64,000 nt of DNA, taken from assembly GCA_965202585.1 (NCBI GenBank), contig OZ241827.1, positions 77,934,001 through 77,998,000 on the forward strand. The letters run 5' to 3'. Below, in pieces: positions 1-64,000 of the stretch. This DNA is from Thalia democratica (taxonomy: Eukaryota). A program made the translations under genes and the position numbers. The notes beneath the pieces were generated by a model, which saw only the letters and a list, made by a program, of their open reading frames with translations, did not search any database and was not told the origin of the DNA. Each line of letters starts with the position of its first letter. Position 1 is the stretch's first letter.

Positions 1-3000
1 AGTTGAAGATAAAAATGATAATCAACCACGATTTGATTTTCCGATAATTCGTATGAACTTAATGGAAAACGTCCCAATAAACAGTTTAGTGACAAAATTA
101 TCAGCAAATGATGCAGATAGTCAAGCTTCGAACAGAAATTTCGTTTACAAATTAGTTGGTGCTGCAGACAGAAATAGTTTGGATAAATTTACTGTCACAT
201 CAAACGGTTTGTTTTATTTTGTTGCTCATATATTTCTACTCAGCAGTAGTTTTATTTGAATATCTTAAACAGGTCACGTAAGAACATTAAGTAAATTGAA
301 TCGGGAATGTCAAACTAAACATCATTTAATTGTTCAAGTCTCTGATCAAGGATCACCTGATCCATTTAAGGTTAAATATATTTAACTAATATTCCATTAT
401 CTTTAATTATTTCTAATATTAAATAAAAATTTATTAGAAGTTCTAGATTGCAGACTTTATTTTTTTGTACATTTATATAGTATAAAACCATGTTTATTTA
501 AGTAAATAATTAAAACAATTTTTTTACAGAACAACTGTTACGTCATAATTACTTTGAATGACGTGAACGAACATACCCCTGCTTTTACCAGTCAAAATTA
601 CCGAGCCCAGTTTTTAATCGATGGTGAAAACCCTAGTTTGCCTGAAACCCAACAGGTGTATTGCATGATTGAAGGTAGCAAGTTAGGCGAAATTATTTTA
701 CTTGTAGACGCAGTAGATGACAATATCGGTCGAAATGGTAAAATCACTTATTCTATTGTTAAAGGTAAGTACTTATTACAGTAATTGTAAATATATATTT
801 TTTAGAACTTTTTTTTTTATTATTAAAACAATTTTAAATCAATAGTTTGCTAACAAAATAAAAACTCTTAAAGTAAAATCACATTTTAAAATATCATATT
901 TACTAAACATTAATTAAAAATTTTTTAGTTATAACAGTTAAAACTTTAATGTTTCATAATTAAAATAATACTAGATAAACTTAATTGTATATTTTTGTTT
1001 AAAGAATGTTCTTAAAGTTTTACTAATAAACATTATCATGAGCATTTTTTCAAAGTTTTTGGTTTTGAATAACAAAAGGCAATAGCACTTTTATAATTTT
1101 GTTTTCATAGCAAATATTTCGAATAATTCGATAAAAATAGTTTTATAACAAGCCAAACCAAACAGAATAATAAAATTATTTTGACTTTAATACCCTTTGT
1201 TTAAAGACCTCACCTCTATAATATTCTAATATTCAAAAAATAATGTTGGTCTTTTTAGTAAATGAAATCTTTAGTCGCTCCGCTGTATACAATGAGAAAA
1301 ATCAATCTTTTCTTTACGAACTTGCGCTATGAAGTTTATTTTCTTGTATTTTCGATTTTAAATAAAATTTTTTGCTCACTTCCAAAACACTTTCAATTTA
1401 TCCTAGACCGTATTTATTTTTATAAAATCTTTTTTTTTTCTAATGTACTAAATAATTTATAAAATTTATAAATGTAAACAATTAGTGAAGTATTTTTTTT
1501 CAAATTTAAAAAGTATTTGATACTAAAAATCTTGACAAAAAAGTTCGGAACTAAACAAATTGGTTTCCCTAGTAGCATTATGTAAAAAAAAAGAATAAGT
1601 GACAATTTTTTTGGTTCTAAGTTCTTTGAGGTAAAACTACTAATTTAAAAACTGACAATGAGTTAGAAACGCGTCAGGTTTTAGTATAACTGACAATTAG
1701 ATGTCACACATGACTTTGCCACTTTGTAATTACTTTATACTAACAAAAATTTTCAAAAGTTACATTAAAATTGAACATTTTAGCAATGCAAAATCATTTT
1801 TAGTTTCAGTTTGTTTGTTAGCTTTAGTTTTATGAAAAATTATGAAATGTTATGAAATTAGTTTTAAAATTAGGTTGACCTCAGTAAAGTTATACATTAT
1901 ATCAAATAGTTTCTTGAATTTTTAAATGTTTTGCAAAAGTTTAACCTAGATAAAGTACAAGATATCCGTACTTATTATAAAATAATGGTTTTTAGTCCTA
2001 AAACATCTGCAATAAAATAATTATCTTACTAGAAACATTTATGATTTGCATCAAAACAATAACAGATGTTTACAAAACTTTTAAAATCTACCTGACACTG
2101 ATCTTTTTAAACATTGAAAGTTCTGACACATAATTCAATAATCCAATTGATACCAGTCTGCATCAAGTAACTTATACCGGTTTCAAAATAATTAGTAATG
2201 CTAATTGTTTTTAATATTTAATTACCCGTCAGATTAATCACCAATTCGTTTACTCTGGTTTGTTAGAGATCAAAGAACATAAATAAAATTTCGTGAGTGT
2301 CATTTAGAAAATTGAATTAGTTATTAAATTTAGTTTATTGGAATTCATTATTAATGTTTATTTTAGACAGAGACATGCTATTGAAAATTGTTGCTAACTA
2401 ATCAGTTTGAGATTTTTAAGTTAATACTTTCATTGTATAGTAGATTTAGGTAGCTTTGAATGTATTCAACAATTTAAAGCAAATTTACAGAAATTAGTTT
2501 ATGTTACTATCAAAAACACTATTCGAATAACAATATTTAAGGTTTTAGCATTTTAATGAAACAGTTTATTAACGATTTGTGCAAATTTTCCTAGTAGACT
2601 TTAGCACAAAGTTCTGTAGAGCTTTCAAGTCCCATTATGACGTACGACTGTTGAAATTTGCTGAAAACAAACAAAAGCACAAACTTTATGTCTGGTTCAA
2701 ATTTTTATCATCAATCAAATATTCTGTACTTAGGCGCTTTGAAACATTTAAGAACCTAATATTTAACTATTGATGAATTTTTTTGAAAACCAAAGATTTT
2801 CAAGAAAATAGTTCTTAATAATCAGTTACTTATAAATTAGTACTGGTTTGTATCAACTTAAATTATTATTAATATTTTTATTCACGACATTGATGTATTA
2901 AATAAAAATTTTATTTTTTAGTTTTTTGTTTAAGATGTTTGGACGTATATGCATTTATTGTACAACACTTAAAATTATAAACATAACCTTTATTATTTTA

Positions 3001-6000
3001 GGCAACAACGCTGGAGTATGGAGAATTGACGAAACCACCGGTGGTTTGAGCGCTGTCAAGTGGCCAACAATTCAAAATGAAAACAGCGACATTGTGCGGA
3101 CAGAAATTTTAACTGTAGAAGCTCGAGATGGCGGACAAAATTCTCGCGCTTCAAGAATGAACGTTTCAATTGAAATAAGAAACTTTAGAGACAATTCTCC
3201 TCAATTTAATAATGACGTCATTCATGTTAGCATCGCTGAAAACACAACTGTGGGAAGGTAAGATATTAACATAAACACTATTTAGTTATTAACAGCAAAT
3301 TAATAATTGTCAGTTTTAATTTCAGCTTGGTTGCAAAGGTAACAGCATCCGGTCCAGCCGGTATATTTTATGACGTCACAACAGGTTATTCTGATCACTT
3401 CCGGTTGGATTGGTTCACGGGCAGGGTGACTCTTTTGTTGCCGCTCGACTACGAAACTCGTCGCGATTACGTCTTGTGCGTCGAAGCGAGGGGCGGTGAC
3501 GTAATGGTGACATCATCAATGCAATTAAAAATTCATGTCACTGATGTTAATGATAACAGGTTAAAACTCTAACAATATAAATAACTTGAAATTTTAACAG
3601 CAATTGTTTTACAAACAAAAGTTTTGTTGTAGTAGTATAAAAAGCAAAAATACATATTTCAGGCCTATTCTTGATCAGACAAGATATTCATCCAAGATTT
3701 ACGCGAATTCATCTGATCAAAGTGTAACATCGCAATTATTTGACGAACAAGGTAACGTCTTAAAAGTGGAAGCGCATGATATAGATACTGGATTAGGGGG
3801 ATCGCTTCTCATCTGAATATCAGGATTTCATTGATGACAGATTTTTAGTGGACGAAAGAAGCGGTGCTATTCTGAAACTTAATGGAAACCTTCTCTTTGA
3901 CCATTCATACAATAACATCTATCAATTCATGGTAAATTTAGTATTTTTAGTGTATACGTTAAGAAAAATAGTTAAGTTAAAGAGTTACTTTGATCAGTTA
4001 TAGTTTCTTTTTTAATTAAACATTTTTATTAAGGTTCAAGTGACAGACAGAGGAAGTCCTCCTCTTGTAGCAACTGAAAGAGCTTACGTCACTGTACAAT
4101 CAATTTCTCATTATTCTTTAAAATTTGCTAAAAATCGCTATACGGTAGAAGTACAGCCACCTTTGTACCTGGATTTTTGATTCCAGTAAATTTAGAAGTT
4201 GTTGAAAACGGCTTCAATTCAAAATCAAAGTTAGAATACTCAATAGAGCCGGAAAACCCATATTTTGAAATAAACAGACACAATGGCGAAATTAAAACAG
4301 TTTTAAATCTAATTCCACATCAAAAGAAACAACACTAAATGTAAAAGTATCAACCAAAGAAACTAGTTCTTATACTACTGTCAAAATAGTTCTTCTTGAA
4401 CCTTATAGTGGTGATCTAAAATTAAAAGAGATATATGTTGAAGAAAATTTAAAAAAAGTATGTCAATATAGTTTCATAACACATTTATTTTTGATTTATT
4501 TGATTATTTATTTTATTATGAAAACTTTACTATTTTTCAACATTTAATAAGGATTTAAAATTTTCAGGGAAAAGCATTGTAAGCATTGTATACATTCACA
4601 ACACAGTAGATGTTGACTGTGTTTACACTTTATTGAATCCAAATCCACATTTCAACGTTGTTGGATCTGCTATTCTTACCACCAATGTAACACTAAATAG
4701 AGAAACAAGTTCTTATCATAGAGTACGTTACAAATGAATTAAAAAACTAATGTCAACATAATTAACATAAATCAAATAAATTTAGATTTATCACTATACT
4801 TTAGTTTTATTTAAGTTGTTGTATATTTAAACTGTTAACAAATAAATCTAAACTTTCAGCTGTTAGTTGAAACAAATTATCCAGCTTCAAGTCAAAGTAG
4901 TCGAACTGAAATAAAGATAAATGTCGTAGATGTGAATGATAATGCACCTGAAATTTTACAACAACCGATTAACATATTTATACCTAGAAATGGTAAAATT
5001 GGAACAGCTGTCAAACAGCTTAATATTCATTTAGGTGATAGAATGTATTTCAAATCAAATTTAATTTTTGATTAAAGGCTAAATATTTATTTTACTACAA
5101 TTGTTTATAGAATACTTAACAAACATATCTCCAGATCAAGGCAATTGACAGAGATTTTGGTCCAAACTCCCAAATAAAATTCAGTTTGAACGGTCCCGGT
5201 ACTAAATACCTGAGAATAAATCCTAAAAGCGGATTGGTCACCACCAGAACTTACAAGTCATGTGAAGTCAGAACGACTACTGACGTCACGATAATCGCGG
5301 AAGATCAAGGTAAACCCCAATTGCGAAAAGAAGTGAAAGCGACTTTGCACTTCACAAACGGAAACCCGCTTTCAAAAGGGGTTAAATCCCCTGTTTTTGT
5401 AAAAGCGCGGGAAAATTTACGCATAGGAAGTTTATTGACTGATGAAATTGGATCGCCGTTTACAGATTCTGTTGAGAAAGCAAATTTTGAAATTGTTGAT
5501 GGAGATCCTGAAAGTAAATTCCAAATTGATTTTAAAACTGGTAAGTTATTACCTCAAATTAATTTTGAATAAAATAAAATTTCTTTAAAAAAATGAAATG
5601 AACAAGCAATTGTTATTAAACTAATTGTTATTTAAAGTAAACTATAAAAGTATTATAAAAAAATAGTAGTTTTCTTAAGTATAAAACACTTGTTAGGAAC
5701 TTTATATACTCGAAAAAGTTTGGATAGAGAAAAACAAGATACTTACCAGTTACAAGTGAGAATATTAGAACAAAACAGAAACTCTATCGCTTCAGTAACT
5801 GTTTTTGTTAATATTCGAGACAAAAACGATAATCCACCTATTTTTCAAAATAGCTTTTATTCAGTAAAAATTAAAGAAAACTTGCCATCTAAATCGTTTG
5901 TTACCAGAGTAAGTTGATGTTAACTAGATATTTTTTCATTAAAAATAAAGTTGTTTTAAGTTTTAATTTATTTATGTTATAATAGTTTTTATTTACAGTA

Positions 6001-9000
6001 TAATCTAAGCTATACTCAACAAATTTTTCTTAAAAGATTGATTGTGAATGTGATCATGAATTTTTTACAATTTATTTTATCCTTTAATTTTGCTGTAACT
6101 CAACCTTAAGCTTTACAAATGACATTTTTTTGCCTAAAGTTTGAAGCTTAAGTTTCAAAAGTGCGCATGAAATATGCGATTTAAAAATAATAGTTTTATA
6201 TTTATTTAGGTACAAGCTACTGATGCAGACATAGAAAGCAACGCAATGATCAAATATACAATTCTATCCGGACACGAAAGTTTTGAAGTTGATGAAAATA
6301 GCGGAGTCATATCAACATCTGGTAATATTGACAGAGAAGAAGTTTCTCAGTTTATATTTACAGTAAGAGCAAGTGATTGTGGAAACCCGTCAATGTTTTC
6401 AGATGCTGAAGTTGTTGTTTTTGTTGATGATGTTAATGATAATCCTCCATTTTTCTCTAATGTAAGTGTTTTTGTTAAAGTAAACATATCAGTGGAACCT
6501 TAAAGCTTATATTTTTGTATAAAGTAACTAAAACTCACGATTTTTTTTCAATGGTTTATGTTTAAGTTTTTATTATTATTATTTTTACTAGAAAGTAATG
6601 TCTTAAGAAGAACTTAACCTTTAGTAAAATGTTATTAATGCAGAAAAATGAAGTGTTATCTGTAAGCACTCTAATTGAGCCTGGATCAAAAATAGGTCAA
6701 GTAAGAGCTTACGATTTAGATGTTACTGATCAAAATAGTTTGAAATACTTCATTGAAACTGATGGTCCAATAAATATAGATAAGGAGTCAGGTTTGCTAA
6801 TTTTATAAAATATTATTTTATGAGTGTTCATTAAAAAACAATAAAGTTGAAAAAAATTAGTATGCAAAGCTTATAAGTTATATAAAATACTCATATTTAA
6901 AATTGATTTATAAAATTTAATTTCTACAACGTTCCTACTTACAGGTGAAGTATTTTTAAATGATCTAACTGAACCATATGAAAAACGTAACAATATTTAT
7001 GCAATAACAATTGTTTCTGATGGAGTATATTCCACATCTACTAATCTTCAAATTAAATTTGTTACTAAATCTACACGAGTATTAGAGTTTCATGATTGCT
7101 CAATAAACAAGCCTAAAGTTTTCCGTATAAAAGAAGATGTTCCAATAAACACTTTTGTCGGAAAAGTAAGTATACGCTAGTTTTAAGATACTTGGTTTAG
7201 TATTCCTATATTTTAACTAATATTTTTCAGCTAAATTTATCATCTGATTCTGTTAATCCAGTAATATTCACCACTGAAACGACAACTTCTGATTTTTCTC
7301 GATTTAGGGTAATTCCCTCAACTGGAGAGTTGTTCACTCAAGATTCCATCAGAAGAGAGTTTCTTACATCTACAAATGACATCATAAGATTTGCTGTTAC
7401 AGCTCAGTCGAGCTCAGGTTTAATAATTGTTTAAAACTATTTAAATGTATATAAAAAATTATGCTAAATTTTGGTTTTACCTTATAGTTTTAAACAACAT
7501 ACCTGATTATCCTAGGTTAATTTCTTACTTAAACGTCTAATTGGTTTATATATGATACTAATTTGACATAGACTTATTCAAAGATAACAACAAATTACGC
7601 TATTAATTTAAAAAAAAATGTTTTGAACTATTTTGATATATTGTTAATTTGATATATTCTCCTAGTTTATATAACTTGTTTACATATGTTATAGAAATTA
7701 AGATAACAAAACAATTATTTTATATGTTACAACTTATTGAAAAGTTATTCGTTTACAGATATAGCAAGGTGTGAGACTGTTATTGTTATTCAAGACGTCA
7801 ACAATAATAAACCTGAATTTGATAGAAAAAATTATCAGGGAATTGTCGTAATTAATCAAACGATTGCCGGTGAACATTTACTGAAAGTTTGTATTTTGGT
7901 TGTTAATTTTGCAATTTATTATAATAATAAGAAGAATTTATACTTATTTAAAACTAAAAAAACTAATTATGCAATAATTTAAAAGATAAAAGCAACTGAT
8001 AATGACATTGGAGTGAATGGAAAAGTATCTTACAACTGGTACGATAAAAATAACAATGCTTTTCAATATTTTGATACTATTACTGATAGTGGAATAATCT
8101 ATTTAAAAAAGCCACTTACGGAAAAAGGTAGGAACTTTAAATTGATTTTTTTTAATTCAAGTTTTTATTATAAATATGATTGAATAGTTATTTAGCTTAT
8201 AATAGTGGAAATGAAATGATATGTGCATATTTCAGTTTATTTTATTTGTTTTTCGTAATATAAAGTCAAATATTTGTTGAATGTCTCAGTCGTGAAACGA
8301 ACGGAAGTTTTAAATTGAAGCAGACATTAATAAAAAAATAAATTTAACTCCTGTAACAATAACTTTATTGTCTGAAATAATTTTACACTTACTACTCATA
8401 ACAGCACAGTTGCAAACAATTGATTAATTTGTTGCAGATGAAGAAAGTTTTAGTTTTTTTATTCAAGCAATAGACGGAGGTGGGAAATATTCTCTTGTTG
8501 GAGTGAATATTAATGTTATTTCAACAACAATTCATTTACCAGTTTTTGAAAAAAGCATAATAAACGTTGTTGTACCTGAAGATATAGCTATACGATATAA
8601 AGTAAGTTTCCCATTTTTTTACAAATTGTCTTAGTATTATTAATCGTTAAATAAACTATGAGTATGCATTGTGACGAAAGAAACTTTCAGAAATAAGTTG
8701 AACAGTAAGTCACAAAATATTATATTTATTTCAAGTGTTATACAAACATTTGACTTATATTTAAAAACATACAATATTAGTTGAAAAAGTAGAGAATAAA
8801 AACTGATTAGATTTAATTTATATATTATTCATTATAGATTGCTCAACCACAAGCTTTAGCAAAAAACCGAGAAATTTACTACAAATTTGCAAATCATCAA
8901 GGTAATTACTTTTATACATATCAATGCTATCATAATAAACCATGATAACTTGGCAATAATTTTTTGTCAAGTACAAAACTGTTAATTAATTTTTGAAGCT

Positions 9001-12000
9001 TTCGTTGAAAACTATTTAAACCAAGTGAAAATCTTTGCTAAACAATAAAGTAATAAAGTTGAAAGGTATTCAATGAGAAAATAATCGTCATAACTAAGTT
9101 ACAAATATGTGATAATAAAACAAACAGATGGTGATGAAACACAAACGAGAAACTTCAAAATAAACAAACTGAATGGAGCAATTACCCTAACACAAGAGTT
9201 AGATTATGAAAATAAAAATTATTTTGAGCTTATTGTTGTTGCATATGTAAGAGAAGAAACTGAACTTATGGCTGAATCTAAAGTAAGAAAAACTTTCTTG
9301 AAGTTTTAAAAAACTGTTTGATTTGAAGTAAACAATTCAATTTCAAAGAAATTATACTGTTAGGTTTAATAATATATATTTGTAAACAACACAAAATATA
9401 TTGCTTATTCAGATAACAATTGAAATTGAAGACATAAACGACAATCCACCTCAGTTTGATAGTCTTTCATATAAAACTTTTGTTGTTGAAAATAAATTGC
9501 CATATGAACCGCTTGTACAAGTCAAATGTAGTGATAAAGACTCTACAAAATATTCAACTATCAAGTATAGGTAACGATTTGAACTAAAATACCAAATATT
9601 TATACTGTCTTTTTTTAAAACTAAAAGAAACTAGATATTACATATAAATTAGATTTTATTTAATTGCTTTTTGTTAGCAGTAAAGTGTAAAAATACTGAA
9701 GTTAACTCAAATGAATTTAATTAAATTTTCGTAAATAAGTTTACTTTAGTTGATAGTACTGCTTAATTAAAATATTATAAAACAACACTTAGTTTTGTAA
9801 ACTGAATTATTTTTTTTCAGGTTCAATGAAAGTCATCCATCTTTTAATATCAACCCAGTGTCTGGGATGGTTTCCCTGAAAAAATCTCTGGACAGAGAAA
9901 ACTACATTGAAACAAAAGGAACAATTAGTCTCAAAGTGTCTTGCACAGACGGAAAATATGTTGATAGTTCAAATATAATTGTCACAATTAAAGATGTTAA
10001 TGACAGAAAAGCTGTGTTTAAAAGCGACTCAAACCAGTTTAATATTTCTGAAGGGTAAGTGTTGTATAAAAACTATAGAAGTTTAAATATTTATGTGGTC
10101 AAACAAAATTATTTTTTTTGTTTCTTTCAGGGCTAAAGCAGGATACAAAACAGCATCAGTAATGTCAGCGGTAGATCAAGATTCTTCAACAAATGCTTCA
10201 CTTGTAACAACAAGTATTATTAAAGGAGATCCTCTTCATTATTTCGATGTGTTTTTTCAATCGAAACACTCTTTAGAAGCTTCAGGAATGTACTTAAACA
10301 TTGGATTTGAAGTAAGGATTTGCATATGTTTAAACTTAAATGCTTTGTATTACAAAGTGTTGTAATAATTCTACTATTCTTAGGTTGCTAATGATATTGA
10401 TTCAAACATTCCTGATGTAAATGAAGTTACTGTCTCAGTTTTTGACGGAATTCATCACTCTTATGCACAAGCTACTATAAACATTGTAAACCGAAAGTAC
10501 AAACTACCAATTGGAAAACCGCTTTGCAAAAAGGTTGACTTCTTTTATTCCACTTTAGTTACTACGTTTTATACTTAAAATAGCTTTACAAATTAAAAAA
10601 ATACATTATTACAAGATATAACAACTATATGCTACGGTCGTTAAATACATTTTATTTTTTTACAGCTATTTTACAACGTATCTGTCAATGAAAACAATAA
10701 AGTAAACTCACAAATAGCTACAATCGACATTGCAGACAAATATAGTAAAGCTATTTACACTTTGATTGGAGAATTTAAAAATAGATTTTCATTCGACGAA
10801 AGTACTGGTTAGTAAAACTTTAAAAGTAAACCAACAGTTCTATAACTATTATACTATCTAAATATACTTTTTTAGGAATAATTTATGCGACTGAAAGTTT
10901 AGACAGAGAAGAAAGAGATAGCTACCACTTAAACCTTCAAGTTAAGTACTCGAACGATTTAAAGTGCCTGATACAGGTAAAAAAAATTAAAACAACTAGA
11001 TTAATTAATCATTCAAAAAAAAAAAACGAATTATGTCTTACTCAAACTTATTTTCTAGATCTTTATAAAAGTGTTAGATGTGAATGACAACTGGCCAACA
11101 TTTACAAAAAGTCAATTGAGGGTTCGTGTAAAAGAAGATTCGGTTGTGGGAAGCGTTGTTTGTCAATTTGCTGCATTTGATGCTGACATTGGTTTGTTTT
11201 TTGTTATCAGTTACAACTACCTGAATGAAAAAATAAACTTAGTTTATAACAAAATAAAAAACATTTTTTTAAGATTATTTTTTGTTTCCAAACAATAAAT
11301 AAGCTTTAAAAAAAAACACACATAGTATTTTAATTTAACTCCTTTAACTAACATTTAAGGTGAAAACTCTCAACTGAAATATGCTATACAACGTCACAGT
11401 TTAGATTCAGTTCCTTTTGAAATTGATGAAAAACATGGTTATTTGATATTACAAAGACCCGTTGATCGTGAAATTAGAGACAAATACCTTTTCAACATTA
11501 CTGTTAGTCAAATTTTTTCTTAAACTTAATAAAACTTTAGTTACAATTTTAATAAAGTTTCTTAAGCAGTTAAAGTTACAATAGGTGAAGTTTTATTTTG
11601 TCGACTAAGCTGAAGAAAATTGGCAAACATGCTTTCATATACAAACATAGAAACATATTGTTAACTCTATACACGAGATACAACTATAGTTTTACAATAA
11701 TTTTTTTTAAAGGTAAAAGACCAAGGGATTCCAGTTAAGTCAACATCAGTTCAAGTTAATTTAAGAGTAACAGACGTGAATGACAATGCTCCTGTATTCA
11801 ATCAAACAAATGTTAGTTTTCAGTATCTAAAATGTTTTATGAATAAAAATCCGTTGACCGTTACTTATTTACTATAAAATTTACTTTACAAAGAGTGGTG
11901 TGCTCTACTCTAACAAAATAAAAAAATTAATAAAGAAACCTTTTAATTGTATAATTAATATTAATCGACTCTTTTTTTTCAGTACAAAGCTGAGGTTAAG

Positions 12001-15000
12001 GAAAGTGCCAAAATTAGCCATCTAGTGGCAAAAGTTGAAGCATTCAGTTTAGACGATGGAGTAAATGCGGATTTGCAATACCTCATTGTTGGAGGAAATG
12101 AGCTTAACAAGTTTCAAATCGACAGTAGATCAGGTATAAGAGAATGACTTTAAAAAATGACTACTTAAATCATTTATGTAGTGACAACATTCAAATACAA
12201 CTTTCATTCAAATACAGGAGAAGTTGTTCTTCTTGATGAAGTGGATTATGAGGTGAACAAATATTTTGTGTTGACAGTCCGGGCGCAGGATCTTACAGAT
12301 GACCCACTTATGAGCGACACTTCTCTCAACATACGTGTCATTGACGTCAATGACAACAAACCTACTTTTAACAACATCAATTTTCCTGTGAGTATAAACT
12401 GTTTGAATAAAAAGGTTTAAATTAAAAGCTAATGTTTTTTGTCTTTAAAATTAAAGATATTCGAAAGTCGACCATTATTTATTATTTTGTTAAAAAGTTC
12501 AAATCTGGTCATAGTTCGTGCTAAAATCGTAATTTAGATTCAGTTTTCAAACAAGTTGTTAATTTCAGATATTTGTCAACGAAGATGTCATTGATGACGT
12601 CATAGCAACAATAACCGCTTTTGACAAGGACCAAGGCGCAGGGGGCGAGGTCAAGTACTCGTTGCTAAGCAACGAAGCGGACCAGCTGCCGTTCCAATTG
12701 GATGAGGACAGCGGTCGGCTGTCAGTGGTCGAACCGGGTCTCGACTTTGAAGCCCGCCGTTCGTACGCCTTTGAAGTAGTTGCCAGGGACAACGGAACTC
12801 CTTCCCTAGCAACGAGCGTCGACGTCGCTGTCAAAGTGAGAGACGTCAACGACTGTCGACCGCGGGTGGCGCTCAAGAGTTTGCATGACAACGTTGCGTT
12901 GCGTTGTCAAAGTGACGTCACGACAAAGTGCACTGCGAGCGTGTCGGAAGCAGAATGGAGAAACGTTTTTTCGGAGGAGGGCATAGTAACGGTAGGGGCG
13001 ACGGATGATGACGTTGCCAAGGGAAACGCGGCCCCTTTTAAATTTAATCTCGACTCACAACTTGCAGGTTAAATAACTTGTTTGTTGTGTGTATACATTT
13101 ATTTAGCTCAAACTTATTTATATAAGCATTTCAAAAAGCCCATTTCAACTTGTTAGTTAATGTACGGTATCTCTTTTTATACATGAAACATAATTAAAAA
13201 AATTTTTTATGAAGAAAAAATTAAATTAAACTTAACCATATTCTTTTAACAGGTGAATTTGTTTTTAATGACAAAAATGTGCTGATATCAAACAACCCGT
13301 ACGAAATAGAAGACATTTCATCAGATAAAGCGGCTAAAACGTTCCATTTCACCATAACTGCTACTGACAGTGGAAATCTCGAATCTTTGCCTCTTTATTT
13401 AGAAGTTGCCATTTTGAAAGAAAGCAAGTATCCACCGGTTTTGATCTCTCAAAAGATTCAAATTATGACTACTGAAGGTTTGTTCAAATATAAACTAATT
13501 TCGAATATAATAAAAGGATTTTATTATAACAACCAACTTGTATACACGAAAAGATATATTAATAATTACCCAAACTTAGCTACCTTTTATACAACGGTCT
13601 TTATTTTACTGAATTGAATATTAATTATTCGTCTTAAAATAGTTTTTATTTTTACTGTTCTGTTTCAGATTACTTCAAAGGAGGAGTGATATCTTCAAAG
13701 CTGTACGCCACCGACAAGGACCCCCACGACTTGCAGCGGCTCACCTTCAAGATCGACTCGCTCGCCGACTTCGAGTCGTTCACGGTGAACCCCCTCACCG
13801 GCAAGCTGTCGGCGACCAATGGCGTGCGAGGTCGCCACAACGTCACGGTTGGCGTCAGCGACGGCAGCAGGTACTCGACGGGCCGGGTCGCCATCGAAGT
13901 GGTGAAAATTTCAAAAGAGTCGATTCAGAGTTCGGTCCAGGTCACTTTCGAGGGGATTTCCCCAGAAGCGTACCTTTCGACGGTTCACGGAAAATTTTTA
14001 GCGGCCCTCGGTGACATTCTTCCAAGGGGTTCGAACCCCGGTGAAAATGTGGAAATTTTGTCCTTGAAATGCTTGAATGATTTCAATGCGCAGCTGGTGT
14101 TCAGCGTGAGGTCGCCGAAGCGTGACGGCCAGTACCTAAAAGTCGGCCGCCAGCTGAAGGACTCGCTGCCGCTGCTCACCGAGAAGGCGGGGGTGAGGGT
14201 TACGGACGTCAGGGGGGAGGATTGCGACCTCGAGTGCGCCCACGAGTGCCGGTACGACGTAGTTGTGACGTCATCAGGGGAAAGTCCCGTCACCACGAAA
14301 AAGTGGAGCTTGCTGACCCCTCATTGGTTCGAACGCGAGGAGAAGTGCGTGTGCAGGAAAGGTCACGCGGGTGTGAATTGCGCTTCCGTTTGCGCTGGAG
14401 TAACGGACGTGTGCGAGGAAGTTGGCGGAAAGTGCGAGCTGGACGCGAACGAGGTGCGAGGCTACCGGTGCGCGCAGAATAACCGGAGGAACAGCGCGGT
14501 TTCTTTCGGGGGAAATTCCCTGATCGAGTACAAGCTGAACAACCCTGAAGTGTTCAGTTTGTCGCTGAGGTTCAGAACCCGGCAGCGCGACGCAAAACTG
14601 CTGGAGGCCGCGGAAGAGTCGGGAGGCAGCTTGGCGCGCGTCAGCGTCGACGAAGGGAAACTGAAGCTGGAGTTCGCGTGCGGGTTGGACGGCGGAAACA
14701 TGCAAACCATGGAAATGAGCGAGTCGGAAATGAGCGACGGAAACTGGCATGACGTCACAATCGAACCCATTTCCGACAAAGATTGCGCTTATAGGTATGA
14801 AGTTTTTATTTTAGTTACTATTCAAATTTATTTGCAAAATTTTTGTTGTAAGTTCGTAAAAAACTTATGCTTGTTACTAGTAAGATATACTAAGTGATAG
14901 TTTTCTGGCTTAGAGTTTTATTTTAGCTGCTTAGTCTTATTATAACAAATTTTATTAATGCTAAAACATAACTACAAAAGATTGCGCTTAGATGTATTTA

Positions 15001-18000
15001 GCTTTAGTTTTCATTACTAGTTATTTAGTTCTTTATCAGTTAGTTTTATATGCTTTTCTTTGCTAACTGTTAAAAAGCATGCATTGGATCTAATTTTACC
15101 AATCAAGTTACGACATGTTGTTGTTAGTAAACATTTGCATGTACTATATATTGCTATATATTAACTATAACTAATTTTGATTATTCTAAATAAATTTTTA
15201 CAGGTTGGTAGTAGACAGTAAATACGAGGCTACAGGAGCATTGGGTGAGAACAAAAAAAGAAAGTTGAAATTTGACAAACTTACACTGGGAGGATTAGAT
15301 AAAAATAATGATGGTATCATTGGATGCATTGAAGAAATTAAAATTAACCAAATTTTAATTCAAGATCTTCTTCATTACAATAAATTGAGAATTACTAAGA
15401 AACAAGAAGTTCTTGATAGGTTAGTTTCTGTTTCTATACTCTTTATACGTTAGAAGAATATATGGTTATGCTAAATAAAAACTATACGAAATTCCTACTA
15501 TGTTTTAAAAAAATGTATAAATCTAACTATTTTGATGCAACATAGACATTTAGTTTTAATAAGATGTGTTTCATTGAAGTATCAATAAACAATATGTTAA
15601 AATCTACCTAATTTTTCAGATGTAGCATGGATATTGGGTCTTGCGTGAATCATTTTTGTTACAACGGCGGTAAATGCGGACTAGACATGTCTTTAGAGGG
15701 AAATTCCCCAATATGCAAGTGTAGTTCGGGTTATGCAGGGCCTGATTGTCGCAAAAGGAAGGTTTGTGAAGACTTGCCGTGCAAAAATAAAGGAATTTGC
15801 CATTCACAAGCTGTTGAAAGTTTTAGGTTGGTGAAATTTCAAATAGTTTAGTTATTTCCTCAAATATTCAATACTTATATTAATAAAAAAAGCTTAGTCT
15901 GTTTTACAGATATGAACTTAATGTTTTTATGAACTTGTTCTTTGCTCACTTTTAGTAATTAGTAGTACTTTACTTATGGGATATAAAAACCATTAGTTTT
16001 ATCATTATCACAGATGCGAATGTAAAGAAGGTTTTGGAGGAGAATTTTGTGACGTCATATGCAAGGAGGGGTTCACTGGAGTGAATTGTGACGTCATAAT
16101 AAATAAATGTTTCAGTTACGATGAAAATTTTGCTTGCAACTGCTCTTTATCAAATGAAGGTAAGCTTTTTTACTATGGATATTTGCTTTGGATGTAGTAA
16201 TATGTAACTACAAGCAACAAACTAATTTTGACTGCAAACATATTCTAAAAATTTTATTATGTAAAAAATTTGCTGCGAATAAACGTAAAATTTGAAGTTT
16301 TCATGAGAAATGCAAAATTTTTTTTTCATAATATGTAAAGTTTATTGAAATAAAACACTATCTTATCTTAAAAAGACGTTATTTACTAATATTAAACATA
16401 TATGCTTTTAAAAGCTTAAGACTTTAAATTTCAACAGCAGTATTAAAATCAACTACCAAAGTATAATTTGTTTAATATGGATTCTTAAAGACGACTTTAT
16501 CACTTGTTTATTAAAACTAATCCTATTGTTTAAATAGGGATGTATTTTTGTCACGCAATATTTCTTTTTTTTTTTGTATGTCACGCAAAAACTTACAAAT
16601 CTACTATTTATTGATAAGTAATAATAAGAACGTAATAAAATACTATTTATTAGCTGTATGTGTAAAAAAATTATAAAAAGTAGCATAAAAAGTACGTAGT
16701 TGAACTTGTAAAATTCATAGAAAAAAAAGCTTAAACAATTGTAATTGTTTAAAATAGCTTATAAGTTCCAAGTTTAAAAGTTTTAGTTAAAAACTTCAAA
16801 TCAACAAAATAATAATGATGCTAACAGGTTGCAAAACTATCCTAGAAAATCAGACCAACGCGAAGAAATCATCATTTCCTTATTTAATCCTCATAATTGT
16901 TATTTTAATCGTCATAATCGTTGCCACCATAGCAACTGCAGTCGGCTGCTACGTAAGAAGGAGGCGAGGAAAAAAGATGCGAACCGGAAGTACTATTTCC
17001 ACTAAAGAAAAGTTTTATTTGACACAACTGAAACACAGAGAAGGTTTGAATGGTTTACATTAATTTCAAGTTTAATTTTATATAAGTCTTTGAAGTTTAA
17101 TTCATTAAAATCAAAAATATTAACGATCTATAAAATGGTTTATTTCATAGATCACTCATCAGATGGAAACCAGTCGATTCCAAAGCCACCGATTCCTGCA
17201 AGACCTGTTGATTATCAGAGATGTTCAAGAGAAATTATTGACAGCATGGTTGAACAAGTAAATATAATTATTATTATATATTCAGTTCTTAGTTTACAGT
17301 TTGCATACTTCTAATTACTACAATTTAACTATTTAATTATCTGCTTTTAAAAAATTTTCAGTTGAAAACCAATAATGAAATCAACAATTTATCATTAAAA
17401 AAATTAATTGCATGTTTTAAAATAATTTTTCAGGAGCTAAAGAACAGGAAACAGTCAAGTGACGTATTTGACAAAAGTATGACGTCATTCCAGGACAATG
17501 AAAAATTGACGTCATACCAGGATAATGGAAAGCTGACGTCATTGGCTTCCGATTCAACTTCGTTTCAGAAAATTCCCATGTCTTGGACTGACTATGAGCA
17601 CAATCATGTAAGTAGTATAATAAATAACACCAAAAATATTAGCTCAATTTGAAGTTGTTATTTCTGTTAATTAATTATTATAGTTCACACCTGTAAACTG
17701 ACACAATGGTTATTATATTATTTTAATTATAATAAAAAAAAACACAATCTTTATATTTATAAGTTTGATTAAATAAAATTTTAAGTTATTGTAAGCTTTC
17801 ACTGACTGTTCATTAAAACTATAATTTATTTTATTAAGTATATATGTAATTTCGTTTAAACGAAATGCTTCAACTAATTTTTAAACCATCACAGTTCAGC
17901 GGAAGTATATCTGGTTGTTCGTCTTACAGCAAAAGAACTCCGATCCCGTCTGCGAAATCACCGAAACTGTTCACCAGGATTCCCAGATTCCAGCAGCAGT

Positions 18001-20648
18001 CAGTTCACAAAGTAGCAAGCAAGCAGTCCATCGCAGAACAGCGTAAGTTTGATAACAGTAGTCGAGTGGTAGTCAGGCGTAGACTGATTCTTTATTAACT
18101 TTTTCAGTGGACTTTCTTGTTTTATATATTATTTTAATACACTTTTCTCTGTATTTTTAGCAGTGTTTTAGACTCTAATAATAATATGATTTTTTTTTGG
18201 AAAACATTTAAAAAATCCAATAGTTTTAAAGCTTGTTTTTATTTGAAAAACATGTTATTTCTCACTTTTTAAAATTCTTATAATGTAAAATTTTCTTTAA
18301 GACTTGATCTCTTATCATGTATAATTGTTAATAAATTAATTCAATCACAGTTCTAAAATATTAACAGTATGTTAGCTAGACGTAGATATACACTGATTTT
18401 GTTTTAATTTTTCAGTAAACCTTTATAATTTTTAGATTTTCAAATTTTTAACATTTATTTTACTTTATTGTATCTTTTGAAGAAATTTTTGATTCGTAAC
18501 GTATTTTTATTACAAGATATGCTTACAAGTTTAAAAATATTTAACATCTAATTTCAGTTCTAAACAAAGTTAAAAAAATATTAATTTTTGATTAGAACAT
18601 CTTTAAAATGTAAATTTTGTAACTTTGTTTTTTTTTTCTCACTGTTTTCTTAACTAAAATTTGTTTAACCACAGTTTTGTAATTCTAAACAGTTGGAAGA
18701 AAACCAAAAAAATTGAATTTAGCAGAATTCAACCGTAATACAGGTCTATAAATAAAAAGCTTGGTTATGGTGATTTTTGTACAAACTTAGCATGTACTCA
18801 AAAACGTGGTGTTAATCATTATAATAAAATAACTTCAACTGCTTTTCCTGAAATTATCTGAATTTTGAAAGTTACTTGTTTATGTTAACTTTCAAAATCT
18901 TTAACGTGAAAGACTTGTTAAAATTACATAAAACATTGAAAAATAATTTTGATTTCATATAGTTAGGTATATCCAGTTATAAGCTTTTGCTTTATGTTTC
19001 AAAATTTAAGTAAAAGTATGTCAACTATTATTATCTATCCTGTTATACTTAGTGGTTTTACATCTGTTGTACTGTTGTTTGTTTCTAAGTTTTATTTTAA
19101 AACTTTCATCTAAATGAAAAATTTTTAAGTTTACCATGGTTATTAAAAAAAAATATGTTAATTTATCTGGCTTCAAAAATTTTAGTTTTTATTCTAAACG
19201 TATTTTTTTAAACTCAAATGATAACACTTATTTTAACTGCCTTTCATTTTTAGCATGTAAATTATTAAGTTGTGATGAATTTTATTTTTCGTTCAAAACA
19301 AAAGTTATTAATGGTTTTATTAGGTTGTTATTTTGTAATTCGAAAAATAACTTGTTACTTTTATATCGAAACCTCAAAGCATGTTGATAAATCTCATAGC
19401 ATGTGGTTTTTGCATGTGTATTATCATGTAACTTGCATTTATTTCAGTATGTTATATCAGGTTTTTCTATACATGTTTATTTTTTTACAAGAAGTTGTTT
19501 TATTAATTGCATATTTTGAAAAGAAAATTAGTTATCTAAATAATTATTAAAAAGATTCTTAAGAACCCATTAACTTTTTAAACTCAATGATAAAATGTTA
19601 ACTTTTTATGTTTAACTTAAAAAGAAACTTTAAAAAAGTTGTAAAAGTTTCTAAAACTCAATTATAAAATTTGACGAATCCTTTTTAATACTTAAATAAT
19701 TTTATTCACCAGATTACGCATGGGACGTTTCTGATTGGATTAAAAACAACTCGTCGGCGGCCAATCACGTTCCTGAACACGTGACGTCAGTACCAGTGAG
19801 GCTGAACAACAGATCCGACGGTGTTACGTCATCAAACAATCGCGTGACGTCACATTACAACTTGGCTGGTAGAAAACCGAAAAGGAAGGGGAGAAAATGC
19901 AGCGACGCTTCCACAACAGATTCAAAACTGGTTTGTATAAATTTATAAACTTAAAAATTTTTATAAGTCTAAAAATATATATCTAGACATAAAATAGACA
20001 ACTGAATTGGGAAAAAACTTAACATTTGAAGCTTTTATATTATAAGTATATAAATATTTACGTAAGTTACAAGTCAAGATCATTAAATGACAAAGTAATT
20101 ATTTATTAGTTTTGATTCGAGTATTTATTTTTTCAAACCAGATACGTCATCCGCAAGACGACGAAAGCTCCCAGTATGACGTCAGTAGCGAGGTTACGAC
20201 GGCTGCCAGGCAACCCGGGCGCTTATTACGTAGCAACTATGACGTCACCAACCCCCGATTCGAACCTTCGAACCTCCTGCCATCCGTTTCCATGGAGCAC
20301 GAGCGTTTCTCATTGGACGAAAAAATCTCTGAGGCCTCGGCGGATTTCTATGACGACACGGACGAGTACGAAATTTCCGCTCCGATGCCCACCGACATTA
20401 TGACGTCACTTTTGGAGGGCGAGATGGAGGTGGACATGCCGACTCCGGCGAGAGCGCGCAAAAACAAGTTTCACCCCGACCAGTACCTGCCCGCCGTCGT
20501 CACCATGGCAACCAGTTCCTCGTCGTCGGTCGACGGTGACGTCACTGTCCAGTTGCTTGGCAACCAGCTACAGATGTCGTCGCTTTTCGACTTGGAAGAA
20601 GATAACGTCAACAATTCGTTGATGTTACGTCATAATGACAACGCTTGA
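1..20648 (+). CDS. FAT1/3-like: Fat1/3-type protocadherin, unit 1 (5'-partial, 43 exons, about 3190 codons visible; lesions at 3.8-5.0 kb, uninterrupted from 5135 to TGA 20646-20648)
   Basis: Manually spliced GT-AG exons: 1-206, 273-370, 530-764, 3002-3257, 3326-3559, 3663-3931, 4034-4457, 4568-4722, 4860-5018, 5135-5540, 5697-5908, 6210-6461, 6644-6791, 6945-7165, 7231-7417, 7759-7886, 7986-8127, 8438-8601, 8838-8901, 9128-9282, 9413-9570, 9821-10054, 10131-10311, 10384-10533, 10666-10807, 10876-10976, 11059-11191, 11360-11502, 11713-11811, 11983-12133, 12218-12387, 12569-13067, 13253-13477, 13669-14794, 15204-15419, 15620-15826, 16014-16159, 16828-17043, 17151-17257, 17434-17607, 17895-18042, 19713-19930, 20142-20648. 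Repeated cadherin motifs (DxNDNxPxF, LDRE/LDYE, AxDxDxGxNG). Exons from 5135 to the stop sum to 7530 nt (divisible by 3). The cadherin-EGF-single LamG-EGFs-TM order and cytoplasmic motifs match the Fat1/2/3 (Fat-like) family. Confidence 0.9.
13669..14794 (+). CDS. Large GC-rich exon: last cadherin repeat, membrane-proximal Cys-rich/EGF region and N-half of the laminin-G domain (unit 1)
   Basis: ORF 13686-14897 reads KLYATDKDPHD... (cadherin), CVCRKGHAGVNC...C (EGF-like), SFGGNSLIEY...LSLRFRTRQRDAKLL...LSDGNWHDVTI-like (LamG). Acceptor tttcag at 13668, donor gtatga at 14795. Confidence 0.9.
15204..16159 (+). CDS. Exons for LamG C-half (15204-15419) and EGF repeats (15620-15826, 16014-16159), unit 1
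   Basis: LTLGGLD...IIGCIEEIKIN (LamG end); CVNHFCYNGGKC...CKCSSGYAGPDC, CEDLPCKNKGIC...CECKEGFGGEFC (EGF). Splice phases are consistent. Confidence 0.88.
16828..17043 (+). CDS. Transmembrane exon, unit 1
   Basis: PYLILIIVILIVIIVATIATAVGCYV followed by the basic stop-transfer RRRRGKK; flanked by ag/gt. Confidence 0.92.
17151..20648 (+). CDS. Cytoplasmic-tail exons, unit 1 (17151-17257, 17434-17607, 17895-18042, 19713-19930, 20142-20648)
   Basis: PKPPIPARPVDY resembles the Fat1-family PPQVPVRPISY motif; HYAWDVSDW matches the Fat1-3 YHWDxSDW motif; KFHPDQYLP matches the Fat1-3 HPxQYLP motif. Ends ...RHNDNA-TGA. Confidence 0.85.
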
Positions 20649-20719
20649 AAAACTTTACTTTTGAGAAACATTCCCTCTTTTCTCGTTTTCAGTGTCGAAG
20701 TATTTTTGCTGCTGCTTGA

Positions 20720-20729
20720 AATAAATAAA
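20720..20729 (+). other. Candidate polyadenylation signal(s) for unit 1 (overlapping AATAAA); equivalent site follows unit 2 near 57180
   Basis: aaataaataaaa about 70 nt after the stop codon and conserved in unit 2. AT-rich background makes this weak. Confidence 0.35.
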
Positions 20730-22829
20730 AGTTTTAATGAAAGCAGCTTGACGGAAAGCCTTTTAATTTTTGCTGTGATTTGAGGCTTCATTTTTTTAAT
20801 TACTTTAAATATAAAGCTTACATTTTGACATACAAAAGATTTACCTTTTCTAAATAATTTTTCAGTTACCTTTTATAAATAAAATAGCGTTTTTGTTACT
20901 AAGTACTTTTTTCTGTTGTTCAGTTTTTTAACACAGTTTTTTACAGTAAAGTTACTAAGAAATCTCTAGTTTTTTCATCATCCTGTTAATTCAAATAAAA
21001 GTGCCTGGAAAAAAATTTCAAATATTCAAGAAGTTTGAATATGTGGGTATTTGTTAATCGAACATGAGTTTGTGTTATATGTGTATTGTAACTGTTTCAA
21101 AATTGTGATGTTAAACAAATAAACATAAATCATCTAAATAGTTTTTTATTTATACTGTAAGTCTTTTGATTTTTTTTTTAGTTGTTTATATGTTTAACAT
21201 TTGATAACGAATATTAAAATACCTAATTGGTTTAAGCTTATAGGCATATTTGAAAACTGCATGATTTAGGTTGAACTTTCTTATAATTTTATTTCAGTGT
21301 TAAATTTTTATAAAACAACTATTAAATAAATTGTTTTAATTTACTCTCAATAAATTAAGCTATTTTATACTCTTGTTTCAATTAAAATTGAAGTTTAAAG
21401 CACTTTATGTTGCAAGTTTTCTTTTGAAAGTAATAACTGAACATAAACTTCTAAAATCTGTTCAAACTCATTAATATTAAGTCGCTAGAAGACTATAAAG
21501 AAAAGAAGAATGACTTTTGTTTTTTGAATTTAAAGCACGTTTTGAGACTAAAAAGATTTATTTCAAGTTTTCTGAACCCTTAATTCAAACACTATTGGCT
21601 AACTTTTCAGTTATACTTGGTCGATTTTGAAAGGAATTTATACTGTCAAATTATGTAGTGAGAAATAAAACATCGATATTCTTTCGGTTTGCACTTAAGC
21701 TAGTTTGACCTTTTGGTTAGTTCGTTTGTTATGATGTAAAAATGAACCCGTTTTGATCTTAAATAAAAGCTGTAAAATTATACTTTGATTACTAAAAATA
21801 ATTTTCGAACTGCAAAATAAATTACTTGAATATTGAAACTAGTAACATCTAGTACCAAAGTGTTTAAAATCAAGATTTTAATACAAACTAAAACTTTTAT
21901 TTGGCTTTGATATACGTGTAACACAGTTATAATCATTTTATTTCTATAAACAATTCTTTATATTGATTGTCAAGAAATAAAAACCAATATAACCTTTTTG
22001 CTACCTGAAAAAAAACATCTAAACACCAACTTAATCACATTTTTAAATACGTTGATTAGAAAGTTAGGTTCCAAACGCAATTATAACGTTCTAAAGTCTT
22101 CTTGGAATAATTTATTTATAAAAAATATCAAGGACTTCGATGGTTTGTCACAAGAAACGAATATAAACATGTATAAAGAAACAAAATGGTTAGTTTATTT
22201 TTATGAAATTTAAAATGTATCTAAAGGAAAAGACTAAATAAAACTAAATAGCTACTTTTTAGTGAGACCTAATTAATTTATCTAAATGGTTATTAATAAT
22301 AAAAATATGCGTTTGTCGGAATGCTAAATACTACTTTTTCTTATTTTATTTCCTATAATTAAATGATTAAGTTATTTTATTGCTGTAATGTAATTTAAGT
22401 TTATCAAACTTTTTATTTATAATTTTTTATCTAAAATATATCTTAAATATTTTCGTAGTTTGAATTTTTATTCAACGTTTTGATTATACTAATCTCTTTT
22501 TGTCGATGAAAAAAAAACTCCCAGAACTTCACTTTAAATAAAATTAAACTTTACAATTATGACGTAGAAATCAACATGCATAAAATTTCTAAAAATTTTT
22601 GGTATCATTTTTACTTTATAAATAGACTTTTGAACTTGAATAAAATTTTGTAGGGAGTGTACTTTCTACATTTATCAAATACTTAAAAATATAAAATACA
22701 AATTAGTCAACTTAGTATGTAGATAATTTTTAAGACTTTGAATTTATAATAACTAAGAGATATTTTACAACCACTTAGCAAACAACTAATTTTTGAACAA
22801 GTTTAATCTTAAGTATATTTTTAGTAAAT

Positions 22830-23047
22830 ATTTTAAACGCTTAAATTAACATTTGTTTTTTTGATACTACGCTTAAAATGTAAACTTTTAAATAGTGATG
22901 TACCGGACTCACTATCCGGGTCCGGGTCCGGCCGGATAATTTTAAACGCTTAAATTAACATTTGTTTTTTTGATACTACGCTTAAAATGTAAACTTTTAA
23001 ATAGTGATGTACCGGACTCACTATCCGGGTCCGGGTCCGGCCGGATA
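22830..23047 (+). repeat. 109-bp direct tandem duplication containing host flank, target site and the hAT left terminus
   Basis: 22830-22938 is repeated at 22939-23047; tagtgatgtaccgg occurs at 22893 and 23002. Confidence 0.9.
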
Positions 23048-24608
23048 TTGCTATTTTTGTCTGATATCCGGATCCGGCCGGACTCTAATTTAAAAAAAAA
23101 GTCCGGATCCGGTTCCGGCCGGAATCTAATTTGAAAAAAAAGTCCGGATCCGGGTCTGGCCGGATCTCTGTTAGGAATACTAAAAAGTATTTTTTCAAAA
23201 ACAAACCCTTGTAAATTAATAAGAGTCATTTTCGTCAGTTAAAATTATACACCTACCGTGATTGGCTCATTTTGTACATGTGAATAATTTACATTTGTTT
23301 AAATTTAAACTATGAAATAAACATTTCAGAAATGCAACTTTTTACATTTGTTGTAAAATTGAAAACTTTAAAATGAATACTTGCATTATTTATTGTTTAA
23401 AGTTGAGCTCAGAGAATATTTAGAGTTAATACGGTTGAATGTACGAGCCAATGAAAATCATATGACAAAATGTTTCAAACTAAATACTGATGCAACAAAA
23501 CATCAGAACATGACAGGCAGTTTATATATAAGCAGTTAGTTAGTTTGGTGTGCAGCTTGAAGCAACAAAATATCTTGAACTTTTTTGTGAAATTTTGTGA
23601 TAAGTGAATATTTCAACTGGTGTTTAATTGTTTTAATATTTAAGCCAGGTTTATAGTTTAGTAGTTTATTAAAAATTTCACAGTTTCTTGTTTACTAAAA
23701 GTTTTATTTAATTTTTAGTTTATTGTTTTAAGTCTTTTGATATAGATTTAAATAGCTTCCAGTTTTTAAAGTGTTACCAAAGTAATTAAAATTTTTGTAT
23801 ATGCTCGTATTTCTTGTTGTGTTTTATATAAAAGATTCATCACTCAAAACTGTCGTGTCTGATTATAGAAAGTAGCCTCAGTTAGAATTTAGTATTTGTT
23901 AGATATTAATTAAACAAGGTAGGATTTAATTATGGTGGGTAGTACTAGTAAGTTAAGTGTACCACAATCAGTCTACAACTTTACTACCAAATTGTCAACC
24001 TTTGCTAGCTGTCTGATTATTAGATTAAAGTATTTTTTCAGTTTTTAAAAACCTCATTCTGACTCAGGCTTGTTTGTACTCACTCTAGCTAGTTTTATTG
24101 ACTTAAACAGTGGCAACCCTGCTAGTTTGAAAATCTTGGACTGCCTCAGGTTAGTTTAGTTTTTTATAAAAGCACAGGCTAGTTTTCTTTTAAATTTTGA
24201 ATGAGTTTGAGCTGATCCAGTTTTCAATATTTGGTAATTTTCTAAAGTATTTGGTTCAAGAACTTGATTTCAGATTTTCAATTGTAAATAAAACCTAAAT
24301 TTGTAAACCTTGTGGCTAGCTGTTTTACTTATTATTAGATTAAAATTCTTTTTTTTCAGTTTTTAAAAACCTCATTCTGACTCAGGCTAGTTTATACTAG
24401 TGATGTACCGGACTCACTATCCGGGTCCGGGTCCGTCCGGATATTGCCATTTTTGTCTGATATCCGGATCCGGCCGGATTCTAATTTGAAAAAAAAGTCC
24501 GGATCCGGTTCCGGCCGGATTCTAATTTGAAAAAAAAAATTCCGGGTCCGGTTCCGGCCGGATTCTAACTTGAAAAATAAGTCCGGATCCGGGTTCGGTA
24601 CATCACTA
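23002..24608. mobile_element. Non-autonomous composite hAT-type DNA transposon, 1.6 kb
   Basis: TIR TAGTGATGTACCG (23002) / CGGTACATCACTA (24596-24608); 8-bp TSD cttttaaa (22994-23001 and 24609-24616); GC-rich subterminal ccggatccgg repeats; empty site in unit 2 near 59362 (actttcaaaacag); no transposase ORF. Confidence 0.88.
24398..24608. mobile_element. 211-bp MITE-like sub-element with both TIRs forming the right end of the composite hAT
   Basis: Starts with a copy of the left TIR (tagtgatgtaccggactcactatcc), has 3-4 subterminal ccggatccggttccggccgga repeats and ends in the right TIR. Its own flanks (gtttatac / cttttaaa) do not form a TSD. Confidence 0.75.
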
Positions 24609-25049
24609 CTTTTAAAACATAATGAAATTTACTCATTGTTCATTCATTTGATAGCTTATGAAAAATGCGAGAGAATTTATTTGAGAGAAACTAAAAAAAT
24701 AGAAACGAAATGAAGCATAACATAGTTTGCCTGCAGTTTTATGATTGTAGTCCACAAAGAACAATATATGTTTCAGTGTTCTCGATATCTTAAATTAAAC
24801 ATAAATTATTACAAAGTAAACGTTAGAAGTTAGGTTTAATCGACTAAAATATAAAACGTGTCGTTTTTTATTTTAAATTCTAAGTTTCTCTTTTTCAAGT
24901 AAAGTCTTTTTTTTCTCAACATCATAAATTAACAAAACATTGTTTTGTTAATGTTACGCCATAAGGCTTATAACTTCCAACAATCTCATAATCCTAGTAC
25001 TAACACTTTAATATTTATTTATTTTTTAAACAAATGCATATTTCATCAA

Positions 25050-25913
25050 AGATCTAAACAAAGCCGACAACGTTCCGCATGAGTGAGTGGAGTCAAAGGG
25101 GCGCGATAATCGGTGAATTAACGGGAGAAAATCCGCATAAATCTCACGTTGCTTACCAGATCGTGGATTGTAAATCTAAAAGCTGACTAACTTATTAAAC
25201 TGTGGGTGATGTGATCGCTAAAGTTTTATTAAATTTGCGCACAAAACAAACTTACTTTATTTTTTAGGGTCAGCAGATCATAAAAAGTGCATGGTTCAAA
25301 AATGATATTTTAGATGATAGAGGACTAAAATTTTTCAATGGCTTTCAAAAGTTTGTTTAAATAACAAAATAAAATTAACGGTCCTGGAAAGAAAAATTTC
25401 ACTTATTCAAGTAACTATAACTGTCAAGGGTTATAACGACAACTAACTAAAATTTCATTAAAAAAAATTTAATGCTAACTTAGTATCAGATTTTTTCCAT
25501 CGTTTATTGGTTGCATGCAAGCGATCAGGTTCTTAATTAACCAATGAGGGTATTTCTTACAGCGCAGAATCAGAAGGAAGCTTAGATAAAGACACTTTGT
25601 TTTTATTGGACAAAATAAGCGAGTTAATTAGATTCGTCATTAGGTCAATTGGTCGTTTAGAGCGTAAGAGCTACGGGTTAAGGGTAAGGGCAAGAGATTC
25701 TACAGGGAAAAGCACTTAAGCCAGACTGGTTGTCAATGTGTTGCCTAGTAACCTTGGGTAGCAATATGAACAATAAACTGACCATGATAAATGTAACTAA
25801 AAACACCTCCTCTGGACAAGTGGTTGATACCATAAACGCTACTAGATCTGATGTTGTTTATGACATCATAGATTGTTCGGGAAAGGGAGTTTTTAGAGTG
25901 GATCGATATACAG
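25050..25913 (+). pseudogene. Large degenerate cadherin exon (about 2.5 repeats), 5'-most recognisable part of unit 2
   Basis: Fragments VTITVKGYNDN*LKF, GRLERKSYGLRVRARDSTGKST*ARLVVNVLP, INVTKNTSSGQVVDTINATRSDVVYDIIDCSGKGVFRVDRYTG. Stops at 25444 and 25717; donor gttggt at 25914. The 5' edge is approximate. Confidence 0.78.
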
Positions 25914-26463
25914 GTTGGTAAAAGATTGATTAAAAGAAAATTCTAGTCCTAAAATAAGTACATACTTTAAAACTTTATAAGAAAAAGTTAACTTTTAATG
26001 TTTTAACTTTATCAATTGTATTGATGTGAATAACTTTTAATTTGAACTTTTTAAATCTAGTATTTACTTTTATAGACAAGTAATTTTCAGTTTAAAAAGT
26101 TTTAGTAGTATCATAACATGGTGTGTACTTTAAATAATAGTTAGCCTGATTTTTCTTGTTTCATAGTTAATATATCCTCTTTATGTACTTTTAAAACTGT
26201 CTAAGGTTCAAAGAAAACATAATATAATTTTTAGCTTGTACAAAAGTTTCGCACATATTTTTAAGGTTAGGACATAAGAGATTTAGTTATTTTTACATAT
26301 AAACATAAGAACCGAATTTAATTAGTTTTTTAAAGTTATTTTATTTATATCTGACAATCAAAAAGCATTCATAAAAAGTCTTTAAATTTTAATTTTTTCA
26401 AAATCCAAGGTTTAAGTAAACAAGTTCAGTTGAATTTAATGAATTTTTGTTCAAACAAAACTT

Positions 26464-26541
26464 AAATAATTGTTTTGGAATTCTATATATTTCTTAAACA
26501 GTAAAATAATTGTTTTGAATTTTATATATTTCTTAAACAGT
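26464..26541 (+). repeat. 39-bp tandem duplication (2 copies), single copy in the paralogous region near 61235
   Basis: aaataattgttttg(g)aatt(c/t)tatatatttcttaaacagt occurs twice. Confidence 0.8.
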
Positions 26542-29500
26542 CAAATACTTGTTTGATACGTTTTGTTGAACCATGACTTGTTTATGTTTGCATATTTCGT
26601 TTTACAAACAAACAAGCTGTAATTGCATACCATGCATTTATTCTTTAATTGTTTGTAAATGTTTATAAACTACTGTAAAAATTTCCAAGTCTCAGTATAT
26701 ATAAACGTTTAAACTACCATAACATTTTTATCCAATATTTATTTTAACAGTTAATTACTAACAAAACAATGTTTCAATCCTATACTTGCATATAAGAGAT
26801 CCTCAGTTGTTGTAAATAGGTCTGAAATTTTTTTTTTGAACTAATGAATGGAAGTTCCATACATAGCTAAACAATAAAATTACATAAAAGTTTTATAAGT
26901 TTAAAGACAGTGTAGTTATATTTCTTAAATTTACTTATAAAAGAGAAAAGTATTTTTTTGATATACAAAAGCTTTCAATGTATACATATTAATAACTTGT
27001 TTAAACGATCAAGAAATTCGGCAAAAACAACTACTGATGCCTTCTTATTGAAGATTATCGGTGTAAGTAGCAAAAAGGAAATTTATTTTTCTGAAAAGGA
27101 TGTGCTCTATAAAGCTTGTTTATCACTAAACCTGGTTATTACGTCACAGTAGTGCCCTTAAGCTGCACTAGTAATTTCTCCAAAAATTTCAATGAAGCTA
27201 CTTGATGAAGTGAAACAGTTATGATGCTTGATTTTTCTTACTTGGACAAAAAGCTTATACAGACATCCTTAAAAAACATATGTTGTACAAGCATTTTAAA
27301 TATTATTGTTTGTCTACTGTCTAGTTTTATCTGAAAGCAGTTATGTACTTATAAAACAAGTTTTAAAACTAACTATAACTATATTTTTATTGTGTTTCGT
27401 TTTTCTAAAAGAAATAAACAAATTAAAACACAAACTTATTTTTGTTCTATGTTTAAATTTTTGGATTTTATTCTTTAAATATCAAAAAATTACTTGAGGG
27501 TATAGTCGTTCTCTTATTTTAGGAAACAAAATAGTTTGAATAAAACGGTTTCTTACTTATATTTTATGACAAATAAAGTGCAAAATTTCTATCTATGCTA
27601 ATCTTTAATGTTACAGTGATCTTAAATCAAGACTATCAAGAAAGCACAGTTTTTTGCTATTTTTTTCTTTATTAAGTTTTATTTTCGAAAAAAGGTAAAA
27701 TAAGGAAATTCTTATTCGATTTATATGACAAATTTCTTTAATATATGATTTCAAACATTTATGAGAGAGTAATTTGAAGTTGAATTAGAATTTTTTTATT
27801 TAAGCCAAGTACTAAGATATTTGTATTTAAATTAGATGCTTTTGCTTCTGTTGAAGTTTTAGCTGCTTCATGAGCAATTAATCTTGTGTAATTGAAAGAA
27901 AAAAGAAAAAAATGCATTAGCTAAGTACTAGTAAAAAGATTCAAGAAAGTGCTTTATATTTGTGAAAAATTTACATAGACTAAGTAAACACGAAAAATAA
28001 CAACAAAAGAAACAAACTTTACCCGCTGTATACACAAATGAGTAGAATGGTGAATACTTGAAGCTTGTTTAAGTTACACAAAAGGTTCTCGACAGTTTAT
28101 AAGTCTTTTTGCCAACAAAAAAATTACTTTCCATTTCAAAAGGAGCAAGAAAATAATGATAGGGTGGGGCTTAAATCATATATTTTGTTTAGGAAATTGT
28201 GTTTGTACAACGCAGATTCTTAATTTGAAAGGAAAGAATAAATTAACACCTTATTTTTCTCCCCATTTTTGTATAGTCAGCTTATTTGGGTTCTAGCTCG
28301 CTTTAATTATTTTTGTATTGGTATAGTATGAAGAAAATTTAAAGTCGTAAGTACATTTACACAACTATTTCCAGCCTAACATATTTAATTTCTAAAAACA
28401 ACAATACTATTCAAAAATTTTTGGAAAAAGTTGCGAAAGTTCGCTATATTATTTTAATTCTAAATGACAACAAAACACCAAGTCCCTTGATATTAGAAGT
28501 CGGTCAATTATGTACAATAAGAAGCAAAAAATACATGTCAAATTCTACTTTGACACAAAAACTATCATGTTGAATTACAGCAGAGAAAATTTCTTCAAAA
28601 TGACAGCGGATATGTATACAAAAGTCTCATTTGTCAGCTGTTTTCTTTCATGGTGCACTTGTTTTTAATTTCAGATGACAAGCAAAAACTAGAACTTTAA
28701 TTTCGGGAACTTTTATAAACAACTTTTTAAGTCAAAATTTTAAGTTTTTATTCAATAGGGTTCTTTGCTGTGTTAATGAATATAACTTATGTCAGATATT
28801 CGTTTTTGCAAAGTATCAGTTTGAAGTAATTTTATATTTTTGTATCTAATTCATCCAGTATTTATAAATAATCTTAGTATTTCTTCTGTGAGGTTTACTT
28901 CACAGCTCAGTATAAAACAAATAGTTGTAAAAACATAAATGTTTAGAACACAACTACTTTACGGTATAAGTTTCATTCAATATATTTTCTTTAAATAATG
29001 GTTTTTGAAAATAAAAAATATACTAAAAATATACTGACTGTAAAAAATGTGTGAAAACATTTTATCAGCAACATATGCATGTCTTTATTTAATTTAATAC
29101 AGCATATGTTTTAAATAATTTTTTCCTTTCTTAGATTAATTGACATTTAAGTAATTAATCATTACGCCTGTAAGACTTAATTATAAAAAGAAGCATACTA
29201 GAAATATGAATAATTATTTTTTTTGTGTTGTCTGGTTTAGGAATCACCTTCTACTTAATCCTTTTGAAATTAAATTTTCTTCAATAAACATTTTGTAGCT
29301 TTATTTGTGTAACTTTTTTTCAATTTTAAAATGAAATTTTCTCAAGCTAAGTTTTTATTTTTGTTTAAAAGCATTTCAGTTTATATATCTTTTGATATAA
29401 TTCTTTTGATATCTTTAGCTAATATAGTATTACGATTGTTCTCTCTTTTTTAAACATTGATCATGATCTAAATATTAATCGATCACGTATTTTTTGTACT

Positions 29501-29810
29501 GAATAATATAAAAAACTAATTTTTTCATTTAAAATTTTTTTTATATCTTTTAATAAAATATTTTTTTACTACAATTTTGAAGATTTATAGAAAATAACAA
29601 AAAAAAACTAAAACTAATGATAAAAACTGTAAACAATTAGAATTAAACTGTCAAAAAAAATTATATACCTGTTATTTTTGTTTACTTAAAAAAAAGTTAG
29701 AAACTATTTTTATTAAGTCGTGTCTTCCTAAACAAAATTTTACTTACTTAAAATAATAAAAATAAACAAACTTAAAAACATGTAAAAAATAGACTTTTAT
29801 TATTTTTCAG

Positions 29811-29988
29811 GACAAGTAGTTCTTGCTCGATCACTTGACAGAGAAACGGAGGAATATTATTGGCTGACAATAGCATCACGTGATAAGCAGGGTTCATATC
29901 TATTTGAAGACTACATAAATGTAGCAGTGACAGTTATGGATGTTAATGACAACTATCCAGTTTCTGACCAGCCAAGCTACAATATCTC
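29811..29988 (+). pseudogene. Cadherin exon of unit 2 (open frame; absent from the ORF track)
   Basis: ttttcag|GQVVLARSLDRETEEYYWLTIASRDKQG...VTVMDVNDNYPVSDQPSYNIS|gttagt. Splices in phase to 25913 and 30264. Confidence 0.88.
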
Positions 29989-30263
29989 GTTAGTTATATA
30001 GAACATATTATGTTATAATTGAGTTAGAATACTATTAACTACAAGTTGTTTGAAAAATTAAAAAAAAAGTACAGTAAAATAAAAAAATTAGTGAAGATTG
30101 TTTGAAAATATGATGGCCATTAACGTTACGTTTATTACATAAACTTAAAGTATTTTAAAAACTACAAAATCTTAAACTGTATATATATAAAGTATAATAT
30201 TATTTATTTTTAAGGTTAAAACGAATAGTTGCAAAAATTGAATTAAATGTTACTTATTTACAG

Positions 30264-30394
30264 TGTGGATTTGGGAACTACTGTTAACATTACTATATTA
30301 AATATACAAGCTTCTGACAAAGATGAAGGTTAAAATGGAAAGTTTACATACTCTATCTTGAAAACAGAAATATTCAAAATAAACTCTGAAACAG
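30264..30394 (+). pseudogene. Cadherin exon of unit 2 with in-frame TAA
   Basis: VDLGTTVNITILNIQASDKDEG*NGKFTYSILKTEIFKINSETG; TAA at 30331-30333 inside the DxDxGxNG motif. Confidence 0.88.
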
Positions 30395-33300
30395 GTTAAT
30401 TTCAAAAGTATTTATGTGTTTGTTTGCTATTTCGGAAGTACAGAAAATTTGTAAAGAAAAGGTTTATTAAGCTAGTGTTCAGCAACATTAAAAGATTAAA
30501 TAATTTAATTGTAAACAGAAAATGTGTTATCCATTTAGTTGATATAGGATTTTTAGAACATTTAAAATATAACTGTTTATAAAAATCTACTATTCTTAAA
30601 TAACACTTTGTTCTTTAAATTTGAAAATTTTAAAATTTTTACACAATTTTATATTTTAAGTTCATAAAAGTCGTTTTGTATAAATTTATATAACCTCTTA
30701 ACTTATATCTATTTTTTAACGTATGCATCTTATTTTTTGTACTACTTATAACTTTTATTGTTTACTAGTATAAGTTGTTTATATTTACCGTTTGAATAAT
30801 AAGTTCGTTTGTAAAATTCTATAAATTATAATAAGTATTAAAAACTGTAAGTTTAAGCGTATGTTAAAAAAGATCCTAGCGAAACAAATTCACTGGAATA
30901 TGTAATAATAATACAAATCGTAGAACATTCTCAAATTTAAAAAACAAATGATTTCAAATAACTTTATCATTTAATTAAATTCAACTTATTGTTGTAAATC
31001 AAAATTGAAAATAAACATGCTTTCTGACACAATAAAAAAATAGTTATCATTCAAATACAATTGAAGGCAAAATCATTAGCGGAATATAATTAAATATATT
31101 TACAATTCTTTTTTACTGTTACTGCTGATATTTTGTTAGAAAATATACGTAGTAAAATTTAGTGCATACGTCTTCAAGTTCAGCGTGACGTCGAAGTTTT
31201 TATACGTGTTTTTTTTGTCATTTTAATTAGTTTTTGTCTACTTTTGTATGTAATTAGCTGAAAAATGTAGCCATGTAAAGGTCAAAACGTTTGTCAATAT
31301 GATAGGTATGCTAACGATAGTAATTAGTATTTAAACTTAAGACATATAATGCACTTGTTAAGTACACTACAAATAAAACGTTCTACTAGAGCTATAACGA
31401 GTTTGGTTAGATCAAAAAAATAAGTTTTGACTAAAAATGTACTGAGTTTTACTCACTTAAATCTGTTTCAAATTTATATTTAATTGAACATTGTTTCCTT
31501 TGTTGTACATGAAAAATTAGAACTACTAACAAAAAATAAATATGTAGATTGAATCTATAACAGAATACAATAATTAAGTTATAAAATTTAACAAGATTTT
31601 AATAAAGTCTCAAAGTTGAAAAAACAAAACTTATATGACCTGTAAGTCACAATGAAAACTAAATTCACTCACAATACCCTGTAAGATTACAAAAGAAACC
31701 CAAATTAAACAATTGAAACCGCTCTCACAGAAAGTAGGCTAATCCCTATTTACTTTTACCGTTTTATTTAGCTAGTCAAAAGCTATTTTGAATGTCTTTT
31801 GTAAATCAGTAGCGCGTAGAAGTAAAAAGATGACATTTTAATTTACGTGTGATTAGACATATTAAAAGTCGCAGTCTCTATAAGAGCTAATTCCAACCGG
31901 ATATTAATAAAGTTTTTAAATTTAGTTTGTCAAATATAATTTAATATGATACTGTTAAATAGCAATAAGTAAAATATAAAAGATTTTTAAGGTTTTAGTT
32001 ATCTTAAACCAAGCCTATAGTTTGGTGAAACTGTTTATTTTTATTTTGAATAAGGGGTTTGTTTGATAAACTGATGTCTGGTGGATTTATTTTATTTCAA
32101 AAGCTTTAAATTAATATTTTAAAACACATTTATAGTGTAATATATTTTTTTTGTAACTTTAGATATATTTTTGCTAAAAATAACTAAAAATTATCAATTA
32201 CACAGGTAAAAAGTTTAAGGCAAAAACAACATTGACATAATTTTGTTTATAGAAATATATACCTAAAATATGTTCATAATAGTGTAAAAAACTACTTATA
32301 TATATAAAGTAAAAATAATACACATACTTGTTTCAGTAAATGCGCATAGGTTATGCTTAACACTTATGAAAATTACCTTCAAAACATTAAATTGCCATAG
32401 AAACAAAAGAACCGAAAGAAATTGTAAAATTGCTTATAATAGCCAAGAGTTTGTTTACATTCACTAGGAAGATCAAACGCAGTTAAACTGCTCATTTAGC
32501 AATTATTTGTTTTAAAGCAACAATGCTTTGCAAGTGAACTTGTTTTGATTTGAAAGCATCAATCTAATTAAAAATGAAAATATAATAAAGTAGTAATTAT
32601 TTCCTGTTCATTTGATCCCTACAAATTATGCATAGCAAAGGTTAATTTTATGAGCAAGTGTTCTTAAATGATTAATAACTTAAGTAAAGATGGCTGTAAA
32701 AAAGTTATAGTTCAGCAACTCAAATATAAAAAAAGTCTGATAAAAAAATTACATTAATTTTATCAAAGAAAAAAATTATCGAAAAATAGATATACTTAAT
32801 TTTTCTTACAGAGACTTTTATTTAGCATATTGACATTTTTTATTAGAGAAATATCTGCTTTAAACACTTGCAGTACTTCATTTTGTTTTATTAAAATGCT
32901 GAAATAAATGAAATAATTTTTTTAGTTTTTGAATAAGATAGCAATTGCTTGTGTTACTTAAGTTAAATTTAATTTTTAAATGATGTTACAAAACAATATT
33001 TGTTTAATCTTGCTTTGTGTATTGTCTCAACTATTGTTACGAAATATTGAATGAAGCTTATAAATAAACATAAAACTTTATTTTAAATAATCTTGTTTGT
33101 TCAAGAAATCATTCTTCTTCTGCAATTTAATAAAATCACATGTTTTTGTTATATACGAGTAAGGATTGTCTATTCAATGAAACACGTCAAAATACTTGTG
33201 TAAACCACAATTACTTTAAAAATCCGAAATTCATCTGATAAAATAATAAAAATAAAATTAGAATTTTTTACATTTTTTGTTGGTTGAATTAAAACATAAA

Positions 33301-35413
33301 ATGGGTAATTTATCAACTAATGTTATTGAAATGCCAGTTATGTAGATAAACAAGTATACTTAATTCCTAATTAACAAAACATGTCTTATGCACTGAATTA
33401 ACCTCAAACTAAATGCAGCAAAACATATAATGATTGCTCTCAAGTCTAATACTTGCGTTTAGTTCTAATTTTACAAAGTAGATCTTATTATCATTATTTT
33501 TGTCAAAAATATTTTTTAACACCTTATTAAATACAAGAATAAACTTGTTGTAATTCTAAAGGTAACAATTAAAACATTTTTATTAAAAATGTTCTGTCAT
33601 AAAACCTACATTTTGAAATGAACTTTTATTAAATACGTTGTCAAAAGTTTTATACAGACTTTGCAATTGATTGTATCCTGTATTATTATGTTTTTAGCAA
33701 TCAATAATACTAAAGTTTATTTGAAAACTCTTATGAACAAGATCTTTAGAACTATTTTACGATTTGTTTGATGTGGTCAGACTTTGAATTTTCGTTTCCT
33801 TACAACAATATGCATTTGAAAGCAAAAATATACAAATTTGATGTTAGCAGCCAGGTGTTTTATTTTTTAATTTAAAAGATATTATAAAAATAATACTTTA
33901 ACACCTACTTGTTTGTCTTAATTATTTGAATTATTAAGCTTACTTAACAAAGCAAAGTGTATGTGTTTAACATCAAAATAAATTTAAACTAGTCTGTATA
34001 ACTTGTTTAAAATGCAAGTAATAAAATAAATTATATTCATTAACTTGGTTTTCTATGGTGTATAATTTATGAAACTGAACAGAAACGTCGTTAAAAAATC
34101 GTTTTTATTAAACAGTTAAAATACTGACTATTACTTTAAAGTTCATAATATATATGTTATTCTTTACATTCGTATATACAGTAAAATAAACGACTGTTGA
34201 AAGAAAATCTTTTAAAAGTTTCAAGTACTTTATTTTTTTAAATAGAATCAAAAACAAATAATATTGAAAAATAAAAACAATCTAATGAGTAATACACTTG
34301 ATGTTATAACACAGTTAAAAAAAGTTGTACGACAACAAAAACAAATCAGTTAAGTTTTTGACAAAAATTTCTTTTGTTTAAAATAAAATTACAATAAGGT
34401 ACATAGGATAATGAAAAAAAAGAACAAATATAAACGTTCATACAAAACTGTTATTTCTCAGCAGGAGACTAGTTCACAAAATATAAGAAAATTTAGACAA
34501 CTTGGGTGGTTACTTCAAAGGAAACCAAAAGTCTTGAAAAATTATTTTACCTATAAACTTTATAGAATTGTTTATTGTTTATTACCACAAAGATAAACAA
34601 ATAACGTAATTGTAGAAGAGTAATTTATCATAATTTGTTGTCTTATAAACATTAACCAAGTGGTTCTGTTTATTAACGAAAACGCTACCCTAGCTTATAT
34701 TAACATTAAAATAATCATATAAAGTATTAATTAATTTTTATAAAGTCTTTTCATTTATATTAGCTTATATTAAATAACTAAATAAAAAACATTTTTAAAT
34801 GGAATTCTTTTTGTGCTTTTAAAACAGCTTAAAGTATTTAAAGTTATGTAAATGAAAAGCATCAAAAAAAGTATTTTAACTTCACAGCATTCCCACGCTT
34901 TGTAGTTCTGTGTGACTTACCGCAATTATGACGTAATTAAGAATATATAAATTGAACTTGTTTAATGCCAAGTTTCTGTACAACTAGACAAAACTAAATG
35001 TAATTATGTATTTGTGTATTAGGATAATTTATAAACTACTTTTACAATAGTTTTAACTCTATTATTTAATAAACTAACACTAATAAAAATGAACAAAATG
35101 TTTTAAGACTAGAGTATACGTTAGGTAAATAATACTTGTATTTTTTATTTATTAATTTTTTTATAATTGACAAAGTTTAATTTTATTAACATTTATACGT
35201 AGTTTCTCTATAAATTAAAAAAAGACAACGTTTGATAACTAATAGAAGAAATAAGAATGTTAATTAAAAATTAGTTTATTTTTTCAAATGTTTAATTTTT
35301 AATGATGTAGTGTATAACTAAATAAAGAAGTAATTCTTAAGTTTAATATAAAAAGTAAACTAAAAATTTGTTATGTTTTACTATTTTTTTAACCGTTTTG
35401 AATTTATTTCTAG

Positions 35414-35481
35414 GTCAAATTTACACTGCAAAAGAGCTGGTACCAAATGTACTTGGTGGATTAAAACAAATTTCGTTCGTT
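35414..35481 (+). pseudogene. Small cadherin exon of unit 2
   Basis: ttctag|GQIYTAKELVPNVLGGLKQISFV|gtaagt; continues SETG from 30394 in phase. Confidence 0.72.
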
Positions 35482-36987
35482 GTAAGTTTTAATTCAAATA
35501 TTCATGAAACTATTTATAAAGTTTAGTCTAAACTCAAGATCTTATAATGTAATATGACTCAACTTAAAAGCTTTAGTTTTAAATTTTAATCTTTATTTAT
35601 TTTTGTGATGATTTATGAGGTTTCCAATTTACAAAAAACTAAACGTAATTTTTTTATAGCTGTGTTGATAGATATATTTATCTTTAAAAGATATATGTGT
35701 GGAGTATCTGTTGTATCTTAAAGTAGTTGTTTTGTTTAAAACTTTATTTAAAGTTTTGATTGTGTTTAAAATTGTAAAGATTAAATAACATAATTTTAAA
35801 AGATACTTCAAAAATAGAGAATACTTAAAACTTATCAAAAAATTTTTTCAAACTTACGATTTTATGACGTAAAAAAACTCCCGTCGTGAAATGAACTGTA
35901 AATTTTTGACACAATTTATTTTTTGTATTTTTTCATAAATCTATGTTATTGAACTCTTGTACAATTGGTAACTTCATACTAAATAATAATGAAAACTTAT
36001 TAAACTTACTTTATTTACTTTAAGTTTAATTGAAGCACCTTTCTTCTTTTAATAATGTTTGTTATATAATACCTAAATATTTGTACTAAACTACTAAAAA
36101 ATGTTTTATTTTTTGATTTACATGTTGTATACATATTTAATTATAATTAATCTTAATGATAAGTTTAAACTGTACTTAAATAAAAAGCTAAAATAACTTT
36201 TATTTCAAAACTAGAATACAGAAACTGACAAAAAGTATAAAGCTGGCTCTATTTTTTCATGTTTTGTTATAATATTAACAACTTTATCTCAAAGGTTTAT
36301 GTTGCGACCAGCCAAACTTCTACTTAACAATACATAATATTATCAAACAAATTTTAATTTGACATGATTAAAGAATATCTTAGCAAACAATCTACACAAT
36401 ATTAGCAGTAAATTTAAATTCGAATTACTCATAAAATTTTGAGTCAAATCCTTAAAAAAAAAATTCTTTCTGATGACAGTTTTCAGATTTTACACTTTAA
36501 GTTCGTAACCATTTTTATTACTAGATTCTTAAGCTCTGCACTTATGTGTTCTTTTTCTATGACCTTACTGATTAAATAAATCAAAAACTACTAAAAGAAA
36601 GCAGTCAATTTATTTTCTTCGCGTAATTAATTATGACAACAATAAATATTTCAAATTGACCTTGACTTACGATTGTTTAGAGAAAAGGTTTAATAGTTTA
36701 AATAAGAAAGTTTTTACTTTCCCAAGAACAAACACTTGTGTTTTTAATTGACCAAAAAGTAATAAGCAAACAACCTTATAATAAATATCTGAAGTTTAAT
36801 GCTATTTTATTTACGGTTCATTTAGGAAACTGTTTTGTATTTTTATCTATAATGTGTTTTCAAGCTAGTTAAGTTATCATAATTAACTGATCATAAATTA
36901 AGTCGTATGTCTTTTCACATGAAGTTAGCTTTAGTAAAGAACGTCTATTGTTAACTAATAATTTTTTTTAAATTTAAAAAAATTAAG

Positions 36988-37071
36988 CTAAATATGGAAG
37001 ATAAAGGAGTACCAAGTTTATCATCTCAAGTCCCAGTGACTATAAACTTTAACTAGGAAAACTTTAATGAA
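36988..37071 (+). pseudogene. Cadherin exon of unit 2 with in-frame TAG
   Basis: ttaag|LNMEDKGVPSLSSQVPVTINFN*ENFNE; TAG at 37054-37056; 3' boundary uncertain. Confidence 0.7.
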
Positions 37072-37452
37072 GGTGCACTTTTTATTTGGTGAGATAACAA
37101 TTTATTGTCGGATATTCGGTTATGGAGAAACTGACAAGATTCACAAGAAATGTCAGTTGTTAATTTATTTTTTTTTTGTTACACGTTTATTTAATTATTA
37201 AGCCAAAAAAAAAGTTTTCTTATACGTTTTTGTTTACACTAAATTAGATAAACTACAACAATATAGTATATATTGTGCAAAATTTACAAACAGTTTGTTC
37301 AACCAACTAAATTATAAGTTTTTTTTCTTCTTTTTTTAAAACCTTACGAAATAATTTCTAAAGTTTAAAAAACACTAAGATTTTAAAATATTATTTATGA
37401 TAAATAGGTCTAATGGCACGTTTAATACCATTGTGTTGCATTTAAACTACAG

Positions 37453-38029
37453 AATTCGAATAAAAGCATATGGTACTCACCAAGAAGCAGTAGATATTAA
37501 ATACTCATTGATTGAAACGAATGATTACATAATAGATGAAAACACTGGGGTTATACACACAAGTAGCAGCAACTACAAACTAAACACAGTGCAAACCATT
37601 AGGGTAAATTTTTATTTAAATGATTTTCTACTGTAATTGTTTACTGAAAAATTGTAAGCAGATTACTCTACAGTTTTAACAAATTTTGTAATTACTCTAG
37701 AAGTCCACAGTAGTAACAATAGCGTTGAAAAAGAAAATTTTCTTCTCTGTAATCTCTTTTCAAGTTTAAACTAATTTTAATTGTTAAGATAATTATTTAA
37801 AGGTAAAAGCAACAGACAAGTATTCTAATGAAGCTTCTGTGTTCTTTAACCATAACCTGGGTTGAACGACCAAGCTTGCCAAGAAAGTCTAAACTTGCAT
37901 TTGAAGAGAGAATTCATAGATACAAATATCATGAATATACAAATTTCAAACTTTACAGAGACAGATTTATTGCAAACATTAAACCTGAAAAATCAATATA
38001 CAACAAAAACTTGCAGTACATGATAATTG
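37453..38029 (+). pseudogene. Two cadherin exons of unit 2 (37453-37603, 37803-38029), the second frameshifted
   Basis: IRIKAYGTHQEAVDIKYSLIETNDYIIDENTGVIHT...QTIR|VKATDKYSNEASVF, then a +1 shift in the T-run at 37845-37847 into LTITWVERP...NLQYMIIG|gttagt. Confidence 0.78.
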
Positions 38030-39276
38030 GTTAGTAAGAAAACAAACTTTTCTGTGCAAGTATAACGTCAAAAATAAAAATATCGAAATGAAAAAACAAA
38101 TATTAGCTTATTTTATATGTATGTTTTAATAAAATTCTATAAGATAAATTCTATTTTCTGCAGAACACAACTACTTGAATAATTACAGTCGAGTTAGCTC
38201 AAATTCATAAATACTATTTTTATGTAAAAACGAATAATTAAATACTTTTCTTTAATTTTACTTATGCATAAAAATACATTTTAAGTAAACTTCGACGCAT
38301 TATAAGAGTCTAAATTGTTGTAATTAAGTTATAAAATGAATAAATATTTGTGAAGAAAAAAACCTTTAATAAAAGAAACTTACTTTGTGAAGAAAAAATT
38401 TACTAGCTCTTTTGATAGCCTTAAAAGAATTTTTAACATTCTTCAAACTACTAAAAACATGTTATTCTGTATCATGATAAAAGTTTATGTGTAACAAAAA
38501 CTTCTAATCTGACAACACATTGACCCGATAATCAGACAGAGTAAACCGATAATCCATCTAAAGCGGTTAAACGCGGCCCACCAAAATGTCTTGATGGTTC
38601 TTTAAGGTGTTTATAAACAAAAAGTTATATTTACTAAGTCAAACATAGTTTGATATTTTTTTCTTAAATCTTTCAAGTATTTATTTTTTATTTAAAAGAA
38701 ACTTAAATTTATACCTTTTAAAACTGAGCGCAGCTAAACAAATTAGTTAACTTTTTATTTTATGTTTTCAAATTTAATAAATATTATTGACTATCACTTA
38801 TTAAAATCTTACACATAAGTAAAACAACAATAAATGTTGTAAAGTATAATTGACACAACCCTTAAAAACACATTCACTTTTGAGAAAGCAATTGATCAAC
38901 TCAATCGATTTTTTGTCACCAGAGAATATCAATTTACTGCAGCTTATATCCGCCTCAAATATAAAATATTATACAAAAGATGTTGATTAAATTGCTTTTT
39001 AATTTTAGTTTATCTCTTAATTGTATCAGTAAAGGCAACGCATTGCTGTTTTATTGATTTTTATATACAGTTAATAGTTCAGCTTCTTTAAAAAAAAGTT
39101 TAAATTTTTTTTTTCTAATTTGAAGCAGAAAAGGATTTAAAATTTAAGAATAGTAAAAATAACCTTTGTGGTTTGTTTAGGATTATTTTGAAAAAGTTAT
39201 AGGTAAAATTATTGAAACCTAAACTTTTTAAGCTGAAAGTAACTGATGTGTTTGGTGAGCTTAAACCACTAAAATA

Positions 39277-41485
39277 TGTATATTTTTGTTTAAAGAATAT
39301 TCTTAAAGTTTTACATATAAACATTATTATGAGCGTTTTTTCAAAGTTTTTATTATTGAATAACAAAAGGCAATAGCACCTTTATAGTTTTGTTTTCATC
39401 GCAATTATTTCGAATAATACGAGAAAATAATTTTATAGTAAGCCAAACCAAACAGAAGTAATAACATTATTTTGACTTTAACACCCTTTTTTGAAAGATC
39501 TCACCTCTATAATATTTTAATTTTCAAAAAATACAGTTGGTCCTTTTAGTAAATGAAATCTTAGGTCGCTCCGTTGTATACAACGAGAAAATCAATCTTT
39601 TCTTAACGAACTTGCGCTATGAAGTATATTTTATTATATTTTCGATTTTAAATAAACTTTTTGCTCACTTCCAAAACACTTTCAATTCATCCTAGACCGT
39701 ATTTATTTTTATAAACTATTTTTATTTGTATTGTAAGTGTTTTAAAATGTTTTTAAAAATCTTTTTTTTTTCTAATGTACTAAATAATTTTTAAAATGTA
39801 TAAATGTAAACAATTAGTAAATTAATTTTTTTCGAAATTAAAAAGTTTTGATACTAAAAATCTTGACAAAAAAGTTCAAAACTAAATAAATTGGTTTCCT
39901 TAGTAGAATTACGTAAAATAAAAGAATAAGTGACAATTTTTGGGTTCTAAGTACTTTGAAATAAAACTATTAATTTAAAAACAGACAATGAGTTGGAAAC
40001 GCGTCAGGTTTTAGTATAACTGACAATTATATGTCACATATTACTTTGTCATTTTGTAATTACTTTAAACTATCAAAAATTTTCAAAAGTTAAATTAAAA
40101 TTGAACATTTTAGCAATGCAAAATCATTTTTAGTTTCAGTTTGTTTATTAGCTTTAGTTTTAGGCAAAATTATTAAATTTTCTGAAATTAGTTTTAAAAT
40201 TAGGTTGACCTCAGTAAAGTTATACATTTTATCAAATAGTTTCTTGAATTTTTAAATGTTTTTCAAAAGTTTAACCTTGATAAAGTACAAGTTATCCGTA
40301 CTTACTATAAAATAGTGGTTTTTAGTCCTAAAACATCTGCAATAAAATAATTATCTTACTAGAAACATTTATGATTTGCATCAAAACAATAACAGATGTT
40401 TACAAAACTTTTAAAATCTACCTGACACTGATCTTTTTAAAGATTGAAAGTTCTGACACATAATTCAATAATCCAATTGATACCAGTCTGCATCAAGTAA
40501 CTTATACCGGTTTCAAAATAATTAGTAATGCTTATTGTTTTTAATATTTAATTACCTGTCAGATTAATCAACATTTCGTTTCCTCTGGTTTGTTAGAGAT
40601 CAAAGAATAAAAATAAAATTTCGTGAGTTTCATTTAGAAAATTTAATTAGTTATTAAATTTAGTTTATTGGAATTCTTTATTAATGTTTATTTTAGACAG
40701 ACACATGCTATTGAAAATTATTGCTAATTGAACAGTTTGAGATTTTTAAGTTAATACTTTTATTGTATAGCAGATTTAGATAGCTTTATATGTATTCAAC
40801 AATTTAAAGCAAATTTACAGAAATTAGTTTATGTTACTATCAAAAGCACTATTAGAATAACAGTATATTAGGTTTTAGCAATTTAATGAAACAGTTTGTT
40901 AACGATTTGTGCAAATTTTCCTAGTAGACTTTAACACAAAGTTTTGTAGAGCTTTCAAGTCCTATTATGACGTACGACTGTTGAAATTTGCTGAAAACAA
41001 ACAAAAGCACAAACTTTATGTCTTGCTCAAATTTGTATTATTAAACAAATATTCTATACTTAGGGGCATTAAAACATTCAAGAACCTAATATTTACCTTT
41101 TAATGAAGTTTTTTGAAAACCAAAGCTTTACAAGAAATTAGTTCTTAATAATCAGTTACTTATAAATTAGTACTGGTTTGTATTAACCTAAATTATTAAT
41201 AATCTTTTTATTTACGACATTGATGTATTAAATAAAAAATTTAGTTTTTAGTTTTTTGTTCAAGATGTTTGGACGTATATGCATTTATTGTACAACACTA
41301 AAAATTATAAACATAACCTTATTTTCTAGGCAACAACGCTGGAGTATAGAGAATTGACGAAACCACCGGTGGTTTGAGCGCTGTCAAGTGGCCAACAATT
41401 CAAAATGAAAACAGCGACATTGTGCGGACAGAAATTTTAACAGTAGAAGCTCGCGATGGCGGTCAAAATTCTCGCAGTTCAAGAA
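39277..41485 (+). repeat. Paralogous copy of unit-1 interval 986-3157 (intron plus truncated exon carrying TGG>TAG)
   Basis: Co-linear alignment from tgtatatttttgtttaaagaat onward, roughly low-90s percent identity by eye. gga gta tag at 41341-41349 versus gga gta tgg in unit 1. Confidence 0.92.
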
Positions 41486-41847
41486 GAACTTAACCTTTAG
41501 TAAAATGTTATTAATGCAGAAAAATGAAGTGTTATCTGTAAGCACTCTAATTGAGCCTGGATCAAAAATAGGTCAAGTAAGAGCTTACGATTTAGATGTT
41601 ACTGATCAAAATAGTTTGAAATACTTCATTGAATCTGATGGTCCAATGAATATAGACAAGGAGTCAGGTTTGCTAATTTTATGAAATATTATATTTTGTA
41701 AGTGTTCATTAAAAAACGATAAAGTTAAAAAAATTAGTATGCAAAGCTTATAAGTCATATAAAATACTCAAATTTAAAATTGACTTATAAAGTTTAATTT
41801 CTACAACGTTCCTACTTACAGGTGAAGTATTTTTAAATGATCTAACT

Positions 41848-41906
41848 CAGGGGTCGGCAAACTGCGGCCCGCGGGCCAATTGCGGCCCGCGAAAGGTAAA
41901 TCTGCG
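41848..41906 (+). mobile_element. 59-bp terminal fragment of a hAT-Charlie/Buster (MER58-like) element at a deletion breakpoint
   Basis: CAGGGGTCGGCAAACTGCGGCCCGCGGGCCAATTGCGGCCCGCG matches the terminus style of MER58/Charlie elements as I recall it. The preceding 8 bp atctaact fit the nnnTAnnn Buster target preference. It replaces unit-1 interval 6971-8950. Confidence 0.82.
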
Positions 41907-42064
41907 TGGCAATAATTTTTTGTCAAGTACAAAACTGTTAATTAATTTTTGAAGCTTTCGTTGAAAACTATTTAAACCAAGTGAAAATCTTTGCTAAACA
42001 ATAAAGTAATAAAGTTGAAAGGTATTCAATGAGAAAATAATCGTCATAACTAAGTTACAAATAT

Positions 42065-45000
42065 ATGATAATAAAACAAACAGATGGTGATGAAACACAA
42101 ATGAGAAACTTCAAAATAAACAAACTGAATGGAGCAATTACCCTAACACAAGAGTTAGATTATGAAAATAAAAATTATTTTGAGCTTATTGTTGTTGCAT
42201 ATGTAAGAGAAGAAACTGAACTTATGGCTGAATCTAAAGTAAGAAAAACTTTCTTGAAGTTTTAAAAAACTGTTTGATTTGAAGTAAACAATTCAATTTC
42301 AAAGAAATTATACTGTTAGGTTTAATAATATATATTTGTAAACAACACAAAATATATTGCTTATTCAGATAACAATTGAAATTGAAGACATAAACGACAA
42401 TCGACCTCAGTTTGATAGTCTTTCATATAAAACTTTTGTTGTTGAAAATAAATTGCCATATGAACCGCTTGTACAAGTCAAATGTAGTGATAAAGACTCT
42501 ACAAAATATTCAACTATCAAGTATAGGTAACGATTTGAACTAAAATACCAAATATTTATACTGTCTTTTTTTAAAACTAAAAGAAACTAGATATTACATA
42601 TAAATTAGATTTCATTTAATTGCTTTTTGTTGGCAGTAAAGTGTAAAATTACTGAAGTTAACTCAAATGAATTTAATTAAATTTTCGTAAATAAGTTTAG
42701 TTTAGTTGATAGTACTGCTTAATTAAAATAATATAAAACAACACTTAGTTTTGTAAACTGAATTATTTTTTTTCAGGTTCAATGAAAGTCATCCATCTTT
42801 TAATATCAACCCAGTGTCTGGGATGGTTTCCCTGAAAAAATCTCTGGACAGAGAAAACTACATTGAAACAAAAGGAACAATTAGTCTCAAAGTGTCTTGC
42901 ACAGACGGAAAATATGTTGATAGTTCAAATATAATTGTCACAATTAAAGATGTTAATGACAGAAAAGCTGTGTTTAAAAGCGACTCAAACCAGTTTAATA
43001 TTTCTGAAGGGTAAGTGTTTTATAAAAACTATAGAAGTTTAAATATTTATGTGGTCAAACAAAATTATTATTTTTGTTTCTTTCAGGGCTAAAGCAGGAT
43101 ACAAAACAGCATCAGTAATGTCAGCGGTAGATCAAGATTCTTCAACAAATGCTTCACTTGTAACAACAAGTATTATTAAAGGAGATCCTCTTCATTATTT
43201 CGATGTGTTTTTTCAATCGAAACACTCTTTAGAAGCTTCAGGAATGTACTTAAACATTGGATTTGAAGTAAGGATTTGCATATGTTTAAACTTAAATGCT
43301 TTGTATTACAAAGAGTTGTAATAATTCTACTATTCTTAGGTTGCTAATGATATTGATTCAAACATTCCTGATGTAAATGAAGTTACTGTCTCAGTTTTTG
43401 ACGGAATTCATCACTCTTATGCACAAGCTACTATAAACATTGTAAACCGAAAGTACAAACTACCAATTGGAAAACCGCTTTGCAAAAAGGTTGACTTCTT
43501 TTATTCCACTTTAGTTACTACGTTTTATACTTAAAATAGCTTTACAAATTAAAAAAATACATTATTACAAGATATAACAACTATATGCTACGGTCGTTTA
43601 ATACATTTTATTTTTTTACAGCTTTTTTACAACGTATCTGTCAATGAAAACAATAAAGTAAACTCACAAATAGCTACAATCGACATTGCAGACAAATATA
43701 GTAAAGCTATTTACACTTTGATTGGAGAATTTAAAAATAGATTTTCATTCGACGAAAGTACTGGTTAGTAAAACTTTAAAAGTAAACCAACAGTTCTATA
43801 ACTATTATACTATCTAAATATACTTTTTTTAGGAATAATTTATGCGACTGAAAGTTTAGACAGAGAAGAAAAAGATAGCTACCACTTAAACCTTCAAGTT
43901 AAGTACTCGAACGATTTAAAGTGCCTGATACAGGTAAAAAAAAGATTAAAAACAACTATATTGATTAACCATTCAAAAAAAAAAAACGAATTATGTCTTA
44001 CTCAAACTTATTTTCTAGATCTTTATAAAAGTGTTAGATGTGAATGACAACTGGCCAACATTTACAAAAAGTCAATTGAGGGTTCGAGTAAAAGAAGATT
44101 CGGTTGTGGGAAGCGTTGTTTATCAATTTGCTGCATTTGATGCTGATATTGGTTTGTTTTTTGAAATCAGATACAACTACCTGAATGAAAAAATAAACTT
44201 AGTTTAAAACAAAATAAAATACATTTTTTTAAGATTATTTTTTGTTTCCAAAAATAAATAAGTTTTAAAACAAAAACACACATAGTATTTTATTTTAACT
44301 CCTTTAACTAACATTTTAGGTGAAAACTCTCAACTGAAATATGCTCTACAACGTCACAGTTTAGATTCAGTTCCTTTTGAAATTGATGAAAAACATGGTT
44401 ATTTGATATTACAAAGACCCGTTGATCGTGAAATTAGAGACAAATACCGTTTCAACATTACTGTTAGTCAAATTTTTTCTTAAACTTGATAAAACTTTAG
44501 TTACAATTTTAATAAAGTTTCTTAAGCAGTTAAAGTTACAATAGGTGAAGTTTTATTTTGTCGACTAAGCTGAAGAAAATTGGCAAACATGCTTTCATAT
44601 ACAAACATAGAAACATATTGTTAACTCTATACACGAGATACAACTATAGTTTTACAATAATTTTTTTTAAAGGTAAAAGACCAAGGGATTCCAGTTAAGT
44701 CAACATCAGTTCAAGTTAATTTAAGAGTAACAGACGTGAATGACAATGCTCCTGTATTCAATCAAACAAATGTTAGTTTTCAGTATCTAAAATGTTTTAT
44801 GACTAAAAATCCGTTGACCGTTACTTATTTACTATAAAATTTACTTTACAAAGAGTGGTGTGCTCTACTATAACAAAATAAAAAAATTAATAAAGAAACC
44901 TTTTAATTGTATAATTAATATTAATCGACTCTTTTTTTTCAGTACAAAGCTGAGGTTAAGGAAAGTGCCAAAATTAGCCATCTAGTGGCAAAAGTTGAAG

Positions 45001-48000
45001 CATTCAGTTTAGACGATGGAGTAAATGCGGATTTGCAATACCTCATTGTTGGAGGAAACGAACTTAACAAGTTTCAAATCGACAGTAGATCAGGTATAAG
45101 AGAATGACTTTAAAAAATGACTACTTGAATCATTTATATAGTAACAACATTCAAATACAACTTTCATTCAAATACAGGAGAAGTTGTTCTTCTTGATGAA
45201 GTGGATTATGAGGTGAACAAATATTTTGTGTTGACAGTCCGGGCGCAGGATCTTACAGATGACCCACTTATGAGCGACACTTCTCTCAACATACGTGTCA
45301 TTGACGTCAATGACAACAAACCTACTTTTAACAACATCAATTTTCCTGTGAGTATAAACTGTTTGAATAAAAAGGTTTAAATTAAAAGCTAATGTTTTTT
45401 GTCTTTCAAATTAAAGATATTCGAAAGTCGACCATTATTTATTATTTTGTTAAAAAGTTCAAATCTGGTCATAGTTCGTGCTAAAATCGTAATTTAGATT
45501 CTAGATTTAGGGATTTAGAGTTTTCAAACAAGTTGTTAATTTCAGGTATTTGTCAACGAAGATGTCATTGATGACGTCATAGCAACAATAACCGCTTTTG
45601 ACAAGGACCAAGGCGCAGGGGGCGAGGTCAAGTACTCGTTGCTAAGCAACGAAGCGGACCAGCTGCCGTTCCAATTGGATGAGGACAGCGGTCGGCTGTC
45701 AGTGGTCGAACCGGGTCTCGACTTTGAAGCCCGCCGTTCGTACGCCTTTGAAGTAGTTGCCAGGGACAACGGAACTCCTTCCCTAGCAACGAGCGTCGAC
45801 GTCGCTGTCAAAGTGAGAGACGTCAACGACTGTCGACCGCGGGTGGCGCTCAAGAGTGTGCATGACAACGTTGCGTTGCGTTGTCAAAGTGACGTCACGA
45901 CAAAGTGCACTGCGAGCGTGTCGGAAGCAGAATGGAGAAACGTTTTTTCGGAGGAGGGCATAGTAACGGTAGGGGCGACGGATGATGACGTTGCCAAGGG
46001 AAACGCGGCCCCTTTTAAATTTAATCTCGACTCACAACTTGCAGGTTAAATAACTTGTTTGTTGTGTGTATACATTTATTTAGCTCAAACTTATTTATAT
46101 AAGCATTTCAAAAAGCCCATTTCAACTTGTTAGTTAATGTACGGTATCTCTTTTTATACATGAAACATAATTAAAAAAAATTTTTATGAAGAAAAAATTA
46201 AATTAAACTTAACCATATTCTTTTAACAGGTGAATTTGTTTTTAATGACAAAAATGTGCTGATATCAAACAACCCGTACGAAATAGAAGACATTTCATCA
46301 GATAAAGCGGCTAAAACGTTCCATTTCACCATAACTGCTACTGACAGTGGAAATCTCGAATCTTTGCCTCTTTATTTAGAAGTTGTCATTTTGAAAGAAA
46401 GCAAGTATCCACCGGTTTTGATCTCTCAAAAGATTCAAATTATGACTACTGAAGGTTTGTTCAAATATAAACTAATTTCGAATATAATAAAAGGATTTTA
46501 TTATAACAACCAACTTGTATACACGAAAAGATATATTAATAATTTACCCAAACTTAGCTACCTTTTATAATTATTTTACTTACTTGAATATTAATTATTC
46601 GTCTTAAAATAGTTTTTATTTTTACTGTTCTGTTTCAGATTACTTCAAAGGAGGAGTGATATCTTCAAAGCTGTACGCCACCGACAACGACCCCCACGAC
46701 TTGCAGCGGCTCACCTTCAAGATCGACTCGCTCGCCGACTTCGAGTCGTTCACGGTGAACCCCCTCACCGGCAAGCTATCGGCGACCAATGGCGTGCGAG
46801 GTCGCCACAACGTCACGGTTGGCGTCAGCGACGGCAGCAGGTACTCGACGGGCCGGGTCGCCATCGAAGTGGTGAAAATTTCAAAGGAGTCGATTCAGAG
46901 TTCGGTCCAGGTCACTTTCGAGGGGATTTCCCCAGAAGCGTACCTTTCGACGGTTCACGGCAAATTTTTAGCGGCCCTCGGTGACATTCTTCCAAGGGGT
47001 TCGAACCCCGGTGAAAATGTGGAAGTTTTGTCCTTGAAACGCTTGAATGATTTCAATGCGCAGCTGGTGTTCAGCGTGAGGTCGCCGAAGCGTGACGGCC
47101 AGTACCTGAAAGTCGGCCGCCAGCTGAAGGACTCGCTGCCGCTGCTCACCGAGAAGGCGGGGGTGAGGGTTACGGACGTCAGGGGGGAGGAGTGCGACCT
47201 CGAGTGCGCCCACGAGTGCCGGTACGACGTAAATGTGACGTCATCAGGGGAAAGTCCCGTCACCACGAAAAAGTGGAGCTTGCTGACCCCTCATTGGTTC
47301 GAACGCGAGGAGAATCGCGTGTGCAGGAAAGGTCACGCGGGTGTGAATTGTGCTTCCGTTTGCGCTGGAGTAACGGACGTGTGCGAGGAAGTGGGCGGAA
47401 AGTGCGAGCTGGACGCGAACGAGGTGCAACGCTACCGGTGCGCGCAGAAGAACCGAAGGAACATCGCGGTTTCTTTTGGGGGAAATTCCCTGATCGAGTA
47501 CAAGCTGAACAACCCTGAAGTGTTCAGTTTGTCGCTGAGGTTCAGAACCCGGCAGCACGACGCAAAACTGCTGGAGGCCGCGGAAGAGTCGGGAGGCAAC
47601 TTGGCGCGCGTCAGCGTCGACGAAGGGAAACTGAAGCTGGAGTTCGCGTGCGGGTTGGACGGCAGAAACATGCAAACCATGGAAATGAGCGAGTCGGAAA
47701 TGAGCGACGGAAACTGGCATGACGTCACAATCGAACCCATTTTCGACAAAGATTGCGCTTATAGGTATGAAGTTTTTATTTTAGTTACTATTCAAATTTA
47801 TTTGCAAAATTTTTGTTGTAAGTTCGTATAAAACTTATGCTTGTTACTAGTAAGATATAATAAGTGATAGTTTTCTGGCTTAGAGTTTTATTTTAGCTGC
47901 TTAGTCTTATTATAACAACTTTTATTAATGCTAAAACATAACTACAAAAGATTGCGCTTAGATGTATTTAGCTTTAGTTTTCTTTACTAGTTATTTAGTT

Positions 48001-51000
48001 CTTTATCAGTTAGTTTTATATGCTTTTCTTTGCTAACTGTTAAAAAGCATGCATTGGATCTAATTTTACCAATCAAGTTACGACATGTTGTTGTTAGTAA
48101 ACATTTGCATGTACTATATATTGCTATATATTAACTATAACTAATTTTGATTATTCTAAACAAATTTTTACAGGTTGGTAGTAGACAGTAAATACGAGGC
48201 TACAGGAGCATTGGGTGAGAACAAAAAAAGAAAGTTGAAATTTGACAAACTTACACTGGGAGGATTAGATAAAAATAATGATGGTATCATTGGATGCATT
48301 GAAGAAATTAAAATTAACCAAATTTTAATTCAAGATCTTCTTCATTACAATAAATTGAGAATTACTAAGAAACAAGAAGTTCTTGATAGGTTAGTTTCTG
48401 TTTCTATACTTTTTATACGTTAGAAGAATATATGGTTATGCTAAATAAAAACTATACGAATTTCCTACTATGTTTTAAAAAAATGTATAAATCTAACTAT
48501 TTTGATGCAACATAGACATTTAGTTTTAATGAGATGAATTTCATTGAAGTATCAATAAACAATATGTTAAAATCTACCTAATTTTTCAGATGTAGCATGG
48601 ATATTGGGTCTTGCGTGAATCATTTTTGTTACAACGGCGGTAAATGCGGACTAGACATGTCTTTAGAGGGAAATTCCCCAATATGCAAGTGTAGTTCGGG
48701 TTATGCAGGGCCTGATTGTCGCAAAAGGAAGGTTTGTGAAGACTTGCCGTGCAAAAATAAAGGAATTTGCCATTCACAAGCTGTTGAAAGTTTTAGGTTG
48801 GTGAAACTTAAAATAATTTATGTTGTTTTAGTTATTTCCTCAAATATTCAATACTTACATTAATGAAAAAACTTAATCTTTCTTTTTGAACTTTCAAGTT
48901 AGTAACTAACTGTTTTTCATTTACATTTTACTGGTAAAAAATATGTTTAGTAATCTATGTCAAAATAAAAAGATGGTAAACATACTTTTTACAGATATGA
49001 ACTTAATCTTTTTATGAACTTGTTCTTTGCTCACTTTTAGCAATTAGTAGTACTTTACTTATGGGATATAAAAACCATTAGTTTTATCATTATCACAGAT
49101 GCGAATGTAAAGAAGGTTTTGGAGGAGAATTTTGTGACGTCATATGCAAGGAGGGGTTCACCGGAGTGAATTGTGACGTCATAATAAATAAATGTTTCAG
49201 TTACGATGAAAATTTTACTTGCAACTGCTCTTTATCAAATGAAGGTAAGCTTTTTTACTATGGATATTTGCTTTGGATGTAGTAATATGTAACTACAAGC
49301 AACAAACTAATTTTGACTGCAAACATGTTCTAAAATTTTTATTATGTAAAAATTTGCTCAGAATAAACGTGAAATTTGAAGTTTTCATGAGAAATGCTTT
49401 AAACACTTTTTTTCATAATACGTAAAGTTTATTCAAATAAAACACTATGTTATCTTTTTAAGACGTTATTTACTAATATTAAAAATATATGCTTTTAAAA
49501 GCTTAAGACTTTAAAATTCAACAGCAGTATTATAATCAACTACCATAGTATAATTTGTTTAATATGGATTCTTAAAGACGACTTTATCACTTGTTTATTA
49601 AAACTAATCCTAATGTTTAAATAGGGATGTATTTTTGTCACGCAATATTTCTTTTTTTTTTATGTCACGCAAAAACTTATTAAATCTACTATTTATTGAA
49701 AAGTAATAATAAGAACGTAATAAAATACTATTTATTAACTGTATGTGTAAAAAAAGTATATAAAAGTAGCATAAAAAGGGGAGCCGATCATTTCTAACCC
49801 GCTATCATTTCTAACCCGATCATTTCTAACCCGATCACTTCTAACCCGATCATTTCTAACCCGATCACTTCTAACCCGATCACTTCTAACCCGATCACTT
49901 CTAACCCGATCACTTCTAACCCGATAATTTCTAACCCGATCACTTCTAACCCGATCATATCTAACCCGATCGTTTCTAACCCGATCACTTCTAACCCGAT
50001 CACTTCTAACCCGATCACTTCTAACCTGATCATTTCTAACCCGATCACTTCTAACCTGATCACTTCTAACCCAATCACTTCTAACCCGATCACTTCTAAC
50101 CCGATCATTTCTAACCCGATAATTTCTAACCCGATCACTTCTAACCCGATCATTTCTAACAAGATCATTTCTAACCCAATCACTTCTAACCCAATTAAAC
50201 CCAATCATTTCTAACCCGATCATTTCTAACCTGATCACTTCTAACCCGATCATTTGTAACCCGATCGTTTCTAACCCATTTACTTATGTTACGTTTTAAT
50301 TTTTTTATCTGGATTTCATGAATAACAAACTAGTTTTAATGAAGTTATTGAAAAAAATATAACTTTTATTTGCTTTAAAACATAATGATTTTAATGTGTT
50401 ACGTAAATTTAGTATAAATTTCAATTTTAGTTTTAACTTAACATAATCTTAATATAATTTTTTACCTCATTTTTTAATTTTTTTACCTACACATAATTTT
50501 AGTTTTTTTCTATTATTTATTTTGTTTTTTCAATACAATTTAAGAGACGTTTTTCGTTAATCTTATACAATTTACTAAATTGTTTACTTTAAAGTATTTT
50601 GAACTCTTCTTTGTAGGATTTTAAAATAAGCAGTGATAATTATACTTTAATTGGATCTTATTGTAATTAACGTGACTACATTAGTTTTAACATTAGCAAA
50701 TCTTAAAAACTAAACTCTTACAATTGTAATATTCAGATACAAACACTTTTATATTACGGTTTAAAAACTACATTAAAAATCTGATGTAAATGTTTTATTA
50801 TTGCTTACTAATGTATTAACCTTTTATAGTAGGATAGTTTTAAGTTTCATCTTAATAACTTATTCAAATTGTTATGCAACTTGCATAGGCCTATTAAGAT
50901 AATGTAATTCAAACAAACATTAAGAGAAGTTAAAAACGTTTGTTATATTAAGTGGAAAAGCCTGGTTTTTTAGAAACCAGCTATTAAAACAGTTATGTCA

Positions 51001-54000
51001 TATAATTAAATTGCAAAAGTTGTTATGTCGATTGACCGTCTAGATTTCACATCATTAATAAATTCCTACTTAGTTTTAGAGCAAAAAAAAATTGTTTAAC
51101 ACTAATAGTAAAAAAGACAAGTTTATTTGTTTAACAAGTTCGAGGGTAATTAAATATCACTTATGTTTTAATTGCGACTTAAATTAGTACTTTAATTGAC
51201 AAACATTTCTATAAAATTACTTTATTATAAGCAATTGAAATAACGAAAGTAAAAACAAAATAAGTATTAGAAATAAACATTTTGAAATAGAATAATAAAT
51301 TATTTATAGTTAAATTAAGTATAATTAGGAGCAGAATTTTATAAAAACTACATTAAGTTCTTTGTTTATTTTAATCAAATTTTTTTCCAGACGATTATTA
51401 CGCAAAACATATTTATTTTTTATTCATTACAGTAAAGCCAGCTTGCAGTCTATTGACTTTATTCTCGGTGGTATTTTGCACCTCTAAATTTCTATAAATA
51501 TGATGAGTTTTTTCTTTATTAAAAATTTAAACCTGTATAATAGGTTTCACAATACAAAATGGTTTTATTATTTTGTTATAAGTGTTTAAGTTATATAGTT
51601 ACCCAAATAGTTTATACTTACATTTCATATCAATGATCGCTAAATAATCCAAAATTTTTGTGTTTTTGAAAACCTGTAAAACAACAATTTTCAATAGATA
51701 TCAAGAAAATTATTTTAGAAATATCTACTATTAATCGTGAGAATAATCGTGTTTTTGCAATTTTAAAATTTGAAAACTTTTAAATTTTTAAGAAAAATGT
51801 AAATTTATTTTGCCCTACATAAATTTTATTTCAAAAGAAAAAGAAAAACGCGTAATAATAAGTTTTCGACACTAAACTTTCATAGTTAAGTTTATTATAA
51901 TTAATTATAATTTAATTACAGTTAATTTTTATATACAATTTACCAGTTGATTTAAGAATTAATATTAAATCAAAGTTCGAGTAAATGACAAGTTCTGAAT
52001 ATTTAAAAAACGTTCTACCTCTACTTTTGGTTTTGTATTAAACAGTATACACTTTAGTTTAAAGAACTTAGAATTTAATGATATTAACTTTAAATGAAAC
52101 CACCATTATAATTACAATTACTAAATTTTATTAACTGTATTATTAAAATTTTCATAAACGCTGATATTAATATTTTTAAAAAGTTGTATTTCATATAAAT
52201 TCTCCCTGAATTGGCAAAATGGTAATCTTGTTTCTACATTTAAAAATATACATTAACCATATAGAATAATTTCAAAAGAAAGTACAGAATAAACTTTAAC
52301 CGCTGCGATACTCATTATATTTCTTACATTGACGACTATCAAAACTTAATATTTAATCCTTAGAATACAAAAGACTTATACTTTTCCTAATGCTTTTTAA
52401 AACTAATTAACTACACTTAACTAATGATCCAATTTTAAATCTTATTGTCAAAACAATAAATAAACCAATTAATATCAACAATTAAATTTAACAAAAGCTA
52501 TCTGAATATTAGGTTTTATTTTAAACAAAATAAACTAAACTTCACAAAAAAACAGTTTTGTTGAGATTAATTTGTTTTTAAAACAAATTCTTATCTTAAA
52601 AAAAATAAATTAATATATTAGTACAGATCGGCTAAATAAATTTCGGGTTAGATATTATCGGGTTAGAAACGATCGGGTTAGATATGATCGGGTTAGAAAT
52701 GATCGGGTTAGAAATGATCGGGTTTAATTGGGTTAGAAGTGATTGGGTTAGAAATGATCTTGTTAGAAATGATCGGGTTAGAAGTGATCGGGTTAGAAAT
52801 GATCGGGTTAGAAGTGATCGGGTTAGAATTGATCGGGTTAGAAGTGATTGGGTTAGAAGTGATCAGGTTAGAAGTGATCGGGTTAGAAATGATCAGGTTA
52901 GAAGTGATCGGGTTAGAAGTGATCGGGTTAGAAGTGATCGGGTTAGAAACGATCGGGTTAGATATGATCGGGTTAGAAATTATCGGGTTAGAAGTGATCG
53001 GGTTAGAAGTGATCGGGTTAGAAGTGATCGGGTTAGAAGTGATCGGGTTAGAAGTGATCGGGTTAGAAATGATCGGGTTAGAAGTGATCGGGTTAGAAAT
53101 GATCAGGTTAGAAATGATAGCGAGTTAGAAATGATAGTAAACCCATAAAAAGTACGTAGTTGAACTTGGAAAATTCATAGAAAAAAAAGCTCAAACAGTT
53201 GTAATTGTTTAAAATAGCTTATAAGTTCCAAGTCTAAAAATTTTAGCTGAAAATTCAAATCAACAAAATAATAATGATGCTATCAGGTTGCAAAACTATC
53301 CTAGAAAATCAGACCAACGCGAAGAAATCATCATTTCCTTATTTAATCCTCATAATTGTTATTTTAATCGTCATAATCGTTGCCACCATAGCAACTGCAG
53401 TCGGCTGCTACGTAAGAAGGAGGCGAGGAAAAAAGATGCGAACCGGAAGTACTATTTCCACTAAAGAAAAGTTTTATTTGACACAACTGAAACACAGAGA
53501 AGGTTTGAGTGGTTTACATTAATTAATTTTCAAGTTTAATATTATATAAGTCTTTGAAGTTTAATTCACTAAAAGCAGAAATATTAACGGTCTATAAAAT
53601 GGTTTATTTCATAGATCACTCGTCAGATGGAAACCAGTCGATTCCAAAGCCACCGATTCCTGCAAGACCTGTTGATTATCAGAGATGTTCAAGAGAAATT
53701 ATTGACAGCATGGTTGAACAAGTAAATATAATTATTATCATATATTCAGTTCTTAGTTTACAGTTTGCATACTTCTAATTACTACAATTTAATTATTTAA
53801 TTATCTGTTTTTAAAAAATTTTAAGTTGAAAACCAACAATGAAATCAACAATTTAACATTAAAAAAATTAATTACATGTTTTAAAATAATTTTTCAGGAG
53901 CTAAAGAACAGGAAACAGTCAAATGACGTATTCGACAAAAGTATGACGTCATTCCAGGACAATGAAAAATTGACGTCATACCAGGATAATGGAAAGCTGA

Positions 54001-57000
54001 CGTCATTGGCTTCCGATTCAACTTCGTTTCAGAAAATTCCCATGTCTTGGACTGACTATGAGCACAATCATGTAAGTAATATAATTGTTAACACCAAAAA
54101 TATTAGCTCAATTTGAAGTTGTTATTTCTGTTAATTAATTACTATAGTTCACACCTGTAAACTGACACAATGGTTATTATATTATTTTAACTATAATAAA
54201 AAAAACACAATTTTTCTATTTATAAGTATGATTAAATAAAATTTTAAGTTATTGTAAGCTTTCACTGACTGTTCATTAAAACTATAATTAATTTTTTTAA
54301 GTATATGTTTAATTTCGTTAAAACAAAATGCTTCAACTAATTTTTAAACCATCACAGTTCAGCGGAAGTATATCTGGTTGTTCGTCTTACAGCAAAAGAA
54401 CTCCGATCCCGTCTGCGAAATCACCGAAACTGTTCACCAGGATTCCCAGATTCCAGCAGCAGTCAGTTCACAAAGTAGCAAGCAAGCAGTCCATTGCAGA
54501 ACAGCGTAAGTTTGATAACAGTAGTCGAGTGGTAGTCAGGCGTAGTATGATTCTTTATTAACTTTTTCAGTTGACTTTCTTGTTTTATATATTATTTTAA
54601 TACACTTTTCTCTGTAGTTTTAGCAGTGTTTTAGACTCTAATAATAATATGTTTTTTTTTTGGAAAACATTTAAAAAATCCAATAGTTTTAAAGCTTTTT
54701 TTTATTTGAAAAACATGTTAGTTCTCACTTTTAAAAATTCTTATAATGTAAAATTTTCTTTAAGACTTGATCACTTATCATGTATAATTGTTAATAAATT
54801 AATTCAATCACAGTTTTAAAATATTAGCAGTATGTTAGCTAGACGTAGATATACACTGATTTTGTTTTAATTTTTCAGTAAAACTTTATAATTTTTAGAT
54901 TTTCAAATTTTTAACATTTATTTTACTTAATTGTATCTTTTGAAGAAATTTTTGATTGTGTTTTTATTATAAGATATACTTACAAGTTTAAAAATATTTA
55001 ATATCTAATTTCAGTTCTAAACAAAGTTAAAAAAATATTAACTTTTAATTAGAACATCTTTAAAATGTAAATTTTGTAACTTTGTTTTTTTTTCTCACTG
55101 TTTTCTTAACTAAAATTTGTTTAACCACAGTTTTGTAATCCTAAAAAGTTGGAAGAAAACCAAAAAAATTGAATTTAGCAGAATTCAACCGTAATACAGG
55201 TCTATAAATAAAAAGCTTGGTTATGGTGATTTTTGTACAAATTTAGCATGTACTCAAAAACGTGGTGTTAATCATTATAATAAAATAACTTCAATTGTTT
55301 TTTTCTGAAATTATCTGAATTTTGAAAGTTACTTGTTTATGCTAACTTTCAAAATCTTTAACATGAAAGACTTGTTAAAATTACGTAAAACATTGAAAAA
55401 TGATTTTGTATTTATGTAGTTAGGTATATCCGGTTATAAGCTTTTGCTTGTTGTTTCAAAATTTAAAGATAAGTATGTCAACTATTATTATCTATCCTGT
55501 TATACTTAGTGGTTTTACATCTGTTGTACTGTTGTTTGTTTTTAAGTTTCATTTTAAAACTTTCATCTAAATTAAAATTTTCTAAGTTTACCATGGTTAT
55601 TAAAAAAAAAAGTGTTAATTTTTCTGGCTTCAAAAATTTTTAGTTTTTTTTCTAAACGTATTTTTTTAAACTCAAGTGATAACACTTATTTTAACTGCTC
55701 TTCATTTTTAGCATGTAAATTATTAAGTTGTGATGAATTTTATATTTCGTTCAAAACAAAAGTTATTAATGGTTTTATTAGGTTGTTATTTTGTAATTCG
55801 AAATATAACTTGTTACTTTTGTTACGAAATCTCAAAGCATGTTGATAAATCTCATAGCATGTTGTTTTTGCATGTGTATTATCATGTAACTTGCATTTAT
55901 TTCAGTATGTTATATTAGGTTTTTCTATACATGTTTATTTTTTTTACAAGAAGTTGTTTTATTAATTGCATATATTGAAAAGAAAACTAGTTACCTAAAT
56001 ACTTAAAAAAAAGATTATTAAGAACCGATTAACTCTTTTAACTCAATGAGAAAATGTTAACTTTTTATGTTTAACTTAAAAAGAAACTTTAAATAAGTTG
56101 TAAAAGTTTCTAAAACTCAATTATAAGATTTGACGAATCCTTTTAAATACTTAAATAATTTTATTCACCAGATTACGCATGGGACGTTTCTGATTGGATT
56201 AAAAACAACTCGTCGTCGGCCAATCACATTCCTGAACACGTGACGTCAGTACCAGTGAGGCGGAACAACAGATCCGACGGTGTTACGTCATCAAACAATC
56301 GCGTGACGTCACATTACAACTTGGCTGGGAGAAAACCGAAAAGGAAGGGGAGAAAATGCAGCGACGCTTCCACAACTGATTCAAAACTGGTTTGTATAAA
56401 TTTATAAACTTAAAAAGTTTTATAAGTATAAATATATATATCTAGACACAAAATAGACAAGTGAATGTTGATAAAACTAAACATTTGTAGCTTTTATATA
56501 ATAAGTATATAAATATTTACGTAAGTTACAAGTCAAGATCATTAAATGACAAAGTAATTATTTATTAGTTTTGATTCGAGTATTTATTTTTTCAAACCAG
56601 ATACGTCATCCGCAAGACGACGAAAGCTCCCAGTATGACGTCAGTAGCGAGGTTACGACGGCTGCCAGGCAACCCAGGAGCTTATTACGTAGCAGCTATG
56701 ACGTCACCAACCCCCGATTCGAACCTTCGAACTTCCCGCCATCCGTTTCCATGGAGCACGAGCGTTTCTCATTGGAAGAAAAAATCTCTGAGGCCTCGGA
56801 GGATTTCTATGACGACACGGACGAGTACGAAATTTCCGCTCCGATGCCCACCGACATTATGACGTCACTTTTGGAGGGCGAGATGGAGGTGGACATGCCG
56901 ACTCCGGCGAAGGCGCGCAAAAACAAGTTTCACCCCGACCAGTACCTGCCCGCCGTCGTCACCATGGCAACCAGTTCCTCGTCGTCGGTCGACGGTGACG

Positions 57001-57107
57001 TCACTGTCCAGTTGCTTGGCAACCAGCTGCAGATGTCGTCGCTTTCCGACTTGGAAGAAGATGACGTCAACAATTCGTTGATGTTACGTCATAATGACAA
57101 CGCTTGA
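42065..57107 (+). CDS. Potential N-terminally truncated Fat ORF of unit 2 (24 exons, 1874 aa from ATG 42065; about 8 cadherin repeats, EGF, LamG, EGFs, TM, cytoplasmic tail; no signal peptide)
   Basis: Exons 42065(acceptor-defined start 42084)-42238, 42369-42526, 42777-43010, 43087-43267, 43340-43489, 43622-43763, 43833-43933, 44019-44151, 44320-44462, 44673-44771, 44943-45093, 45178-45347, 45546-46044, 46230-46454, 46639-47764, 48174-48389, 48590-48796, 49099-49244, 53287-53502, 53615-53721, 53898-54071, 54358-54505, 56172-56389, 56601-57107. Sum 5625 nt = 1875 codons; no stop or frameshift seen and all splice sites are canonical. Expression is unproven. Confidence 0.5.
49785..50278 (+). repeat. 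Left arm: about 33 copies of the 15-mer gatca(c/t)ttctaaccc
   Basis: Direct inspection; produces the spurious (EVIGL)n and (RVRSD)n ORFs on the minus strand. Confidence 0.95.
52645..53137 (-). repeat. Right arm: about 33 copies of the same 15-mer in inverted orientation (gggttagaa(g/a)tgatc)
   Basis: Reverse complement of the left arm, including variant units (aagatc, aattaaac) at mirrored positions. Confidence 0.95.
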
Positions 57108-60100
57108 AAAACTTTACTTTTGAGAAACATTCCCTCTTTTCTCGTTTTCAGTGTTGAAGTTTTTTTTGCTGCTGCTTGAAATAAATAAAAGTTTTAATGA
57201 AAGCAGCTTGACGGAAAGCCTTTTAATTTTTGCTGTGATTTGAGGCTTCATTTTTTAATTACTTTATATTTAAAGCTTACATTTTGACATACAATAAATT
57301 TACCTTTTCTAAATAATTTCTCAGTTACCTTTTATAAATAAAATAGCGTTTTTGTTACTAAGTACTTTTTTCTGTTGTTCAGTTTTTTTAATTAGTTTTT
57401 TACAGTAAAGTTACTAAGTTACTCTCTAATATTTTAATCATCCTGTTAATTCAACTAAAAGTGCCTGGACGAAAATTTTAAATATTCAAGAAGTTTGAAT
57501 CTGCGGATATTTTTTAATCGAACATGAGTTTATGTTATATGTGTATTGTGACTGTTTCAAAATTGTGATGTTAAACAAATAAACACAAATCATCTAAATA
57601 GTTTTTTATTTATAATGTAAGTTTTTTGATTTTGTTTCTTAGTTGTTTATATGTTTAACATTTGATAACGAATATTAAAATACTTAACTAGTTTAAGTTT
57701 ATAGGAATATTTGAAAACTGCATGATTTAGTTAAAACATTATTATAGTTTTATTTCAGAGTTACATTCTTATAAAACAACAATTAAATAAACTGTTTTTA
57801 TTTAGTCTAAACAAGTTAAACCATTTTATACTCTTGCTTTTATCTAAATTTAAGATTAAACCACTTTATGTTGCAATTTTTTTTTGAAAGTAAAATCTGA
57901 ACATAAACCTCTAAAGTCTGTTCAAACTCATTAATATTAAGTCGCTAAAAGACTATAAAGAAAGGAATAAAAAAAGTTTTTTTTAATTTATAGCACGTTT
58001 TGAAACTAAAAAATTATTTTAAGTTTTCTGAACCCTTAATTCAAACACTATTGGCTAACTTTTCAGTTATACTTGGTCGATTTCAAAATACATTTATACT
58101 GTCAAATTATGTAGTGAGAAATAAAACATCGATATTCTTTCGGTTTGCACTTAAACTAGTTTGACCTTTTGGTTAGTTCGTTTGTTATGCTGTAGAAATG
58201 AACCCGTTTTGATCTTAAATAAAAGCTGTAAAATTATACTTTGATTACTAAAAATAGTTTTCGAACTGCAAAATAACTTACTTGAATATTGAAACTAGTA
58301 ACATCTAGTACCAAAGTGTTTAAAATCAAGATTTTAAAACAAACTAAAACTTTTATTTGGCTTTGATATACGTGTAACACAGTTATAATCGTTTTATTTC
58401 TGTAAAAAGTTCTTTATATTGATTGTCAAGAAATAAAAACCAAAATAACCTTTTTGTTACCTGAAAAAAAAAATCTAAACACCAACTTAATCACATTATT
58501 AACTTTTAAATACGTTGATTAGAAAGTTAGGTTCCATACGCAATTATAACGTTCTAAAGTCTTCTTGGAAGAATTTATTTATAAAAAATATCAAGGACTT
58601 TGATGGTTTATCACAAGAAACGAATATAAACATGTATAAAGAATCGAAATGGTTAGTTTATTTTTGTTACAGTTTGAAATGTATATAGGAAAAAACTAAA
58701 TAAACATTAAATTTCTACTTTTTTGTTAAACCCAATTAATTTTTTAAATGGTTGTTAATAATAAAAATTTGTGTTTCATGATATGCTAAATATTACTTTT
58801 TTTAATTTTTAGTACTATAATTTAGTGATTAAGTTTTTTTATTGCTATTTTGTAATTAAAGTTTTTTAAACTTTTTATTCACTCTTTTTTTAAAAAGTTT
58901 ACCTGAAATGTTTTCGTAGTTTGAACTTTTATTTAACTTTGCATTCAACGCTTTGATTATTATAGTTATTTTTTTTCCAGAACCAAAATTTCTGAAACTT
59001 AACTATAAACAAAATTAAACTTTACAATCATGACGTAGGACTTAACATGCTTAAAAACTTCTAAAAGTTTGTGGTTTCATTTTTACTTAGTAAATAGACA
59101 TTTGAACTTGAATAAAGTTTTGTAGGAGTGTACTTTTTACAATTATTAAATAGTTAAAAAAATGAAAATGAAATTAAGTCAACTTAGTATGTAGATAATT
59201 TTAAAGACTTTGAATTTCTAGTAAATAAGAGATAATTTGCAATTATTTAGCAAACAACTTATTTTTCGACAAGTTTAATTTTTAGTAAAATTTTAGTAAA
59301 CATTTTAAACGCTAAAATTAACATTTGTTTTCTTTTTTTGATACTACGCTTAAAATGTAAACTTTCAAAACAGAATGAAATTCTACTCATTCAATTGAAA
59401 GCTTATGAAAAATGCGAGAGAATTTATTTGAGAGAAATTAAAAAAAATAAACGAAGTGAAGCATAACATACTCTGCCGGGAGATTTATGATTGTAAACTA
59501 CAAAGAACAAAATATGTATCAGTATTCACGATGTCTTTAATTAAACATTATTTATTACAAAGTAAACGTTCGAAGTTTGGTTTAATCGACTTAAATATAA
59601 AACGTGTCGTTCTTTATAAAAAAAATATGTTTCTATTTTACAAGCTAAAATAATTTTTTTCTCTCAACATCATAAATTAACAAAACATTGTTTTATAAAT
59701 AAACATTTTAGACTTTCTCAAAATAAGCATGTTACGCCATAAGGCTTAAAACTTCCAACAATCTCCTAAACCTTTTACTAGCACTTTAATATAGTTTTTT
59801 AAACAAATGCATTTTTCATCAATGATCTAAACAAAGCAGACAACGTTCTGCATGAGTGAGTGGAGTCGAACCGGTGCAATAATCAGTAAATTAACGGGAG
59901 AAAATCCGCAGACATCCAACGTTACTTGCCAGATCGTGGATTGTAAATCTAAAAGCTGACTAACTTATTAAACTGTGGGTTGCGTGATCGCTTTAATTTT
60001 ATTAAATTTGCGCACGAAACAAATTTACTTCGTTTTTTAGGATCAGCAGAACATAAAAAGTGCGTAGGTCAAATATGATATTTTAGATGATAGAGACCTG

Positions 60101-63100
60101 AAATTTTGGAATGGCTTACAAAAGTTTGTTTAAATACCGAAATAAAATTAACGGTCCTGGAAAGAAAATTTTCACTTATTCTAGTAACTACAACTGTCAA
60201 GGATTATAAAGACAACTAGCTAAAATTTCATTCAGAAAAATTTAGTGCTGACGTACTTTAAAATTATTTCCATCGTTTATTGGTTGCATGCAAGCGATCA
60301 GACTCTAAATTGACCAATGGGGGTATTTCTTACAGCGCAGTATCAAAAGGAAGCTTAGATGAAGACACTCTGTTTGTGGTGGACAAAATTAGTGGGTCAA
60401 TTAGATTAATGGGTCGTTTAGAGGCAAGAGTTACAGGCTAAGGATAAGAGCAAGAGATTTTACAGGGAAGAGCACTCAAGCCAGACTGGTTGTCAATGTG
60501 TTGCCTAGTAACCTTTGTTCGCGTAATGGCAATATGAAAAATAAACTGACCATGATAAATGTAATTGAAATAACTTCCCCTGGACAAGTGGTTGGTACCA
60601 TAAACACTACTAGATCTGATGTTGTTTATGACATCATAGATGGTTCGGGAAAGGGAGTTTTTAGAGTTGATCGATATACAGGTCGGTAAAAGATTGATTA
60701 AAAGAAAATACTAGTCCTAAAATAAGTACATACTTTAAAATTTTATAAGAAAAAGTTAACTTTTAGTATTTTAACTTTATCAATTGTATTTAATGTGAAT
60801 AACTTTTAATTTGAACTTTTTAAATCTAGTTTTTACTTTTATAGACAAGCTATTTTCAGTTTAAAATGTTTTAGTAGTATCAAAACATGGTGTGTATTTT
60901 AAATAATAATTAGCCTGATTTTTCTTGTTTTCATAGTTAATATATCCTCTTTTTATACTTTTAAAACTGTCTAAGGTTCAAAGAAAACATAATATAAATT
61001 TTTAGTTTTTATAGAAATTTTGCACATAATTTTAAAGTTAGAACATAACATATTTAATTAATTTTACATATAAACATAAAAACCGAATTTAATTAATTTT
61101 TTAAAGTTATTTTATTTTTATCTAACAATCAAAAAACTTTCTAAAAAAGTTTTTAAATTTTAATTTTTTCAAAACCTAAGGTTTAAGTAAACAAGTTCAG
61201 TTGAATTTAATGAATTTTTGTTCAAACAAAGCTTAAATAATTGTTTTGGAATTTTATATATTTCTTAAACAGTCAAACAATTGTTTGATACGTTTTGTTG
61301 AATCGTGACTTGTTCATGTTTGCATGTTTTGCTTTTCATACAAACAAGCAGTAATTGCATACCATACATTTAATCTTTAATTGTTTTTAAATGTTTATAA
61401 ACTATTGTAAAAATTTCCAATTCTCAGTATGTATAAACGTTTAAATTACCATAACATTTTTATACAATATTTATTTTAACAGTTTATTACTAACAAAACT
61501 ATGTTTTACTCCTATACTTGCATATAGGAGATCCTCAGTTGTTGTAAATAGATCTGAAAAATATTTTTTGAACCAATGAATGGAAGTTCCATACATAGCT
61601 AAACAATAAAATTACATAAAAGTTTTATAAGTTTAAAGACAGTGTAGTTATATTTGTTATATTTACTTATAAACAGGGAAAGTATTTTTTTGACATACAA
61701 AAGCTTTCAATGTATACATATTAATAACTTGTTTAAACGATCAAGAAATTCGGCAAAAACAACTACTTATGCCTTCTTATTGAAGATTATCGGTTTAAGT
61801 AGCAAAAAGGAAATTTATTTTTCTGAAAAGGATGTGCTCTATAAAGCTTGTTTATCACTAAACTTGGTTATTACGTCACAGTAGTGCCCTTAAGCTGCAA
61901 TAGTAATTTCTCCTAAGAAATTTATATGAAGCTACTTGATGAAGTGAAACAGTTATGATGCTTGATTTTTCTTACTTGAATAAAAAGCTTATACAGACAT
62001 CCTTAAAAAACATATGTTGTACAAGCATGTTAAATGTTATTGTTTGTCTACTGTCTAGTTTTATCTGAAAGCAGTTATGTACTTATAAAACAAGTTTTAA
62101 AACTTACTATAACTATATTTTTATCGTGTTTCGTTTTTCTAAAAGAAATAAACAAATTAAAACACAAACTTATTTTTGTTCTATGTTTAAATTTTTGGAT
62201 TTTATTCTTTAAATATCAAAAAACTACTTGAGGTTATAGTCGTTCTTTTTTCTTAGGAAACAACATAGTTTGAAAAAAATGGTTTCTTACTTATATTTAA
62301 TGACAAATAAAGTGCAAAATTTCTATCTATGTTAATCTTTAAAGTTACAGTGATCTTAAATCAAGACTATCAAGAAAGCACAGTTTTTTGCTATTTTTTC
62401 TTTATTAAGTTATATCTTCGAAAAAAGGTAAAATAAGGAAATTCTTAATCAATTTAAATGACAAATTTCTTTAATATATGATTTTAAACATTTATGAGAG
62501 AGTAATTTGAAGTTGAATTAGAATTTTTTTAGTTAAGCCAAGTACTAAGATATTTGTATTTAAATTAGATGCTTTTGCTTCTGTTGAAGTTTTAGCTGCT
62601 TCATGAGCAATTAGTCTTGTGTAATTAAAAGAAAAAAGAAAAAAAGCATAAGCTGAATAGTAGTAAAAAGATTCAAGAAAGTGCTTTATATTTGCTCAAA
62701 GTTTAAATTTCGGTTGAAAAATTTACAAAGAAGAATTAAACAAGAATAATAACAACAAAAGAAATAAACTTTACCCGCTGTATACACAAATAAGTAGAAT
62801 GGTAAATACTTGAAGCTTGTTTAAGTTACACAAAAGGTTCTCGACAGTTTATAAGTCTTTGTGCCAACAAAAAAATACTTTTTATTTCAAAAAGAGCAAG
62901 AAAATAATAATAGGGTCGGGCATGAGTCATATCTTTTGTTTAGGAAGTTGAGTTTGTACAACGCAGATTCTTAATTTGAAAGTAAAGAATAAATTAACAC
63001 CTTATTTTCTCCCCCTTTTTATATTCATACTTAGTTGGGTTTTAGCTCGCTTTTGTTGTTTTTGTCTTGGTATAATTTAAATAAAATTTAAAGTCTTAAG

Positions 63101-64000
63101 TACATATACACAATTATTTTAATTCTAAACAATTTAATTTTTGTAATACAACAAAAATCTTTAAACAATTTTTGAAAAACCAAGTAGGGAAAGTACTCTA
63201 TGTTGTTTAAACTTTAAATGACAGCAAAATATTAAGTCCCTTGACATTAAAAATCGGTCAAGTACATACAATAAGAAGTATAAAAATACTTGTCAAACTC
63301 TAGTTTGACACAAAAACTATCATGTTGAATTACAGCAGAGAAAATTTTTTCAAAATGACAGCGGGTTTGTATACAAAAGTCTCATTTGTCAGCTGTTTTC
63401 TTTCATGGTGCACTTGTTTTTAATTTAAGATGACAAGCAAAAACTAGAACTTAAGTTTCGAGTGCTTGTCTAAAATACAATTTCAGTCAAAATTTTAAGT
63501 TGTTCTTGCATTGGGTTCTTTTCTGTATTAATGCATAACTTATGTCAGATATTCGTTTTTGCAAACTATCTGTTTGAAGTAATTTTATATTTTTGTATAT
63601 AATCCATCCATTTTTTATTAAAAATCTTAGTATTTCTTCTGTGAGATTTACTTCACAGTTTCAGTATAAAACAAATAGCTGTAAAAACATAATAGTTAAG
63701 AACACAATAATTATACGGTATTAGTTTCATTCAATATATTTTCCTTGAAAAATGGTTTTTGAAAATAAAAAATCTACTAAAATATACTGATTGTAAAAAA
63801 TGTGTGAAAACATTTTATCAGTAACATATGCATGCCCTTAATTAATTTGATACAGCATATGTTTTAAATGATCCTGTTCTTTTTTTAGTTTTACTGACAT
63901 TTTGGTAATTTATCATTACGCCTGTAAGACTTAATTATGAACAGAAGCATACTGGAAATATGTTTGGATATGCTTTTTTAATTATCTTTTTGTGTTGTCT
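57108..64000 (+). repeat. Paralogous copy of unit-1 downstream region 20649-about 29240 (lacks the hAT insertion)
   Basis: Co-linear alignment, roughly 88-92 percent identity by eye, continuing to the window end. Confidence 0.92.
59830..60681 (+). pseudogene. Degenerate large cadherin exon starting unit 3 (paralogue of 25050-25913)
   Basis: VTTTVKDYKDN*LKF (TAG 60217), NGGISYSAVSKGSLDEDTLFVVDKISGSIRLMGRLE, frameshift, then SYRLRIRARDFTGKSTQARLVVNVLP...FRVDRYTG|gtcggt. Confidence 0.8.

Follow-up and report, generated by a model that had tools for sequence, protein, structure and literature searches.

The results of our analysis indicate that the window, meaning the whole stretch of 64,000 nucleotides studied here, probably comprises units 9 to 11 of a tandem segmental-duplication array, in which a head gene (unit A) is followed by headless, decaying copies that owe their clean 3' halves to mutual overwriting. 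The array consists of 11 head-to-tail units of a giant Fat1-type cadherin gene, occupies about 455 kb in two blocks with a unit period of 33-43 kb, and lies entirely on one 108-Mb chromosome-scale contig (C2). The window carries its last three units, all on the plus strand: W1 (unit 9, window 1-24.5 kb), W2 (unit 10, window 24.6-59.4 kb) and the 5' part of W3 (unit 11, 59361-64000). A tandem array of at least three Fat1/3-like units had been proposed in the first-pass annotation, and self-comparison bears this out for W1, W2 and the start of W3, within an array that is larger than proposed. Positions 986-29208 are in fact repeated at 39277-63962, with 98.1% identity between 8951-15900 of W1 and 41907-48879 of W2, 93% between 16684-22892 and 53144-59369, and 88-91% over the remaining repeated stretches; in the same comparison, 3162-6605 and 6970-8951 of W1 have no counterpart in W2. 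Searching the genome, we found exon 3 11 times, a LamG-region exon 9 times and the last exon in 10 places, all within C2:77.55-78.00 Mb, and neither of the latter two occurs again downstream of W2. The units are colinear with unit A, introns included, and each has its own last exon and stop; divergence between them is 2-18%, and deletions, frameshifts and insertions private to individual units are found. Outside the window, sequence was read over 200 kb (C2:77.54-77.74 Mb), and units E to H were examined as 4.2-kb pieces.

The first-pass annotation had also suggested looking elsewhere in the genome for an intact full-length Fat1/3 gene. Such a gene appears to be provided by unit A, the first unit of the array, which lies 390 kb upstream of the copies in the window and could be modelled as open from end to end, with 52 exons and 4677 amino acids. 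Its intactness is that of a local gene model, in which exons 5, 7 and 8 are weakly supported, obtained with a retrained gene-finder; the junction of the 64-nt exon 28 was set by hand, and a loose end of the RNA contigs at 42082 agrees with it. According to this model, unit A is an open 4677-aa gene under purifying selection. Its exon 1 (C2:77545278-77547941), the single match in the 802-Mb genome, supplies the ATG and encodes 888 amino acids (Pfam Cadherin, E 9.5e-75), among them the signal peptide and roughly the first eight cadherin repeats; on inspection, the protein starts with MKKLPNYKNQNLQSLCLWKFVFLISLSFVTS, an ATG followed by a hydrophobic leader. In the other units, the whole-genome search returned no exon 1 but merely relics of 40-80 amino acids at 47-75% identity. 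Every unit except A starts within exon 2, after such a small relic, and hence has neither start codon nor signal peptide, both of which are absent from the units in the window.

The model of unit A aligns as a single stretch with Fat3 of Pelodiscus sinensis (P0012; residues 36-4435 against 41-4377) and with Fat1 of Ciona intestinalis (P0007, XP_018670260.2; 218-4377 against 1-4252), and its open frame is colinear with Fat proteins of 4556-4667 amino acids. The closest full-length relatives are named Fat1 or Fat3 at their source. These full-length references came from a representative search, as a 419-aa exon used as query matched one 383-aa fragment from a marine metagenome. Like the Fat1/Fat3-type protocadherins, represented here also by the Fat1-like protein of Glandiceps (P0013), unit A has a signal peptide, a run of cadherin repeats, LamG and EGF modules, one TM segment and a tail with the motif FHPxQYLP, and it aligns with them end to end at 27-29% identity, the exons in the window corresponding to the 3' part. 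Fat1-3 are usually single-copy, dispersed genes. Here, in contrast, the gene heads ten headless tandem copies, and those in the window lack exon 1 and carry frameshifts and deletions.

The window units were annotated by projecting the 52-exon model of unit A onto them. The window opens within exon 10 of W1, and exons 10 to 14 (1-3559) are cadherin exons, open in projection at 273-370, 530-764, 3002-3257 and 3326-3559, with a Pfam Cadherin match on 2-256. A lesion zone follows in exons 15-18 (3663-5020), with a 20-nt deletion in exon 15 (between 3806 and 3807), 1-nt deletions in exon 16 (between 4161 and 4162, and between 4326 and 4327) and exon 17 (between 4587 and 4588), and a GT-to-CT change of the exon 18 donor at 5019-5020; translation in the inherited frame meets many stops from exon 15 onward. 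Exons 19-52 (5135-20648) then run open for 7671 nt, or 2556 codons, with AG/GT splice sites kept and neither stop nor frameshift until the normal stop at 20646-20648. This block encodes cadherin repeats, Laminin_G_2 (Pfam; 13638-14894 and 15190-15450), EGF (15612-15848 and 16015-16158), a TM segment in the exon at 16828-17043, where hydrophobic FPYLILIIVILIVIIVATIATAVGCY is followed by RRRR within 16791-17060, and a Fat1-type tail; the Pfam Cadherin, Laminin_G and EGF matches fall on plus-strand exons. LamG and EGF modules are therefore present between the cadherins and the single TM in the window copies. No Pfam family matches the tail; its motif FHPDQYLP is shared with P0007 and P0012 (as FHPSQYLP in the latter), its YAWDVSDW resembles YHWDTSDW of P0012, and the alignments with both proteins extend into the tail, making it of Fat1-3 type rather than Fat4/Fat-like.

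Between W1 and W2 lies a spacer, the 3' flank of W1 (20649-25386, plus strand), with self-repeats at 23002-23165 and 24398-24563 and a 120-nt exon-1 relic at 25049-25168 (C2:77959049-77959168) that corresponds to residues 351-390 at 75% identity and contains one stop. The 5' part of W2 (25387-39276), delineated by self-comparison and projection, is decayed: it begins with a decayed exon-2 relic (25387-25924), and exon 3 is open (29811-29988), but exon 4 has one stop and exon 6 three, and a +1 frameshift interrupts exon 8. Deletions have removed exons 9-12 (at the junction between 39276 and 39277), 14-21 and 23-28, and what is left between them (39277-41847) is intron DNA, a fragment of exon 13 (41318-41489), an open exon 22 (41520-41667) and, from exon 23, its initial 27 nt. 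The junction where exons 23-28 were lost is occupied by a 59-nt remnant of a very high-copy repeat (41848-41906, unstranded), recognized by its contig depth of 3.3e5-4.4e5, against about 300-400 beside it, and by many-flanked loose ends at 41841-41848 and 41888-41906. Downstream, W2 is clean again: exons 29-46 (42084-49244; last cadherins, LamG and EGF) and 47-52 (53287-57107; TM, cytoplasmic tail and normal stop) stay open for 5717 nt, or about 5.6 kb once three in-frame boundary shifts supported by RNA are taken into account. A 3.37-kb foldback-type insertion (49779-53143, unstranded) interrupts the intron that separates exons 46 and 47; it has no counterpart in A, B, C or W1, the units with which W2 was compared, and has 491-nt inverted arms that are 96% complementary, each made of 33 copies of a 15-nt unit. 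W3 shows an exon-2 relic at 60160-60692, and its exon 3 lies 553 nt past the window end (C2:77998553). That W1 and W2 share the same 24 clean 3' exons, about 5.6 kb, and that all their lesions lie 5' of this block had already been noticed from the letters of the window, and projection agrees on both counts: exons 29-52 are open in both units, and all stops, frameshifts and deletions are 5' of them. Neither unit, however, encodes in an uninterrupted frame the roughly 30 or more tandem cadherin repeats of a functional Fat1/2/3-type protocadherin. Because exon 1 is wholly missing, which is the main cause, the copies are dead at the 5' end. The window copies keep their introns, lie beside their parent, lack the 5' end and have disabling lesions, and we infer from these features that they are unprocessed pseudogenes, presumably promoter-less given the loss of exon 1.

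Evidence of exchange between units comes from the uneven distribution of their similarity, as sliding identity along the unit is mosaic. Between B and W2 it drops from 99.8% at the unit junction to 83% at a distance of 4 kb, A and W2 reach 99.5% over exons 28-33 and at 31-33 kb of unit A, and 99.4-99.6% over several kb of the 3' block, and A and B reach 99.4% at 25-26 kb of A. Identity to A is 95-99% over the 3' two-thirds and 82-86% near the 5' edge of the repeat, where the flank of A is unique. In the site patterns of A, B, C and W2, the best-supported quartet grouping also changes from one part of the unit to another (chi-square 504, df 28, p 1e-88): A with C and B with W2 is in front at both ends of the unit (63:5:0 at the start, 109:5:0 at the end), A with B and C with W2 leads 37:0:1 at A 40-42 kb, and A with W2 and B with C leads at A 32-40 kb. 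Such switching implies that the units recombine, and phylogenetic incongruence along a repeat, with near-identical tracts flanked by diverged ones, is the pattern of concerted evolution. Mechanistically, unequal crossing-over and gene conversion would keep copying sequence between units, A and pseudogenes included, and this exchange would be most intense over the 3' two-thirds and least so towards the 5' edge of the repeat. In W1 and W2, the 3' blocks are probably open because they were recently overwritten, and not because they function, private mutations since then being too few for a stop to be expected. The 5' parts would be older, with less exchange, and broken further by deletions and repeat insertions, which could explain why the copies are dead at the 5' end and clean at the 3' end.

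Counts of private changes on exons 29-52 are informative in this respect. With a neutral N:S expectation of about 3.6:1, we obtained 5:12 for A, 8:8 for W1, 24:4 for W2, 30:8 for B and 19:25 for C. In a wider alignment of nine units, misalignment caused by deletions affected the counts of B, G and H, and from that set these units were assessed by exon-by-exon projection. W2 and B fit neutrality; W1 (p 0.011) and C do not. Given the 16 private substitutions of W1 and the 28 of W2, the probability of seeing no stop is 0.46 and 0.26, respectively. Sister units, moreover, are broken within the same 3' block: in B, exon 34 contains a stop, exons 40-41 are absent and 207 nt are missing from exon 52; a +1 frameshift affects exon 41 of C; and G has lost part of exon 43 and the whole of exon 44. 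Together with mosaic identity, quartet switching and the 24:4 ratio of W2, these lesions support one of the two readings offered by the first-pass annotation, that of pseudogenes kept alike in their 3' halves by gene conversion. Pure neutral decay, however, does not predict all of our data. Divergence in the 3' block is 2-3.5 times lower in exons than in introns, even between two headless copies (1.10% against 3.44% for W1 and W2), and neither W1 nor W2 has private exon indels in this block, where plain-context intron indels would lead one to expect 4.7 in W2 (P 0.009); these findings, like the counts of W1 and C, are left over by a purely neutral account. All of these departures could reflect exons being less mutable than AT-rich introns, exchange favouring better-matched exons, or import of already selected A-allele variants. 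GC-biased conversion was also considered, as a cause of the GC-rich 3' exons, and discarded, since GC content follows exon length and is just as high (54%) in the unique exon 1.

Expression was assessed with Logan assembled contigs of a marine metatranscriptome, in which assembly drops rare variants; they derive from a wild sample and differ by 2-3% from every reference unit. The contigs are spliced at predicted sites, confirming the exon model: of 15 splice joints listed in 42238-46637, 12 match the model exactly and three are shifted in frame. RNA contigs also join exons 28-29, 21-22 and 22-23, joins that W2 is unable to make, and continue with other sequence at 41484, 41520 and 41842. At the four sites where W2 has a private letter (G at 42403, G at 45858, C at 46688 and A at 46778), the RNA contigs have the common one. 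Differences between the RNA contigs and the reference are S 18 to N 17, as expected of a constrained expressed gene. At several positions the expressed wild allele agrees with particular reference units: at 42877, 42962 and 42972 with B alone, at 42930 with both B and C, and at 46970 and 46982 with both E and G.

The other reading put forward in the first-pass annotation, that the array is a source of short Fat receptors or ICD proteins, finds little backing here. Some headless units, W1 above all, might still be used through a new internal or repeat-derived promoter, yielding a shortened Fat, which would retain the tail, TM, LamG/EGF and membrane-proximal cadherins, or supplying the signalling ICD, with selection against frameshifts keeping the 3' block open. 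Frames open for 7.7 kb in W1 and 5.7 kb in W2 down to the normal stop, intact splice sites, exons less diverged than introns and free of indels, and the 8:8 ratio of W1 would all agree with such use, and two in-frame ATGs upstream of exon 29 in W2, at 42065 and 42101, are found just past its repeat remnant. A restart at 42065, however, would give the leaderless N-terminus MIIKQTDGDETQM, with nothing hydrophobic ahead of about 1400 normally extracellular residues, and insertion as a type I receptor would not be expected; exon 1 being unique to A, there is no signal peptide for any other unit to use. The changes private to W2 look neutral, B, C and G are broken within that same block, and the RNA shows full-length context only, free of W2-private letters. 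The CRE-type palindrome TGACGTCA, which is dense in the 3' exons (36 matches against 0.39 expected), could in principle mark internal regulatory DNA, but it is equally frequent in unit A, the unique exon 1 included, and hence is a property of the gene and not of the copies. We therefore regard production of short Fat proteins as unlikely.

It is less likely still that the array, or the part of it in the window, is an assembly artefact produced by uncollapsed haplotypes or by an over-expanded repeat. It is true that Logan DNA contigs of two runs (X1 and X3) carry only the common letter at W2-private sites, and that the contigs listed leave the stretch at the W2 junctions (41481-41489, 41847 and 41907), so that features private to W2 rest on the assembly. 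Short-read assemblers, however, collapse near-identical repeats, and the absence of private letters from such contigs is to be expected; X1 and X3 nonetheless contain 79% and 69% of the 31-mers sampled from the W2 stretch, which would be hard to obtain without W2's own variants. Furthermore, we are dealing with 11 units and not two, 2-18% apart, with private deletions and frameshifts and, in W2, the foldback element, all on a single contig. Another improbable alternative, about on a par with that of short receptors, is that the headless units are a library of donors, maintained because conversion from them would diversify the ectodomain and tail of the expressed head gene. Unit A does take part in the mosaic, with its near-identical tracts shared with B at 25-26 kb and with W2 at 31-33 kb, both groupings that pair it with one of these units dominate some segments, and the wild expressed allele has letters of B, of B and C, and of E and G. 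Exchange alone, however, is no proof of benefit, and conversion by broken copies is more often harmful, as with human CYP21A2 and the PKD1 pseudogenes; the shared letters may be old polymorphism or come from RNA of another unit in that population, and hypervariability is required by none of the roles known for Fat cadherins. Mutual overwriting among a head gene and decaying, headless copies is thus the explanation that we prefer.

A literature search found no paper on a Fat-gene array of this kind, nor on Fat arrays in tunicates. Human PKD1 with its six PKD1P copies, and CYP21A2 with CYP21A1P in the RCCX module, are instances where broken duplicates stay similar to the working copy through gene conversion. 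As in our array, the duplicates are partial or broken, highly similar over part of the gene, and exchange sequence with the working copy; the PKD1 pseudogenes, however, correspond to three-quarters of the gene, counted from its 5' end, and are scattered over the chromosome arm, while here the 5' end is what is missing: ten 33-43-kb copies retain the 3' part and stand directly head to tail behind the working gene. In the Pcdh alpha and gamma clusters, each variable exon has its own promoter and is joined to shared constant 3' exons. The likeness is limited to tandem cadherin-coding repeats in one transcriptional orientation, as there is one promoter-bearing head here, each repeat has its own terminal exon, and all 15 listed RNA joints are ordinary ones between neighbouring exons of one unit, which speaks against alternative splicing of repeated units to shared exons. 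The pseudo-V arrays of chicken immunoglobulin genes, which lack promoters and leaders, also adjoin one functional gene, with conversion between them; that conversion, however, is somatic, programmed and useful, whereas we see germline mosaicism only, and our units are whole multi-exon gene bodies instead of V segments. By analogy with pseudo-V donors, the ten headless copies might form a standing germline library, trading tracts with the one Fat gene that is expressed and so shaping its allelic diversity. The place of A in the mosaic and the B and E/G letters of the wild expressed allele permit this view, to which we nonetheless give only slight credence.

These findings have practical implications, as automatic annotation is likely to call several long Fat-like genes here when the head unit alone should count as a gene, and clean 3' halves should not be read as a sign of short Fat receptors. 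Exchange with broken copies would also be a recurrent source of loss-of-function alleles, as it is at human CYP21A2 and PKD1. More generally, the array is a large and well-resolved case of concerted evolution among gene-sized repeats, with a built-in control in the form of one selected copy against ten headless ones, and would lend itself to measuring how conversion declines as the end of homology is approached, and to asking whether exons are exchanged preferentially. If the headless copies did turn out to act as donors to the expressed gene, this would represent a new way of diversifying an adhesion receptor.

Comparison of the window with itself (72% A+T and no N, from an 802-Mb assembly) revealed a single long direct repeat, 986-29208 recurring at 39277-63962, whose identity depends strongly on position: 98.1% between 8951-15900 and 41907-48879, 93% between 16684-22892 and 53144-59369, and 88-91% in the remaining parts, with 3162-6605 and 6970-8951 of the first copy having no counterpart in the second. 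Long open frames on the plus strand encode Cadherin, Laminin_G and EGF domains (Pfam), together with a transmembrane stretch and a tail bearing Fat1-3 motifs. The array of at least three Fat-like units proposed in the first-pass annotation was borne out, as marker-exon searches of the genome identified 11 units, here called A (the head) to H, W1, W2 and W3, of which D and W3 are partial. In these searches, a 419-aa exon of the LamG region was found nine times on the window's contig (OZ241827.1, here C2; 77.576-77.981 Mb), exon 3, used as 5' marker, 11 times, with its final copy 553 nt past the window end, and the last exon in 10 places, none of them downstream of W2. Units D and E are separated by ~80 kb of non-array DNA; A to D were compared from full sequence (200 kb), E to H from 4.2-kb pieces only. 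Behind D (C2:77678000-77693000) lie older fragments of exons 3 and 6-13, with 43-86% protein identity and partly duplicated at an offset of 9.1 kb, which are remnants of earlier duplication rounds. Unit G has two last exons, 6.3 kb apart (C2:77870112 and C2:77876432), and the spacer after W1 holds a 165-nt direct repeat (23002-23165 and 24398-24563; 93% identity, spacing 1.4 kb) with PDPD-rich open frames on its minus strand.

All lesions in W1 and W2 lie 5' of open exons 29-52, in agreement with the earlier description of both units as dead at the 5' end and open at the 3' end. On the plus strand, W1 carries a 20-nt deletion between 3806 and 3807, 1-nt deletions between 4161 and 4162, 4326 and 4327, and 4587 and 4588, and a splice donor changed from GT to CT at 5019, after which exons 19-52 (5135-20648, plus strand) run for 7671 nt without interruption. 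W2 begins with an exon-2 relic. Its frame is interrupted by stops (exons 4 and 6) and a frameshift (exon 8), and it has lost exons 9-12, 14-21 and 23-28 to large deletions; its exons 29-52 are open (42084-57107, plus strand). At the last of these deletion junctions sits a 59-nt remnant of a very high-copy repeat (41848-41906), whose contig depth in two DNA runs is ~1000 times that of its flanks, with many different flanking sequences. An intron within the W2 block contains a 3.37-kb insertion (49779-53143), missing from A, B, C and W1, with 491-nt inverted terminal arms that are 96% complementary, each made of 33 copies of a 15-nt unit; no long open frame was found in it, and it looks like a foldback-type element. 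Of W3, the window contains the decayed start only. The clean 3' block is not array-wide. In B, exon 34 contains a stop, exons 40-41 are missing and exon 52 carries a 207-nt deletion; in C, exon 41 is frameshifted; and in G, exon 43 is partly and exon 44 wholly lost.

An intact full-length Fat1/3 gene, which the first-pass annotation proposed to look for, is modelled at the head of the array, in unit A. Here the repeated part is preceded by a 2.7-kb exon 1 that opens with an ATG and the leader MKKLPNYKNQNLQSLCLWKFVFLISLSFVTS, continues into cadherin repeats and has no second copy in the genome; in the remaining units exon 1 is reduced to a relic of 40-80 residues. One such relic (25049-25168; aa 351-390, 75% identity, one stop) lies between W1 and the exon-2 relic of W2, and equivalents occupy the same place elsewhere, e.g. 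at C2:77587360 and C2:77879668. Because an exon 1 relic stands ahead of each exon-2 relic, the original duplication probably started within exon 1, most of that piece being lost later. The script-built model of A, based on full-length Fat references from a representative search (P0007, Ciona Fat1; P0012, turtle Fat3; P0013, acorn-worm Fat1-like; names are the sources' own), comprises 52 exons and 4677 codons, uninterrupted from ATG to TGA, with exons 5, 7 and 8 weakly supported. It aligns in one piece to P0012 (36-4435 against 41-4377) and to P0007 (218-4377 against 1-4252). The gene is a Fat1/3-type protocadherin, of which A is, as modelled, a complete copy.

Logan contigs assembled from two metatranscriptome runs of marine samples (X7 and X8) and aligned to 41300-47299 provided 15 splice joints; 12 of these agree exactly with the model and three are shifted in frame, involving the donor of exon 38 (near 44771) and exon 40, which runs 45178-45348. 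A loose contig end at 42082 matches exon 28 at its end; this 64-nt exon had been placed manually. The three shifts bring the shared block to ~5.6 kb, and the frame that opens at the ATG of 42065 to 1874 codons, reproducing both first-pass values. GC rises with exon length in A and in window exons 41, 43 and 52; the four longest exons (1, 41, 43 and 52) have 54-57%, short exons ~30% and introns 22%. The palindrome TGACGTCA occurs 36 times within 3213-57069, against 0.39 expected from shuffles (e.g. 17480, 17507, 17534, 20177-20537 and 56636-57062). All 19 matches in W1 fall in coding exons, 16 of them in exons 40-52; in A, 25 of the 26 matches are exonic, with four in its unique exon 1.

At the 5' edge of the repeat the units share 82-86% identity with A, a value that climbs to 95-99% across the 3' two-thirds, and the ranking of unit pairs changes with position. 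The B-W2 pair has 99.8% identity where the unit starts, 98.6% where it ends and 83% at 12-13 kb of A; at 31-35 kb A matches W2 at 99.4-99.6% and B at 95-97%. For the quartet A, B, C and W2, all three groupings lead in some segment (63:5:0, 33:15:13, 92/100, 37:0:1, 19/26 and 109:5:0; heterogeneity chi-square 504, p 1e-88). These shifting ranks and groupings show the units, A included, to be recombinant mosaics. In W1 and W2, the 3' blocks would then stay readable through recent overwriting and not through function, and exchange may weaken toward the 5' edge because the flank of A is unique there and the copies are cut by deletions and insertions.

A rival explanation, that the headless units still make shortened Fat proteins, keeps as its main support two observations for which residual constraint is one possible cause: in all unit pairs, W1 against W2 included, divergence of 3'-block exons is 2-3.5 times lower than that of introns, and private exon indels number zero in W2 against ~4.7 expected (P 0.009). 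It is also possible that exons are less mutable than the 22%-GC introns, or that exchange favours the better-matched exons. Private changes in exons 29-52, for which neutrality predicts N:S of ~3.6:1, are constrained in A (5:12), neutral-like in W2 (24:4) and B (30:8), and intermediate in W1 (8:8) and C (19:25). As 4.7% of possible substitutions create a stop, the probability of having none is 0.46 for the 16 private substitutions of W1 and 0.26 for the 28 of W2. The RNA contigs, which come from a wild relative population, show 2-3% divergence from each of the reference units and are not assignable to any one of them; their differences from the reference (18 S to 17 N) indicate constraint. They connect exons 28-29, 21-22 and 22-23, and one 4.4-kb contig spans both sides of exon 13, products of which W2 is incapable; at the four W2-private sites within 41300-47299 they show the common letter. 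Expressed-allele contigs carry letters private to B (42877, 42962 and 42972), common to B and C (42930) or common to E and G (46970 and 46982), a pattern consistent with exchange between the expressed gene and its copies, or with old polymorphism. W2-private letters and junctions were absent from the DNA contigs of runs X1 and X3, which collapse the units; their absence neither confirms nor refutes the assembly.

The window units lack a start and a signal peptide and their cadherin runs are broken, so they do not qualify as a working Fat1/3 protocadherin. Our literature search found no paper on a comparable array of a Fat gene; the nearest parallels are PKD1 and its pseudogenes and the RCCX module, with pseudo-V arrays alike in structure. 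The original observation holds in every respect that could be tested, and what it describes is an ordinary kind of feature, though unusually large and clean. The window units fit the picture of an array of unprocessed pseudogenes undergoing concerted evolution.
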